Assembly (NCBI GenBank): GCA_965637545.1
Contig: OZ281498.1
Coordinates: 16,368,001 to 16,432,000, forward strand
Reading direction: 5' to 3'
Length of the DNA: 64,000 bases
Source: Phallusia mammillata
Lineage: Eukaryota
Shown: positions 1-64,000 of the stretch, in pieces
Layout of the letters: every line of letters starts with the position of its first letter
How positions within the stretch are numbered: the stretch's first letter is position 1
The notes under the pieces: model-generated
Databases searched by the model: none
Seen by the model: only the letters and a program-made list of their open reading frames with translations
Told to the model about the DNA's origin: nothing
Translations under genes and position numbers: made by a program

Positions 1-3000
1 TGGTGTTATGGTTCGTATACGTGACAATGACCTAAATGTGATGGACAATGTCAGAGTGGAAGACATGGGCCATAAGTTAGGACTTAATGGTGTTGACAAT
101 GCTAAGCTGTTTTTTGACAATGTTCGAGTCCCAAGAGAAAACCTGTTGAACAGGTAACATGCTGCAATATAATCTTGTGTGGTTACCTGTGGTGAACTTG
201 TAAATTGTTATTTGCAGATACTCGGATGTTGCAGAAGATGGCACTTTTACCACATCAATTAAATCAAACAGAGCAAGATTCCTTACAGTGGCTGACCAAC
301 TTTTGTCAGGTTTGCCATATTTCTAAAATGACATTTGTATCATATGTGCTTCATAGCACATTGCTGTTACATTCAAAGATATTGGGGTAAAAAAAGGTTT
401 ACTAGTGGCATGTTAAAATTTACAAAATGCTCTTAATGCACTTATGTCCACATACTAATCTGACCAAAAAATAGTAACAAGCACTTAAAACACATTCAGG
501 TTAAAGTATGCAAGTTTAACTTTAAAGCAGATCATGTGTTTCTTCATTCAGGCCGCGTCTGCATTGCATCTATGTGCATGGGGGGATCAAAAGCAAGTCT
601 GGCTATTGCACTTAAATATGCTGCCACTCGACTTACTGTTGGGATGCAAGGAAAATCGGACATGGCTATTTTATCTTATCAGGTTTGCTTATGTGTATGT
701 GTAGATACATTTTTGCACAAAACAAATTCAAAAAAATAAGATATTTAGCCAAATCAATTGTTTGTTTTAACAGTTTACTAAAAAAAAACAGAATGTAGAT
801 TTGTAGGGTATATTCCACTAACTATGTAGTAGTAAACTTTATGTGCAATACCAATCAAAGTGGCAACTTACTGCCCATATTTGTCTTTGGTGTAAATCTC
901 AATCTGTTGACAGAAGTTTAGTCTCTTTCTAATATGCTAACTTGACTAAATAAAAGCCACAGTATTTTACAAAATCATTGTAAACCTATGTAGGCATATA
1001 TAAACATTAGTTTTCACATGTACTTTTTTGACATGCCTTATTTCAATCGTCTAAGCCAGGGGTCACCAAACCGGGCCGGATATGTTTAATAATGATTCGC
1101 GCGGGCCCGCATAGTTTACATGCCCTAGCGCCGTCTTTCAAACTTAGCCCGCGAGGCAATTTTTATAGGGGCGCCAAGATATGGTCTTTCTACAATCCCT
1201 TTTCAAATCTGGTGATGCCACTGTTAAACTGTATAGTTAGTCTCATCTTACGAGCAATGCTTGTATATTATGTCACAGGTAACAAGAGATGGCAATTGTT
1301 TGCGCACAATTAACTGTTGTGATGTAACAAACTGGCTTTCGATCAATCCTTGGCATTATAATCCTAATAAACTTTGTAATATTAATTCTACATATCCTGG
1401 CAGGAAAACTTTTGTAAGGAGTGGATTAATTTTTGAATGTTACAAAGTTATCAATACGAGTTGGCAAACCAAAAAATGTGGTCGCAGGCAAGATCTGGCC
1501 CGAAGGCCGTAGTTTGGTTACCCCTGGTCTAAGCCTTTGTATGATATCAGTTGCAGCAACGGGCATTGCTTCCTTTGCTGGCCAGGACTCTTGCTCTGAA
1601 CATCGGTTTAGATTATGTGAAAGATCGATGGGCATTCCAGCCTGAAGATGGCTCACAGCATGCAGAAGTAGTGACACTATGCTGTGTCATTAAACCACTT
1701 GTATCTTGGAATCTGTGTGATGTGGCTTCGATTTGCAGGGAGCGATGTGGTGGACAAGTAAGTATATCTTAAATGAACAATGGCCCAGTAGATGAAATTT
1801 GTTTTTATAGGACTTCCTTCTTTACAGGGTTATTTGTCATGTAATCGATTTGGTGTCTTCCTGGGTCTTGCACATGCAGCCATGACAGCGGAGGGTGACA
1901 ACAGCGTACTGATGCAGGTTTGTTAGTTTTACTTTCTTTTATGGGAACAAGTTACAACTGGTGCATGTTAAATTCACATTCATAAATCCTTAGTTATAGA
2001 TTTAGAGCTAATAGTAAAACTTGCCTTGGCAGTGCTAATAAATACCTTTGTGTTGACTCTAAATAACAAGGTGGTTTTATAAACTACTCAGGTTTTCCTT
2101 TTTGTTTGCTTGTTATGGGTCCCCTTCCCTGAAGGGGACACATATTGTTTTTGTCTATTTTTTTTTTCTTTTTTTCTTTCTAACGCGGATTTGTTCCCAC
2201 GTTTTGGTCAAGAAAGAATGGTTCAAACTTTTTCAAATTTACACACATTATAGATATTGGTCTAAAGATGGTCCATGTGAATTTTGACCCCGTTTGATCC
2301 CTCGGTTCACCCACAGCCCCCCAAAACGTGAAATTTTTAAAACGGCTGTACTTGCTAAAGTACTTCATTTAGGAGTTATATGCTTTGTTGTTTGGTGCAA
2401 TATAAGGTATTTCAAAGAATTTTGTACCTTAAAAAAAGATTTACCCATTTTCACCCCTTAAACCCCAAAATATTCGTTTCTGTCTAACGCTGGTTTGTTA
2501 AATGTGTTTGGTCAAAAAAGAGTGCTTTAAATTTATTCAAATTTGCCCAGATGTTAGTTATTGTTCCGAATTTGATCCTCCTGAAGTTTGACCCCAAACG
2601 ACCCAGCGGTTCACCCACAGGCCCCCAAAACGAAAAAAATTAAAAACGGCTGTACTGACCCAAGTACATAATCTGAGGGTTTCATGCTTTGTTGGTTGGT
2701 GCAATGTAAGCTATTCTAAAGAATTTTGTAACTTTTTATTGGATTCACCCATGTTTACCCCTTAAACCCCAAAATAATAAGTTTTAGGCCAGAAATACAA
2801 GCCCCAATGTGCTGAAATGTTAAACAATTGTTTGCAGTAGGTTATTTAAAAAAATGCCTTAATCGGCCAAATAGTTACTTTTACAGCCCATAATATGTGT
2901 ACACTGTCAGTCAGATAGAAGTCTCAACTCTCAAGGGAGTAATTCACTTGTTTACGATTAAGGCGGGTGAATGCAGTGGGAGTGCTTAGCTTGACGTCCG

Positions 3001-5407
3001 GGCAGACGTTTTACAAGACAGTGGTGTTGGTGATTAGATATCGGCTGTTTTTGCGCAGCTATGCTATGTTGTTTTATTAAGTTATCAAGCACATTTTCAG
3101 TTTTGGAAAATTGTGTTTAAAAACTGACCTTGAACGACAATATCAAGGTCAAAGCATGAGATTAAATTGAAAGTATTTTTCCTGTTCTTATTTACTGTTT
3201 TTTTGTAATTATATGACAATAATGATGCAAAAAGAATCTGGACAAATCTTTTAAAGTTGGGATAAGGCTAAAGTTGGTTAAGTTTTTCCTTAAGAATCTA
3301 AAAATAACCAGGATGTTTGTTTACTATAAATCCGCACAAACGCGCATGTGGGGACCCATTCGTTTTTGCTTGCAAAAACAATCATATGTGTAGATCAAAT
3401 GATGTGTATAGTAAATTGGTAAATATCTAACAATGATTGTGCCCTATTTTTACTGTTACCAAATCGCATATGCATAGGTGTGGGGACCCATTAGATTATG
3501 CTTGCAGAAACAATTATGTTATAAAGTGCCAGGAAAAAGATAGGGACCCAATGAAATGTAGGTGCCAAATATATATCCATTATAAATGTAGTAAATGGTA
3601 TATGTGATACATCGTTAAATATGGTGTAGTACAGGGGTCTCAAACTCAAACTGCTTTAAGGGCCAAAAACAAACTTTTAAGTAAGTCGAGGGCCGCATTA
3701 TCGAAACATTTGTTACAGTGTAACATGCAACAAAAGTATTGCATGATTTAAATCTAAAATGTTCATTTATACCATTAACCACATTAAAAACAACACAATA
3801 AGAAACAGATATATAGTGTAATTAAGCACAAGAACAAACTGTGCTTTATTGCTTTGTGTGAAAACAATGACCTTTAATGACGCAACAATGGAAAAATATG
3901 ATGCAACAATCGAAATTGCTCATTCTAAAGAGGAGCTTTTTAATTTTTTTCTATTAAAACGCTGCATATATACCACTAACAGAAAGTGATTGTATCTTGT
4001 AAACTTACTGATCTGACAGGATATTACGCCTGAGTAAAACACATAACTTCAAAAAGTGACTTCGCGGGCTGCACAAAAACACTTGGAGGACCGCATGCGG
4101 CCCGCGGGCTTTGAGACCCCTGGTGTAGTATAAATAAACTGGCAATATACAGGAAAACCAGTATTCTAGTTTATATTTGTTTTATGCAGAAAGTAGCGAA
4201 GGAAAGACTTGCCGCATTTAAGGACACCAAAACCCTTCAAGCAAATGCTTCTGGTAAGATGCAGAACTTATGTCTGTCTATGAAATGTGTAGCTCTGTGC
4301 TTCAAAACCACAAGTTTTAACCATATTTACTTGCAGACCCATCTGACACCATTTTCCTGCACAATCTTCTGTGTTCTCGTGAGAACCTAAAATTCAAGCA
4401 GCTACAACAGAAACTGGTTGAGGCTGGAAAATCAGGGCTCTTTGATGCTTGGATGCTAAAGGAAAGTGATTTAGTCCAGGTATTTATTTGTGAAATTAAA
4501 CACAGTGCAAAGTTGGCAGTCCTGGGCAAATTGCATGCATGGAAAGAATAGTGTCCAACATTTTTTAACAGTATGTTTCCCTTACCTTCTGTTAGACCTC
4601 TTGTACCCACTATGCATTTTTTGTGTAATTTCGTGGTTGAATATTATTGGTAAAATGGTATTGGTTCATGTCACGAAATAGCCAGTTTATTTAAAACTGC
4701 ACTAATTGATGTTCAACTTAACATGCCCTTTAAATTAAAGACGTTGTCAAACATCTTCAAAGAATGTTTATTGGTGTCTTTTTCAGTCTTCAGCAAAATC
4801 GTTTGGGGAACGCTTGGTCAGCGAACAAATGCTTGCAACAATAGGCAGTGATGAAACAGATGCATCCCTTAAATTGACCCTCAAGTTGGTCCACCATCTA
4901 TATTTGGCAGATGTAGTTGAACGTGATATGGGATGGTTCATTGCAGAAGAACTTATGACTCCACAGCAAGCAAAACAGGTGAAAGGCCCAATTGGATTCT
5001 GTAGCAGTGTATCAATTTCAAAACTTATTTTTATTTAAAAAACGACAAATCAACAGCCTGAGTTTCAACTCAAAATCCTTCTAAAAATCCCTTCTTGTTA
5101 AAATGTCTCTAACCTCTGTTCATATTGCTTAAGTAGCATCTGTTCTTTTTCTGCCTGATAAGAGAACTATATGAGCTACCTGAAAACACAGCATGTGCAA
5201 TGAAGTTTTTATTTAGAAACAGTTTACTATTTGTGCATATATTTGTTTTTTCAGCTTTCAACTGTATCGGCAGATCTTTGCAGGGAAATGGCCCCTATCA
5301 GTTTACAAATTTGTGAGTCATTCAAGATAACAAAGGAAATGTTATCGGCTCCAATTGCACTTGACTGGGTGGACTACAATGTTGGTGACAACCAGGGTGA
5401 AGTGTAA
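1..5407 (+). CDS. Peroxisomal acyl-CoA oxidase family gene, 3' part (5' end lies outside the window). Exons approx. 1-153, 218-309, 552-682, 1551-1757, 1828-1917, 4190-4253, 4337-4478, 4787-4978, 5255-5407
   Basis: GT-AG bounded exons join into [110 protein letters not shown]. These are acyl-CoA oxidase motifs (GVDNA, RERCGGQGY, TAEGDN). Paralog (ACOX3/ACOXL-like) not resolved. Confidence 0.92.
1057..1526. mobile_element. hAT-type MITE
   Basis: TIRs CAGGGGTCACCAAAC / GTTTGGTTACCCCTG; exact 8-bp TSD GTCTAAGC at 1049-1056 and 1527-1534. Confidence 0.9.
2115..3430 (+). mobile_element. Unclassified non-autonomous dispersed element, also present inverted at about 58975-60684
   Basis: Begins ATGGGTCCCC and has GGGACCCAT motifs near the other end (about 3351, 3483, 3544). 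Internal tandem sub-repeats at about 2200-2800. Long stretches are the reverse complement of 58975-60684. Confidence 0.75.
3632..4122. mobile_element. hAT-type MITE
   Basis: TIRs CAGGGGTCTCAAA / TTGAGACCCCTG; exact 8-bp TSD GTGTAGTA at 3624-3631 and 4123-4130. Confidence 0.9.
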
Positions 5408-5421
5408 CCAAGAAGCGACAC

Positions 5422-8400
5422 TCAATCATCCGTGTAGTTCATAGATTTAACAACCACTTTTTTCCTTTTCACATCAGAGCCAGCATCCGGTCCAAGCTGT
5501 GCTCTGTAAATTCAATACATTTTTTGTGCTACCTATGTGACAACTTAAAGCCCAAAAGGGCTAAATTTTGTTGCCCAATACAATTCCAGGGCAATATATA
5601 CACTGTTGGTTCTCTGTATAGCAGTTGGTGCCGAAAACTTTTCCTCACAAATAATATTGTCTTATATGACATTAAAAGTGCTTTAGAAACAATGTGGCAA
5701 AATATTTAATAATCACCTAAAATCAGTTTTATTTGACTGAAATTTCTATACCTAGTATGAAATCTCTCTTTCTGAGGATCCTCACTTATTCCTTTCCCAG
5801 CTAACAAGTATTCCATACCTGTCCTGCAAAAAACATGTTTTACAAAATAATTGATCAATTTTGGTGTCATACAAAGTTGCTCATATGTAAACAAGCATAA
5901 AAGAAAAGTTATTTTATATTACCATGCAATCATTATCCCATTGTCTGAGCACAACTTTGGAGGTGGACATACAAGATTCATGTCAGTGATGTTACATAGA
6001 TTTTGAAGTGCCTTACGGATGTATGAGTTGCACATCACGCCACCAGACGCAACCTGGATAGATTAGTTTGTTTACATGCAAATTTAATTGTTGTTTTTTC
6101 AGTTTCTGTATGACATAAAGATTATTATTTTGTTTGCAAATACATGCTTATGTCTTGCAATGGCTGATTTTTCAAGGGATGGTAATATGTACAGTTAACT
6201 CCTGTTTATTCTTTAAACCAGTCTGTCACTTTATTGCTTAAGTTGAAAACTGACTGTTCAACACAAGGCAAAATTCTAACTTGATGTCGGATGTGATTAA
6301 GTTTTATTGCCAGACAAATGAATATATTAGGATAGTTTATTAATCATATTGCACTATAATTAAAGTTGCGTGGATTTTAAGGTTGTCTTGGACCTTTTGT
6401 CAGTTGGAATTAATTACTGGTCGCTATCAAAAGTGGACAAAAAAGGCTCACAAATAAAATGTAATGCTTCATTATATTATTTGATGCAAACTGGTTTTGT
6501 AGGGGCAAGTAAAAAATTAGGAAAACATTTTAACTGGCAGATTGTTGAAGAATGCACTAATTACCAAACAAAATGTAACCTGAAACACACCAAAGTTGGT
6601 TTTTGATCTGAAAGAAGTTTCTCTTGTTTGGAATAAAGAATTGCACGATGCAACCGTTTCATAATGTGTGAAGTAAGAGTAAACTGAAAGGAAGCAGCAA
6701 TATTCGCATATTCATCCTCTACAAACATGAAATAAACTATGACGTTATTAAAACAAATCCAAATCCACAGTTTACTTACCAGAACTGTGTTTTATCAAAC
6801 GCAGAGTTTGTGTTTGTAGTCCACTAAAAGACATACTGCAGTTTTGAACATTTAGCATGGGAATTTTTAGAGGCATTTGTTTCCTAAAAATATATTTTGG
6901 TTAAGTAATTTGTTGGTTTAGACCAGTGGTTCTCAGCCCGTGGTATGCCCGAGCTTTTAAGATGGTACGCAAGTAGCTTTCCGCTATACCTAATTCAAGT
7001 CAGATCATGAAATGCAATTTATTTTTGGATAAACTCGTGTCTTAAGCTACTCGCATACCATCTAAAATAGGTTTTGGGATAAACTATTTCAGAAAAGCCT
7101 AGTCTAGAAGAACAGACCTCGCCCTTGGTCCACCCATTCAAACAGGATTTAGGTTGTATAAGCAGCGAGAGAAAAATCTTTAGGTGGTAGGCAATCAGTA
7201 TAAGGTTAACAACCATTTTTTTGGACTATATACTATGTTTACCTATCTCCATGTATGGCTAACTTCTCAACATCAGCTCCAGTATTTAGTCGAAACTCTC
7301 CGCTCCGTTCTGCTATTTTCATTTCACGGGCCACTTTATCAAACACTGCCCCAGGTGGTTCATCCAATGAGTATCCAAGTATAAGATGCTGACCTTTATA
7401 GAAAACAAACTACTGCACATTAAAAACTGATGAAAGAAAAACATGTCTTTAGTGTAGAAAATAAGATATATTATATTACTCTTTATTAGGAGAATTTTTT
7501 TTTTAAAATGTTGTGTGAAGAAGCCACTCTTTACTTAACAAAAAAGGACTTAAAAAGTTTTTACATACTGCGCCAAAAAATTATCCAATGTGCAAACATA
7601 AATTACTAAATTGTTTAAAATCAAGTATGAGTACCTAATCCTTGTGTGACACAAATTATGCAGTGACCTCCACTAGCCAGCAGTGTTAAAAATGGAAAGG
7701 GGATGTTTTGGTTTAATCTGGCTGTTAGCAAATGAGATTCCATGTGATGAACTGGAATAAATGGCAATCTGAAACAGAAATCATTCTTGCTTAGTTTTTG
7801 GGTTATTGCTATAAATATCGGTTGTTGCCTATCAAAGGCCCCATAGATCATTTTTACGGAATGAGAAAGTAATAAGGCAAATGACAAGCTACCACACTTA
7901 ATGAGTAAAATCTAATTTGTCTACCTGGTTTCTGCCACCAGCTTTTGAGAAAATTCCAAACCAGCTCGTAAAGAAAAAGGGCTTCCAGGTTTTGTAGCAG
8001 TTGCTATTGCACTAAGATCCTACAAGTAAATAACAACCTTGTTCGACAAAACTTGACAGGATACCATACTACTGACAAACTTGTAATCCAACAAATAAAA
8101 TTAAATGACCTGAAATGAAACTTGGCTTTTTTTCATTACTTCATTCACAATGTTTGGAAGAAGTTTTGCATGAATTTTTTGAGATACCCGTGTGTCAACT
8201 CCTTGGTTACTAAAAATATTACATAAAAACGATTAAGTGCTGTTAAATCTCATTCATGTCAGATTGTAGGCAATAAATAATAATTTTAACTTGCAAAGAC
8301 TGAAATAGTTTGTTGAGTTCCTGAGATGGTCAAGCGACGTTGCTTCAGCCCAGTGAAATCTGGGTTGAATAAAATTTAAGCTCCCAGCTTCCCATATCCA

Positions 8401-9306
8401 AAAAGTTAAACAAAAATAATTTGACCGGCTAGCAATAAAAACAGGCAACTCAGTGACAGACTTATTATGAGAATAATACATTAGGGCATGACTTGCTCAC
8501 TAGGGTTCCTCTATTTCCCGGATTTTTTCATTCCCGGGAATCGGGAAATATTTTTTTTATTGGAAAAAGTGCCTATTTTTGTGTGGATAATTACGTCATT
8601 GCAACCGCTAAGATTAATTTATCTTCGCTAGGGGCATCCAATTAGTCATGATTTTGTCAATTAAAACTATATTTGCAAGCTTTTTTAACGTTAACAAGAT
8701 TCGGAAATTAGGAAAAATACATTTGTTATTTCTAGTACCGCTAGGAAGCGCATTTTCACGAAAATATTTTACCATCTCATAAAAAAACGCTTACTTACTT
8801 TGTCATTAAATTACAAAACGCCATATTTTCGTAACAGCTAGCAGAAATTTGAACATTTACGTTATTTTTTTTTGCAAAATTAACACGTTTTTGCTTAATT
8901 GTCTGTTTCCCGGGAATTCAAAACAAATTTCCCGGGATTCGGGAACATGCCGGTAAATCCCGGGAATTTCCCGTCGAGACATTCCCGGGAAGGAACCCTA
9001 TTGCTCACCATGGATAAAAAAAAAAAAAAAAAAAAACTAAAAATAGTCCGCCATTAGTGAAAGCATTTTTTGCAATTATGGTTTATCAACAGGTGAAACA
9101 GTAGTAGCAAGTTAAAACAGTAGTAGCAAAATACTTTTACATACAACATCTTCTATACTCAGTTTTACTCACACAACATGTTCTTCATCTTGGGTATAGC
9201 ACAACTCACCCAAAACACTTCCATTCTGGTCAACAACTGCTGCAGCAGTGTCATTAAATGTGCTTTCAATTCCCAAGACAAGTTTGTTTATTTTCCGAAG
9301 ATGATT
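5422..9306 (-). CDS. OSGEPL1: Mitochondrial tRNA N6-adenosine threonylcarbamoyltransferase (Qri7/TsaD family). About 10 exons; start-codon exon not identified
   Basis: Spliced translation gives LVLGIESTFNDTAAAVVD / VMKKSQVSFQDLSAIATATKPG / PFIPVHHMESH..LLASGGHC / LDEPPGAVFDKVAR / CSMSFSGLQ / HIMKRLHRAIL / VASGGVMCNSYIR..CPPPKLCSDNGIMIAW / RAQLGPDAG..MNYTDD*. The motif order matches OSGEPL1. Confidence 0.93.
8501..9000. mobile_element. hAT-type MITE with subterminal TTCCCGGGAA repeats
   Basis: TIRs TAGGGTTCC / GGAACCCTA; exact 8-bp TSD TTGCTCAC at 8493-8500 and 9001-9008. Confidence 0.9.
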
Positions 9307-9440
9307 CTGCAAATTTAAAGATATAGCATATCATTTGATTTAGTCTAGTTAACAGTCACATACTCATAAACTAGAGTTAAAATGCCATTTTTTCTTTTGT
9401 CACATGTTATTATATGTACAGTTTTGTTGTTTGTTTACTA

Positions 9441-9928
9441 CAGGGGTTCCCAACCTGTGGTACGCGTACCACTAGTGGTACGCGAAGGGTTTTCAGGTGG
9501 TACGCGAGTAGCTTCTGTTTTGTTTACAAAAACCTCGATTTGCCACTTTATATTTTGTTTGTCTGGCTTCGTTTACAAAAAAACACTCCCCAGGCCTATT
9601 GTCATTGTTACGTAACTATTTATGTTGTTTCGTATCATTACGTTCTTCAAAATACAGGTCATGTCAATTCTCAACAAAAAGCATAGTTGCTATGAAAAGC
9701 CGAACAACGCTGTGGCACAGTGGGCGTTAATTATGTCAAATGATTGCTCATGATAGATATCATCTACTGTTTTGTAGCTTAAGCTAGTGTTGAATAAAAT
9801 ATGATTCGAACAAATTAGTTGTTCTGTAAGAAGTGGTACCAAAGAGCACATTAGTGCTCTATGGTGGTACGCGTGGTAGTGCAGAGCGTCCAAGAGGTAC
9901 GGGATCGTAAAAAGGTTGGGAACCCCTG
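9441..9928. mobile_element. hAT-type MITE
   Basis: TIRs CAGGGGTTCCCAACC / GGTTGGGAACCCCTG; exact 8-bp TSD GTTTACTA at 9433-9440 and 9929-9936. Confidence 0.9.
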
Positions 9929-10604
9929 GTTTACTACATCCAGCTTTAAATAGATTAACGCTCTTCATAGTTAACCTCTGTTTTTATGTCTTTTTAATAC
10001 TACACCAAAACGTTTAGTGTTATGCTATTCTACACGGATAGAAAAAACAATTTATCCGTTTTACTCACTTGTCACTGCCTTAAAGTTAAATTAAAACTGA
10101 ACTGAATAGTAATAGTATTAGTTACTACTTACTAATGATAAACTATTACTTACCGATAAGTAGGTGCAATTTGATAATCTTAGCTTGCATTTTGTAAACA
10201 TTGATCTAGCATCAATGACCCCAGCCCCTGTTTTGTTTGTTTTTTTGCAACCCCGAAACACGTGGTTTATGTTTACAATAACATGTGACGTTTTTAAATT
10301 TGTGCAAAAACATGAGTTAGGGGACAGTGTTTCCCAAAATATTTTTAAGCCCGACTTGTGGAGATTTGAGTTGAGTTGTGTAGGTATTTATTGCTGTGTT
10401 TGAAAAGTCTACTGTTACATCGCCATCGTACATATTATTATGTTTTCTATGTTTCCCGCCAGTAGCCTTAACTCACTTGTACGGCACAATGTTGTGCAAC
10501 CTGGTGACATTGTCTGTCACACATTTGGTGCTTATGATGTCACAACCTTGGCATTGTTTTACTCAAGTCACGTCTTGTAAGCGTGGCTGTCTCGTGTTTA
10601 TTAG

Positions 10605-10930
10605 GGTAGAGCTACTAACACCATACGTTTCTCCTGATCCAAAAGTGCTTAATTTTCGATAGGTGGCGTAAAGAGCTGAATTATTTATTTTGCGGCTGTA
10701 AATGGGTTGGGCTGGGAAATATTTACATAAAATTTTTGCATTAGTAACTAATGTTTTGGGTTAGTTTTATTGAATTTTAAGTAGTAATACCTTACCCCAA
10801 CCCTAATAGCCCTAACCGTTAGCATTTTTTGAGATATACCGTTTTAAATGAAAAAAGTGCTCTTTGCGCCACCTGTCGGAAATTAAGCACTTTTGGATCA
10901 GGAGAAACGTATGGTGTTAGTAGCTCTACC
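10605..10930. mobile_element. Mutator(MuDR)-type MITE
   Basis: About 70-bp near-perfect TIRs (GGTAGAGCTACTAACACCATACGTTTCTCCTGATCCAAAAGTGCTTAAT...); 9-bp TSD GTTTATTAG at 10596-10604 and 10931-10939. Confidence 0.85.
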
Positions 10931-12460
10931 GTTTATTAGCGACTGGATGTTATAGACTATAGAGGAAGCATGGTTTATTTAATTGACTGGTTATGTTTGT
11001 TTCTTTGGTAACGAATAGGAAATTTGTGCTAACTGAACTGTTGCCGGTCGTCCAATGTGTAATTGTGCATTTCTGGCCCACGGATCCCACACCGTCGTCA
11101 GCCAACTTGCTGTTGCTGTAAATAACTGTATTATCCCGGTAAGCTTTGTTGCCTAAAGTCTCACAGTTCGTTACTAATGTGTTTTGGTGATGTTTATTGG
11201 ATTTGATGCTGTATTTGCAGAACCTAAAATCTCCTGATCGATTTGAATGTTACTGTGACTCTGGTCCTATAATAGTTCGGTAAGAGTCAACTGTACTGAT
11301 AATTTCTCGTCTGTTTCCTTAACTAAATTAGTGCATATTTGCAGAAACCGCATTTGCCCTTGTGCTCGTATTGCTGCTGAACCCTTGAGCGCCATCTCTG
11401 TCCTGAATTGCCTTAATAAAAGAATTCGTTATTTTAGCTCTTGGTGCCTTGGAGTTGTTGAGCGCGAGGAAAGGCGCGTTGAGAACCGTTCTAGGAATTT
11501 AAGCGATCGCCCCTGCTGTGCTGTCTGGGCGCATAGAGTCACGCCCTCTACCAATTAAAAGACAGCGCAACATCTACCTTTGGCAATGAAGGCAAAGTGC
11601 GATTGGAAAATGCCCGGCTGCGATAATTGTAAACTAAAAAAAGTTTTTTTTTTGGAAGTTAAACCAAAAAGTTGGTTTTTTGAAACTAACACGATGAATT
11701 TGCTCAAGTGAAATTGCAACGATGAAATAGCCTACCACGATATACACTGCCGCGACAAAATTACCACGTCAAATCATCATGATATAAATGCTGCAAAGAT
11801 ATGCCTATTATGAAACAGGCATTCTTGTTGGACTGGACAACAGGTAAAATGACCGGAAATTATTCTATTCTTGATGCCTTCAGGCCCCATTTTTAAGATT
11901 TAATTTTGTAAGAATTTGTCCGCAAACACAAATCAAAGTTCCTTTTTGTGGCTTAGATAATTCTAATGAAACTTTTATAATACAAATTCCAGCTAGCTTT
12001 GCTGTCGATGATGGAATATATGTGGCAAACTGGCAGGATATGAAAATGTGTCAAAATAGTAATAAAATTAAATAAAGTTTACCAGGCATTTAGGGTAGGG
12101 CCGGAGTAGGCTCTTATAATTAATGAAAGGGTATGTGTATGTGCCGCGTAAACGCTTTTAGGGTGATCCCAGCAGTCGCATCGAATGAATGGTCGAACTG
12201 GCGATCATCTATTACTAAACTGATATGTGTAGCATAATTGCGAAGCAGCCAACCACGTTAAAAATTCAATTTCGGCTGGCTTACCCCACAGCTCTTCTAT
12301 TTTATTTATCGTTAGGCTATTCTAATTTTAGAACTGAACAGGAATACATTATAATATTGCCAGCAGGTAATCCGACGCAAGTGCTACACGAGCTTGATGC
12401 AAATGCAACATTAATTTAATTAATGTATATGTTTATTGTTTTCTTTTGTATCAAATAGAA

Positions 12461-13251
12461 CAGTGGTTCTCAACCGGTGGTACGCGTGGGCTGACACTAG
12501 TGACTAGTGGTAGGCTACGCAACGGCAATCCTGGTGATACGCCAACACCTTTTGATATTTTATACATCCCATATTTTTTTGCACACCAATCGCTTATTCC
12601 GACTTAAAATGTTTGTTACTTAAAAAAATGAGTTGCGTATCACTTGTTATGCTGGTGCAAAATTAGGATGCTATAAATTTATTGTCATCAAATGTTTTGT
12701 CTTTAATTGTTTCGGCATAACTGAAACAAAATAGATTTTGCGCTCACGGACAAACTAGTTTCGAAGGCATAAAAAATTTCTCTTGGTACAATGCCGACGC
12801 TAAAACATCTTTTACAAAATATTGTGTCGAATGTCATTTTGCCTCGCATTAATCGGTTGATGAAAAGCAAGCAGTTGTAGATTGCGCATCAGTGTGCTGT
12901 GCTGTACCTAGTAGCCTACTACATTTCAAGATTCACACTGTAACAAGTGCTTGTGGCACCACACAACTTTTAGTAATTTTTAGTGGTTGCAATGTATATA
13001 TGGCACCAAATGTCTGAATGGATTAAATCAGCGGTTGGGTAACCGCTGGTCCGCGAGAAGTTTGTTACCGAGCCGTTTATTTTTTCGGGTTAAATGCTTT
13101 AAAAACATTTTGCCCTTGTAGGTATGCCGGGGATGATAAACTAATTTTGTCGTTTTCATTGCTGAATATTTGTACTTTTTTGAACGCCGGCCTGCGATAA
13201 GTTTTCAGTTTCAAAAACGGTCCGCAATACAAAAAAGATTGCCGACCCCTG
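12461..13251. mobile_element. Nested or decayed hAT-type MITE fragments
   Basis: CAGTGGTTCTCAACC start with the GGTACGCG subterminal motifs shared with the 9441 element; GCCGACCCCTG end; no matching TSD. Confidence 0.45.
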
Positions 13252-16160
13252 GGTTATAAGATAGACTATAGAGACTCTGAAACGTGCCTGAGATTATAGA
13301 AAAGATTCTTTTCCAAACATTAATGAGGAAAGTCAGGTCGTTTACTGTTGACACTTTACGAAGTCATCAGGCTTTTCTTAATCGACAATCACAAACGTCA
13401 GCTTTTTTAAAGGATAATTACGAGTCAGGCCTTTTTTAACACGTGACTTCGTCATGCCACTGAGCGATAATAATTATGAGAGTATAAAGGCCTTCACCAA
13501 TAAACAAAAAAAAAACAGGTATTTTCTGTAGAAAAAAAACATATCAGTCTTGTAATCGCGACTTAAGTACGTCCTACTACAGTCCATAACTTTGTAATTG
13601 TAATAGCTATTTCAGACACTTTTCGAAGAAATTAGCCTGATCAGGCCGAAAAATATTTTGTACAACACTGTCACCTATGTCAGGCCAGTTATGCCAGTCA
13701 GGCTTTCAGTAGAACCTAAAGTTTTCTTGCAAACCCTGTTTGGCCAAGCGTTAGCTCGTTTTATGTGGGTGTATTGTCGTATGACCGGCACGACTTTAAA
13801 TACTAGATTTGATCAGATATTTGTTGAAGCAAGTCACTAAATACTGGAGCACGTATGCACTGTCCAACCACAGTGTACTTTGATTAAATGGCATATGAAG
13901 TTGAAATAATCTGCGTCTTGCTTAGCTGCTTCACAGTCTGTGCATTTCGACTTTGTTCTTTTGCCTAGCATTGGTAAGTTATTTTACACCTTCCTTAGAT
14001 GAAAATATTAAGAATTGGATCTAACTTAATGCGTGTTCGGACCAAACAGTTATGCATAATGTTATACACAACAATAGTACGAAAACTCAAGTTTCATAAC
14101 ACGATTTCGGCTAAAAGTAATCCGAAAAGTGAGTCCAAATAAGTTAGATTAGGCGCTTAAGAGTGTTTTTCTTCTTTAGTCTTTTTACCCAGTAAGACCT
14201 TTTTACCTTAGTCTTTTAGTCGTTTTACCTGCAAAACAGACGGCCCTTGGGCAATTTGGGCCCGAGGAACTTTTTTAACTTGGCCTGTGAGTTGAATATT
14301 GTCGGTAAACTACGATTTTATTTAAGCAGAAATTTAAAAGTAAATAAACAACGCGACCTTTGCTGTTTATTACCGCACATTAGTTGACTGTCTCTAATCT
14401 GTTGTGAATGTGTGGTGAATAAGCATTGCTTGTTTTGGAGACAGCATTTCATCGAATTTTGTTGATAATGTTTCGTTTGATTTGCTTTTCTTCCTCGCCG
14501 TCAACCATTTTCTCTTATTTCAATTTTACGGTCATTATTTAAACGTTATCACTCATGTATGCAGCTCGGACATACCGTTTTTCTGTTGCGGCTCGTTAAA
14601 ATTGCAAATTATTAGTCTACAAATGCTAAGAGAAATCACCTTTGAGTCTTTATCAATCAGTTGTTTACGATACAAATATACTTATTGTTTTGTACTGTAT
14701 ATATTGTAAATATGACGCGGTTGTGGAATGTGGCAGATAACAAAGCTTTTATATCAAACAATTCGCGCCCTTGTTTGCGACCTTTTGAGGCGGGAATGCG
14801 AGCTTTTTTGCACAATGTGCGCGAAAAGGCACAATGCGGGCACATTCTGCAAATATTCACTATGAGCCCTTCTGAATGTTTCGTCCAGGCTTTGCCCCTA
14901 CGTGCCGGCGCCCACGTCATCCGAGCAATGCTTCTAAATTAAGCCACTGATAACGAAAGAAGGCAATTGTTCACTCACAGTTGTTACTCTTAGAAATTAA
15001 TATCGTAAGGAAACGGATTTGGGTAATTCCTGGGCGATGTAATCCTATGAAACTAGGTAAAATTAATTCTACCTGTCGTTGTAGGGAAACTTTCGTGGAA
15101 ACTAAATTAACTTTGGAATGTTGCAAATAACGTTTCCCACGCACTTTTTGGACTTGCAGTACACCTAAATGTTATGAGAAGATTTAAGTGTGGGCCCATA
15201 ATATGTTTTTAAAATAGCTTTGACAAAACAATTTAAGATAAGACCAATCGTTTACAAACGCTTACCACCAGGAATGCTGTCGAGTACCACTAGTGGCACA
15301 CGTACTCCCAGTTGGGAAACACTGCTATATATACAGCATAATGTACGCACACCTTCGCAAAACAAACATAATGCTACGATTTAGTGTTAAAAAAACTGAC
15401 AAATTTGCTGTTTTTTTAACTGTTATTCTATTGCTATTCTAGCAGTGTTGCAGCGACCAGAAAAACGAGATTTGTGGACACATTTGATATCAAATAAATA
15501 CAAGGACAGTTAACTGGTACTATAAAAGTCAAGTTAAATGACACAGTAGTCTGCTGTTTTACCACTCAAACAAGGTTTAAAATTTATCATGTGGCAAGTA
15601 CGAACCAAAGACAACGCTCAGCTTTAGGTGGACGGTAAACCTTGATTTGAACAAAACAGATGGATCGAGTTACAGGGGGATTAAATCTTTTTGTTATCGA
15701 TTTAAACATGAATTAACTTCAGCGTTGTCGATCAAACTAAAACAATAGCAACGGGCGATCGTGCTTTCCATGTTGTAAAAGATGTAACAGGTCACGTTTT
15801 GTTGTTTGGGTTGTTGAGCAAAAAAAGATTTTGAATTGTCGGGATTTTTTGGTAAATTTTGTGATGCTCGTTTCTGTAGGCTCTGATTGAAATCAAAAAC
15901 GGATTATTTTTTTATGAAGTCGCTGCTTTAAATTAGAAGAGGCCCTTCCTCTACATGTATATAATTTTTAGGAAATATTTAATCCATGTAATTTTACTGA
16001 CAGAGAGATTGTCCTTCTACTAAGAAGTTACAGGTCATGTACACTTTAGCAAATAGTTTGTAGGAAGATCGAAACGCAAACTCTTTATTTGCTGGATTTG
16101 GATTTTAAATTGGTACTTTTTAATGCAGATTATAGGCTGATGTGAAAGCTTTGGTAACAA

Positions 16161-19100
16161 ATGGCAGAAACTTTGGCAAACCATCCAAACTTTTGTGTAA
16201 AAAACGATTTTATTCGTAATATTGCATCGTACGTTGTACGCAAACACCCCAAAAAGAAGTTTAAAACCCGCACTGAAACATTAACAGCCGCAGTTTCGTT
16301 GTTTATTACAAATGAAACCTGGGGACAAAGTCTAGACCTGCTGCCTATTTTAGAATATGCTTGGGATTCGGTCCAAAAAACACTTGGAATTTCGCTGCCA
16401 GTCTCCGAAAAAAGTGGAAAAAGAAATGTAGAAAGGTATTCCACTGAATACCACGACTCTTCCCTAAATGTTCGATTCCGTGTTCTTAAGCCAGATTCGC
16501 TTGAATTTGAAAACGACATCTGGAAATACTACTTTGCAGCATTATATGCAGTTCAGATCTTGCCGACAGATGAGTTTGAAAAGTTGTTGCAGCACATTCT
16601 CAAATGTTGCAAGGGAAATGATCAAACATTAGCTAAAAATGAACATTTCTACACTTTTTTGTTTGGATTTTTCAACACCAATGTATCAACTTCCATCGCA
16701 AGTTTCACTGATGGAAAGACAGATTTTTTAAAAAATAAGCTAAATATTGTCGTGTCGAGCTTTGAGAAGGAAAACATTGAGAAGTCATGTTTGTATGAAT
16801 GGGCGTACGAGGTACAAAGTCCAGATATTTGCAAAGCTTTTCGACATGGTTTATCCTCTGAAATCAAACTAAATGCCGCTGATTCGAACTGTGCGCAAGT
16901 GATCATAGTAGCTGGGTTATCCTTAATGATAAAAACATCCGAGGAGAGATGTGCCATTGAATTTGTCTCCTTTAATTTTGTAAGTATAATCACTAGCGAA
17001 ATTGCGTGTGAGTTTTAAATAATGTACTTCTATGCAGGAAGAAAAAGAAAGCATGCGGTATTTAATTTCATCGCTGCCGTACATACACTATCTTACAATG
17101 GACAACTGTCAAATAAATCCAGCAAGCTTTCGACTTTTGTCTGAAGGAATTTCAAACCTTACCTTGCCTGTAAGTATGAGCTTTCAACTGCCATGGTAAA
17201 CTGTTGCGTTCTAAACATTGAATTCATTTATATTTCAGATGCTGGCGCTAACTGTAAAGGAATGCAATTTATTAAAGAGTCTTAAATACCTAGGAACTTG
17301 CTTGCATAACATAAACGAACTTAGTTTGATTTGCTGTGATATCGACCAAAAAGGTTGTCACACACTGGCATCTGCGATACTTAAAGTTCGAAAAACGGTT
17401 TGTTGCACCTACGATATCATAAACTTATATACAGTATTAGGCGTGTTGTCTTTTATTAGATTAAACTGGACTTGTATGGAAACGCCATTGACGATCACGG
17501 TGTAAAGTATTTGTCAACCTGCTTAAAGTATCTGGAGGAACTCAGCCTAATGTTTAATGCCGTAACGGAGGAGGGTGCGAAACACCTTGCAGCGTGTTTG
17601 AAAAGACTGGACCACCCGGTGCAGAAATCAGGTTATGTGCAATGGTGTACAGCTTTTTTAAGTAAATATCCTTATTTCAGATAAAAATAAATTTATCGGG
17701 ATGCAACATTTTCGACGAGGGACTAAAATGTTTGTCAACTCATGCTGATAAAATCGCTGAACTTGATGTGGAAGGATGCGGAGTAACTGAGATCGGAACA
17801 AAACATCTTTCACAAACTGTCAGGAGACTCAAATATCCGGTGAGCATTTATTTTTTTCTTTGTTGGATATTTATTAGGGCATGTGCTACAGATGAATAGA
17901 CTGAATATTTCTGGAAACCCACTTCAAGACGGAGGTGTAGCGTTTGTGTCTGGTTGCTTGTCTAACATCAGAGAACTCACTTTGCGCGATTGCAACGTGA
18001 CGAGCAATGGATGTGAAACTCTAGCAACCGGCATAACTGAACTACACCAATCGGTATGCGATTGATTGAAACTCTTGTTGTGTCATGTTAACTCTTTGTT
18101 ACCGTTTGGACATTATTTGGCTTTACTAAAGAATTTCATAGCACTTTTGAAAGGGTTATCTATAAGTCATATTTACAGCGCTTCTGTCAGTTTATTTTGT
18201 TTTATTTTTGTAGTTGGAAAAGCTAGTATTGACCGGAAACGATATCGGTAACGAAGGAGTCAGTTTCATATCGAAATGTATTTCAAATATGGGTGGTCTT
18301 GACGTCAGCAACTGTGGCTTCACCAGCGACGGGGCTGAAGCATTGTCAACGGCTGTGAAAGAATTGCATTACGCGGTAATGTCAGTTTGGTGCACATTTT
18401 GCAGGTCAACTGATCACCTTTATAAACTAGATTACGTCACTTCTTTTGGAAGATAATGCAATCGGAGACAAAGGGGTGAAGGGAATTGCATCTTGCTTGT
18501 ACAACATCAAGGAATACGATAAAACCGCCAAAGAAAATATGGGGTGGCAAATGTCGGATGTCGCAAGATCCAGACTTCAATCGATGGTGTCCCGTTTACA
18601 CGCAATGGTAAAAAGTTGTTGTAACTGAACTCTATAGATTTTTTACCTACTGTTTACATCTGGCAGAGAAACTTTGATGTTATCAGTGATACGTACACAG
18701 AGTTGGGCAAAGGCGGAGGAAAACTACAGGTCGATGGTTCTGTCGTACGTGTCCCACCCGGCGCTCTGGACGAAGAAATGAAGTTTCAAATCACTTCCTA
18801 CTACGGCAAAGATATAGAAACCGTAATTAGTAAAACTTACCAAATCCTTGGTGGCGCAAAATAATAATAAACATTTTTAGAGCACGGTGACACCTACTTT
18901 GGAATGCAGGCCGTATTTCAAAAAGTTTAAGAAGTCGGTGTCATTGTCCATGCCCAACTGCATGATATGCGATCAGCCTCAACCTTTTTCGGTTGGTAAA
19001 TAATATAACAAAACACTATTGATGAATAACGTTAATCCGCAAAATTGGAATAGATTTGGGCGAGCAATGATGGATTGGAATGGCAAAAAATTGGAACTCT

Positions 19101-20478
19101 AATCCATATAAATCAAAGGCGACACCATTTTACCACCAATCATTTTACCTGGTAGGTTTTTCTAATGCCATGCTAAACCGCAACTACAAGGAGCATGTAG
19201 ACGTAAAAATATATGAAGATATTAAACTTAAATTTGTAGATTTATATGGAAAGTTTATCAACAGCGCCCTACATAATTACTAGGTTCAGAATGGAATGGC
19301 TTCGGAGTCTGTTATCATTTTCATACAAAAAAGAAAAAACTTTGATTTGCCGAATATGCCAGGAGAATCAATTTGGCCCAGATCAAACAATACTAAAAAT
19401 TATGCTGTGTGATAACGTTGGCAATCATGAAAGTCGAAACAATAAAGATGTTTTCAAAGATAATATTCTTGTTGGGTGAGTACGTAAAGTGCTTTCGTTT
19501 TACAAAAACGTCTTCCGAAATAGATCTAATCTCTTACTAGCTTATAAATTATAGGCTATCTGACATTTGTATTAAGACCTATCTTTGAATCAGTGGTTCT
19601 TCTGTGGCCATTTTTCACTAAAGGTTTGCCCCCCAGATTTTTGGCACATTTTTTTGTATAACTGGACCGCAATTGTTTAACTTGATGTTTTACTTAATTT
19701 TATTTTCAACAATATATTTCCCCAATTAAAAAATGCCTTTCATGTCGTCTGTGAAACAAAAATGATTTTTTCATGATTTTTGCTGCAAAAAGTTTTAGCG
19801 TAAAGTGATTACAAACTCGTTGAACCTATATGCAATTGAATTCCAACGCCATGAGGTATTTTTTCATGCCAAAGTCGGATAATTCTAAAAGCTTTCTTAT
19901 ATACACAGCTCAAAAGTAAAGGACGCTGAACTACACCTTGAAAGATTTCCTCAACAAGTTAAATGCGATAAGACAAGCTACAAGCTGGAAAACTTTTTTG
20001 TCAAGTCTTACACTGAGAAGCAATTTCTCTTACGACGTACAGGGTCACTTAATGGAGACTATTGTTTTCGGGTGGTTATCAAATTGCCGAATAAAAAAGT
20101 GATCTACGGTGATCATGAAACTGGCACATTTTACACAGATCCTTTTCGCAACCCATTTTACAATCAGGTAACTGATGTAAAACAAAATATTTGTATTGGT
20201 GTTTTGAGCTACCTGTAAAATATAAAAGGTGTTTATATATTTGTACATATTCTTAAATTCAATATTCTGTTTTCGCAGATGTCTGTTATGTCAACATGCT
20301 CAAGACAGAGTAAGTAATCTAATTGTTAATGCTAGTCATGAACAACTTTATTACAGACCGGTATGAAATGTCTTGTTTAGGTGTGGGATTCCACGGTGAT
20401 GCATCCGGCTCTGTTATCGGAGGAGAAAATGTGAACCTTACAAACAACTATTATGCAACTAATTCAAATCACAACTAA
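16161..20478 (+). CDS. NLR-like protein, copy 1: HD1/winged-helix/HD2, LRRs, ZU5, HF/TW motif, UPA-like domain, RHIM-like C-terminal tail. 15 exons; N-terminus uncertain
   Basis: First exon has LANHPNFC (HD1-like), WKYYFAALY (WH-like) and YEWAYEVQ (HD2-like). 159-162-nt ribonuclease-inhibitor-type LRR exons follow (e.g. LDLYGNAIDDHGVKYLSTCL). Then GGKLQVDGSVVRVPPGAL / VTPTLECRP..FKKSVSLSMPNC (ZU5), TTNHFTWF, and a final exon VGFHGDASGSVIGGENVNLTNNYYATNSNHN*. All exon phases join in frame to TAA at 20476-20478. Confidence 0.82.
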
Positions 20479-21202
20479 AATATCCAAGATTAGCAGAAGC
20501 ATTTAAATTGTGCTTTTTTTTCACGCGTTCTCTCTATTTCATGTTTGTCGCGGTGGTTTCAATCCTCATGCTTTTTTTGAACTTTGCCGAAAATTAACGA
20601 ACGCTTGCCTTTTCATCCTTTTACTTTCTCCTGGTTTTACGTTCCACTTGACTTCAATTTGCTTTTACTAAGGTGTTTAAGTGCCATTTTCAAAATAATA
20701 GAACCATATTAAAATTCTGATACTCTGGACCAAATTACTGCAGCTCTCGTGTGACTGTTGATTGTTGAGATGATTGGGCAAAGCGCATGGCGTAAAAGCT
20801 CGCTACTCAGCGAGCTATGATAACCATATAAAATTAGGTTATCCAAGTTGGCCAACAAATTCAGCAAGCATATCAGAAGTTATTTCTATGCAACGAACCA
20901 TAAAGCAACGATTGAACACACATAAACTCTATTTTATTTGCGATGTAACATGGCCTTTTGTACAGACAGCACAACAAATAAAACGCACAATTTTTTAGGG
21001 TTACAGAAAATAATAAAAATGCCACACAACTGAAAAGTGAAGTTTACTGGATAGAAACACAAGAAATAATATCATATTTACAGCTTACTATACAGCGCTC
21101 AGGCATACGATGGAACGCAGTTGAAAGAATAAACATCACCTCAACCAAGTAAAAATGCAATGCCAATGTTTTTCAAATCACTGTTATCCATTTTACAAAA
21201 AC

Positions 21203-24200
21203 CTACGCTCTCCATATAAGCCACTTTGGTTTTTTAATTGTAAACTCGGACATGTTGCGAATTTGATTTGGATTGTGACTCTCAGAAATTCCATGTTCGC
21301 GCAGTGTCCTCTGACGTTGAGCTTCTTTCATTATGTTTAGCCACTTGTACTTCTGACTGACAACAACTGCACGAATCCTGTTCAACAACAAAATAATGAC
21401 AAAGCCGTTCTTAAAGGCGAAGAAAATGGTGGTGTTAGACACAGCCCCAAACATTATCATCATGACCAGACGAACAGATAGAAAGGGAATGTCTTGGAAA
21501 AGCAGACCCACGGCCAAACCCCATATTTCGTTATAAAAGCAAAATATCTGGTTGTCATGGCGACAAGGCAAACAACAGGCTGCTTGGCTATGATCTGTAG
21601 TTTCGTCAGCTGCTGTTATTTCGGTTGTAGCTTTAGGTTGATCTTCTGTATTCTTTTCGGGCTGCACAATAAATCAGTACAAAATATATTTACTGCCAAC
21701 GGTTAATTTCAAGGATTTTGTTGTTGTGAATTTTGTAGACTGCTTTATTCCGGTTTGAAATTTATATTGTTTTATCTGTGACAAAAGTTAGGCACTTGGT
21801 TAATTTACAACATTATTTGTTGCTTGATAATTGGTAATTAACTGACAGCAAAAAACTTTCGGATTGTTTCTCTGCACCAAAACGTAACTTAATTACAATT
21901 TGCATTGGGTTTTACGCACAAAACTTTAAGTTGGACGAACCATTTTCAACCAAATATTTTGTTTCGGAAATCTTTTGGTTTCGAAATAATCTTTCCTCTA
22001 CGTGATTAAATTAGTGTTTTGTACACTTTCGGCCACAAACAAATAATTTTTTGAATTATTGAATAGGATAATTGTTTTAAATTAACCACATTCAATCGGG
22101 ATTTTTCGTTCTCGACGCGAACTTTTCAGACAGGTTTGGTATATAACTGGTTTTACGGTTGACTAAACAAACCTGATCTTCCATTTCCCTGATTTCTTCA
22201 AAATGTCCCTCCTTGGATTTTGCAAACGCTTCTCCGGATATGTTTGGCATGTCTTGACTTGCAGTTGTAACAAAGCTGAACTGCAACAAACTCCAACTCC
22301 ACACTGACAGAATGATGTAAATTGCCACTGGGTCAGGTAGCTGTAAATAAATATTAAGCTTATATTAACCAAAACTATAAATATAAATACAAACCAAACA
22401 CTATCAGGTGTACAAATGTACTTCTTTTTATCCAACTTGTATAAAGCAACAGTTTTCGGAACACCAAAAATTAGGCTCGGTAATATTCGTTTTTTTTTCA
22501 GTCCAAACCTGAATGCTTTCATCAACTTACATTTCTGATTTTTTCATTTCTAGTCAGATCCAACATTCCCATGATATCTCCTCCTGTGCCCAAGTAAACC
22601 AGCAGAAGTTGAGAAAGTTCGTCTTGAGACATTTCACCTTTTGGAGCAATCCATTTACCAACGATCAATATTAACAAAATGGCTTGCTCCAATGCCAGGG
22701 TCCAAGCTTCATTTGCAAGACAAACACCAAGCTGCAACATAGTTAGATTCAGGCCGGTATTTTTCAATCGCTAGTGCGCGAACGCAAACGTGACCGTTTA
22801 AGGTTTTCATATAGACCTAAGCTTAAGTCTTCAACCACCACAGGTTATACAAAAACATTTTTTGTATAATTTTGTAACATATTTTTCCACACTTAAATTT
22901 TGAGAAACGTTCATAAGCCAATTGGTGTTCTGGAAAGACCATTATTTTTGATAAGAAAGTACTTTTTCTTGCATAAAAGAATAAAATTTTCTTGCATAAA
23001 AAATAAAATATCTTAGAAACATATGTGGAAATTAAATTACTCTCTCGGGAATGAGGTCTAAATCAATTCACAGATATTGGGTTTCTTATGGTCAGAATTG
23101 ACAGGCCTACTTACAACGGAATCACAGCTTGTTGTGTTGGACGGAACACTACTTATCATAGCTGTTTGGTGAGTTTTAATTTCCCAGAACCAAATACATG
23201 GAATTGCACCCATGAGGTAAATCATCACTCCTGGACTCATCCTGCAAAACAAAATATCGCTAAAGATATGAAATTTATAAGTTTAGTAATACTCTTTCGT
23301 TCGCCTCTTGGGAGTTTTAATAGGCAAAATTTGGGCCTGAATAAGTTTCTGCAACACATTAAAGTCCATTTAAAAATATTGTTTACAGTACTTCGCATGA
23401 AAGCATGTCGATTTATAATTCTGGTGAATTTACCCTGATGGTTTAAAGTTTACGGGATTTGTTTTCGAAACAATTAGACAAGAAAGTTTTAAGGCGGACT
23501 TGTCTGTTTTAAATCGGTGGTTGTTCATCGGCAAATAAACAACCTTTGCGTTTTTTTTGGTGGTTTACAGAATATAAACCTAATGGAAATAAATAGGTAA
23601 TATAAATAAAATATTACAGCTAAAGCAGTGGTTCTCAAACTGGGGTCCGCGGTCCAACAGGGGTCCGTGAAGCAATTTTGTGGGGACCGCGAAAAGGTTG
23701 ACGTACTTCTATAATGTTATTTGGCGTCAGTTTGTGTCACTGAATAATTTTAAATCAAAGTAGAATTTAAGATCGACTGTCTCCATTACAAAACAATAGC
23801 CTTTATTGCATGACTACTATTAAAAATGCAATTGTTCGCACACAATCGTAGTGTTTTCTGTCTTGTCTGCGATGTCGCAAACTATCGTTGGATCATTGTT
23901 ATGCGTAATTTTGTATAACTAGCTAAAATTTTGTAAATCAATTTTCGTTTTGCTTAAATACACATTCAAGCGTATGGACCACGAGCACTCGCTATAATGG
24001 CAAAGGGACCGTTTTGAAAAAATAATGAAAAAGTTTGAGAACCACTGAGCTAAACCAAAGACGATTTAAAACTGCCATGTAAATTAAAAACTGTTTTAAA
24101 AAAATAGGTCCATTACAACATATTTTTGACGTATTTTTATCACAAATAATAAGTACATCAATAACTTTATTACAATTACTGACTATAACATTTCAAAATG

Positions 24201-24463
24201 CAATTGCATGTTTCACACTGTTACCATTTAAATTCATTTCCCTTGCGTTTAAACGCCATCACCGTGGTTTCAATCAGCAAGGGGAGAAGTGACACCAGCA
24301 GTAACCATAAGTAGGGGTCTTCCCACGAAACCACCACTCTCCAGGCGGCAAATATAAGGTACATGGCATACAGACATCTCGACAGAATCGACTTTATAAT
24401 CTTAAAGTTTGTTTTCAGGGTTTGTAAAAGATTTTCCGGGCAACACTTTGCTAGAAAATCCAT
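21203..24463 (-). CDS. TMEM26: Transmembrane protein 26 family; about 5 exons
   Basis: IKSILSRCLY..AWRVV..LWLLLVSLLPLLIET..KRKGNEFKW / MSPGVMIYLMGAIPCIWFWE / LEQAILLILIVGKWIAPKGEMSQDELSQLLLVYLGTGGDI / ILSVWSWSLLQF / QDIPFLSVRLVMM..TIFFAFKN all match TMEM26 hallmark motifs (SQLLL..G..DI, W.WS..QF, QD.PF..RL, FF..KN). Confidence 0.9.
23626..24047. mobile_element. hAT-type MITE (same family as 26346-26753)
   Basis: TIRs CAGTGGTTCTCAAA / TTTGAGAACCACTG; TSD AGCTAAAG / AGCTAAAC (7/8). Confidence 0.85.
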
Positions 24464-26345
24464 TGTTACCGTATGCTCCTCTGAAATTTAGTTAAATACA
24501 AAATGTTTTTAGTAAACTTTAACTTGAATTCATTCTTTTCTTATATAACTGCAAATCTGTAAATTCAGTTACTCGTTGCTTACAACTCGAAAAGGTACGG
24601 GTACTAAGCCACATATAAACAACTGACTCCCCAATCAAACTAAACCAATTCACTTCCGGCTTATGTTTTCCGATTCGGTAGATAACCGTGTTATTTATTT
24701 ATCATTGGCTACAATGCTCAACACTGCACTCACAAAGAAATTAAATTATCGTGCCAAACCTTGCACCCGAAGTCACAACACCATAAAGCCCCTTTAATCG
24801 AAAGTAAAGTTCTTAAATCCAATCTAGGCGATGAACCCCGTTAGTACAGGCTTTCCCACATGTGTCTTGTGACGCAAGTGTCAATCTTAACTCTTTTGAC
24901 CCCTATTTCCTTTTCAGTTGTCGGCGATTTGAATAATCTTGGACAGAGAGAATTATTGTAACATGCAACATGTGAGAATTTACTTGGATCAATCAATAAT
25001 GGTCGCAAACACTTTGATATTAGTTTGACTTGTTAATATGTCCTCGAAAAGAATTTTGAATGTAAAATAAAACCAAATACAGGTCCAAGTACATTACAGC
25101 CATTTAACATTTATGCAAATAAGAAAATGCGCCCAAACAAATTATGCTTGTATTAAGTTTTGCCGTTTCTCTGGTTTTAATTTTAGTAACAGATTGTTAT
25201 GAAATGTAATACTGTTGCAATGTTTAAACTTGTCATGGGTAAATGTTCCTGCTTAATATATAATTTTACTACTTCAATTATACAGTGGCACACCTTTAGC
25301 ATCACGAATCATTGTTGCTAGGGGCACTTTTCTTTGCATGGGCTATGTAACGACTTGTTGCATAGGCTATGTTACAATAATAGTGGAAAAAGTGCTCTAA
25401 TACAACCTAGACTGCGTTGCAATCATAGGCGCCGAGTAGGCGGTGTGGCGCGGCCACCTTGGGTTTGTCAAGCACAACTGAAGGAAATCAGGAACGATTT
25501 TGCTTTCAAACAAGCGTTCTGGCGTTAAAGCAACAAAACTTGCCTTGAAACTCCCACCTGTTTTGGTTAGTGCCTTGTTTATGACGTCAAAAACCCAATT
25601 GTTTTTTTTGTAAATGTTTAGTCATTATTGTGTACTATGCGATTGTGTTGTAATAAATGGTTATCACAGGTGATACAAAGCAACAACAACGTGACGAAAC
25701 ATCTTTTTAACGTTGCTAAACCAATGATAAACGTTACTACAACAAAGTGTTGCAAATAAATATTTTGTCACAAATTTCCTTCATTTTCATTTGACGAACG
25801 TTGCAATCTATTGGAAGTATGTTCGGCTTTGAGTTTGTCTTGTGGATGTTCGTATTAGTGACGTCACATCAAGTGACGTCATATTTTACGTCCGTTACCT
25901 TGCATTTTTGTGAAACTCGGCGCCTATGGGTATAATAATACGCTATGAATTAAAATCTCGGTAACAATAGATCAATTGCAGCTTATTTAAAGTGAAATTG
26001 CCAAAGTGCTTTGTTTGTGTTATAGTGTTGCTGTATATTGTTTTTTAAGCCCTAAACTCTAAGGTAGACCGTTTCTAGATTTCTTTTATTCCTAATTGGT
26101 TTCAACGTATACCGACGTAAGAGACCGAATTATGACAGAAAGCTCATTTCCTGACATAATTATTGAGCATATCATCACCAAATACTAACAATTTTGATAA
26201 ACTATGCGCGTGACACATTTGTGAATTAAAAAGGGAAGTAAAACGAGTCACGTGAAACAAAGGTAAAAGCAGAAGCGACAAATTAAAAAAAGTCCAGAAA
26301 TACAACGAAAATTAAAAACCAACACAAGACAAACACAACCTAAAG

Positions 26346-26753
26346 CAGCGGTTCTCAAACTGGGGTCCGCGGCCCTTTGGGGGTCCGTGAGGCAATTTTG
26401 CGAGAACCGCGAAAAGGTTGAAGTACTTCTATAATCTTGTTTGGCGTCAGTTTGTGCCACTGAATAAGTGTAAATCAAAGTAAAATTGAAGATCGACTGT
26501 GTCCGTTTCTAACCAAGAGCCTTTATTGCGTGACAACTAACAAAAAAGCAATTGTTCGCGCACAATCGTAATTTTTTGTCTTGTCTGTTTGTCAGAAACT
26601 GTTTTTGGATTATTGACATGCGTAATTTTGCATAACTAGCTCAAATTCTGTTTTGCAAACATCACATTCCAGCTAAGCTAAAGGATCGCGAGCCCTCGAA
26701 TAATGGCAAAGGGGCCATTTTCAAAAAATAATTGAAAAGTTTGAGAACCACTG
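26346..26753. mobile_element. hAT-type MITE (same family as 23626-24047)
   Basis: TIRs CAGCGGTTCTCAAA / TTTGAGAACCACTG; TSD ACCTAAAG / ACCTATAA (6/8); internal sequence similar to the 23626 copy. Confidence 0.8.
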
Positions 26754-26886
26754 ACCTATAAAAAACGCTGGAAAAAAGCACAATTAGGACGCTTCGGCAA
26801 TCGCGGGTCTAGGAGTTGCTAGGTGACACCAATTTAAAGTTGTAATCAAAGATAACATGAAACACATAAAATATGTTTGGAATATT

Positions 26887-29800
26887 TTAGTTGTGACTTG
26901 AATTAGTTGCATAATAGTTATTTGTAAGGTTCACATTTTCTCCGAAAGCAGAGCCAGATACATCGCCGTGAAGTCCCACACCTAAACAAAACATTTCATA
27001 TTAATTTGTGATAAGTTATTCCTGACTAGCATTTACAAGTAGATTACCTACTTTGGTTTGGGTTGTTGACATGACAGACATCTGCAAAAAAACAGAATAT
27101 GGAATTTAAGAATATGTGCAAATGTATAAACATCTTGTATATTATACAGGTAGCCAAAACACCAATACAAATTTACTACAATTACCTCATTGTGAAAAGG
27201 ATCTGTGTAAAATGTGCCAGTTTCATGATCACCGTAGATCACTTTTTTATTCGGCAATCTGATAACCACCCGAAAACAATAGTCTCCATTAAGTGACCCT
27301 GCACGTCGTAGGAGAAATTGCTTTTCAGTGTAAGACTTGACAAAAAAGTTTTCCAGCTTGTAGCTTGTCTTATCGCATTTAACTTGTTGAGGGAATCTTT
27401 CAATGAGTAGTTCAGCGTCCTTTACTTTTGAGCTGTGTATATATCGAGCTAAGAATTATCTGTCTTTGTTATGAAATAATACCTCATGACGGTGTAATTC
27501 AATTGCTTATAGGTTAAACTTAACGGTAACACTTTTTCGTAACAAAATATTTTTTTTGTGATTTTTTTTGTTTTGGAAAACTATTTCTTAAAATAAAATT
27601 AGGTAAAAAAAAAAAAAAAAAAAACAATTGCGGCCAAGCTTACAGTTATACAAAAATTGTGCCGGGACAAAAACTTTCGAGCAAAATGGGCACAGAAAAA
27701 CCACTGACTCCAAAACTTGCTTGGTGTTTATACAAATTTCAAATAGCCTATAATTTATAAGCTGGTAAATTACTACGTGCTTTCTAAAGCGAAGCAATTT
27801 GGCTTTACTATACTCACCCAACAAGAATTGTATCTCTGAAAACTTCTTTATTGTTTTGACTTTCATGAATGCCAACGTTATCAACCAGCATAATTTTTAG
27901 CTTTTTTTGATCGGGGCCAAATTCATTGTCCTGACATATTTGACCTATCAAAGTTTTTTCTTTTTTGTATGAAAATGATTGCAGCTTTCGCAGCCATTTC
28001 ATTTTGAACCTAGAAATTATTAAAGGCACTGGTAACAAACTATGCTACACTAATCTACAAAATTAAGTTAATAAATTTTACACCTTTTTATGCCTGCTCT
28101 TTGTAGTGGCGTTTATAATGAAATTATAAAAAACTTACCAGGTAAAATGATTGGTGGTAAAATGGTGATGCCGTTGGTTTATATGGATTAGCGTTCCAAT
28201 TTTTTGCCATTCCAATCCATCATTGCTCGCCCAAATCTAGAACATTTTGCGGATTATCTTTTTTATCAATAGTGTTTTGTTATTTTTTACTAACCGAAAA
28301 GGGTTGAGGCTGATCGCATATCATGCAGTTGGGCATGGACAATGACACTGACTTCTTAAAGTTCTTAAAATACGGCCTGCATTCCAAAGTAGGTGTCACC
28401 GTGCTCTAAAAATGTTTACTATTACTTAAGGCCACCAAGGATTTGGTAAGTTTTACTAATTACGGTTTCTATATCTTTGCCGTAGTAGGATGTGATTTGA
28501 AACTTCATTTCTTCGTCCAGGGCGCCGGGTGGTACATGTACCACAGAACCACCGACCTGTAGTTTTCCACCTTCCTCACCCAACTCTGTGTACGTATCAC
28601 AGATAACATCAAAGTTTCTCTGCAAAAAGAAATCAGTACGTTGAAAAGTCTTTGTTGAGTTGGGCTACAACTTTTTACCATTGCGTGTAAACGGGACACC
28701 ATCGATTGAAGTCTGGATCTTGCGACATCCGACATTTGCCATCCCATATTCTCCTTGGCGGTTTTATCGTATTCCTTGATGTTGTACAAGCAAGATGTAA
28801 TTCCATTCACCCCTGTGTCTCCGATTGCATTATCTTCCAAAAGAAGTGACGTAATCTAATTCATAAAGGTATAATTAGTTGATCTGCACTACATGCGCAG
28901 TAAACAAACAATACCGCGTAATGCAATTCTTTCACAGCCGTTGACAATGCTCCAGCCCCGTCGCTGGTGAAGCCACAGTTGCTGACGTCGAGACGAACCA
29001 TGTTTGAAATACACTTTGATATGAAAATGATTCCTTCATTGCCGAAATCGTTTCCAGACAATACCAGCTTTTCCAACTACAAAAATCAAAGCCATTGACA
29101 AAACTGCAAAATGTATGGCTTTATGAATACCCCTTTAAAAAGCGCAGTGCTATGAAACTAGAAGGGTGGATTAGCACAATATGTCATTGCACATACACAA
29201 TAGTCTTTTTTCAAACTTATTTATATTTTCCCACTTACTTTGTATTGGTTCCCATAGAAGGCAATGTTTTTCTAACTTTTGTTCGTTTTTGCAAGCAGAA
29301 ACTTATGCGTCTCCAAGCATGCAAATTTGAAAATAATGTAAATTCTGAACCACAATGACCCAAACTACAGTCCTGTAAAATTTTGTTCACATCGGCAAAT
29401 GTTCAAGATTTTGACCGCCATAGATGATTTGTGCAGCGTTCGGCTTCTTGGAGAAAACCGTCACGAAAGATTTGATCTTGTTGATGGTAAGCCCTGTCAT
29501 TTCACTTTTCTCAACCATCTTGTTCATCATGTTCTGCAGCTTCTCTTCTGTGTCGGCGATGAGTACAGTGTCATCGGCGCGTCTCAGGTTATTGATATTC
29601 ACAGGTCTAGTGACATGATATACCCTTGCCTCACTCCGCGTTCGATGTTCAAATACTCACTCTGCGCACCATCTATCCTCACTGTTGCCTGCTGGTTCCA
29701 GTACAGATTCTGGATCAATTCGATGTCCTTCCTGTCGATATCCAGTGTCTCCAGCATTTGGAACAACGATTCGTGCCTGACTCAAAGTCAGGTCAGTGAC

Positions 29801-31876
29801 ATTATCAAACGCCTAATCGATGAAACAGGCATATATATCACGCTGCATTCAATTGCTCGCTGCGTTATCATCTTCAAAATGAAGATGGCGTTCCGCTTAC
29901 CCTTATCCGGAGTGAACCCGTACTGCTCCTCGCTGACTTCTCCAGTCGTTCTGCCTCGGATGGGGTTAGGTAGGATCTGAAGGATAAGTTTCGTGAGGTG
30001 ACTCATGAAGCTGATGGCTCTATGTTCCTCACATTTTGTGGCACCCGGTTTCTTTTGTAAGTTGATGAAAACAGATTTGAACATCTCCGCTGGAAAATGA
30101 CCTTCATCGTAGATTCGATTTGCTAACTTTGTTATCGTTTCGACTCCAAAATCGGCAAGAGCTTTGATCATTTCCATTGCGATCCCGTCCGGGCTAGTTG
30201 CTTTGCCTCTCGATAGACTCTGTATGACTCGACTACTGCCTTGTAGGTTATACCTCGTCAGGCGAAGGCTAGGAGAAGGAAAACTCTGATTTCTAACCAC
30301 CTACCTCGGTAGGGGATCTAAACCGATCTAGAGGAGCAAGCCTCGACAGAAGCTCCGTCGGAAGGAAACTGGGGCTCCCACCGCCGTACAATGCCCCTTG
30401 AATACAATCATGACAGTACAACATAATTCCATAGTAAGGCCAAATAATGCCCCCAAATTAATGTAAAGTTTGCTGATTCGAAACCAAAAAATCCAATTCT
30501 AATCAATCACATACCGATTGGTGTAGTTCATTTATGCCGGTTGCTAGAGTTTCACATCCATTGCTCGTCACGTTGCAATCGCGCAAAGTGAGTTCTCTAA
30601 TGTTAGACAAGCAACCAGACACAAAGGCTATACCTCCGTCTTGAAGTGGGTTTCCAGCCATATTCAGTCTATTCATCTGTAGCACATGTCCTATGAAATA
30701 CCTAACAAAGAAAAAAAATAAATGCTCACCGGATATTTGAGTCTCCTGACAGTTTGTGAAAGATGTTTTGTTCCGATCTCAGTTACTCCGCATCCTTCCA
30801 CATCAAGTTCAGCGATTTTGTCAGCATGACTTGACAAACATTTTAGTCCCTCGTCGAAAATGTTGCATCCCAATAAATTTATTTTTATCTAAAGTAAGGA
30901 TATTTAGATTTAACAAAAATGCTGTACACAATTACTCATCGTCTGATTTCTGCACCGGTTGATCCAATTTTTTCAACCCCACTGCAAGGTGTTTTGCACC
31001 CTCCTTCGTAACAGCATTAAACTTTAGACCGAGTTCCTCAAGATACTTTAAGCAGGTTGACAAATACTTTACACACCGTGATCGTCAATAGAGTTCTCAT
31101 ACAAATTCAGTTTAATCTATTAAAAGAAAATACGTCAAATAATGTACACTTGTTTAATATCGTAGGTGCAACAAACCGTTTTTCGAACTTTAAGTATCGC
31201 AGATGCCAGTGTGTGACAACCGTTTTCGTCGATCTCACAGCCAATCAAATTGAGCTCGTTTATGTTATGCAAGCAAGCTTCTAGGTATTTAAGACTCTGT
31301 AATATTTTACACTTTCTCACAGTTAGCGCCAGCATCTAAATTGTAAATTGATTTGACGTCTAAACGTAAACTTATATCATATATCCTTACTGGCGAGTCA
31401 AGTTTTGAAATTCCATCAGACAAGTTACGAAAGCTTGCTGGATTTATTTGACAGTTGTCCATTGTAAGATGGTATATGTACGGCAGTAATGAAGTCAAAA
31501 ACCTCATGCTTTCTGTTTCTTCCTGCGTTGGAAAATGTAATTTAAAACTAACGTGCAATTTCGCTGGTGACTCAACTTACAAAGTTGAAGGAGACCAGTT
31601 CAATAGCACATCTCTCCTTGCATGTTTCCATCATTAAAGATAACCCAGCTATAATGATCACTTGCGCACAGTTCGAATCAGCGGCATCTAGTTTGATTTC
31701 AGAGGATAACCCATGTCGAAAAGCTTTGCAAATATCTGGACTTTGGGCCTGGTACGCCCACTCATACAAACATGACTTCTCAATGTTTTCTTTCTCAAAA
31801 CTCGACACGACAATATTTAGCTTATTTTTTAAAAAATCTGTCTTTCCATCAGTGAAACTTGCGATGGAAGTTGATA
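26887..31876 (-). pseudogene. NLR-like gene, copy 2 (inverted paralog of 16684-20478), 5'-truncated and frameshifted
   Basis: Exon-by-exon reverse-complement match to copy 1. Homology stops at 31876. A 2-bp insertion in an LRR exon (CACGGTGTGTAAAG versus CACGGTGTAAAG, plus-strand about 31071-31078) creates a stop. An RTE remnant sits in an intron. Confidence 0.82.
29390..30395 (-). mobile_element. Decayed RTE-clade non-LTR retrotransposon fragment (5' UTR remnant plus partial reverse transcriptase)
   Basis: GKATSPDGIAMEMIK..KKPGATKCEEHRAISFMSHLTK..EEQYGFTPDKG..NAIFIL; NLYWNQQATVRIDG..GVRQG; NINNLRRADD (YADD degenerate). Frameshifts and internal deletions. Absent from the equivalent intron of copy 1. 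Confidence 0.88.
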
Positions 31877-32811
31877 AACCAGCCTGGCCAGATCCCATTG
31901 GAAGAGTGGCTGGCAACAAAACGGGCTGAGCGACGTGCTGACAAAGCAGCCGAAGCAGCAGCCAAAGCAGCAGCCGTAGCAGCGCCCTCAACATCAGGTT
32001 AAATACCTGGCGAACGGCCCATTCCAGGGCCATCCAATTGTTTGTTTGTTTTTTGTAACAATTTGAGTTGTATTTGTGCACTGTATTTTAGTAATAGTTA
32101 TATTATTTATAATAGTTATATGTATTAAATGAGTGCGATTTCTACGTGTTTTACGGCATATTTGGTGCAATTTTGTATCTGTTTTAAGGTACATGTATTT
32201 AGCGAGTGCAATTTTGACGTGATTGTAGTTCGCTGTTATGAACAATATACTGTGACAATTTTGCTACTACGTTGGTGTTCAGTAAAGCAGCAAGTGCTAT
32301 CAAACTTATTATGAGGCAAAATTGCTGGGTAAGCGAGCAAAAAAGTCAGGTGGTCAGATATAAATAGAAAAAACGTATTGTGTTCGTTTTGGGGTAGAGT
32401 TAGTAAAACAAAAGACAATTTAGTTTATCGGTAGATGTAAATGTCATAGAAAATTGTCACGCAAGTGGTGCACAGACAGCAAATGTGCGGAGAAAGGTGT
32501 CCAGCTGAGGGCCAACAAAGATACAAATGAAATCAAATAGCAAATTCAAATTGACGTATTTCAGCAATTTTTTCAGCAGGACACCTTTTTGATAATTATC
32601 GGCAATTATGAGTAAACCTGAAAAACGGAGAAGTTATTATCACAACGCGGAAGATATCAACCCCGAATATGCTTAAAACTTCCCGTTCCGACTTTACCGG
32701 CGCTCTATTGCGCCGCTCCGCGGCGCAATCTCTTGCCCCTTTTCTTTTGCCCCCTTTCCGGCTACGTCTTGCCCCCTTTAGGTAGAAGATTGCGTCCCAG
32801 CTTTCGCGCTT
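31877..32811 (+). mobile_element. Putative 3'-end remnant of a U6-targeting (Dada-like) DNA element
   Basis: Non-NLR, non-array sequence. Carries a plus-strand ORF tail (31877-32002, NQPGQIPLEEWLATKRAERRADKAAEAAAKAAAVAAPSTSG*), a 10-bp hairpin (32707-32729), three TTGCCCC repeats and AGAAGAT. It ends in TCGCGCTT fused to U6 nt 64. Family assignment is inference; no DDE core is visible. Confidence 0.55.
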
Positions 32812-32818
32812 AGGGGCC

Positions 32819-32858
<40 letters not shown>

Positions 32859-32875
32859 ACTGCCGAAGCAAGTAC
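32812..32875 (-). pseudogene. U6: U6 snRNA 5' fragment (nt 1-64) at the left array junction
   Basis: GTACTTGCTTCGGCAGTACATATACTAAAATTGGAACGATACAGAGAAGATTAGCATGGCCCCT, then non-U6 AAGCGCGA. Confidence 0.95.
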
Positions 32876-32923
32876 ATTTAAGTTAACCCCACCAGCAATT
32901 TAGGTCCCACCTCGACGAGGGGT

Positions 32924-32942
32924 ATTTTCCGTTTGTGGGGAC
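32924..32942 (-). promoter_or_regulatory. Putative U6 proximal sequence element (PSE), repeated in every unit
   Basis: GTCCCCACAAACGGAAAAT lies at -67 to -49 from U6 +1. Position and pattern resemble the human U6 PSE (CTTACCGTAACTTGAAAGT). Only a weak TATA-like CTAAATT is present, at -28 to -22. Confidence 0.65.
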
Positions 32943-34074
32943 CGCCGTGCTGGGCTCCTGGTGTGACGTCACAACGCCAGACAGACGTTATGTGTACGTC
33001 GGGGCAGACGAAGGCCGTCAAACGCATCCATCTTGAGCGGCGTTTCGATTCGAAAGAAAAGGCAAAAAAACGTTGCCCCAGGTCCGTTACTCCTCCAGGG
33101 AAAAGCCGAGAAACCGAGATTTTCTCGCCGTGTGACACCTGTCGGTATGTGCTGTGTCAGTTCAGGACAAGATGCATCCGATAATAATAATCAAACGAAA
33201 GCTTAGCTTCCACTTATTCTCATGAGTCAACGCAATGTGAAAGCGTAGCCGTGCTGAAAAAGCTGAAAAGACCACCAAGCAGTGTCCGAAGGGATCAGTT
33301 AAGCAATTTGAGACCAACTACAGAAAGCGATTTATCAACACAGGCACGAAAGGTAAACCTGATGCAAGAAGTGCAGAGAATAAAGTTGGCGTTAGGTTCC
33401 TTTTATATTTTTTTCTCAACTACCGGATTTCCCCGTTTTCAAACTAACAGTATGCAAGGCAATGCGGTTATGTCTGTAGCCTATAGCTCTTTCTCGGCTC
33501 TAAAACAAGCGAAAGACAGCCGGTAGCCGGTTTAGGAAAGGTGTGTGAGTAGTGATGAAATACCACTTTTCTGCCATGTGAGAAATGATATTAAAGCAGA
33601 AAACTCACTTAAGATTTTTTTCCTCTTTTTTTCTTGTTGTTATTTTAGGTGCAGCTATAGTTGTTTTAGTACCCTTCCCGTTCTTCTGTGCTAGCTCCTA
33701 CGTCGGTGTCTTATTTTTTGCCTTCGTGTTCGGTTTTGATGCGTGGTGCTCTAAGAAAAAGGGAGGTCTGCTTCGCTGTGCGGCGCTGAACGAGACGGCC
33801 GGTCATTTAAACCGCACCGCGCGCGTTCAGCAGCGCCGCTTAGCGGTATGGGCGACAAAGGCACGCGTACCGCATAAAAACAGTCGCCGGTCTCTCACGT
33901 GTCTTTGATAATAATTAATCGATCCGGCGCACAAAACGAAGACTTCTGCGACAGAGACTCTCATCATGCGCTTATTTCGCCGCCTTTCAGTGTGTCTGTG
34001 AGCTGTCAAGACCCCAGGGGGCAGTATTTCTGCAAGATCTCATTTTTTTTCCGAGAAAGAAGAAATTAATGAGG

Positions 34075-34124
34075 AAAAATGAGGAACGCTTCACGATTTT
34101 GCGTGTCATCCTTGCGCAGGGGCC

Positions 34125-34164
<40 letters not shown>

Positions 34165-34181
34165 ACTGCCGAAGCAAGTAC
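34075..34181 (-). ncRNA. U6: U6 spliceosomal snRNA
   Basis: 107-nt U6 with 5' stem-loop, ACAGAGA box, AGC triad, ISL and TTTTT terminator. Confidence 0.98.
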
Positions 34182-35390
34182 ATTTAAGTTAACCCCACCA
34201 GCAATTTAGGTCCCACCTCGACGAGGGGTATTTTCCGTTTGTGGGGACCGCCGTGCTGGGCTCCTGGTGTGACGTCACAACGCCAGACAGACGTTATGTG
34301 TACGTCGGGGCAGACGAAGGCCGTCAAACGCATCCATCTTGAGCGGCGTTTCGATTCGAAAGAAAAGGCAAAAAAACGTTGCCCCAGGTCCGTTACTCCT
34401 CCAGGGAAAAGCCGAGAAACCGAGATTTTCTCGCCGTGTGACACCTGTCGGTATGTGCTGTGTCAGTTCAGGACAAGATGCTTTCGATAATAATAATCAA
34501 ACGAAAGCTTAGCTTCCACTTATTCTCATGAGTCAACGCAATGTGAAAGCGTAGCCGTGCTGAAAAAGCTGAAAAGACCACCAAGCAGTGTCCGAAGGGA
34601 TCAGTTAAGCAATTTGAGACCAACTACAGAAAGCGATTTATCAACACAGGCACGAAAGGTAAACCTGATGCAAGAAGTGCAGAGAATAAAGTTGGCGTTA
34701 GGTTCCTTTTATATATTTTTCTCAACTACCGGATTTCCCCGTTTTCAAACTAACAGTATGCAAGGCAATGCGGTTATGTCTGTAGCCTATAGCTCTTTCT
34801 CGGCTCTAAAACAAGCGAAAGACAGCCGGTAGCCGGTTTAGGAAAGGTGTGTGAGTAGTGATGAAATACCACTTTTCTGCCATGTGAGAAATGATAGTAA
34901 AGCAGAAAACTCACTTAAGATTTTTTTCCTCTTTTTTTCTTGTTGTTATTTTAGGTGCAGCTATAGTTGTTTTAGTACCCTTCCCGTTCTTCTGTGCTAG
35001 CTCCTACGTCGGTGTCTTATTTTTTGCCTTCGTGTTCGGTTTTGATGCGTGGTGCTCTAAGAAAAAGGGAGGTCTGCTTCGCTGTGCGGCGCTGTGCGGC
35101 GCTGAACGAGACGGCCGGTCATTTAAACCGCACCGCGCGCGTTCAGCAGCGCCGCTTAGCGGTATGGGCGACAAAGGCACGCGTACCGCATAAAAACAGT
35201 CGCCGGTCTCTCACGTGTCTTTGATAATAATTAATCGATCCGGCGCACAAAACGAAGACTTCTGCGACAGAGACTCTCATCATGCGCTTATTTCGCCGCC
35301 TTTCAGTGTGTCTGTGAGCTGTCAAGACCCCAGGGGGCAGTATTTCTGCAAGATCTCATTTTTTTTCCGAGAAAGAAGAAATTAATGAGG

Positions 35391-35440
35391 AAAAATGAGG
35401 AACGCTTCACGATTTTGCGTGTCATCCTTGCGCAGGGGCC

Positions 35441-35480
<40 letters not shown>

Positions 35481-35497
35481 ACTGCCGAAGCAAGTAC
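35391..35497 (-). ncRNA. U6: U6 spliceosomal snRNA
   Basis: Full-length copy matching 34075-34181. Confidence 0.98.
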
Positions 35498-36706
35498 ATT
35501 TAAGTTAACCCCACCAGCAATTTAGGTCCCACCTCGACGAGGGGTATTTTCCGTTTGTGGGGACCGCCGTGCTGGGCTCCTGGTGTGACGTCACAACGCC
35601 AGACAGACGTTATGTGTACGTCGGGGCAGACGAAGGCCGTCAAACGCATCCATCTTGAGCGGCGTTTCGATTCGAAAGAAAAGGCAAAAAAACGTTGCCC
35701 CAGGTCCGTTACTCCTCCAGGGAAAAGCCGAGAAACCGATATTTTCTCGCCGTGTGACACCTGTCGGTATGTGCTGTGTCAGTTCAGGACAAGATGCATC
35801 CGATAATAATAATCAAACGAAAGCTTAGCTTCCACTTATTCTCATGAGTCAACGCAATGTGAAAGCGTAGCCGTGCTGAAAAAGCTGAAAAGACCACCAA
35901 GCAGTGTCCGAAGGGATCAGTTAAGCAATTTGAGACCAACTACAGAAAGCGATTTATCAACACAGGCACGAAAGGTAAACCTGATGCAAGAAGTGCAGAG
36001 AATAAAGTTGGCGTTAGGTTCCTTTTATATATTTTTCTCAACTACCGGATTTCCCCGTTTTCAAACTAACAGTATGCAAGGCAATGCGGTTATGTCTGTA
36101 GCCTATAGCTCTTTCTCGGCTCTAAAACAAGCGAAAGACAGCCGGTAGCCGGTTTAGGAAAGGTGTGTGAGTAGTGATGAAATACCACTTTTCTGCCATG
36201 TGAGAAATGATAGTAAAGCAGAAAACTCACTTAAGATTTTTTTCCTCTTTTTTTCTTGTTGTTATTTTAGGTGCAGCTATAGTTGTTTTAGTACCCTTCC
36301 CGTTCTTCTGTGCTAGCTCCTACGTCGGTGTCTTATTTTTTGCCTTCGTGTTCGGTTTTGATGCGTGGTGCTCTAAGAAAAAGGGAGGTCTGCTTCGCTG
36401 TGCGGCGCTGTGCGGCGCTGAACGAGACGGCCGGTCATTTAAACCGCACCGCGCGCGTTCAGCAGCGCCGCTTAGCGGTATGGGCGACAAAGGCACGCGT
36501 ACCGCATAAAAACAGTCGCCGGTCTCTCACGTGTCTTTGATAATAATTAATCGATCCGGCGCACAAAACGAAGACTTCTGCGACAGAGACTCTCATCATG
36601 CGCTTATTTCGCCGCCTTTCAGTGTGTCTGTGAGCTGTCAAGACCCCAGGGGGCAGTATTTCTGCAAGATCTCATTTTTTTTCCGAGAAAGAAGAAATTA
36701 ATGAGG

Positions 36707-36756
36707 AAAAATGAGGAACGCTTCACGATTTTGCGTGTCATCCTTGCGCAGGGGCC

Positions 36757-36796
<40 letters not shown>

Positions 36797-36813
36797 ACTG
36801 CCGAAGCAAGTAC
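36707..36813 (-). ncRNA. U6: U6 spliceosomal snRNA
   Basis: Full-length copy matching 34075-34181. Confidence 0.98.
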
Positions 36814-38022
36814 ATTTAAGTTAACCCCACCAGCAATTTAGGTCCCACCTCGACGAGGGGTATTTTCCGTTTGTGGGGACCGCCGTGCTGGGCTCCTGGT
36901 GTGACGTCACAACGCCAGACAGACGTTATGTGTACGTCGGGGCAGACGAAGGCCGTCAAACGCATCCATCTTGAGCGGCGTTTCGATTCGAAAGAAAAGG
37001 CAAAAAAACGTTGCCCCAGGTCCGTTACTCCTCCAGGGAAAAGCCGAGAAACCGAGATTTTCTCGCCGTGTGACACCTGTCGGTATGTGCTGTGTCAGTT
37101 CAGGACAAGATGCATCCGATAATAATAATCAAACGAAAGCTTAGCTTCCACTTATTCTCATGAGTCAACGCAATGTGAAAGCGTAGCCGTGCTGAAAAAG
37201 CTGAAAAGACCACCAAGCAGTGTCCGAAGGGATCAGTTAAGCAATTTGAGACCAACTACAGAAAGCGATTTATCAACACAGGCACGAAAGGTAAACCTGA
37301 TGCAAGAAGTGCAGAGAATAAAGTTGGCGTTAGGTTCCTTTTATATATTTTTCTCAACTACCGGATTTCCCCGTTTTCAAACTAACAGTATGCAAGGCAA
37401 TGCGGTTATGTCTGTAGCCTATAGCTCTTTCTCGGCTCTAAAACAAGCGAAAGACAGCCGGTAGCCGGTTTAGGAAAGGTGTGTGAGTAGTGATGAAATA
37501 CCACTTTTCTGCCATGTGAGAAATGATAGTAAAGCAGAAAACTCACTTAAGATTTTTTTCCTCTTTTTTTCTTGTTGTTATTTTAGGTGCAGCTATAGTT
37601 GTTTTAGTACCCTTCCCGTTCTTCTGTGCTAGCTCCTACGTCGGTGTCTTATTTTTTGCCTTCGTGTTCGGTTTTGATGCGTGGTGCTCTAAGAAAAAGG
37701 GAGGTCTGCTTCGCTGTGCGGCGCTGTGCGGCGCTGAACGAGACGGCCGGTCATTTAAACCGCACCGCGCGCGTTCAGCAGCGCCGCTTAGCGGTATGGG
37801 CGACAAAGGCACGCGTACCGCATAAAAACAGTCGCCGGTCTCTCACGTGTCTTTGATAATAATTAATCGATCCGGCGCACAAAACGAAGACTTCTGCGAC
37901 AGAGACTCTCATCATGCGCTTATTTCGCCGCCTTTCAGTGTGTCTGTGAGCTGTCAAGACCCCAGGGGGCAGTATTTCTGCAAGATCTCATTTTTTTTCC
38001 GAGAAAGAAGAAATTAATGAGG

Positions 38023-38072
38023 AAAAATGAGGAACGCTTCACGATTTTGCGTGTCATCCTTGCGCAGGGGCC

Positions 38073-38112
<40 letters not shown>

Positions 38113-38129
38113 ACTGCCGAAGCAAGTAC
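38023..38129 (-). ncRNA. U6: U6 spliceosomal snRNA
   Basis: Full-length copy matching 34075-34181. Confidence 0.98.
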
Positions 38130-39328
38130 ATTTAAGTTAACCCCACCAGCAATTTAGGTCCCACCTCGACGAGGGGTATTTTCCGTTTGTGGGGACCGCC
38201 GTGCTGGGCTCCTGGTGTGACGTCACAACGCCAGACAGACGTTATGTGTACGTCGGGGCAGACGAAGGCCGTCAAACGCATCCATCTTGAGCGGCGTTTC
38301 GATTCGAAAGAAAAGGCAAAAAAACGTTGCCCCAGGTCCGTTACTCCTCCAGGGAAAAGCCGAGAAACCGAGATTTTCTCGCCGTGTGACACCTGTCGGT
38401 ATGTGCTGTGTCAGTTCAGGACAAGATGCATCCGATAATAATAATCAAACGAAAGCTTAGCTTCCACTTATTCTCATGAGTCAACGCAATGTGAAAGCGT
38501 AGCCGTGCTGAAAAAGCTGAAAAGACCACCAAGCAGTGTCCGAAGGGATCAGTTAAGCAATTTGAGACCAACTACAGAAAGCGATTTATCAACACAGGCA
38601 CGAAAGGTAAACCTGATGCAAGAAGTGCAGAGAATAAAGTTGGCGTTAGGTTCCTTTTATATATTTTTCTCAACTACCGGATTTCCCCGTTTTCAAACTA
38701 ACAGTATGCAAGGCAATGCGGTTATGTCTGTAGCCTATAGCTCTTTCTCGGCTCTAAAACAAGCGAAAGACAGCCGGTAGCCGGTTTAGGAAAGGTGTGT
38801 GAGTAGTGATGAAATACCACTTTTCTGCCATGTGAGAAATGATAGTAAAGCAGAAAACTCACTTAAGATTTTTTTCCTCTTTTTTTCTTGTTGTTATTTT
38901 AGGTGCAGCTATAGTTGTTTTAGTACCCTTCCCGTTCTTCTGTGCTAGCTCCTACGTCGGTGTCTTATTTTTTGCCTTCGTGTTCGGTTTTGATGCGTGG
39001 TGCTCTAAGAAAAAGGGAGGTCTGCTTCGCTGTGCGGCGCTGAACGAGACGGCCGGTCATTTAAACCGCACCGCGCGCGTTCAGCAGCGCCGCTTAGCGG
39101 TATGGGCGACAAAGGCACGCGTACCGCATAAAAACAGTCGCCGGTCTCTCACGTGTCTTTGATAATAATTAATCGATCCGGCGCACAAAACGAAGACTTC
39201 TGCGACAGAGACTCTCATCATGCGCTTATTTCGCCGCCTTTCAGTGTGTCTGTGAGCTGTCAAGACCCCAGGGGGCAGTATTTCTGCAAGATCTCATTTT
39301 TTTTCCGAGAAAGAAGAAATTAATGAGG

Positions 39329-39378
39329 AAAAATGAGGAACGCTTCACGATTTTGCGTGTCATCCTTGCGCAGGGGCC

Positions 39379-39418
<40 letters not shown>

Positions 39419-39435
39419 ACTGCCGAAGCAAGTAC
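39329..39435 (-). ncRNA. U6: U6 spliceosomal snRNA
   Basis: Full-length copy matching 34075-34181. Confidence 0.98.
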
Positions 39436-40644
39436 ATTTAAGTTAACCCCACCAGCAATTTAGGTCCCACCTCGACGAGGGGTATTTTCCGTTTGTGGGG
39501 ACCGCCGTGCTGGGCTCCTGGTGTGACGTCACAACGCCAGACAGACGTTATGTGTACGTCGGGGCAGACGAAGGCCGTCAAACGCATCCATCTTGAGCGG
39601 CGTTTCGATTCGAAAGAAAAGGCAAAAAAACGTTGCCCCAGGTCCGTTACTCCTCCAGGGAAAAGCCGAGAAACCGATATTTTCTCGCCGTGTGACACCT
39701 GTCGGTATGTGCTGTGTCAGTTCAGGACAAGATGCATCCGATAATAATAATCAAACGAAAGCTTAGCTTCCACTTATTCTCATGAGTCAACGCAATGTGA
39801 AAGCGTAGCCGTGCTGAAAAAGCTGAAAAGACCACCAAGCAGTGTCCGAAGGGATCAGTTAAGCAATTTGAGACCAACTACAGAAAGCGATTTATCAACA
39901 CAGGCACGAAAGGTAAACCTGATGCAAGAAGTGCAGAGAATAAAGTTGGCGTTAGGTTCCTTTTATATATTTTTCTCAACTACCGGATTTCCCCGTTTTC
40001 AAACTAACAGTATGCAAGGCAATGCGGTTATGTCTGTAGCCTATAGCTCTTTCTCGGCTCTAAAACAAGCGAAAGACAGCCGGTAGCCGGTTTAGGAAAG
40101 GTGTGTGAGTAGTGATGAAATACCACTTTTCTGCCATGTGAGAAATGATAGTAAAGCAGAAAACTCACTTAAGATTTTTTTCCTCTTTTTTTCTTGTTGT
40201 TATTTTAGGTGCAGCTATAGTTGTTTTAGTACCCTTCCCGTTCTTCTGTGCTAGCTCCTACGTCGGTGTCTTATTTTTTGCCTTCGTGTTCGGTTTTGAT
40301 GCGTGGTGCTCTAAGAAAAAGGGAGGTCTGCTTCGCTGTGCGGCGCTGTGCGGCGCTGAACGAGACGGCCGGTCATTTAAACCGCACCGCGCGCGTTCAG
40401 CAGCGCCGCTTAGCGGTATGGGCGACAAAGGCACGCGTACCGCATAAAAACAGTCGCCGGTCTCTCACGTGTCTTTGATAATAATTAATCGATCCGGCGC
40501 ACAAAACGAAGACTTCTGCGACAGAGACTCTCATCATGCGCTTATTTCGCCGCCTTTCAGTGTGTCTGTGAGCTGTCAAGACCCCAGGGGGCAGTATTTC
40601 TGCAAGATCTCATTTTTTTTCCGAGAAAGAAGAAATTAATGAGG

Positions 40645-40694
40645 AAAAATGAGGAACGCTTCACGATTTTGCGTGTCATCCTTGCGCAGGGGCC

Positions 40695-40734
<40 letters not shown>

Positions 40735-40751
40735 ACTGCCGAAGCAAGTAC
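40645..40751 (-). ncRNA. U6: U6 spliceosomal snRNA
   Basis: Full-length copy matching 34075-34181. Confidence 0.98.
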
Positions 40752-41960
40752 ATTTAAGTTAACCCCACCAGCAATTTAGGTCCCACCTCGACGAGGGGTA
40801 TTTTCCGTTTGTGGGGACCGCCGTGCTGGGCTCCTGGTGTGACGTCACAACGCCAGACAGACGTTATGTGTACGTCGGGGCAGACGAAGGCCGTCAAACG
40901 CATCCATCTTGAGCGGCGTTTCGATTCGAAAGAAAAGGCAAAAAAACGTTGCCCCAGGTCCGTTACTCCTCCAGGGAAAAGCCGAGAAACCGAGATTTTC
41001 TCGCCGTGTGACACCTGTCGGTATGTGCTGTGTCAGTTCAGGACAAGATGCATCCGATAATAATAATCAAACGAAAGCTTAGCTTCCACTTATTCTCATG
41101 AGTCAACGCAATGTGAAAGCGTAGCCGTGCTGAAAAAGCTGAAAAGACCACCAAGCAGTGTCCGAAGGGATCAGTTAAGCAATTTGAGACCAACTACAGA
41201 AAGCGATTTATCAACACAGGCACGAAAGGTAAACCTGATGCAAGAAGTGCAGAGAATAAAGTTGGCGTTAGGTTCCTTTTATATATTTTTCTCAACTACC
41301 GGATTTCCCCGTTTTCAAACTAACAGTATGCAAGGCAATGCGGTTATGTCTGTAGCCTATAGCTCTTTCTCGGCTCTAAAACAAGCGAAAGACAGCCGGT
41401 AGCCGGTTTAGGAAAGGTGTGTGAGTAGTGATGAAATACCACTTTTCTGCCATGTGAGAAATGATAGTAAAGCAGAAAACTCACTTAAGATTTTTTTCCT
41501 CTTTTTTTCTTGTTGTTATTTTAGGTGCAGCTATAGTTGTTTTAGTACCCTTCCCGTTCTTCTGTGCTAGCTCCTACGTCGGTGTCTTATTTTTTGCCTT
41601 CGTGTTCGGTTTTGATGCGTGGTGCTCTAAGAAAAAGGGAGGTCTGCTTCGCTGTGCGGCGCTGTGCGGCGCTGAACGAGACGGCCGGTCATTTAAACCG
41701 CACCGCGCGCGTTCAGCAGCGCCGCTTAGCGGTATGGGCGACAAAGGCACGCGTACCGCATAAAAACAGTCGCCGGTCTCTCACGTGTCTTTGATAATAA
41801 TTAATCGATCCGGCGCACAAAACGAAGACTTCTGCGACAGAGACTCTCATCATGCGCTTATTTCGCCGCCTTTCAGTGTGTCTGTGAGCTGTCAAGACCC
41901 CAGGGGGCAGTATTTCTGCAAGATCTCATTTTTTTTCCGAGAAAGAAGAAATTAATGAGG

Positions 41961-42010
41961 AAAAATGAGGAACGCTTCACGATTTTGCGTGTCATCCTTG
42001 CGCAGGGGCC

Positions 42011-42050
<40 letters not shown>

Positions 42051-42067
42051 ACTGCCGAAGCAAGTAC
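41961..42067 (-). ncRNA. U6: U6 spliceosomal snRNA
   Basis: Full-length copy matching 34075-34181. Confidence 0.98.
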
Positions 42068-43266
42068 ATTTAAGTTAACCCCACCAGCAATTTAGGTCCC
42101 ACCTCGACGAGGGGTATTTTCCGTTTGTGGGGACCGCCGTGCTGGGCTCCTGGTGTGACGTCACAACGCCAGACAGACGTTATGTGTACGTCGGGGCAGA
42201 CGAAGGCCGTCAAACGCATCCATCTTGAGCGGCGTTTCGATTCGAAAGAAAAGGCAAAAAAACGTTGCCCCAGGTCCGTTACTCCTCCAGGGAAAAGCCG
42301 AGAAACCGAGATTTTCTCGCCGTGTGACACCTGTCGGTATGTGCTGTGTCAGTTCAGGACAAGATGCATCCGATAATAATAATCAAACGAAAGCTTAGCT
42401 TCCACTTATTCTCATGAGTCAACGCAATGTGAAAGCGTAGCCGTGCTGAAAAAGCTGAAAAGACCACCAAGCAGTGTCCGAAGGGATCAGTTAAGCAATT
42501 TGAGACCAACTACAGAAAGCGATTTATCAACACAGGCACGAAAGGTAAACCTGATGCAAGAAGTGCAGAGAATAAAGTTGGCGTTAGGTTCCTTTTATAT
42601 ATTTTTCTCAACTACCGGATTTCCCCGTTTTCAAACTAACAGTATGCAAGGCAATGCGGTTATGTCTGTAGCCTATAGCTCTTTCTCGGCTCTAAAACAA
42701 GCGAAAGACAGCCGGTAGCCGGTTTAGGAAAGGTGTGTGAGTAGTGATGAAATACCACTTTTCTGCCATGTGAGAAATGATAGTAAAGCAGAAAACTCAC
42801 TTAAGATTTTTTTCCTCTTTTTTTCTTGTTGTTATTTTAGGTGCAGCTATAGTTGTTTTAGTACCCTTCCCGTTCTTCTGTGCTAGCTCCTACGTCGGTG
42901 TCTTATTTTTTGCCTTCGTGTTCGGTTTTGATGCGTGGTGCTCTAAGAAAAAGGGAGGTCTGCTTCGCTGTGCGGCGCTGAACGAGACGGCCGGTCATTT
43001 AAACCGCACCGCGCGCGTTCAGCAGCGCCGCTTAGCGGTATGGGCGACAAAGGCACGCGTACCGCATAAAAACAGTCGCCGGTCTCTCACGTGTCTTTGA
43101 TAATAATTAATCGATCCGGCGCACAAAACGAAGACTTCTGCGACAGAGACTCTCATCATGCGCTTATTTCGCCGCCTTTCAGTGTGTCTGTGAGCTGTCA
43201 AGACCCCAGGGGGCAGTATTTCTGCAAGATCTCATTTTTTTTCCGAGAAAGAAGAAATTAATGAGG

Positions 43267-43316
43267 AAAAATGAGGAACGCTTCACGATTTTGCGTGTCA
43301 TCCTTGCGCAGGGGCC

Positions 43317-43356
<40 letters not shown>

Positions 43357-43373
43357 ACTGCCGAAGCAAGTAC
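43267..43373 (-). ncRNA. U6: U6 spliceosomal snRNA
   Basis: Full-length copy matching 34075-34181. Confidence 0.98.
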
Positions 43374-44582
43374 ATTTAAGTTAACCCCACCAGCAATTTA
43401 GGTCCCACCTCGACGAGGGGTATTTTCCGTTTGTGGGGACCGCCGTGCTGGGCTCCTGGTGTGACGTCACAACGCCAGACAGACGTTATGTGTACGTCGG
43501 GGCAGACGAAGGCCGTCAAACGCATCCATCTTGAGCGGCGTTTCGATTCGAAAGAAAAGGCAAAAAAACGTTGCCCCAGGTCCGTTACTCCTCCAGGGAA
43601 AAGCCGAGAAACCGAGATTTTCTCGCCGTGTGACACCTGTCGGTATGTGCTGTGTCAGTTCAGGACAAGATGCATCCGATAATAATAATCAAACGAAAGC
43701 TTAGCTTCCACTTATTCTCATGAGTCAACGCAATGTGAAAGCGTAGCCGTGCTGAAAAAGCTGAAAAGACCACCAAGCAGTGTCCGAAGGGATCAGTTAA
43801 GCAATTTGAGACCAACTACAGAAAGCGATTTATCAACACAGGCACGAAAGGTAAACCTGATGCAAGAAGTGCAGAGAATAAAGTTGGCGTTAGGTTCCTT
43901 TTATATATTTTTCTCAACTACCGGATTTCCCCGTTTTCAAACTAACAGTATGCAAGGCAATGCGGTTATGTCTGTAGCCTATAGCTCTTTCTCGGCTCTA
44001 AAACAAGCGAAAGACAGCCGGTAGCCGGTTTAGGAAAGGTGTGTGAGTAGTGATGAAATACCACTTTTCTGCCATGTGAGAAATGATAGTAAAGCAGAAA
44101 ACTCACTTAAGATTTTTTTCCTCTTTTTTTCTTGTTGTTATTTTAGGTGCAGCTATAGTTGTTTTAGTACCCTTCCCGTTCTTCTGTGCTAGCTCCTACG
44201 TCGGTGTCTTATTTTTTGCCTTCGTGTTCGGTTTTGATGCGTGGTGCTCTAAGAAAAAGGGAGGTCTGCTTCGCTGTGCGGCGCTGTGCGGCGCTGAACG
44301 AGACGGCCGGTCATTTAAACCGCACCGCGCGCGTTCAGCAGCGCCGCTTAGCGGTATGGGCGACAAAGGCACGCGTACCGCATAAAAACAGTCGCCGGTC
44401 TCTCACGTGTCTTTGATAATAATTAATCGATCCGGCGCACAAAACGAAGACTTCTGCGACAGAGACTCTCATCATGCGCTTATTTCGCCGCCTTTCAGTG
44501 TGTCTGTGAGCTGTCAAGACCCCAGGGGGCAGTATTTCTGCAAGATCTCATTTTTTTTCCGAGAAAGAAGAAATTAATGAGG

Positions 44583-44632
44583 AAAAATGAGGAACGCTTC
44601 ACGATTTTGCGTGTCATCCTTGCGCAGGGGCC

Positions 44633-44672
<40 letters not shown>

Positions 44673-44689
44673 ACTGCCGAAGCAAGTAC
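44583..44689 (-). ncRNA. U6: U6 spliceosomal snRNA
   Basis: Full-length copy matching 34075-34181. Confidence 0.98.
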
Positions 44690-45897
44690 ATTTAAGTTAA
44701 CCCCACCAGCAATTTAGGTCCCACCTCGACGAGGGGTATTTTCCGTTTGTGGGGACCGCCGTGCTGGGCTCCTGGTGTGACGTCACAACGCCAGACAGAC
44801 GTTATGTGTACGTCGGGGCAGACGAAGCCGTCAAACGCATCCATCTTGAGCGGCGTTTCGATTCGAAAGAAAAGGCAAAAAAACGTTGCCCCAGGTCCGT
44901 TACTCCTCCAGGGAAAAGCCGAGAAACCGAGATTTTCTCGCCGTGTGACACCTGTCGGTATGTGCTGTGTCAGTTCAGGACAAGATGCATCCGATAATAA
45001 TAATCAAACGAAAGCTTAGCTTCCACTTATTCTCATGAGTCAACGCAATGTGAAAGCGTAGCCGTGCTGAAAAAGCTGAAAAGACCACCAAGCAGTGTCC
45101 GAAGGGATCAGTTAAGCAATTTGAGACCAACTACAGAAAGCGATTTATCAACACAGGCACGAAAGGTAAACCTGATGCAAGAAGTGCAGAGAATAAAGTT
45201 GGCGTTAGGTTCCTTTTATATATTTTTCTCAACTACCGGATTTCCCCGTTTTCAAACTAACAGTATGCAAGGCAATGCGGTTATGTCTGTAGCCTATAGC
45301 TCTTTCTCGGCTCTAAAACAAGCGAAAGACAGCCGGTAGCCGGTTTAGGAAAGGTGTGTGAGTAGTGATGAAATACCACTTTTCTGCCATGTGAGAAATG
45401 ATAGTAAAGCAGAAAACTCACTTAAGATTTTTTTCCTCTTTTTTTCTTGTTGTTATTTTAGGTGCAGCTATAGTTGTTTTAGTACCCTTCCCGTTCTTCT
45501 GTGCTAGCTCCTACGTCGGTGTCTTATTTTTTGCCTTCGTGTTCGGTTTTGATGCGTGGTGCTCTAAGAAAAAGGGAGGTCTGCTTCGCTGTGCGGCGCT
45601 GTGCGGCGCTGAACGAGACGGCCGGTCATTTAAACCGCACCGCGCGCGTTCAGCAGCGCCGCTTAGCGGTATGGGCGACAAAGGCACGCGTACCGCATAA
45701 AAACAGTCGCCGGTCTCTCACGTGTCTTTGATAATAATTAATCGATCCGGCGCACAAAACGAAGACTTCTGCGACAGAGACTCTCATCATGCGCTTATTT
45801 CGCCGCCTTTCAGTGTGTCTGTGAGCTGTCAAGACCCCAGGGGGCAGTATTTCTGCAAGATCTCATTTTTTTTCCGAGAAAGAAGAAATTAATGAGG

Positions 45898-45947
45898 AAA
45901 AATGAGGAACGCTTCACGATTTTGCGTGTCATCCTTGCGCAGGGGCC

Positions 45948-45987
<40 letters not shown>

Positions 45988-46004
45988 ACTGCCGAAGCAA
46001 GTAC
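45898..46004 (-). ncRNA. U6: U6 spliceosomal snRNA
   Basis: Full-length copy matching 34075-34181. Confidence 0.98.
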
Positions 46005-47213
46005 ATTTAAGTTAACCCCACCAGCAATTTAGGTCCCACCTCGACGAGGGGTATTTTCCGTTTGTGGGGACCGCCGTGCTGGGCTCCTGGTGTGACGTCA
46101 CAACGCCAGACAGACGTTATGTGTACGTCGGGGCAGACGAAGGCCGTCAAACGCATCCATCTTGAGCGGCGTTTCGATTCGAAAGAAAAGGCAAAAAAAC
46201 GTTGCCCCAGGTCCGTTACTCCTCCAGGGAAAAGCCGAGAAACCGATATTTTCTCGCCGTGTGACACCTGTCGGTATGTGCTGTGTCAGTTCAGGACAAG
46301 ATGCATCCGATAATAATAATCAAACGAAAGCTTAGCTTCCACTTATTCTCATGAGTCAACGCAATGTGAAAGCGTAGCCGTGCTGAAAAAGCTGAAAAGA
46401 CCACCAAGCAGTGTCCGAAGGGATCAGTTAAGCAATTTGAGACCAACTACAGAAAGCGATTTATCAACACAGGCACGAAAGGTAAACCTGATGCAAGAAG
46501 TGCAGAGAATAAAGTTGGCGTTAGGTTCCTTTTATATATTTTTCTCAACTACCGGATTTCCCCGTTTTCAAACTAACAGTATGCAAGGCAATGCGGTTAT
46601 GTCTGTAGCCTATAGCTCTTTCTCGGCTCTAAAACAAGCGAAAGACAGCCGGTAGCCGGTTTAGGAAAGGTGTGTGAGTAGTGATGAAATACCACTTTTC
46701 TGCCATGTGAGAAATGATAGTAAAGCAGAAAACTCACTTAAGATTTTTTTCCTCTTTTTTTCTTGTTGTTATTTTAGGTGCAGCTATAGTTGTTTTAGTA
46801 CCCTTCCCGTTCTTCTGTGCTAGCTCCTACGTCGGTGTCTTATTTTTTGCCTTCGTGTTCGGTTTTGATGCGTGGTGCTCTAAGAAAAAGGGAGGTCTGC
46901 TTCGCTGTGCGGCGCTGTGCGGCGCTGAACGAGACGGCCGGTCATTTAAACCGCACCGCGCGCGTTCAGCAGCGCCGCTTAGCGGTATGGGCGACAAAGG
47001 CACGCGTACCGCATAAAAACAGTCGCCGGTCTCTCACGTGTCTTTGATAATAATTAATCGATCCGGCGCACAAAACGAAGACTTCTGCGACAGAGACTCT
47101 CATCATGCGCTTATTTCGCCGCCTTTCAGTGTGTCTGTGAGCTGTCAAGACCCCAGGGGGCAGTATTTCTGCAAGATCTCATTTTTTTTCCGAGAAAGAA
47201 GAAATTAATGAGG

Positions 47214-47263
47214 AAAAATGAGGAACGCTTCACGATTTTGCGTGTCATCCTTGCGCAGGGGCC

Positions 47264-47303
<40 letters not shown>

Positions 47304-47320
47304 ACTGCCGAAGCAAGTAC
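47214..47320 (-). ncRNA. U6: U6 spliceosomal snRNA
   Basis: Full-length copy matching 34075-34181. Confidence 0.98.
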
Positions 47321-48527
47321 ATTTAAGTTAACCCCACCAGCAATTTAGGTCCCACCTCGACGAGGGGTATTTTCCGTTTGTGGGGACCGCCGTGCTGGGC
47401 TCCTGGTGTGACGTCACAACGCCAGACAGACGTTATGTGTACGTCGGGGCAGACGAAGGCCGTCAAACGCATCCATCTTGAGCGGCGTTTCGATTCGAAA
47501 GAAAAGGCAAAAAAACGTTGCCCCAGGTCCGTTACTCCTCCAGGGAAAAGCCGAGAAACCGAGATTTTCTCGCCGTGTGACACCTGTCGGTATGTGCTGT
47601 GTCAGTTCAGGACAAGATGCATCCGATAATAATAATCAAACGAAAGCTTAGCTTCCACTTATTCTCATGAGTCAACGCAATGTGAAAGCGTAGCCGTGCT
47701 GAAAAAGCTGAAAAGACCACCAAGCAGTGTCCGAAGGGATCAGTTAAGCAATTTGAGACCAACTACAGAAAGCGATTTATCAACACAGGCACGAAAGGTA
47801 AACCTGATGCAAGAAGTGCAGAGAATAAAGTTGGCGTTAGGTTCCTTTTATATATTTTTCTCAACTACCGGATTTCCCCGTTTTCAAACTAACAGTATGC
47901 AAGGCAATGCGGTTATGTCTGTAGCCTATAGCTCTTTCTCGGCTCTAAAACAAGCGAAAGACAGCCGGTAGCCGGTTTAGGAAAGGTGTGTGAGTAGTGA
48001 TGAAATACCACTTTTCTGCCATGTGAGAAATGATAGTAAAGCAGAAAACTCACTTAAGATTTTTTTCCTCTTTTTTTCTTGTTGTTATTTTAGGTGCAGC
48101 TATAGTTGTTTTAGTACCCTTCCCGTTCTTCTGTGCTAGCTCCTACGTCGGTGTCTTATTTTTTGCCTTCGTGTTCGGTTTTGATGCGTGGTGCTCTAAG
48201 AAAAAGGGAGGTCTGCTTCGCTGTGCGGCGCTGTGCGGCGCTGAACGAGACGGCCGGTCATTTAAACCGCACCGCGCGCGTTCAGCAGCGCCGCTTAGCG
48301 GTATGGGCGACAAAGGCACGCGTACCGCATAAAAACAGTCGCCGGTCTCTCACGTGTCTTTGATAATAATTAATCGATCCGGCGCACAAAACGAAGACTT
48401 CTGCGACAGAGACTCTCATCATGCGCTTATTCGCCGCCTTTCAGTGTGTCTGTGAGCTGTCAAGACCCCAGGGGGCAGTATTTCTGCAAGATCTCATTTT
48501 TTTCCGAGAAAGAAGAAATTAATGAGG

Positions 48528-48577
48528 AAAAATGAGGAACGCTTCACGATTTTGCGTGTCATCCTTGCGCAGGGGCC

Positions 48578-48617
<40 letters not shown>

Positions 48618-48634
48618 ACTGCCGAAGCAAGTAC
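48528..48634 (-). ncRNA. U6: U6 spliceosomal snRNA
   Basis: Full-length copy matching 34075-34181. Confidence 0.98.
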
Positions 48635-49833
48635 ATTTAAGTTAACCCCACCAGCAATTTAGGTCCCACCTCGACGAGGGGTATTTTCCGTTTGTGGGGA
48701 CCGTCGTGCTGGGCTCCTGGTGTGACGTCACAACGCCAGACAGACGTTATGTGTACGTCGGGGCAGACGAAGGCCGTCAAACGCATCCATCTTGAGCGGC
48801 GTTTCGATTCGAAAGAAAAGGCAAAAAAACGTTGCCCCAGGTCCGTTACTCCTCCAGGGAAAAGCCGAGAAACCGAGATTTTCTCGCCGTGTGACACCTG
48901 TCGGTATGTGCTGTGTCAGTTCAGGACAAGATGCATCCGATAATAATAATCAAACGAAAGCTTAGCTTCCACTTATTCTCATGAGTCAACGCAATGTGAA
49001 AGCGTAGCCGTGCTGAAAAAGCTGAAAAGACCACCAAGCAGTGTCCGAAGGGATCAGTTAAGCAATTTGAGACCAACTACAGAAAGCGATTTATCAACAC
49101 AGGCACGAAAGGTAAACCTGATGCAAGAAGTGCAGAGAATAAAGTTGGCGTTAGGTTCCTTTTATATATTTTTCTCAACTACCGGATTTCCCCGTTTTCA
49201 AACTAACAGTATGCAAGGCAATGCGGTTATGTCTGTAGCCTATAGCTCTTTCTCGGCTCTAAAACAAGCGAAAGACAGCCGGTAGCCGGTTTAGGAAAGG
49301 TGTGTGAGTAGTGATGAAATACCACTTTTCTGCCATGTGAGAAATGATAGTAAAGCAGAAAACTCACTTAAGATTTTTTTCCTCTTTTTTTCTTGTTGTT
49401 ATTTTAGGTGCAGCTATAGTTGTTTTAGTACCCTTCCCGTTCTTCTGTGCTAGCTCCTACGTCGGTGTCTTATTTTTTGCCTTCGTGTTCGGTTTTGATG
49501 CGTGGTGCTCTAAGAAAAAGAGAGGTCTGCTTCGCTGTGCGGCGCTGAACGAGACGGCCGGTCATTTAAACCGCACCGCGCGCGTTCAGCAGCGCCGCTT
49601 AGCGGTATGGGCGACAAAGGCACGCGTACCGCATAAAAACAGTCGCCGGTCTCTCACGTGTCTTTGATAATAATTAATCGATCCGGCGCACAAAACGAAG
49701 ACTTCTGCGACAGAGACTCTCATCATGCGCTTATTTCGCCGCCTTTCAGTGTGTCTGTGAGCTGTCAAGACCCCAGGGGGCAGTATTTCTGCAAGATCTC
49801 ATTTTTTTTCCGAGAAAGAAGAAATTAATGAGG

Positions 49834-49883
49834 AAAAATGAGGAACGCTTCACGATTTTGCGTGTCATCCTTGCGCAGGGGCC

Positions 49884-49923
<40 letters not shown>

Positions 49924-49940
49924 ACTGCCGAAGCAAGTAC
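49834..49940 (-). ncRNA. U6: U6 spliceosomal snRNA
   Basis: Full-length copy matching 34075-34181. Confidence 0.98.
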
Positions 49941-51148
49941 ATTTAAGTTAACCCCACCAGCAATTTAGGTCCCACCTCGACGAGGGGTATTTTCCGTTTG
50001 TGGGGACCGCCGTGCTGGGCTCCTGGTGTGACGTCACAACGCCAGACAGACGTTATGTGTACGTCGGGGCAGACGAAGGCCGTCAAACGCATCCATCTTG
50101 AGCGGCGTTTCGATTCGAAAGAAAAGGCAAAAAAACGTTGCCCCAGGTCCGTTACTCCTCCAGGGAAAAGCCGAGAAACCGAGATTTTCTCGCCGTGTGA
50201 CACCTGTCGGTATGTGCTGTGTCAGTTCAGGACAAGATGCATCCGATAATAATAATCAAACGAAAGCTTAGCTTCCACTTATTCTCATGAGTCAACGCAA
50301 TGTGAAAGCGTAGCCGTGCTGAAAAAGCTGAAAAGACCACCAAGCAGTGTCCGAAGGGATCAGTTAAGCAATTTGAGACCAACTACAGAAAGCGATTTAT
50401 CAACACAGGCACGAAAGGTAAACCTGATGCAAGAAGTGCAGAGAATAAAGTTGGCGTTAGGTTCCTTTTATATATTTTTCTCAACTACCGGATTTCCCCG
50501 TTTTCAAACTAACAGTATGCAAGGCAATGCGGTTATGTCTGTAGCCTATAGCTCTTTCTCGGCTCTAAAACAAGCGAAAGACAGCCGGTAGCCGGTTTAG
50601 GAAAGGTGTGTGAGTAGTGATGAAATACCACTTTTCTGCCATGTGAGAAATGATAGTAAAGCAGAAAACTCACTTAAGATTTTTTTCCTCTTTTTTTCTT
50701 GTTGTTATTTTAGGTGCAGCTATAGTTGTTTTAGTACCCTTCCCGTTCTTCTGTGCTAGCTCCTACGTCGGTGTCTTATTTTTTGCCTTCGTGTTCGGTT
50801 TTGATGCGTGGTGCTCTAAGAAAAAGGGAGGTCTGCTTCGCTGTGCGGCGCTGTGCGGCGCTGAACGAGACGGCCGGTCATTTAAACCGCACCGCGCGCG
50901 TTCAGCAGCGCCGCTTAGCGGTATGGGCGACAAAGGCACGCGTACCGCATAAAAACAGTCGCCGGTCTCTCACGTGTCTTTGATAATAATTAATCGATCC
51001 GGCGCACAAAACGAAGACTTCTGCGACAGAGACTCTCATCATGCGCTTATTTCGCCGCCTTTCAGTGTGTCTGTGAGCTGTCAAGACCCCAGGGGGCAGT
51101 ATTTCTGCAAGATCTCATTTTTTTCCGAGAAAGAAGAAATTAATGAGG

Positions 51149-51198
51149 AAAAATGAGGAACGCTTCACGATTTTGCGTGTCATCCTTGCGCAGGGGCC

Positions 51199-51238
<40 letters not shown>

Positions 51239-51255
51239 ACTGCCGAAGCAAGTAC
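51149..51255 (-). ncRNA. U6: U6 spliceosomal snRNA
   Basis: Full-length copy matching 34075-34181. Confidence 0.98.
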
Positions 51256-52454
51256 ATTTAAGTTAACCCCACCAGCAATTTAGGTCCCACCTCGACGAGG
51301 GGTATTTTCCGTTTGTGGGGACCGTCGTGCTGGGCTCCTGGTGTGACGTCACAACGCCAGACAGACGTTATGTGTACGTCGGGGCAGACGAAGGCCGTCA
51401 AACGCATCCATCTTGAGCGGCGTTTCGATTCGAAAGAAAAGGCAAAAAAACGTTGCCCCAGGTCCGTTACTCCTCCAGGGAAAAGCCGAGAAACCGAGAT
51501 TTTCTCGCCGTGTGACACCTGTCGGTATGTGCTGTGTCAGTTCAGGACAAGATGCATCCGATAATAATAATCAAACGAAAGCTTAGCTTCCACTTATTCT
51601 CATGAGTCAACGCAATGTGAAAGCGTAGCCGTGCTGAAAAAGCTGAAAAGACCACCAAGCAGTGTCCGAAGGGATCAGTTAAGCAATTTGAGACCAACTA
51701 CAGAAAGCGATTTATCAACACAGGCACGAAAGGTAAACCTGATGCAAGAAGTGCAGAGAATAAAGTTGGCGTTAGGTTCCTTTTATATATTTTTCTCAAC
51801 TACCGGATTTCCCCGTTTTCAAACTAACAGTATGCAAGGCAATGCGGTTATGTCTGTAGCCTATAGCTCTTTCTCGGCTCTAAAACAAGCGAAAGACAGC
51901 CGGTAGCCGGTTTAGGAAAGGTGTGTGAGTAGTGATGAAATACCACTTTTCTGCCATGTGAGAAATGATAGTAAAGCAGAAAACTCACTTAAGATTTTTT
52001 TCCTCTTTTTTTCTTGTTGTTATTTTAGGTGCAGCTATAGTTGTTTTAGTACCCTTCCCGTTCTTCTGTGCTAGCTCCTACGTCGGTGTCTTATTTTTTG
52101 CCTTCGTGTTCGGTTTTGATGCGTGGTGCTCTAAGAAAAAGAGAGGTCTGCTTCGCTGTGCGGCGCTGAACGAGACGGCCGGTCATTTAAACCGCACCGC
52201 GCGCGTTCAGCAGCGCCGCTTAGCGGTATGGGCGACAAAGGCACGCGTACCGCATAAAAACAGTCGCCGGTCTCTCACGTGTCTTTGATAATAATTAATC
52301 GATCCGGCGCACAAAACGAAGACTTCTGCGACAGAGACTCTCATCATGCGCTTATTTCGCCGCCTTTCAGTGTGTCTGTGAGCTGTCAAGACCCCAGGGG
52401 GCAGTATTTCTGCAAGATCTCATTTTTTTTCCGAGAAAGAAGAAATTAATGAGG

Positions 52455-52504
52455 AAAAATGAGGAACGCTTCACGATTTTGCGTGTCATCCTTGCGCAGG
52501 GGCC

Positions 52505-52544
<40 letters not shown>

Positions 52545-52561
52545 ACTGCCGAAGCAAGTAC
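52455..52561 (-). ncRNA. U6: U6 spliceosomal snRNA
   Basis: Full-length copy matching 34075-34181. Confidence 0.98.
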
Positions 52562-53760
52562 ATTTAAGTTAACCCCACCAGCAATTTAGGTCCCACCTCG
52601 ACGAGGGGTATTTTCCGTTTGTGGGGACCGCCGTGCTGGGCTCCTGGTGTGACGTCACAACGCCAGACAGACGTTATGTGTACGTCGGGGCAGACGAAGG
52701 CCGTCAAACGCATCCATCTTGAGCGGCGTTTCGATTCGAAAGAAAAGGCAAAAAAACGTTGCCCCAGGTCCGTTACTCCTCCAGGGAAAAGCCGAGAAAC
52801 CGAGATTTTCTCGCCGTGTGACACCTGTCGGTATGTGCTGTGTCAGTTCAGGACAAGATGCATCCGATAATAATAATCAAACGAAAGCTTAGCTTCCACT
52901 TATTCTCATGAGTCAACGCAATGTGAAAGCGTAGCCGTGCTGAAAAAGCTGAAAAGACCACCAAGCAGTGTCCGAAGGGATCAGTTAAGCAATTTGAGAC
53001 CAACTACAGAAAGCGATTTATCAACACAGGCACGAAAGGTAAACCTGATGCAAGAAGTGCAGAGAATAAAGTTGGCGTTAGGTTCCTTTTATATATTTTT
53101 CTCAACTACCGGATTTCCCCGTTTTCAAACTAACAGTATGCAAGGCAATGCGGTTATGTCTGTAGCCTATAGCTCTTTCTCGGCTCTAAAACAAGCGAAA
53201 GACAGCCGGTAGCCGGTTTAGGAAAGGTGTGTGAGTAGTGATGAAATACCACTTTTCTGCCATGTGAGAAATGATAGTAAAGCAGAAAACTCACTTAAGA
53301 TTTTTTTCCTCTTTTTTTCTTGTTGTTATTTTAGGTGCAGCTATAGTTGTTTTAGTACCCTTCCCGTTCTTCTGTGCTAGCTCCTACGTCGGTGTCTTAT
53401 TTTTTGCCTTCGTGTTCGGTTTTGATGCGTGGTGCTCTAAGAAAAAGGGAGGTCTGCTTCGCTGTGCGGCGCTGAACGAGACGGCCGGTCATTTAAACCG
53501 CACCGCGCGCGTTCAGCAGCGCCGCTTAGCGGTATGGGCGACAAAGGCACGCGTACCGCATAAAAACAGTCGCCGGTCTCTCACGTGTCTTTGATAATAA
53601 TTAATCGATCCGGCGCACAAAACGAAGACTTCTGCGACAGAGACTCTCATCATGCGCTTATTTCGCCGCCTTTCAGTGTGTCTGTGAGCTGTCAAGACCC
53701 CAGGGGGCAGTATTTCTGCAAGATCTCATTTTTTTTCCGAGAAAGAAGAAATTAATGAGG

Positions 53761-53797
53761 AAAAATGAGGAACGCTTCACGATTTTGCGTGTCATCC
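53761..53797 (-). pseudogene. U6: U6 snRNA 3' fragment (nt 71-107) at the right array junction
   Basis: GGATGACACGCAAAATCGTGAAGCGTTCCTCATTTTT, preceded in U6 sense by non-U6 ...GCAGTC-AAGCGCGA. Confidence 0.95.
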
Positions 53798-54440
53798 TCG
53801 CGCTTGACTGCAACCCATCTTCCCAAAATTTGGAACATTTGGGATTTTAGGGATTCCTATTGGTTCGTTTGCCCCGTGCTCGCTCGACCGTGACCGACAC
53901 TTGCGCGAAACTCAAAATCCAGGTACCTGTGTCAATGAACAGGATTTTGTGCGTTTTTCGCCTTTCTTAGGCCTGAATATCTGTGTTTTTGAAGTAAACT
54001 GTTTGTTTCAAACTGCCAATGCTCAAGAAAAACCTTGATTTTGCCGAGAATACTGCAGACGGGAAACTTTACACTGAGTTTTGTCCCAAGTTGCAGCAGG
54101 TTTCGGTAATTACCGCCAGACGACAATAATCACTTTTTTCTGGCCGCTGCTGATACTTGAGTTGTCAATCAGGAAAGACTTTTTCATGTCACTATCGACA
54201 CTGCACCAAAAAGGTATGTTGCAACAGTTTGTTTGGAAACCCTGTTGGAAGCATGTTTGCTGTATGACTGTATGTTTAGCTTTAGTAGAACTATTGGTTG
54301 TTGTTACAAGATCTGTTCAGACAGTCAAGGTTTTGCCTGTTAATTTGATTTCTAAGATATTGTGATAGAATGTATTTGAACCAGAACTATTACTCGCCAA
54401 TAGAGACATTTCAAAGCAAGGCATTCATTCATACACAGGT
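53798..54440 (+). mobile_element. Putative 5'-end remnant of the same U6-targeting element (right boundary uncertain)
   Basis: Starts with TCGCGCTT fused to U6 nt 71. ATCTTC sits at the same spacing as in U6, and one TTGCCCC motif is present. Only stop-interrupted plus-strand coding-like stretches follow. Confidence 0.45.
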
Positions 54441-54982
54441 ATAAACTTGGTGTTATCCTTTGTTTTGTTAAGTTATCTTATCCTTGTTAAAAATGTAGGT
54501 TTCTAAAATAGACAGGAAAAGTAGTTTTGGTATATGCTTAAGTTTTTATGACAGAAAAATAAGTTTTGGTATGTGCTCAAGAATTTTTTTCTGTTTGCCT
54601 TAGTTTTTAAGTTGTTGCAGACTGAGCTGTGAGTTTTGCTTGTCGCAAGTTATGTTCTTAACACAAAAACAAGTTTTACATCTCTCACTAAATAAGACCA
54701 AGTTTAAATTTACAAAAAATACACACAGCTCATATACTAAAGTACAATATGATATCTTCTAAACATAAAGCTATGGCATATTTTTTAAATTTTATTAAAA
54801 AAAGAATGTAAAAAAATTAAAAAACGATTACAATTATTTGTTTTGGCAACATTTGTTCATGAAAAATTTCACCCGATTAAGTTCTAGCGGCAAATATACA
54901 ACAAGAAAACGAGGAAGATTTGATACAAAATAAATCACAGTTGTTACACATATTTCTTGAAGAGTTTGCAAACGTAAACAGA

Positions 54983-57900
54983 TCAAAGGCACTGATCAAA
55001 TGGAGATCCACCTATGTCGTGAGGTATACAATTTTCACGAAAGCCTTCCAGAAATTCAGTAAACTCTACGACATGCTGGTCAAGCAAGGACGTACTTTCA
55101 GCACCTTCCAGAAAAAAATGCAAACGGGAGTGGGCACTTGAAGCTTTAGAGCATTTTGATATGCAACTTTCGATTTCATCGGCCAGCGCTTGAGAACATT
55201 CCGAAGGCTTGTAGTCAACCGTTGCAAGCTTTAGTTTATCAGAATTGAATTCTTCGTCGTCTTTGCCGATCACCAATGCATACATAATCAACCCCAGAGC
55301 ATCAGCACCGCAATACGATTCTCGCTGTGATTCAGCGTCTAAATCGCCATTAATAATGTTACGGAACTTGAAGCCGCCCACTTTGCAGCGCGCGTTCCGC
55401 GTCACGAATACGTCATCGACAGTGATGTCACCAATGACAAGTTGCGGAGCGGATTGAAGAAAAACGAAGGCGGATGCAACGTCGACGCAAAACCGTGTGC
55501 GCAGTAATACCGGAAAGTAGGGCGCCTCTGCCGGAAGTTGTGAGGCGACATTGAAATAATCAATATCGTCAATATATTCCATAACTGCTCCCAGTGAACC
55601 AGGCCATGAGGTGTATCCAAACACTTTCACCACGCTGTCGTGAGTTTTCAGGTAGAACTTCTCCATTCCTTTCATGATTCTATGACAAAAACATATTCAT
55701 AAAGTTAAAAAAACGTGTTTAAGCATTTTTTAATTTTTTTGTGCTGGTGCACAATGACCAGTTTCATTCATTTGGAATGATGCAAAAAATTCGTTTTTTC
55801 GCTTTCAACGTTTCTCGTAAAAGAATATTTTAAGTATAACGACTTAAAGCATTGTTGTTCTTGGTGATTTTTGATCTGTTTGTAGCCGTATTGATAAAAT
55901 GAAACAATTCTTACAAGACTTACTGTTTCATTAGTTCGTCGCCAATCTTGTGGATTCCTTGAGTTTGGTAATATTTCACCGCCACATAACCATGCAGATT
56001 ATTCCAAGCTTTCTTCACAAATGAGAAAAAGCCAGTTTCCAATCGATTACGACTGGTTGGTAATTCATTTGGTGGAAAATATGGAAGTGTCGTCTGCAGA
56101 ACAGGGACAGTTTTAAAGCTTGTTAAGATAGAAAGATGTTACTAGGATCCTTTGAATAAAACACTGACCGCGTTTTTAAGCGAAACATACGCATATATGA
56201 ATGACCGTATTTTTTCTAAAATTTATGACATAGACATTTTTATAATATGTGGAAAATGTTTAAGGCATTAAAATTACAGGAACCCTTTCAAAACAAAGTA
56301 AATTTTATAAAGTGAACAGAGACGGTTCTTAAAAACTAGAAAAGAAAGCAATTTACCTTGATGCCACTGCTTTCAAGCTTGTCATGTTCTGACAATTTCA
56401 TCTTCATGGATTTTAGGTTCTACAACAAAAACAAATCGTTAAAAATGTAAAGTGTTAATGTCACTATTAGGTTTAAGTTAGAGTAGTCTAATGACTGTCA
56501 AAAAGTATGGTTGTATTCTTGGTCAACTCATCAAAGGAGGCAACTCTCTACAGTGGGGAAAAACTTTTCTTATAAGGAAATGAAGACAAAAACGGCCATG
56601 ACGATATTGCTTTAATTTTGTTGGTTCTTGGTAGGGTGACACCATGCCAAGTGCGGTATCTGTACTCGTCCGATATTTAGCTGTGTCGGATTAAACGCCT
56701 ATATCCTTTGCCACAATAAAGTCATTTGACACAAACTTTCTCGTCTGGTTAGGACGTTTAATGCTCCATCTTCTTTGAGAACACATATAAGTCGTGTCGA
56801 AAGAACGATTTGGTGAATCAGCAATTTTAACTACGATTCAGTCTATTTAAGTAATTTGTTTTGGAGGAGTAAAAACGTACGGTTTAAAAAAACGTTAAAT
56901 CGACTCACTTGTCAAATATGGCGTTGTTAAGTTATTGCGCCTCAACTGAGCTAGACTACCATGGATCAAGTTTGGGCCGTTACAGTGTTTTACAAACGCA
57001 CACTAAACACCGCTTTTTATTGGGCAATGCAAACCTACATAACAACAGCAGCTAAAAGTTGCTACAAGCAACACAAGGGCTTTTCGTATGCGTGAATTTT
57101 CTAGAAATAATTTAGTCTGCACAGCAAGCAAACAAATTGACGTGTTACCTGCTGAAGTTGGAAGATCTCTTTGTACTTTTTCCAGTAAAAGGAAAAATTC
57201 TCATTCTCCATGTTGCAATTCAATTCCGTGCTCTCAGAGGCTTCTTCGAGAGATGATCGGTTTCGTTGCTCACAATCCCCCACACTAACAGCTTCCTTTA
57301 TCTAAAACAGTAAATTCGGTGGTCGCCAAATGTTTAAAGAGAGATTTAGTTTGCCACAAACATACACTTAGTTTTACATGAAGCTCTTAATAAAAAGGTC
57401 ACATCGTCAAAGTTAAAATAGGTAAATATTAGGGATGGGCCGAGCCGAGCCAGAACCCGAGTACTCGGTACCGAGCATTGCGGTTTTTAATGCTCGGTGT
57501 TCGGCCGAGCAATTACACAAACTGACCCGAGCGTTAAATTTGCATACTCATGCCCTGTCAACATATGTAACTATTGTTGTAAAGGGTGTCTATTAGGGAT
57601 GTGCCAAAACTGCAAATGTTCTGTTTGGTCGAGCACCGAGCATTAAAGTGAGATGCTCGGTGCTCGACCAAACAGAACATTTGCAGTTTTGGCACATCCC
57701 TAGTAAATATTGTCAAAGAGTATGTATTGGCGGCCATTAATACAAAAAAAAAATCTCCCAGACCACGAAAGTGTAAAGGTAGAGACATGTCTAGGCTTAT
57801 TTTGCGACAATATTTCTAACTGAATAATGGATTGGAAACGCAAATTCGACAGAAGCAGTTAAAACACTTTTTGAATACACATTGTTGCGTTTGTGAATTT

Positions 57901-58783
57901 ACAGAATAATCGAAAAACAATACTCCCCGTATTTGAATTACCTAATTCTCTTTCTTGGAAACAATTTCTATTTAGTAATTCGTTTATTTTGTTTGAAATA
58001 AGCAATCATACAAGAACCTAGAATTTAATAAAAAAAGACAGCCCTAACAGCAAAACGAAAAATTATAAAAAAAACATGCCGGAAAACTAAAAAAAGGTTG
58101 TACCCCAGAATCCATTGCCTCCTTATAAACTTCCAGGACTTGGTTTTCACGTTCTTGTCTACCTTCATTTTTCTGCATCTAAAAAATCACAAAATGTTGT
58201 AGGTGCGAATAATAGTAAAGAGTGCAATGGTGTGATGTACATTTCACATACATTTCGATGATGTAAAAATATATATAAAGTGCAAAGCTTGTGTTAGCTA
58301 TAACTAGATTTAAAACAAAACATACTTCATAAACAGACAGAAAAAAATCTCGTTCCAAAGCAACTTTTTCACTAAATGCTTCCTCCATCGATAATCGTAA
58401 ATATGCTTTGGACCAAAATGAAGAATTTTTAAGTGATTTTTTAGCCTGCTCCACACATTTCTTGTGCTGTTCCTCAAATGGTCGATTGTTGGTTTTTAGA
58501 GCTTCCTGAAATGTGTTTAACAAAAACGTTTCTTAACTTGTATTATCTTATTGATTTTCACAATTTAAATATCTGTTAGAAATACTGTTTTTTTCCCAAT
58601 AATAAGACATAAATAGTATGTCATGAATATTTATTTGGTTATAAAATCTGTTACTTGCATAAACATCAATTTGTTAGATACTTATTTGGTAGAAGACATG
58701 CTTGTAGAGTCTAAACAGGAACAAACCTTCATCTTGCAAAAATAGTCTTCTGCCGCTGCAATGAGAATGCCAAGCATTTTTTT
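54983..58783 (-). CDS. Helical-bundle plus RIPK/MLKL-type pseudokinase. In-frame exons approx. 58783-58727, 58508-58329, 58189-58115, 57291-57139, 56420-56358, 56093-55924, 55680-54983
   Basis: Spliced: KKMLGILIAAAEDYFCKMKEALKTNNRPFEEQHKKCVEQAKKSLK (atlastin/GBP 3HB-like), then LETGFFSFVKKAWNNLHGYVAVK (subdomains I-II), AVMEY, VIGDITVDDVFV (HRD lost) and CKVGGFKFR (DFG replaced by GFK). Exon phases are compatible. Confidence 0.78.
57430..57702. mobile_element. hAT-type MITE containing a 109-bp perfect fold-back
   Basis: Ends TAGGGATG / CATCCCTA; exact TSD GTAAATAT at 57422-57429 and 57703-57710; 50-bp arms with a 9-nt loop at 57594-57702. Confidence 0.88.
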
Positions 58784-58974
58784 CTGCAACAAAACAGTAG
58801 TTTCATTACCATCGAAAAATGTTTGTGACTAAATTTTTTGCTTCTTGGGAATTGAGTCTCAACATCAAGTATGTATTTTCAAAGCATTAAAAGTGATATT
58901 GGGGAAAAAAATCAACAAAAAATTAGAAAGGTGGCTTTCTGATATACTTCCATTTTATATATTCTATACGACAT

Positions 58975-60684
58975 TTACCAATTTACTATACACATCATTT
59001 GATCTACATATATGATTGTTTTTGCAAGCAAAAACAGATGGGTCCCCACATGCGCGTTTTACGGATTTAACGTCCTGGTTATTTTTAGATTCTTAAGAAA
59101 AAACTTAACCAACTTTAGCAATAACTCAGCTTTAAAAGTTTTGTCCGTATTCTTTTTGCATCATTATTGTCATATAATTACAAAAAAACAGTACATAAGA
59201 ACGGGAAAAATACTTTTAATTTAATCTCATGCTTTGACCTTGATATTGTCGTTCAAGGTCAGTTTTTAACACAATTTTCCACAACTGAAAATGTGCTTGA
59301 TACTTAATAAAACGACATAGCATAGCTGCGCAAAAACAGCTGATTTCTAATCACTGAAACGACTGTCTCGTAAAACGTCTGTCCGGACGTCAAGCTGAGC
59401 AATCCCGCTGCATTCACCCGCCTTAATCGTAAACAAGTGAATTACTCCCTTGAGAGTTGAGACTTCTATCTGACTGACAGTGTACACATATTATAGGCTG
59501 TAAAAGTAACTATTTGGCCGATTAAGACAAAATTTTAAGTACTGAACAAATAACCTACTGCAAACAATTGTTTAACATTTTAGCACATTATGGCTTGTAT
59601 TTTTGGCCTAAAACTTATTATTTGGGGGTTTAAGGGGAAAAATGGGTGAATCCAATAAAAAGTTACAAATTTTTTTAGAATACCTTACATTGCACCAACC
59701 AACAAACCATGAAACTCTCAGATTATGTACTTTAGTCAGTACAGCCGTTTTTAATTTTTTTTTGGGGGGGGGGGGGGGGGGGCTGTGGGTGAACCACTAG
59801 GTCGTTTGGGGTCAAACTTCAGGAGGATCAAATTTGGAACATTAACTAACATCTGTGCAAATTTCAATAAATTTAAAGCACTCTTTCTTGACCAAACGCA
59901 TTTAACAAACCAGCGTTAGACAGAAATGAATATTTGGGGGTTTAAGGGGTGAAAATGGGTGAATCGAAAAAAAGATACAAAATTCTTTGAAATTTCTTAT
60001 ATTGCACCAAACAACAAAGCATATCACACAGAGATGCTGTACTTTATCAACAAAATTTTCAGCTCTTCCGGCAGTTTTTTATTCTACTGTGCCAACGTTT
60101 CGATGTCCCATACGAAACACCTTCATCAGGGTAATGACATACATTGCAAACACAAGTTATTATAAAGCGAAAAGGGCGGCGAAACACACACAAAAAAGGC
60201 GGTAGAAAAAACGCAATGCGCACCAATGGTCGTGTGATAACACCTGGCTTTTTTGTGTGTGTTTCGCCGCCCTTTTCGCTTTATAATAACTTGTGTTTGC
60301 AATGTATGTCATTACCCTGATGAAGGTGTTTCGTATGGGACATCGAAACGTTGGCACAGTAGAATAAAAAACTGCCGGAAGAGCTGAAAATTTTGTTGAT
60401 ACGTTATGCCTGGCAGCAACAGTGTATTCATGCTGTACTTTAGTCAGTACAGCCGTTTTTAAAAAAATACGTTTTGGGGGCCTGTGGGTGAACCACTGGG
60501 TCAATCGGGGTCAAACTTCAGGAGGATCAAATTTGGATTATTAACTAACATCTCTGTAAATTTGAATAAATTTGGAGCACTCTTTCTTGACCATACACGT
60601 CTCACAAGCCAGCGTTAGACAGAAAAAAGAAAAAAAAAATACGGACAAAAACAATATGTGTCCCCTTCAGGGAAGGGGACCCAT
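58975..60684 (-). mobile_element. Second copy of the 2115-3430 dispersed element, interrupted by a Penelope-like insert
   Basis: Reverse-complement similarity to 2115-3430, including the GGGGACCCAT end. Confidence 0.75.
60047..60429. mobile_element. Penelope-like inverted pLTR remnant with hammerhead-ribozyme motifs
   Basis: 153-bp inverted arms (60046-60198 / 60248-60400). Each arm has CCCTGATGAAG-[GTGTTTC GTAT GGGACAT]-CGAAACGTTGG. Flanked by a 13-bp direct repeat ATGCTGTACTTTA. Confidence 0.7.
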
Positions 60685-60722
60685 AATTACATCACAAGAT
60701 GCAACTCATCAAACACTGTTTT

Positions 60723-61279
60723 CATGGGCGTCCGCAGGCAAAAATACAGGGGAGGGCAAACTATCGTCACATCGCTGTTCGATAAACGGTATTTCCGAAC
60801 AAAAATCATCTGACAGTGATACTCTTTCTTGCCAATTCCAATGTAGCAAAGTAGTGCAATAAACACAATATCAACTATTACGGTAATATGTGGAAGGTTG
60901 GCAAACGATTTTTAACGGAAGTAGGATTTACATACACGAACCTTATCAGATGTAACAACAGATACAGTGAAGGTATCACATAATGGCTTTTTGACACATC
61001 CATCAATGACGTAATAATATGCTTGTTACCGAGCTATTGTTAAGTAATAATGTTCGATTCATTTAATCTGTTGTAAAAACTCATCCTGTTCTGTTACAGT
61101 TACAGCTTGTATTCAGTGCGTTTAACGGGGTGGAGACCCACGATGTCTTCAGTTTACGTTCCAGGAATAGTTTTTGTATAACACTGTGTGAATGTTTATG
61201 GTGTTTTGTTTTAAGATGCGAATTTTGCGACAGTTTGCGTTTTCTTTTTTCCAGGGGGGGGCACATGCGGACGCCCATG
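60723..61279. mobile_element. hAT-type MITE
   Basis: TIRs CATGGGCGTCCGCA / TGCGGACGCCCATG; exact TSD ACTGTTTT at 60715-60722 and 61280-61287. Confidence 0.88.
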
Positions 61280-61395
61280 ACTGTTTTGCCATAACTAGCA
61301 AGTTTCAAATCAAATATGTTTCAATGAAGCAATGATTTGAAAAAGGGCAGTACACAAAGTTTTGGAATAAGAAATGAAGTTTTCTTTGCTCTTAC

Positions 61396-63515
61396 TTTGT
61401 CCAAGGCTTCTTCTTTGATTATAAGCAACAATTTGTTGTTTTCGGCTTCAATTGCCACTTCTAAGCTTTTCTGAGCAGGTTGGAAGCCTTCCCATAACAG
61501 CTCTTCACTAGTGCAACTTTCTTTAAACTGTTTCAGCACATCAGCTGAAATTTCAGCATGGCCCTCCTTACGTGCTCTTTCACTCCTTCCTGCTTCACAG
61601 AATTTCTGAATGTCAAAATTTTAGGATTAGTTTTTGTTTAAAAATGTTTTTATTCAAAAAGTTGATAATAGAAGTTTAATAAACAACCTGCTGTTATTGG
61701 TACACAGGCTTGAAATTAGTAAGATCTGGTGCCTTGATATGTTGGATTGTACAACAACAATAGATGTCAGTAAAGTTGCAAACTTTTTTCTTTTAATATT
61801 GCTTCTGTATTTTTAGGCTGCTAAGTATGGAACATACATTTAAATTGTTATGATGTCATAAGTGTTGAAAAGTTGAGAAGTACTGACTATACAGTAGTAT
61901 CTTGCGCATGCAAAAAACACTTCACAATATTAAACACATGTAAAATGTTTTACATTACCCTAAAGAGTTTTGCATATTCAGTGGAAAAATGTTCCACCTT
62001 CTTCTCGAAATGTCCTTCCAAAAATTGCTGCACAAATACACAGAGCACACAAAATTGCATTAACACCAATCATATTAAAAACAAATGTTAATGCTTTCAC
62101 ACAGAGATCACATGTTCAGCATTTGATTTACCTCGTTTTTGTTGTTTCTTTCAATCATATGGCCTTTTAAAAAATTGAAACTGTCCAGCATTTTTTCATC
62201 AAAAGCATCCATCTTGTTGACATCTTCACCACAAACAGTTCCAGCATGCAACCTGAAAAACTTGACACCTTCCCTTTTTGCTGCCTTGTCCTTTTCTGCA
62301 AAGGTCTTTTTAGAAATCCAGACTTCTGTAGCTTTCTGCAAAGAGATTTTTTGTTCAGAAACTGAAATTTACTGCTCCGGTTGATCACTTATGCTATTGC
62401 TATGCCAAGTAAAACCTTGTTTGCTCTAGAAACATCTTAAACAGAGTAGAGGTGCATAAGTATAAATAAGGGGATAACCAGTTACTTGTTTATCATCATT
62501 TCAATTTAACACACTGGTTGACTCTAGTTTTTATGTTTTTTTGTCTTAAGTTTAAAGCAAAATTTTAATGCAATTTGATTGCTTTGAAATGTTATTTATT
62601 TTTGACATTCAACGTTTTTTTTTTTGCCAATTTCAAACATTGCTACCTATAACTGCTTAAATTGTAATATTGGTTTAATCATTTGGTTAATTTAATAAAT
62701 ATATATTTTTATATGTATGCCAAAAGGAATAAAACCATTTATGTGCCTATTTAGAATGAATAAAGGAGGTGTGTAAAGAAGTAAAACTGACCGACAACTA
62801 GTGATGGGACGGGTACCCGGTACTCGGTACTCGGTATCGATGGTATCGAACGATTTCAGTGGTATCGATACTCGTACTCGGTATCGAAATATTTTGCCTC
62901 AGTTTTCGATACCAACGTGCGAATACCGAAGGCCGATTTACACCATAAGAATACGGGCAACTTTATGCCAATATTTGCTTCGGACAGCACAAAATTGGAA
63001 AAAAGTTCCGCCAGTTTACGTATATCTTTTTCGCTATCATGTGGAGATTACATTTTTTGGCATGTGTGTGTGCACGCCTGTACCCCGACCATGGCAGATA
63101 AATTAGCCAGTGATATACAACTAAGCACAACACTACACCTAAGTACTCGGTAATCGTACTCGGTACTCGGTATCGAAGGTATATACATGTGGTACTCGTA
63201 CTCGGTATCGGTACTCGCTTCAAAACCTGGTATCGTCCCATCACTACCGACAACAGCTATTCTGTAAATGAGTCCACAAACTGACATAAGTGCAAACTGA
63301 AATTTATTTTTGCTTTAGATTGATTGATTATATCAGAAGTGCTTATAGTTCATTTGTGTTAAAAATCCCCCAAAAAATATTTTAATTTCTGTCAGCAACT
63401 TTATGACCATGCAACAAAATAGGAAAAACAAAAAACATATTTTTACCTGCATTGCTCTTTCATATACTTTAGCAGATGCCATGCTTATTTTGTAAAGTTC
63501 ATCTATGATGTTGGT
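61396..63515 (-). pseudogene. Upstream atlastin/GBP-like helical-repeat exons of the pseudokinase gene, apparently with coding lesions; gene probably continues beyond the window
   Basis: Exons TNIIDELYKISMASAKVYERAMQ (63515-63447) and ..AKREGVKFFRLHAGTVCGEDV..HMIERNNKNE (ends about 62131) align by eye with atlastin ATAKDTYNKKME / EESVKLFRGVKKMGGEEF..IKHNDSKN. There is an in-frame TAA near 62370 and a frame break near 61770 under my exon picks. Confidence 0.5.
62799..63246. mobile_element. hAT-type MITE with GGTACTC/GGTATCG subterminal repeats
   Basis: TIRs TAGTGATGGGAC / GTCCCATCACTA; exact TSD CCGACAAC at 62791-62798 and 63247-63254. Confidence 0.9.
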
Positions 63516-64000
63516 CTGAAATGAAATAAATCACAGTGCTGTTTTTTTTAATTTATTTTGATACTTTAGTTTTAAACAACATTTATACAGTTTTGGTGAA
63601 CATAAAATACATTGCTATTATTTTAAAAACATTTGTTTCACCAATGGATGATAAGAAACATGAACAAAAAAATGAACATATGTGTGTTTTTTTTCATTTA
63701 TAATTTAAGGGACAATTAAAATAATACAAAATGGCCACAAAGACCCTACAAAAAACTAGAAGGGTGGCTTAGCACATATTGCCCTTGCATATACACTATA
63801 ACCTATTTGAAAAAAATAATATATTCCCTACACTTATTTTATATTGGGTCCCATATCACACACTGTCTTTTATAACCTTAGTTGTTTCTGCAGGCAGAAA
63901 CTCATGGGTCCCCACACATGCAAAGTTGTAAATAATGCATTTCAAGAAATAACCATGTGAAAATTTGGTATTGTAAGGTCAAACACGATGATTGGTACTG

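What the first reader, a model, noticed from the sequence alone, without database searches (positions are those of the whole stretch)
16161..20478. NLRP1/PIDD-like autoproteolytic receptor ending in a RHIM-like amyloid motif instead of a CARD or death domain
Seen: an intact spliced frame runs HD1/WH/HD2 - LRRs - ZU5 - TTNHF/TWF (codons 19141-19151 plus the next exon) - about 160 aa beta-rich region - a short G/N-rich last exon. Established: ZU5 followed by HF/SW is the PIDD autoproteolysis site, and ZU5-UPA (FIIND) cleavage in NLRP1/CARD8 releases a UPA-CARD fragment that nucleates filaments. Here the nucleophile position is Thr and no death-fold follows. The tail VGFHGDASGSVIGGENVNLTNNYY aligns by eye with RHIMs (RIPK1 TIYNSTGIQIGAYNYM; RIPK3 TINNCSGVQVGDNNYL). 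Inference: a sensor that self-cleaves and signals through an amyloid, an architecture I do not know from a characterised animal NLR.
Basis: partly seen in the sequence, partly recalled or inferred. Interest (0 to 1): 0.88.

Follow-up and report, generated by a model that had tools for sequence, protein, structure and literature searches.

The report
NACHT-less LRR–ZU5 receptor gene with Asn/Gly tail
This is a real, selection-maintained animal gene for a leucine-rich-repeat protein that continues into a PIDD/NLRP1-type self-cleavage module and ends in a short Asn/Gly-rich tail instead of a death-fold domain, but it has no NACHT ATPase, its expression is unconfirmed, and the tail's likeness to the RHIM amyloid motif is no better than chance.

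Summary
Fifteen exons with GT-AG borders at 16161-20478 (+) give an intact 957-codon frame.

**Supported**
- RNI-type LRRs: Pfam LRR_6 passes its cut-off in three exons.
- ZU5: weak but consistent support. It is the only Pfam hit for exon 10, and the top PDB hit is the ZO-1 ZU5 domain.
- HF|T sits where PIDD, NLRP1 and CARD8 cleave.

**Not verified**
- UPA fold, cleavage, transcription and splicing. The only runs holding the locus are DNA.

**Selection**
- An inverted paralogue at 31876-26887 (-) is a recent pseudogene.
- dN/dS against it is 0.32 (p = 1.6e-13), and 0.12 in the ZU5 exons.
- A neutral copy would rarely keep this frame open, so copy 1 is maintained by selection.

- No P-loop or NACHT exists anywhere in the window. 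This is an NLR-derived, PIDD-like protein, not an NLR.
- The RHIM reading fails every test run:
  - No (V/I)-Q-(V/I/L/C)-G tetrad.
  - No Pfam or PDB RHIM match.
  - Alignment to RIPK1/3 is no better than shuffled tails.
  - The segment aligned to the RHIM core is what differs between the copies.

An amyloid-type tail is not excluded, only unsupported. The scan noted ZU5-UPA genes with short tails elsewhere in this genome. One was followed up, with the same negative RHIM result.

The parts
16161..16979 (+). Exon 1 (273 aa): ATG start, helical region that looks like the HD1-WHD-HD2 part of an NLR NOD module but without the NTPase
   Evidence: Open frame closed by TAA at 16155-16157 just upstream. 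No Pfam hit, no PDB hit, no true homologue among 1.84e9 representatives. The language-model atlas gives only leads: STAND/NACHT-associated domains and NLRC3-like WHD_NOD2/NLRC4_HD2 at 0.85-0.88. By eye there is a WHD-like 'F..D.W..YFAALY.V' motif, with Asn where NLRs have the ADP-contacting His. AF2 single-sequence model failed (pLDDT 33.7).
17038..18607 (+). Exons 2-8: RNI-type leucine-rich repeats. Exons 3-7 are 159-162-nt phase-0 modules, each the length of two repeats
   Evidence: Pfam LRR_6 in exons 4-8, E 5e-9 to 9.5e-3; exons 4, 6 and 7 score above the gathering cut-off, exons 5 and 8 below it. Internal repeat hits in tblastn. All borders GT-AG.
18667..19151 (+). Exons 9-11: ZU5-like domain ending in H-F|T (19141-19149); the Trp codon is completed by G at 19284
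   Evidence: Exon 10 alone: its only Pfam hit is ZU5, E=0.069, profile positions 57-86 of 97. Top PDB hit is the ZO-1 ZU5 domain 2kxs, E=0.7, at the equivalent position. dN/dS 0.12 against copy 2. HFT is identical in copy 2. Exons 9 and 11 have no hits on their own.
19284..20167 (+). Exons 12-13: about 150-aa region in the place of UPA (identity as UPA not shown)
   Evidence: No Pfam or PDB hit per exon. Atlas gives only Ig-like/beta-sandwich leads below 0.85. The AF2 model of exon 13 has three beta strands but pLDDT 51. dN/dS 0.57. The only indel against copy 2 is 12 nt, in frame.
20279..20309 (+). Exon 14: 31-nt micro-exon (linker MSVMSTCSRQ); it sets the frame of the tail
   Evidence: Strong acceptor ttttcgcag| and donor |gtaagt. 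Copy 2 has 34 nt here, so the phase is kept. No RNA evidence.
20381..20478 (+). Exon 15: 31-aa G/N-rich C-terminal tail plus TAA
   Evidence: Frame is open to the same stop in both copies. There is a 3-nt in-frame indel. The last 54 nt are 52/54 identical, while similarity collapses downstream of the stop (3' flank 42% identical). No RHIM tetrad, no Pfam or PDB match, shuffle test negative, no look-alike in protein databases.
26887..31876 (-). Copy 2: inverted paralogue and recent pseudogene
   Evidence: tblastn and blastn give 86-98% identity per exon. It starts at the equivalent of codon 175 next to the U6 array. Exon 4 has +2 nt (161 vs 159), giving a frameshift with stops. All other exons are open and all splice sites are kept. 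Intron 6 is 1.4 kb instead of 160 nt and holds extra ORFs at 29.3-30.3 kb.

Best explanation
A lineage-specific, selection-maintained gene for a cytosolic receptor-like protein derived from an NLR but lacking the NACHT ATPase. Its order is: NOD-type helical remnant, about a dozen RNI-type LRRs, a ZU5-like domain with H-F|T at the autoproteolysis position, a ~150-aa UPA-position region, and a short disordered G/N-rich tail in place of a CARD or death domain. In architecture it is closest to PIDD1 and to the LRR-FIIND half of NLRP1. Inferred mechanism (not shown): the folded ZU5 strains the Phe-Thr bond and Thr attacks it, as Ser does in PIDD/NLRP1/CARD8 and as Thr does in the related GPS motif. 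The two fragments stay together until the LRR half is removed or displaced. The C-terminal fragment then self-associates and uses the conserved end (GENVNLTNNYYATNS) as a short interaction motif for an unidentified partner. The tail is not a RHIM by any test available here.
For: Intact 957-codon frame with 28 canonical splice sites. LRR_6 hits, three of them above the Pfam cut-off. ZU5 is the sole Pfam hit and the top PDB hit for exon 10, both at matching positions. HFT is conserved in both copies. dN/dS is 0.32 overall and 0.12 in ZU5, Fisher p=1.6e-13. The chance of an open frame under 3% neutral substitution is about 0.01. All indels in exons 13-15 are multiples of 3. Similarity between the copies collapses downstream of the predicted stop. 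No death-fold or other Pfam domain in the C-terminal exons, and no further coding-looking exon before the TMEM26 gene on the other strand. Ser/Thr/Cys N-O or N-S acyl shift is the accepted chemistry for this class (PMC3210808). ZU5 is grouped with GPS and Nup98 autopeptidases (PMC3482391).
Against: No transcript evidence. The two runs that hold the locus cover introns evenly, so they are DNA. Twelve RNA-labelled runs of the species hold next to none of its sampled words, and no contig of the two that were laid (X3, X6) fell on the locus. ZU5 support is below Pfam's cut-off because each exon had to be searched alone. Nothing identifies exons 12-13 as UPA. Exon 1 has no detectable homologue. The frame starts in the middle of a NOD module, which is what a truncated duplicate would look like. 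The sister copy is a pseudogene.
Confidence: 0.55

Rival explanations
1. One reading: the tail is a RHIM-like or otherwise amyloid-forming signalling motif. After cleavage, UPA-driven clustering nucleates a cross-beta fibre that templates a partner carrying a matching motif, as NWD2 does with HET-S in fungi or BASS pairs do in bacteria.
For: Position and size fit: a terminal ~30-aa unstructured segment on its own exon after a linker, in the slot of a CARD or death domain. The composition (7 Asn, 6 Gly, with V/I/L/Y in short runs) is compatible with beta-arches. The last 18 codons are nearly invariant between copies. Earlier notes report short N/G/V-rich terminal exons on other NLR-like and ZU5-UPA genes of this genome. 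RHIMs replace death-fold domains in Branchiostoma immune proteins, including a NACHT protein (PMC4262963).
Against: No RHIM tetrad. No Pfam hit to RHIM, HET-s, sigma or any other motif family at E<=10. No PDB RHIM match. Alignment to RIPK1/3 is at chance level. The segment aligned to the RHIM core is the variable one. No second copy of the motif exists anywhere else in the 64-kb window, including the kinase-like gene at 55 kb. No look-alike was found in protein databases. dN/dS of the tail exons (0.35, from 6 synonymous and 8 non-synonymous changes) is not informative. The follow-up on a sister family reached the same negative result.
Confidence: 0.13
2. A non-functional remnant: a 5'-truncated partial duplicate of a full NLR-FIIND-like gene that is no longer, or never was, expressed, with a frame that happens still to be open.
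For: The frame begins inside the NOD helical region, and there is no NACHT anywhere in the window. No contig of the two RNA-labelled runs that were laid fell on the locus. The neighbouring copy is disabled. The surroundings are rich in repeats, and a U6 array abuts copy 2.
Against: dS between the copies is 0.18, yet copy 1 has no stop, no frameshift and no lost splice site. The simulated chance is <=1% even at 3% drift. dN/dS of 0.32 is too low if either copy had drifted for most of that time.
Confidence: 0.17
3. A full NLR whose NACHT exon lies outside the window (>16 kb upstream) and splices into an internal acceptor of exon 1.
For: Exon 1 resembles the part of NLRs that directly follows the NTPase. 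An AG at 16166-16167 could in principle act as an acceptor.
Against: The gene's 14 introns are 55-433 nt. The 16 kb upstream hold an ACOX gene and repeats on the same strand. The acceptor context is poor. An in-frame ATG directly follows a stop.
Confidence: 0.05

Closest known systems
PIDD1 (LRR-ZU5-ZU5-UPA-death domain)
   Same: No NTPase. LRRs followed by ZU5 with an H-F|(S/T) site at its end and a UPA-position region. Autoprocessing is expected to separate the sensor and effector halves.
   Different: One ZU5 instead of two. RNI-type (NLR-type) LRRs and an NLR-like helical N-terminus. Thr instead of Ser. A 42-aa linker plus tail instead of a death domain.
NLRP1 / CARD8 FIIND (ZU5-like + UPA-like, S-F|S) followed by CARD
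   Same: RNI-type LRRs run directly into the ZU5-like module. Cleavage would release a UPA-effector fragment.
   Different: No PYD and no NACHT. HFT instead of SFS. No CARD. UPA not verified. FIIND-CARD NLRs are reported for mammals and fish only in the survey read (PMC11508797).
RHIM (RIPK1, RIPK3, ZBP1, TRIF; Branchiostoma RHIM proteins including a NACHT protein, PMC4262963)
   Same: A short unstructured motif in the slot of a death-fold domain, rich in Asn/Gly.
   Different: Core tetrad absent, no profile match, chance-level alignment. The literature reports no RHIMs in tunicates (PMC4262963, PMC12119088); an earlier scan note, not checked here, calls this genome's genes sea-squirt-type.
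Fungal and bacterial NLR amyloid signalling (NWD2/HET-S, BASS)
   Same: A terminal ~20-30-aa motif on a receptor, which could in principle act as the signalling element.
   Different: There the motif is at the N-terminus of a STAND NTPase and is matched by the same motif on an adjacent effector gene. Here it is C-terminal, there is no NTPase, and no partner motif is in the window.
Other ZU5-UPA genes noted in this genome by the scan (s1-349151 membrane-anchored HFS family; s1-347118 LRR+ZU5-UPA)
   Same: ZU5-UPA modules; s1-349151 ends in a short tail instead of a death domain, and s1-347118 has LRRs before the module, as here.
   Different: s1-349151 is membrane-anchored with Ser at the site.

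Membership tests
NLR (NACHT-LRR receptor) | NACHT/NB-ARC NTPase with Walker A P-loop | tested here: not met
   No G-x4-GK[ST] in a coding context in any of six frames of the 64-kb window. No NACHT Pfam hit in exon 1. The frame is closed 3 nt upstream of the ATG.
NLR (NACHT-LRR receptor) | C-terminal RNI-type leucine-rich repeats | tested here: met
   Pfam LRR_6 in exons 4-8, best E=5e-9; three of the five exon hits are above the gathering score.
NLR (NACHT-LRR receptor) | HD1-WHD-HD2 helical domains | tested here: inconclusive
   No Pfam, PDB or homologue hit. Atlas leads to NACHT-associated and NLRC3-like WHD/HD2 clusters are below 0.9. AF2 failed.
ZU5 domain (PF00791) | Match to the family profile | tested here: inconclusive
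   Exon 10 alone scores 13.9 bits (cut-off 21), E=0.069; it is the sole hit and is at profile positions 57-86/97. The ZO-1 ZU5 domain is the top PDB hit, E=0.7. The domain is split over three exons that could only be searched apart.
Autoproteolytic ZU5-UPA / FIIND (PIDD1, NLRP1, CARD8, UNC5CL) | [H/S]-F|S triad at the end of ZU5 | tested here: inconclusive
   H-F-T sits at the expected place, 45 residues after the ZU5 match, in both copies. The nucleophile is Thr, not Ser; this is chemically competent (PMC3210808) but untested in this family.
Autoproteolytic ZU5-UPA / FIIND (PIDD1, NLRP1, CARD8, UNC5CL) | UPA beta-sandwich after the cleavage site | tested here: inconclusive
   No UPA or FIIND hit per exon. 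The exon 13 model has pLDDT 51. The spliced protein has no reference, so it could not be folded or profile-searched whole.
Autoproteolytic ZU5-UPA / FIIND (PIDD1, NLRP1, CARD8, UNC5CL) | Actual self-cleavage | not testable with these tools
   Needs expression of wild type versus Thr-to-Ala.
Autoproteolytic ZU5-UPA / FIIND (PIDD1, NLRP1, CARD8, UNC5CL) | C-terminal death-fold effector (DD or CARD) | tested here: not met
   No Pfam domain in exons 12-15 at E<=10. Stop at 20476-20478. Nothing coding-like lies before the TMEM26 gene on the opposite strand.
RHIM | Core tetrad (V/I)-Q-(V/I/L/C)-G within an 18-20-residue motif | tested here: not met
   Regex search of the window finds no such tetrad in either copy's tail. 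Definition taken from PMC13506858 and PMC12119088.
RHIM | Profile or sequence similarity to known RHIMs | tested here: not met
   No Pfam RHIM hit at E<=10. No PDB hit. The shuffle test gives 1539-3574 of 5000 shuffles scoring at least as well.
RHIM | Amyloid formation and homotypic partner | not testable with these tools
   No partner motif in the window.

The most novel reading that the evidence does not exclude
An animal FIIND-like module (apparently a tunicate's, per an earlier scan note) whose released C-terminal fragment signals through a short amyloid-forming tail rather than a death-fold filament. This would be one of a genome-wide set of terminal Asn/Gly motif exons on NLR-like and ZU5-UPA receptors, an animal counterpart of fungal and bacterial NLR amyloid signalling that is unrelated in sequence to RHIM.
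Probability: 0.12. Interest if true: 0.85.

Novelty: new variant of a known kind. Interest (0 to 1): 0.45.

Why it matters
In the surveys read here, LRR-FIIND receptors are reported only for vertebrates, and always with a CARD. A selection-maintained LRR-ZU5(HFT) protein with neither a NACHT nor a death-fold domain raises two questions: how a self-cleaving sensor signals without either, and whether Thr works as the nucleophile in this family. If the short tails seen on several receptor families of this genome turn out to be matching interaction or amyloid motifs, that would be a new signalling logic for animals. The present evidence does not show this, and the specific RHIM claim should be dropped.

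Tried and rejected
1. Homologues
   - Exon 1 against 1.84e9 representatives gave only two spurious repetitive proteins.
   - The tail ORF and exon 13 against the 5.8e9-cluster database gave no candidates.
   - Exon 13 against metagenome contigs gave nothing.
   - So no orthologue or paralogue outside the window could be compared.
2. RNA evidence
   - The two runs holding the locus (X1, X2) are genomic.
   - The two RNA-labelled runs that were laid (X3, X6) gave no contig on it.
3. Structure
   - AF2 on exon 1 gave pLDDT 33.7 and on exon 13 gave 51.1.
   - Both are too poor for fold search, so none was run.
4. The whole spliced protein, or the ZU5-UPA part, could not be given to Pfam, PDB, AlphaFold or the homologue search.
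   - All searches are therefore exon by exon, which weakens ZU5 and may hide UPA.
5. PDB sequence searches of exons 1, 9, 11, 12, 13 and 15 were all blank at E<=10.
6. I considered a matching motif on the neighbouring kinase-like gene, as in a fungal-style receptor/effector pair. No motif-like string exists outside the two copies.
7. I considered a degenerate NACHT upstream. Nothing NACHT-like appears in the three forward frames of 9-16 kb, and there is no P-loop anywhere in the window.
8. Findings search by sequence was blank.
Full report
**1. What is in the sequence**

I rebuilt the gene from the raw sequence. Fifteen exons between 16161 and 20478 on the + strand join into 2874 nt, which is 957 codons plus TAA. 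Each exon is bounded by AG and GT.

- The ATG at 16161 follows a TAA at 16155-16157, so no upstream exon can enter there.
- The introns are 55-433 nt.
- Weak point 1: the exon 10 donor is TCG|gttggt. It is the only donor that keeps the frame, and it reads gttagt in the paralogue.
- Weak point 2: the tail's frame depends on the 31-nt micro-exon 14. If that exon were skipped, exon 15 would read as an unrelated 17-aa end.

**2. Domain content, exon by exon**

The spliced protein has no reference and long sequences may not be typed, so every database search had to be made on single exons.

- *LRRs.* Pfam finds LRR_6 (RNI-type, as in NLRs) in exons 4-8, with E down to 5e-9; exons 4, 6 and 7 pass the gathering cut-off.
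- *ZU5.* The only Pfam hit in the C-terminal exons is ZU5 in exon 10: E=0.069, profile positions 57-86 of 97. The best PDB sequence hit for the same exon is the ZO-1 ZU5 domain at the matching place, E=0.7. HFT lies 45 residues later, at the end of the ZU5-like domain, which is where PIDD, NLRP1 and CARD8 cleave (PMC3210808). I take ZU5 as supported, though below formal thresholds.
- *UPA position (exons 12-13).* There is no hit in Pfam, PDB or the atlas beyond generic beta-sandwich leads. An AF2 model of exon 13 has three strands but pLDDT 51. 'UPA' therefore rests only on position, size (151 residues) and beta character.
- *Exon 1.* There is no Pfam or PDB hit. There is no real homologue among 1.84 billion representatives: the two hits are repetitive proteins. 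AF2 failed with pLDDT 33.7. Language-model neighbours are STAND/NACHT-associated domains and an NLRC3-like WHD_NOD2/NLRC4_HD2 cluster at 0.85-0.88. These are leads only, but they agree with a by-eye WHD-like motif.

**3. It is not an NLR in the strict sense**

No Walker A motif in a coding context occurs in any frame of the 64-kb window. Nothing NACHT-like lies in the 7 kb upstream. The same-strand neighbour further upstream is an acyl-CoA oxidase gene. The protein therefore starts inside what would be the NOD module. In architecture it is PIDD-like, with NLR-type LRRs.

**4. A second copy, and what it says about selection**

tblastn found an inverted paralogue on the minus strand, 31876-26887. 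It is disabled in three ways:

- It begins at the equivalent of codon 175, directly next to a tandem array of U6 snRNA genes.
- Its exon 4 carries two extra bases, which cause a frameshift.
- Its intron 6 is swollen to 1.4 kb and holds extra ORFs.

All its other exons are open in the right phase, and every splice site is kept.

| Region | dN/dS vs copy 2 |
|---|---|
| All exons (dS 0.18, dN 0.058) | 0.32 (Fisher p=1.6e-13) |
| ZU5 exons | 0.12 |
| UPA-position exons | 0.57 |
| Tail exons (6 synonymous, 8 non-synonymous changes) | 0.35 |

Simulated neutral substitution at 3%, 6% and 9% leaves copy 1's frame open in 1%, 0.02% and 0% of trials. Copy 1 is therefore a gene kept by selection, and copy 2 died recently.

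Exons are generally more alike than the introns beside them: identity is 0.86-0.97 against 0.67-0.91, apart from the 31-nt exon 14 at 0.80.

**5. Are the last two exons real?**

Evidence for:

- Consensus splice sites flank both exons in both copies.
- The three indels in exons 13, 14 and 15 are 12, 3 and 3 nt.
- The same stop codon is used in both copies.
- The last 54 nt are 52/54 identical, while similarity collapses downstream of the stop (3' flank 42% identical).

Evidence against, or missing:

- There is no RNA evidence. The two runs that hold the locus cover introns evenly and are DNA.
- The RNA-labelled runs of the species hold next to none of its sampled words. No contig of the two that were laid fell on the locus.

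**6. The RHIM claim**

RHIMs are 18-20-residue motifs with a core tetrad (V/I)-Q-(V/I/L/C)-G (PMC13506858, PMC12119088). The tail fails each test made:

- It has no such tetrad.
- Pfam gives no RHIM, HET-s, sigma or other motif family at E<=10.
- PDB RHIM chains are not matched.
- No second copy of this motif exists in the window, including the kinase-like gene at 55 kb.
- No look-alike was found in the protein database.

Amyloid propensity as such could not be tested.

**7. Thr as nucleophile**

Autoprocessing by N-O or N-S acyl shift uses Ser, Thr or Cys (PMC3210808). ZU5 has been grouped with the GPS and Nup98 autopeptidases (PMC3482391). From my own knowledge, the GPS site is typically H-L|T. 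HF|T is therefore plausible chemistry, but it is untested for ZU5-UPA.

**8. Comparison with the literature and the scan**

- No paper in the library combines ZU5 and RHIM in one protein.
- A survey of metazoan NLRs lists FIIND-CARD only for mammals and fish. It lists ascidian NLRs as NACHT-LRR or NACHT only (PMC11508797).
- ZU5/FIIND fusions to other adaptors occur in invertebrates (PMC8195603).
- RHIM-bearing immune proteins, including a NACHT protein, were described in Branchiostoma, and tunicates were said to lack RHIMs (PMC4262963).
- The scan has already noted ZU5-UPA genes elsewhere in this genome: a family with short tails instead of death domains, whose follow-up also found no support for RHIM; an LRR+ZU5-UPA gene; and NB-ARC-TPR genes starting with a 32-aa N/G/V-rich exon. 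These are leads, not independent evidence. They do suggest the architecture is a family trait of this genome.

**9. Verdict**

This is a real gene with an unusual variant of the PIDD/NLRP1 plan. It has no NTPase and no death-fold domain, it has Thr at the cleavage position, and it ends in a short conserved tail of unknown role. The headline claim, a RHIM-like amyloid effector, is not supported. It survives only as a low-probability hypothesis about a non-RHIM motif.

Noticed in passing
window 32812-~54000: Tandem array of about 16 repeats of 1306-1316 bp (GC 0.47 against 0.36 around it), each carrying a U6 snRNA gene on the minus strand. Rfam gives U6 at 116.7 bits at 34075-34181 and 35391-35497. 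A truncated U6 (model positions 1-62) at 32812-32875 sits at the array's edge, next to the break point of copy 2. Only 31500-36500 was scanned with Rfam; the copy count comes from the periodic ORF pattern.
   Followed up: partly
window 29342-30300: Two long overlapping ORFs (212 aa on +, 170 aa on -) lie inside the enlarged intron 6 of copy 2. The minus-strand one looks by eye like the N-terminal part of a non-LTR retrotransposon ORF2, but Pfam gives no hit.
   Followed up: partly
window 54986-55696 (-) and 58182-58532 (-): Kinase-like ORF (Pfam PK_Tyr_Ser-Thr, E=3e-5, only profile positions 53-152). It belongs to the gene another note calls an MLKL-like pseudokinase. It carries no copy of the tail motif.
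   Followed up: partly
window 21206-21673 (-): Last exon of a TMEM26-family gene (Pfam Tmem26, E=2.4e-13), convergent with copy 1 and lying between the two copies.
   Followed up: no
window 464-5035 (+): Exons of an acyl-CoA oxidase gene (Pfam ACOX E=7e-7; ACOX_C_alpha1 E=3.4e-3).
   Followed up: no
window 19161-19273: Contigs of both DNA runs also carry a form that skips 111 bp inside intron 11 (ends CT..AC, so not a splice). This is an indel allele or a further paralogue. LRR exons reach 2-4 times the baseline word depth, so more paralogues with LRR exons >=90% alike probably exist in the genome.
   Followed up: no
window ~9400-9600, 12450-12600, 13030-13200, 15250-15380: A recurring short element appears upstream of the gene; its translated fragments share strings such as 'GTR..TSGTR'. 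It is probably a SINE-like repeat, seen by eye only.
   Followed up: no

Follow-up and report, generated by a model that had tools for sequence, protein, structure and literature searches.

How did a tandem array of U6 snRNA genes come to be flanked by an LRR gene copy on one side and a kinase-like gene on the other, and why do both of its ends fall at one site within U6? These questions are raised by a 64,000-nt stretch of Phallusia mammillata DNA, which was analysed as a whole and is called the window below. We conclude that the DNA flanking the array consists of true Dada-U6-type termini that face outward. Most likely, the array entered a junction of Dada ends joined head to tail, or such a junction became inserted in a single U6 gene while the array was in closed form. 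The arrangement suggests relocation of a complete RNA-gene array by a transposon.

Anatomy of the array and its borders

Rfam detects 15 whole U6 genes in the window, all on the minus strand, and the 5' part of one further gene that is split across both borders (Table 1). The units are 1306 or 1316 bp long and more than 99.5% alike, with 26 of 1316 columns variable. Their variants show an ordered pattern across the array, and the leftmost unit carries private variants. According to the reads, the unit is present in about 40-100 copies per genome. The block of about 21 kb measures 16 unit lengths minus 6 bp. This means that the 'sixteen whole units' of the original prediction hold as a length but comprise 15 whole genes and one split gene.

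Table 1. Features of the U6 array and its flanks (window positions)
Feature	Position	Strand	Remarks
Left flank, from the end of the LRR-gene duplication to the Dada-type arm	31877..32695	-	no window paralog, Pfam or Rfam match
Dada-U6-type 5' arm	32696..32803	-, outward from array	17/20 to Dada-U6_DPu 5' terminus
8-bp direct repeat TCGCGCTT, left copy	32804..32811	.	core hexamer TCGCGC + TT; replaces U6 hexamer TTGCGC
Tandem U6 snRNA gene array	32812..53797	-	15 Rfam matches, 116.7 bits each
U6 nt 1-64, 5' part of the split gene	32812..32875	-	Rfam U6, 62.5 bits, model positions 1-62
U6 nt 71-107, 3' part of the split gene	53761..53797	-	no difference from this part in whole units
8-bp direct repeat TCGCGCTT, right copy	53798..53805	.	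in run X2 also precedes the right arm in at least 3 other contexts
Dada-U6-type 3' arm	53806..53824	-	GGGAAGA + TGGGTTGCAGTC(AA), ends at core
Multi-copy inner part of the 3' region	53825..54360	-	word depth in four runs

Intact units read GTCATCC-TTGCGC-AGGGGCC across the target site. At the left border, the sequence is ..GGTAGAAGATTGCGTCCCAGCTT-TCGCGCTT-AGGGGCCATGCTAATCTTCT.., which runs from U6 nt 64 to nt 1. At the right border, GTCATCC (the end of U6 nt 107 to 71) is followed by TCGCGCTT-GACTGCAACCCATCTTC... The borders thus lie at U6 nt 64 and nt 71. The hexamer GCGCAA between these positions is absent, and TCGCGCTT stands in its place on each side. In the whole 64 kb, TCGCGCTT is present at these two sites only. 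The original prediction had read the same sequences at both junctions, had described the exchange of the U6 hexamer TTGCGC for one and the same 8-mer and had given motif spacings of 13 nt on the left and 19 nt on the right; all this is borne out by the sequence. A 6-bp hexamer together with the final 2 nt of the 3' terminus is the better reading of the core. The AA of this terminus recurs at the 5' junction, which is what a cut of the joined form with an 8-bp stagger would produce.

A search of the window for a transposase met only LRR, kinase-like and Tmem26-like frames; those neighbouring the array are LRR and kinase-like. Neither a full element nor a Dada transposase (DDE with DxxH, CCCC and CCHC zinc fingers) was found in the window, which holds only ends. 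The 43 kb of flank contain no U6 halves, further element termini or parts of array units. Rfam at a lax threshold found nothing in the flanks, and no tRNA genes were detected. A reading of the rebuilt array-less site as a decayed U6 gene was rejected, since its local alignment to U6 did not rise above that of shuffles. Exact-protein look-up, a homolog search with the nearest exon and two metagenome scans yielded no other copies or alleles.

Dada-type termini and their joined form in the reads

Dada-U6 elements duplicate U6 nt 65-70 (GCGCAA) and lack long terminal inverted repeats; in some Dada families, another hexamer takes the place of the target's (Kojima and Jurka, 2013, PMC3706591). The statements of the original prediction on target, missing repeats and hexamer replacement agree with this paper. 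At our locus, the junctions expected for Dada-U6 (U6 nt 64/65 and 70/71) are found at both borders. The target duplication GCGCAA or GCGAAA (6-7 bp) is not: the U6 hexamer is missing, and AAGCGCGA (8 bp) is located on both sides.

The terminal 20 nt of the 5' arm, AAGCTGGGACGCAATCTTCT, agree in 17 positions with the 5' terminus of Dada-U6_DPu from Daphnia pulex, and outside the box the agreement is still 11/14 (P=4e-5). The arm carries three GGGGCAA repeats and a palindrome with a 10-bp stem (32707-32729). Its TCTTCT box is situated 14 nt from the core hexamer. In the 3' arm, the spacing (A/G)GAAGA-N14-hexamer equals that of published Dada-U6 3' ends; likeness to these ends is limited to box and spacing, with only 10/20 identical positions that mostly fall in the box. 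The boxes TCTTCTCTG and CAGAGAAGA are represented by TCTTCTacc in the 5' arm and ttgGGAAGA in the 3' arm (6/9 each). Both are 14 nt away from the hexamer TCGCGC/GCGCGA, the same distance as in U6. Apart from this, the two arms share no likeness and have no long terminal inverted repeats. The pattern GAAGA-N32..36-TCTTC, expected by chance about 1e-6 times per site, was not found elsewhere in the 43 kb of flank.

The reads were searched with a query from which whole U6 genes had been left out because U6 is close to human U6. In four independent runs, the right arm is multi-copy: next to the terminus it reaches 4-20 times the single-copy level, with the peak at the terminus itself, and the depth fades gradually, without a clear end, to single copy by about 54362. 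Diverged paralogs of the 3' region appear as loose ends in the reads. In run X2, the 3' arm has at least 4 different neighbours. On the other side, contigs of runs X2 and X8 retain the 5' terminus up to ..CCCAGCTT and diverge after it.

The two arms also occur joined to each other. One contig of run X2, derived from this locus or another, contains the left arm, a single TCGCGCTT and the right arm, and no array. It is not a graph artefact, since the assembly word of 31 nt exceeds the 8-bp repeat. In run X8, the same two termini are joined around a different hexamer, GGCCCT. The junction CAGCTT-TCGCGCTT-GACTGC, which the original prediction had proposed to look for, therefore exists in the reads (X2). 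Had it been ordinary single-copy DNA, the prediction would have fallen. It lies in multi-copy DNA, and together with the other hexamer in the second run this fits joined transposon ends and not a single-copy site. The proposal of two outward-facing Dada-like ends is thus supported by the 5' terminus, by the multi-copy right arm with its varied neighbours and by the junction in the reads.

How far the arms extend can be read in two ways. In contigs of runs X1 and X7, the last 30 nt of the left flank (32666-32695) join directly to 53825, so that both arms are missing. The arms may therefore be only 108 and 19 bp long; alternatively, the 135-bp piece may be an insert in another repeat. The left flank (31877 to 32695) may be the inner 5' region of the element or host DNA.

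Proposed origin of the array at the locus

The flanks can be described as two termini of one Dada-U6-type family, the 5' terminus at U6 nt 64 and the 3' terminus at nt 71. Any Dada-U6 insertion has its junctions at these positions, yet in our case the ends point apart and the array lies between them. The same termini also exist in a U6-free form, joined head to tail in the order 3' end - hexamer - 5' end. We propose a single exchange in which a junction of this kind reacted with the Dada target site in one of the U6 genes. The target array would have been a closed form of 16 units, circular or looped-out; U6 array circles are assumed here, none having been seen. A Dada transposase encoded elsewhere in the genome could have cut the ends of the junction, which would then be joined to either side of the U6 hexamer. 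Each side would receive the 8 bp of the junction, made up of the final 2 nt of the 3' terminus and the hexamer GCGCGA, with loss of the U6 hexamer GCGCAA. Such retention of the core would parallel Dada families whose flanking hexamer travels with them and supplants that of the target. The U6 array would thereby come to occupy a new locus, flanked by the LRR gene copy and the kinase-like gene. We consider the chances about even that the array was placed there by an exchange between joined Dada ends and a U6 target site. The broader idea that Dada-type transposases use a joined-ends junction, circle or tandem, as active donor, swap it with the target and keep its core is put forward more tentatively and appears somewhat less probable.

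Other histories can be envisaged. In the second scenario of the original prediction, a normal non-autonomous Dada insertion in a U6 array might have left, by recombination, a circle of the element and 16 units. This circle would have opened within the element and been taken up where the chromosome was broken, with the LRR copy on one side and the kinase-like gene on the other. Such a history would likewise yield the observed junctions and the whole number of units, with no need for joined ends at this locus; both flanks indeed turn into other DNA within about 0.5-0.9 kb, and the joined-ends contigs could stem from tandem copies elsewhere. Even so, the AA and hexamer on the 5' side would still call for integration from a joined form. 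In addition, this history predicts that in intact copies the right repeat has its outer end next to 31877, an adjacency that was not seen, and the right repeat has no clear end. We regard it as unlikely. Slightly less probable still are two element copies inserted 16 units apart in a longer resident array, whose outer parts were later deleted along with the remaining array. Dada-U6 normally inserts into U6 arrays, non-U6 flanks on one side have been reported for it (PMC3706591), and private variants as in the leftmost unit are frequent in end units of old arrays. But two separate deletions would be needed, each of which removed the other U6 half, and no U6 fragment has remained in 43 kb of flank. 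Moreover, neither the same 8 bp at the 5' junction, including 2 nt of the 3' terminus, nor the array-less joined form would be explained.

A linearised U6 array circle might also have been captured without any transposase, through microhomology or at a staggered break. The Dada-like features would then be due to chance or to promoter motifs; TTTCGCGC, for instance, resembles an E2F site. The 8-bp duplication with its non-Dada length, the existence of the array-less sequence in reads and the fact that the rebuilt site aligns locally with U6 no better than shuffles do would agree with this. We nevertheless consider it very improbable in view of the rare box pattern, the left arm with its published Dada counterpart, an array that ends exactly at the Dada cleavage positions and a multi-copy arm whose neighbours change exactly at the terminus. 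Least probable is a misplacement of the array by the assembler. Arrays of a unit with so many copies per genome are hard to place, and among the read matches listed no contig spans the right junction as assembled (53790-53834). However, both junctions are exact and have the 8-mer in common, the units show their variants in order, and the join of U6 (nt 71) to TCGCGCTT was found in the independent run X2, there with a diverged arm.

If the exchange with joined ends took place, the locus and the array-less joined ends in the reads represent both sides of one reaction in natural DNA, and the model is directly testable. It would offer a specific mechanism for the movement of multi-copy snRNA gene arrays to new chromosomal sites, here between immune-type genes. 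A joined-ends donor would also account for the unexplained 'flank replacement', and joined ends residing in a chromosome could take up and relocate whole U6 arrays, that is, snRNA arrays could be spread by a transposon.

Comparison with Dada families and other transposons

To our knowledge, Dada elements are the only DNA transposons that strike specific sites in small-RNA genes. With Dada-U6, the locus shares the U6 64/65 and 70/71 junctions, the AGAAGA/TCTTCT boxes 14 nt from the hexamer and the lack of long inverted repeats (PMC3706591). In contrast to Dada-U6, the ends face outward around a U6 array and enclose no element, no transposase is present in the window, and 8 bp are duplicated instead of the 6-7 bp reported for Dada, with the U6 hexamer gone. 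Tandem Dada-U1 copies contain one hexamer between them in the order 3' end - hexamer - 5' end (Fig. S3, PMC3706591), the same head-to-tail order as in our reads, whereas a target gene array between joined ends has not been described there. In Dada-tA and Dada-tY, a travelling hexamer replaces that of the target on one or both sides, and this flank replacement is known for tRNA-targeting families as six for six (PMC3706591; Kojima, 2022, PMC8869645). The target hexamer was replaced at our locus, too, but in a U6-targeting lineage and by 8 bp for 6 bp, and our reads contain a form with joined ends by which the hexamer could be carried.

Outside the Dada group, the likeness is one of mechanism only. 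Transposition with reversed ends or hybrid elements occurs in maize Ac/Ds and Drosophila P, and abutted-end junctions are formed by circles of IS256, IS911 and IS30. We know of none among them that targets a small-RNA gene or moves a gene array. In these systems, as proposed for the U6 locus, two ends that do not bound a single element cooperate and are joined to a target, whereby DNA is rearranged or a circular target is taken up.

The U6 array and its surroundings

The block bounded by the 8-bp direct repeat, which has no other occurrence in the window, comprises a whole number of U6 units, is opened at a single U6 site and lacks U6 nt 65-70. This follows from the unit count and from comparison of the borders with intact units: uninterrupted units read GTCATCC-TTGCGC-AGGGGCC, the left border reads CCCAGCTT-TCGCGCTT-AGGGGCC and the right border GTCATCC-TCGCGCTT-GACTGC. 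Cut at the border site, the array falls into 16 units, each either 1306 or 1316 bp long. The length difference corresponds to one 10-bp CGCTGTGCGG repeat, present in two or three copies per unit, and both forms are interleaved along the array. Across the units, 26 of 1316 columns vary; the final unit is 6 bp short and the leftmost carries two private substitutions. The G+C content amounts to 47% in the array versus 35-40% in the flanks. Elsewhere in the window, neither a U6 fragment nor a second terminus nor any part of a unit was found.

Leftward from 31876, the left flank repeats 16684-24052 in inverted orientation at 88% identity. This second copy of the LRR region stops abruptly at 31876; of the 286-codon frame in copy 1, it has lost the initial ~175 codons. 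No paralog of 31877-32803 and no transposase-like frame were found within the window. A short frame in the multi-copy right flank (54019-54100; ATG start, GT end, MLKKNLDFAENTADGKLYTEFCPKLQQ) could be a candidate exon of the element or of a gene family. An inverted repeat pair in the far left and right flank (2113-3427 / 58970-60690, ~1.1 kb, 89% identity) is probably an unrelated interspersed repeat.

Features of the U6 block and its flanks (window coordinates)
Feature	Position	Strand	Remark
LRR-containing gene region, large inverted duplication	16684-24052 and 23620-31876		~86-88% identical
Left (5') arm	32696-32803
Perfect palindrome, 10-bp stem	32707-32729		ATTGCGCCGC-TCC-GCGGCGCAAT; inside 5' arm
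Three direct TTGCCCC(C)TTT repeats	32733-32779		inside 5' arm
8-bp direct repeat	32804-32811 and 53798-53805
U6 array	32812-53797	minus
U6 5' part, model positions 1-62	32812-32875		Rfam
Full U6 genes (n=15)	34075-52561	minus	Rfam
Right (3') arm	53806-53824
Kinase-like gene	from 54983	minus	right flank

Comparison of the flanks with Dada termini

Dada-U6 transposons sit between U6 1-70 and U6 65-104 (Kojima and Jurka 2013, PMC3706591), and their target duplication is therefore 65-GCGCAA-70. Dada elements are devoid of terminal inverted repeats, and Dada-tA puts GCGCAA in place of the target hexamer (Kojima and Jurka 2013, PMC3706591). Such hexamer replacement was found in several Dada families, on one side or both (Kojima 2022, PMC8869645). 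The original prediction had described insertion at the U6 site, the lack of long TIRs and target replacement correctly, since these two papers report all three traits.

Read outward in U6 sense, the left arm is AAGCTGGGACGCAATCTTCT, and the 5' terminus of Dada-U6_DPu from Daphnia pulex is AGGCTGGGGCGTAATCTTCT (Figure S2, PMC3706591). Both are identical at 17 of 20 positions and, outside the box, at 11 of 14 (P = 4e-5), a likeness exceeding that among the published termini themselves. When the hexamer TCGCGC (sense GCGCGA) is taken as the core between the termini, the box lies exactly 14 nt off in both arms, with GGAAGA-TGGGTTGCAGTCAA-GCGCGA on the 3' side and GCGCGA-AAGCTGGGACGCAA-TCTTCT on the 5' side. 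On this reading, the 3' terminus ends in the 2 nt TT of the 8-mer (sense AA). The pattern GAAGA-N32..36-TCTTC is absent from the remaining 43 kb of flank. It is very likely that both flanks represent ends of a Dada-U6-type family, given where the junctions lie, the spacing of the box, the resemblance of the 5' terminus and the read behaviour of the 3' arm.

The palindrome and the TTGCCCC repeats of the 5' arm could be candidate protein-binding sites of the element; a fourth TTGCCCC is located at 53869 in the right flank. In addition, a 10-nt string, GCGCCGCGGA, recurs in the non-U6 flank of two Daphnia Dada-U6 copies (Fig. S2).

Joined ends and other junctions in reads

Logan contigs from four samples were placed on window positions 52570-56400, a stretch picked so that no complete U6 gene is included, since these resemble human U6 closely. 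The U6 unit is present at ~40-100x single copy, so the genome contains further U6 arrays. The right flank is found at 4-20x single copy beside the terminus and becomes single copy by ~54362, the profile expected from a transposon end common to deletion derivatives. Among the matches listed, no contig crosses the right junction in precisely its assembled form.

In one contig of run X2, the left arm, represented by its terminal 30 nt (32774-32803), continues through a single copy of the 8-mer into the right arm (TCGCGCTT-GACTGC...). Because the assembly word is 31 nt, this join cannot arise from the 8-bp repeat. Run X8 has both termini around GGCCCT, the 3' terminus with one change. Thus, AA is constant, whereas the hexamer separating the ends varies, as would be expected of transposon ends. 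In X2, the 8-mer and right arm also occur behind at least two other neighbours. Furthermore, U6 (nt 71) is followed there by TCGCGCTT and a diverged arm (12/19), which means that a related element adjoins U6 via the same core. A contig of X1 and X7 joins 32695 to 53825 and thus omits 135 bp, comprising the core with its two arms. This form may be the repair scar of a cut junction; alternatively, the arms may be a short insert within another repeat.

Other U6 3' halves (reads on 53761-53797) stop against other DNA at nt 74 or nt 76. The nt 74 ends in X1, X7 and X8 lie against AAGCTGTGTCCAATGTAAGG.., which begins with AAGCTG of the 5' arm in opposite orientation, and the nt 76 ends against TCAGAGGAACCCGG.. 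Both may mark places where other U6-targeting elements adjoin U6. In a long contig of X7 and X8, the array spacer begins at 53081 after unrelated DNA; thus, the end of another array lies in the spacer rather than at the Dada site.

Origin of the arrangement and relation to known Dada elements

Dada-type ends point outward around the array, and the same termini also occur joined without U6. Each border carries 8 bp that combine the core of the joined form itself with 2 nt from its 3' terminus, and the U6 hexamer is absent. As the simplest single event, a joined-ends junction, cut with a stagger of 8 bp, would have undergone exchange with the target site in one U6 gene of a closed 16-unit array. 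A candidate chemistry would comprise nicking of the two junction 3' ends on opposite strands, followed by their attack on both sides of the U6 hexamer. The junction core strands would remain as flaps, and repair might use them instead of the target hexamer. From the window alone, two routes are possible: an array circle may have been taken up by a chromosomal junction, or a circular element may have inserted into an array and a larger circle may later have been captured here. Two insertions trimmed afterwards are a less likely origin: they would leave AA at the 5' junction unexplained, and the window retains no further U6 halves.

The literature searched that mentions Dada-U6 contains no account of outward-facing ends around a U6 array, and it describes neither a joined-ends form of the U6-targeting lineage nor replacement of the U6 hexamer. 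For the hexamer replacement in several Dada families, it was suggested that the former flanking hexamer moves along with the element (Kojima 2022, PMC8869645), and flap-based repair, if true, would account for this published flank replacement, too.

What the first reader, a model, noticed from the sequence alone, without database searches (positions are those of the whole stretch)
54983..58783. MLKL-like pseudokinase fused to atlastin/GBP-type helical repeats
Seen: VAVK lysine retained, HRD replaced by IGD, DFG replaced by GFK (CKVGGFKFR). Established: human MLKL has VKLAGFELR and HGK at these positions and sits behind a helical-bundle killer domain. Seen: the N-terminal exons resemble repeated atlastin/GBP three-helix bundles rather than a clear MLKL 4HB. 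Inference: a membrane-acting or large-GTPase-derived effector controlled by a pseudokinase switch.
Basis: partly seen in the sequence, partly recalled or inferred. Interest (0 to 1): 0.72.

Follow-up and report, generated by a model that had tools for sequence, protein, structure and literature searches.

The report
Dead kinase on atlastin-type stalk
This is the 3' two-thirds of an expressed sea-squirt (Phallusia mammillata) gene whose protein is a long helical stalk built from atlastin-type three-helix bundles and ends in a catalytically dead RIPK-like kinase domain; it is a dead-kinase member of an undescribed ascidian GTPase-kinase fusion family, not a relative of the cell-death protein MLKL.

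Summary
On the minus strand, VAVK (55974-55985), IGD in place of the catalytic-loop motif (55412-55435) and GFK in place of DFG (55361-55387) are all present, in a real but very divergent kinase domain.

The gene is larger than the finding. Eleven GT-AG exons (63515 down to 54986) encode residues 486-1133 of the database protein CAB3265594.1, and the first 485 residues lie beyond the window. Spliced contigs from four studies carry all seven joints tested in single contigs, so helical and kinase exons share one transcript.

Relatives in Phallusia and Clavelina show the origin:
- an atlastin-like GTPase (E 2e-57 to atlastin-1);
- a long helical stalk;
- a C-terminal kinase closest to RIPK1/RIPK2.

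The window gene sits in a monophyletic dead-kinase clade that also lost the whole activation segment. Two stalk segments fold like the atlastin three-helix bundle (Z 10.5-12.8); no MLKL four-helix bundle was found. Urochordates have true MLKL genes elsewhere.

MLKL kinship and a phospho-switch killer are not supported. Whether this gene still encodes a GTPase domain is open.

This scan already found intact members of the fusion family on other DNA of this genome (s1-411727).

The parts
63447..63515 (-). Exon U1 (69 nt, phase 0), protein residues 486-508. Short exon of helical unit 1, with Y-x3-M two residues before its end.
   Evidence: AG/GT boundaries; tblastn to P0001.
62132..62335 (-). Exon U2 (204 nt), residues 509-576. 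Long exon of helical unit 1.
61959..62027 (-). Exon U3 (69 nt), residues 577-599. Short exon of helical unit 2, with Y-x3-F two residues before its end.
61396..61605 (-). Exon U4 (210 nt), residues 600-669. Long exon of helical unit 2.
   Evidence: Joint 58783|61396 is seen in contigs of three runs.
58727..58783 (-). Exon Ea (57 nt), residues 670-688. It is the short exon of helical unit 3, with Y-x3-M two residues before its end.
58326..58505 (-). Exon Eb (180 nt), residues 689-748. With Ea it forms the atlastin-type three-helix bundle (protein residues about 655-755).
   Evidence: AF2 model pLDDT 83.6. ATL1/ATL3 three-helix bundle Z 10.5-11.2, rmsd 2.0-3.4. RNF112 Z 10.6 and ATL1 Z 9.4.
58104..58178 (-). 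Exon Ec (75 nt), residues 749-773. Short exon of helical unit 4, with Y-x3-M four residues before its end.
57149..57301 (-). Exon Ed (153 nt), residues 774-824. With Ec it forms a second bundle, which aligns together with unit 3 to the GBP1 middle domain.
   Evidence: GBP1 residues 315-479, Z 9.2, 151 aligned. GBP5 Z 8.8, 171 aligned.
56357..56419 (-). Exon Ee (63 nt), residues 825-845. End of a long helix that leads into the kinase domain.
55924..56093 (-). Exon Ef (170 nt; ends in phase 2), residues 846-902. Kinase N-lobe, with the degenerate glycine loop ETGFFSFV (56016-56039) and the retained beta-3 lysine in VAVK (55974-55985).
   Evidence: Joint 55679|55924 is seen in four runs.
54986..55679 (-). 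Last coding exon Eg, residues 902-1133 (stop codon at 54983-54985). It holds the alpha-C helix with Gly in the Glu column (55658-55672), IGDITVDD in place of HGDLKPxN (55412-55435) and GGFKF in place of GDFGG (55364-55378). The activation segment and APE motif are deleted, the C-lobe is shortened, and a family-conserved C-terminal tail lies at 54986-55081.
54825..54982 (-). 3' UTR, at least 158 nt.
   Evidence: Inferred from the extent of the 4320-nt contig of run X1 beyond 55500 (record positions 1-675). Contigs cannot show a true RNA end.

Best explanation
Shown:
- The locus is the 3' two-thirds of an expressed, correctly spliced Phallusia mammillata gene (protein CAB3265594.1, 1133 aa).
- Its family is specific to ascidians. 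Ancestrally it combined an atlastin-like GTPase, a long soluble stalk and a C-terminal non-RD ('HGD') kinase closest to RIPK1/RIPK2.
- In this protein the stalk holds at least two atlastin-type three-helix bundles.
- In a monophyletic sub-clade that includes this gene, two Phallusia paralogues and fragments from two unidentified sources, the kinase has become a pseudokinase.
- That pseudokinase keeps the beta-3 lysine. It has lost the glycine loop, the alpha-C glutamate, the catalytic-loop His/Lys/Asn, the DFG aspartate and the entire activation segment.
- The annotated protein also lacks GTPase motifs G1-G4. It has no membrane-spanning segment, no CaaX box and no death-fold domain.

Inferred:
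- The protein does not phosphorylate anything and does not fuse or perforate membranes by itself.
- It most likely works as a non-catalytic partner. Its stalk and dead kinase domain would pair with active family members, or with their substrates or upstream sensors.
- In that way it would scaffold, cap or dampen signalling that the active members start when GTP-driven dimerisation of their atlastin-type domains brings two kinase domains together.
- Known parallels are dead paralogues that regulate live kinases, such as KSR with RAF or HER3 with EGFR.
- An immune role is only suggested, by the RIPK-like kinase, the GBP-like build, the lineage-specific expansion and the fast divergence.
For: Gene model and expression:
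- Eleven AG/GT exons match P0001 residues 486-1133.
- Seven exon joints with CT..AC ends occur in single contigs of 2.5-4.3 kb from runs of separate studies, with intron depth zero outside repeats.

Family:
- P0001 residues 42-1005 are collinear with P0013 residues 255-1150 (E 5e-18).
- The P0013 N-terminus matches atlastin-1 at 2e-57, against 5e-9 for GBP5.
- The P0013 kinase matches RIPK1 at 5e-22 and RIPK2 at 3.5e-20, ahead of BRI1 and RIPK3.
- Pfam finds GBP plus Pkinase in P0013, P0011 and P0005.

Dead kinase:
- Motif table and alignments.
- The clade has SH-aLRT support of 99 inside the tunicate HGD kinases.
- The xFK[F/Y]xN motif and about 20 other columns are invariant across its five members, which argues for retained constraint.

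Stalk:
- AF2 model of residues 632-848, pLDDT 83.6.
- ATL1/ATL3 three-helix bundle Z 10.5-11.2, with the next unrelated natural chains near Z 7 (a designed three-helix protein scored 8.4).
- RNF112, ATL1, GBP1, Sey1p and Drosophila atlastin take 5 of the top 10 places in the wide search.
- A second bundle at residues 299-393 scores Z 12.8 with rmsd 2.0.

Solubility: the highest 19-residue hydropathy is 1.5, inside the kinase core.
Against: - No experiment or interaction data exist. The partner-pairing mechanism is inference by analogy.
- The catalytic aspartate (IGD) and the beta-3 lysine survive in this copy, so some residual or atypical nucleotide use cannot be excluded.
- The N-terminus is unresolved. 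A 4320-nt contig of run X1 runs about 760 nt beyond the annotated start codon. That is about the size of the roughly 225-residue GTPase core that paralogues carry in front of the aligned position. The real protein may therefore still have a GTPase-like domain.
- The full-length AF2 model is poor (pLDDT 47). The Z scores lie under the value of about 13 at which helical bundles become unambiguous.
- No named RIPK, MLKL or IRAK reference sequences could be put in a tree.
Confidence: 0.6

Rival explanations
1. MLKL-like executioner. The helical region is a membrane-acting effector held in check by the pseudokinase and released by a conformational or phosphorylation switch.
For: - The overall layout resembles MLKL: a helical N-terminal part, a long helix leading into the kinase, and a C-terminal pseudokinase with the lysine kept and D-to-G at DFG (MLKL motifs in PMC6013482).
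- Active relatives carry HG at the catalytic loop, as MLKL's HGK does.
- Atlastin and GBP relatives do act on membranes (established knowledge).
Against: - No four-helix bundle was found. Fold searches return atlastin, RNF112 and GBP stalks and no MLKL.
- The activation segment that holds MLKL's switch residues is deleted.
- The family's kinases score best against RIPK1/2, and MLKL is absent from the top 60 in both searches.
- True MLKL orthologues exist in Urochordata (PMC11476962).
- There is no hydrophobic or lipidation signal.
Confidence: 0.1
2. GTPase-bearing regulator. The real transcript encodes a further GTPase-like domain of about 225-250 residues upstream of the annotated start. The protein would then be a nucleotide-controlled dimerising scaffold with a dead kinase, like paralogue P0005.
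For: - The contig of run X1 extends about 760 nt 5' of the annotated ATG.
- P0005 keeps an intact P-loop, DxxG and RD motifs together with a dead kinase.
- P0001 starts abruptly inside the last part of the G domain.
Against: - The deposited coding sequence starts at residue 1 with no GTPase core.
- Its closest paralogue, P0002, has the region but with all G motifs destroyed.
- The extra 760 nt could be UTR, a retained intron or an assembly chimera. The sequence could not be read with these tools.
Confidence: 0.25
3. Decaying relic. An expressed but functionless remnant of an atlastin-kinase fusion gene, on its way to becoming a pseudogene.
For: - Both enzymatic modules are lost in the annotated protein.
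- Branches are very long (1.3-1.8 changes per site).
- Pfam no longer reports a kinase in the full-length protein at E 0.01 or better.
Against: - The 648 codons in the window are open across 11 exons with canonical splice sites.
- Spliced RNA is present in four studies.
- The dead-kinase state is shared by five sequences from at least three sources, with invariant replacement motifs. It is therefore old and maintained.
Confidence: 0.07

Closest known systems
Ascidian atlastin-like GTPase / RIPK-like kinase fusion proteins (Clavelina lepadiformis CAK8691419.1 = P0013 and CAK8691420.1 = P0011; Phallusia CAB3224298.1 = P0005; scan note s1-411727). Present in databases as unnamed or automatically named proteins; no paper found.
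   Same: - Collinear homology over almost the whole length.
- The same helical stalk modules, the same pre-kinase helix and the same conserved C-terminal tail.
- The kinase domain belongs to the same tunicate HGD radiation.
   Different: - This gene's kinase is dead and lacks the activation segment.
- The annotated protein lacks the GTPase core.
- It carries an extra stretch of about 180 residues (exons U1-U4) that its paralogues lack.
MLKL (mixed lineage kinase domain-like pseudokinase)
   Same: - C-terminal TKL-type pseudokinase behind a helical N-terminal region.
- Beta-3 lysine kept and the DFG aspartate replaced by Gly (GFE in MLKL, GFK here) (PMC6013482).
   Different: - No four-helix bundle, no activation loop and no RIPK3-type phosphosites.
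- About 840 helical residues in front of the kinase instead of about 180.
- No specific sequence affinity to MLKL.
- Urochordates have separate true MLKL genes (PMC11476962).
Atlastin-1/-3, RNF112 and GBP1/GBP5 stalk (three-helix-bundle middle domain)
   Same: - Two segments of the stalk superpose on the bundle that follows the GTPase domain in these proteins: Z 10.5-12.8, rmsd 1.7-3.4 over 84-98 residues.
- GBP1/GBP5 align over 151-171 residues.
   Different: - No sequence-level match to those bundles.
- No transmembrane hairpin (atlastin), RING (RNF112) or CaaX box (GBP1).
- The bundles lie far from where the GTPase domain would be.
RIPK1 / RIPK2 kinase domains
   Same: They are the best solved matches of the active family members (81 and 75 bits, against 65 for the next family). 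NCBI's automatic name for this protein is 'RIPK1-like'.
   Different: - No RHIM, death domain or CARD.
- The catalytic loop of the family reads HGD rather than the RIPK form.
- This copy matches RIPK1 only at E 0.13 by itself.
ROCO proteins / LRRK2 (GTPase fused to a TKL kinase)
   Same: The logic of a dimerising G domain in one chain with a RIPK-related kinase (established knowledge). The Dictyostelium Roco4 kinase is among the solved hits of P0013 at 5e-15.
   Different: - The G domain is of a different class: Roc/COR there, atlastin/GBP dynamin-like here.
- The stalk is different.
- No homology outside the kinase domain.

Membership tests
Protein kinase superfamily (as a pseudokinase) | Kinase fold recognisable by sequence | tested here: met
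   Pfam PK_Tyr_Ser-Thr E 3e-5, 23.9 bits against a cut-off of 23.1, on the last exon. Hits to active kinases at 1e-8 to 1e-9 in the 1.84-billion-protein search. The clade profile hits 750 solved kinase chains.
Protein kinase superfamily (as a pseudokinase) | Catalytic residues: glycine loop, VAIK Lys, alpha-C Glu, HRD Asp, catalytic-loop Asn, DFG Asp, APE | tested here: not met
   Only the Lys and, in this copy, the catalytic-loop Asp remain. The rest are replaced or deleted. The domain is therefore a pseudokinase.
MLKL | N-terminal four-helix-bundle executioner domain plus brace | tested here: not met
   Fold searches of residues 632-848 and of the whole model return atlastin, RNF112 and GBP bundles. 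No MLKL chain appears in any list. Residues 1-215 and 420-630 were modelled too poorly to test.
MLKL | Pseudokinase with an activation loop carrying the RIPK3 target residues | tested here: not met
   About 27-31 residues between the DFG position and helix F are deleted relative to active relatives.
MLKL | Kinase domain groups with MLKL in a phylogeny | tested here: inconclusive
   No named MLKL sequence could be obtained through the tools, so no such tree was built. As proxies, MLKL is absent from the top 60 solved hits for P0013 and for the clade profile, and the clade nests in tunicate HGD kinases.
Atlastin/GBP dynamin-like GTPases | GTPase domain with G1 P-loop, G3 DxxG and G4 RD | tested here: not met
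   The annotated protein P0001 begins after G4, aligned to P0013 at about residue 215. The genomic region lies outside the window, and a longer 5' transcript exists, so absence from the true protein is not proven.
Atlastin/GBP dynamin-like GTPases | Three-helix-bundle middle domain | tested here: met
   Residues about 655-755: Z 10.5-11.2 to ATL1/ATL3 residues 335-442. Residues 299-393: Z 12.8 to ATL1 residues 345-434 and Z 12.4 to RNF112.
Atlastin/GBP dynamin-like GTPases | Membrane anchor (atlastin hairpin or GBP CaaX box) | tested here: not met
   The highest 19-residue Kyte-Doolittle mean is 1.5, inside kinase helix E. The C-terminus reads ...FDQCL, which is not a CaaX box.
Ascidian atlastin-stalk / RIPK-like kinase fusion family | Collinear homology of stalk and kinase with members that carry an intact atlastin-type GTPase | tested here: met
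   blastp of P0001 residues 42-1005 against P0013 residues 255-1150, E 5e-18. Matches to P0002 at E 1.5e-53 and P0005 at E 5e-32. Full-length alignment A3.
RIPK family | Kinase domain closest to RIPK1-4 | tested here: inconclusive
   Met for the active relative P0013: RIPK1 5e-22, RIPK2 3.5e-20. The window's own domain is too degenerate: RIPK1 scores E 0.13, behind AMPK and a LysM receptor kinase.
RIPK family | RHIM, death domain, CARD or ankyrin partner domains | tested here: not met
   No Pfam domain other than a sub-threshold DUF3829 hit.

The most novel reading that the evidence does not exclude
Ascidians may have built a lineage-specific innate-immune signalling system from atlastin-type GTPases that dimerise on GTP and are wired directly to RIPK-like kinases. 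In this reading the dead-kinase clade found here supplies its regulated non-catalytic arm. That arm would be either decoys that intercept pathogen effectors aimed at the live kinases, or effectors whose multi-bundle stalk is released to act on membranes. The second case would be a functional analogue of RIPK3-MLKL that arose independently from different parts.
Probability: 0.15. Interest if true: 0.8.

Novelty: new variant of a known kind. Interest (0 to 1): 0.5.

Why it matters
Fusions of a dimerising G domain with a RIPK-related kinase are known only from ROCO/LRRK proteins. Large immune GTPases (GBPs) and RIP kinases are normally separate arms of cell-autonomous immunity.

An ascidian family that joins an atlastin-derived GTPase stalk to a RIPK-like kinase would be a natural experiment. 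It shows how proximity-driven kinase signalling can be assembled from different parts. It also shows how pseudokinases arise inside such a system, because the family has spun off an old, expressed, dead-kinase clade.

This locus adds two things to the scan's earlier notes on intact copies. It gives RNA evidence that stalk and kinase exons are joined in one transcript. It also shows that a pseudokinase branch exists.

It corrects a tempting mis-annotation as well. The gene is neither MLKL nor RIPK1, the name it carries in NCBI.

Tried and rejected
- Exon-by-exon Pfam and PDB sequence searches of the helical exons gave nothing usable.
- A word-index protein search with the last exon gave no hit.
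- A word-index search with the kinase of P0008 returned only bacterial and plant kinases, and no named RIPK, MLKL or IRAK references.
- A word-index search with the family alignment A3 added no members.
- Exact look-ups of P0001 and of the last-exon ORF in public assemblies found nothing, so the DNA beyond position 64000 could not be read.
- The contig L001, which holds a dead-kinase homologue, shows only its kinase exons by tblastn.
- A profile of the pre-kinase module against PDB sequences gave only a designed helical repeat.
- Foldseek on the module gave no E below 0.001.
- Internal repeats were tested three ways and none was significant: blastp self-comparison gave none, hhalign between stalk thirds gave probabilities of 1.6-10%, and Needleman-Wunsch against shuffles for the four exon-pair units gave a maximum z of 1.47.
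- A DSTYK (RIPK5) connection was considered because of similar length and layout. No sequence was available to test it. The literature co-mentions DSTYK and atlastin only as spastic-paraplegia genes.
- Literature searches for an atlastin/GBP-kinase fusion in tunicates found nothing.
- No tandem repeat with a period up to 500 was found; the 1.3-kb U6 array lies beyond that tool's period limit.
Full report
**What is there**

The window is AT-rich animal DNA with no N runs. On the minus strand, between 63515 and 54983, lie eleven open segments. Each is bounded by a canonical AG acceptor and GT donor. All junctions are in phase 0 except the last, which is phase 2.

The last exon (55679-54986, stop at 54983-54985) and the one before it (56093-55924) encode a kinase-like domain. 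Pfam PK_Tyr_Ser-Thr scores E 3e-5, just above the gathering cut-off, on the last exon alone.

- VAVK at 55974-55985;
- IGD within IGDITVDD at 55412-55435;
- CKVGGFKFR at 55361-55387.

Exons were searched one by one by reference. All whole-protein work used P0001, a database protein returned by the representative search.

**Identity of the gene**

A search of 1.84 billion representative proteins with the last exon returned P0001 (1133 aa, E 5e-151), whose residues 903-1133 are that exon. P0001 is CAB3265594.1 of the ascidian Phallusia mammillata, automatically named 'RIPK1-like'.

tblastn places P0001 residues 486-1133 on the eleven window exons, with two or three allelic substitutions. The first 485 residues are encoded beyond position 64000.

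**One transcript**

Contigs of four runs from four separate studies were laid on 55500-61499. They carry exactly the predicted joints:
- 55679|55924
- 56093|56357
- 56419|57149
- 57301|58104
- 58178|58326
- 58504|58726
- 58783|61396

All have CT..AC ends on the plus strand, which is GT..AG on the minus strand. Depth in introns is zero outside repeats. Single contigs of 4320, 2508 and 2489 nt run through all of them.

So the helical and kinase exons are one mRNA.

The 4320-nt contig extends about 2660 nt beyond 61499. That is about 760 nt more than is needed to reach P0001's start codon. This is roughly the size of the GTPase core that paralogues carry upstream. I could not read that sequence.

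**The family**

The next-best hits are two Phallusia paralogues:
- P0002, 1067 aa;
- P0005, 1148 aa, named 'atlastin-2-like'.

Clavelina lepadiformis proteins follow: P0013 (1331 aa), P0011, P0009 and P0021.

Pfam finds a GBP-type GTPase domain plus a protein kinase domain in P0013 (9e-52 and 3e-37), in P0011, and weakly in P0005.

Against solved structures:
- The P0013 N-terminus matches atlastin-1 at 2e-57, far better than GBP5 at 5e-9.
- Its kinase matches RIPK1 (5e-22) and RIPK2 (3.5e-20), ahead of BRI1 and RIPK3.

P0001 is collinear with P0013 (residues 42-1005 against 255-1150, E 5e-18). Relative to P0002 and P0005 it starts about 225 residues late.

In the full-length alignment:
- P0013 and P0005 keep the P-loop, DxxG and RD motifs.
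- P0002 has lost them all.
- P0001 begins after G4.

The nearest kinases anywhere in the protein universe are all tunicate proteins. Some carry other N-terminal domains, such as SPRY.

**The pseudokinase**

Active members read VAIK, a Glu in helix C, HGDLKPxN, DFG and APE.

Five sequences differ from this: P0001, P0002, P0005 and the fragments P0003 and P0004, which come from unidentified public assemblies. In these:
- the lysine is kept;
- Gly stands in the helix-C Glu column;
- IGD, ISG, VSQ, LPK or FSK replaces HGD;
- GFK, GFK, TFK, DFK or IFK replaces DFG;
- the stretch from just after DFG to helix F, including APE, is missing.

They form a clade with SH-aLRT support of 99 inside the tunicate HGD kinases (a quick search with long branches).

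About twenty columns, including the replacement F-K-[FY]-x-N, are invariant among the five. This points to an old and maintained state rather than recent decay.

A profile of the clade hits solved kinases only generically (SIK3, CSF1R, RIPK2, RIPK1). MLKL is not among the best 60.

**The stalk**

AlphaFold2 on full-length P0001 with seven sequences is poor (pLDDT 47). It predicts helix throughout residues 1-841, with moderate confidence at 220-410 and 660-830.

Residues 632-848, modelled alone, reach pLDDT 83.6. Results for this model:
- Foldseek finds nothing significant. Its only low-rmsd row is atlastin-3.
- VIA-align against 48,161 chains ranks RNF112 (Z 10.6), atlastin-1 residues 344-434 (9.4), GBP1 residues 315-479 (9.2 over 151 residues), Sey1p (7.9) and Drosophila atlastin (7.8) in the top ten.
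- The second look gives ATL1/ATL3 Z 10.5-11.2 at rmsd 2.0-3.4, then GBP5 8.8, then, after a designed three-helix protein at 8.4, unrelated natural chains near 7.

The matched part, protein residues about 655-755, is essentially exons Ea plus Eb.

In the full model a second segment, residues 299-393, matches the same bundle. Scores are ATL1 Z 12.8 at rmsd 2.0 and RNF112 Z 12.4 at rmsd 1.7.

These Z values lie under the level at which helical bundles are unambiguous. However, the hits are the right domain of the very superfamily that the paralogues' GTPase domains belong to.

No MLKL four-helix bundle appears in any list. The protein has no hydrophobic segment and no CaaX box.

**Are the bundles repeats?**

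Sequence statistics say no:
- no self-hits by blastp;
- hhalign probabilities of 1.6-10%;
- alignment z of at most 1.5 for the four exon-pair units.

Exon architecture says perhaps. The stalk exons come as short-plus-long pairs of 69+204, 69+210, 57+180 and 75+153 nt, all in phase 0. Each pair is the size of one bundle. Every short exon ends with Y-x3-[M/F] two residues, or in one case four residues, before its 3' end.

Earlier notes of this scan describe atlastin bundles multiplied as two-exon modules elsewhere in this genome (s1-411747 and s1-399127). I used them as a lead only.

**Comparison with MLKL**

Human MLKL has VAIK230, HGK331 and GFE351, with the RIPK3 target sites on its activation loop (PMC6013482). 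The layout and the D-to-G change at DFG are therefore similar.

This protein, however, has no activation loop, no four-helix bundle and no specific sequence affinity to MLKL.

Bona fide MLKL orthologues, whose N-terminal domains kill cells, are reported from Ciona and Styela (PMC11476962). The likeness is best read as convergence.

**Mechanism**

Shown: an expressed, soluble protein made of atlastin-type bundles and a dead RIPK-like kinase domain. It descends from GTPase-kinase fusions.

Inferred: active members are probably switched on when GTP-dependent dimerisation of the atlastin-type domain brings two kinases together. That is the established behaviour of atlastin and GBP G domains, and proximity activation is established for RIP kinases.

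The dead member most likely pairs with them, or with their partners, through stalk and pseudokinase. It would then act as scaffold, cap or decoy.

An immune role is plausible but untested.

**Literature and prior notes**

Three searches found no description of an atlastin/GBP-kinase fusion in tunicates.

The scan itself has already reported intact atlastin/RIPK-like kinase fusion genes on another piece of this genome. That note says RNA evidence for the joined form was lacking (s1-411727).

The present locus supplies RNA evidence for a member and adds the pseudokinase branch.

Noticed in passing
window 32812-52561, minus strand: A tandem array of U6 spliceosomal snRNA genes. There are 15 full copies (116.7 bits each) and one 5' half-copy at 32812-32875, with a period of about 1306-1316 bp. 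The block has 47% G+C, which stands out from the 35-38% flanks. It ends about 2.4 kb from the stop codon of the gene studied here.
   Followed up: partly
window 57300-57700 and 58900-60700 (introns of the gene): Intronic repeats have very high summed contig depth in all four RNA-type runs, up to about 2300. They show many loose ends and internal joints. The group includes a near-perfect palindrome around 57600-57700 and two inverted copies around 59900-60500. These are probably MITE-like transposons expressed from many genomic copies.
   Followed up: no
window 16158-17015 (+) and 31575-32087 (-): Two open stretches in inverted orientation share long, nearly identical peptide segments of an NLR/LRR-type gene. 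One example is the stretch from ASFTDGKTDFLKNK to SPDICKAFRHGLSSEIKL. This looks like a duplicated receptor gene, with one copy abutting the U6 array. Earlier scan notes s1-382229 and s1-382335 cover these.
   Followed up: no
window 29791-30300 (-): A 170-codon open stretch looks like a reverse-transcriptase fragment of a retrotransposon. It lies between LRR-type exons. It was not searched.
   Followed up: no
beyond window position 64000 (contig of run X1): The spliced 4320-nt contig continues about 760 nt upstream of the start codon annotated for CAB3265594.1. The deposited protein may be N-terminally short, or the 5' leader may be unusually long.
   Followed up: partly
proteins P0059, P0060 and P0031 (Clavelina lepadiformis): The same tunicate HGD kinase domain is also found behind SPRY domains. 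P0010 carries three kinase domains with SH2 and SH3. The kinase module seems to have been shuffled onto several kinds of N-terminal domains in tunicates.
   Followed up: partly
window 55950 region and 55180 region: There are two amino-acid differences between the window and the deposited protein: Gly/Asp in exon Ef and Ala/Thr in the last exon. Three of the four RNA-type runs carry one other letter in exon Ef, probably the Gly/Asp site. This fits allelic polymorphism.
   Followed up: partly
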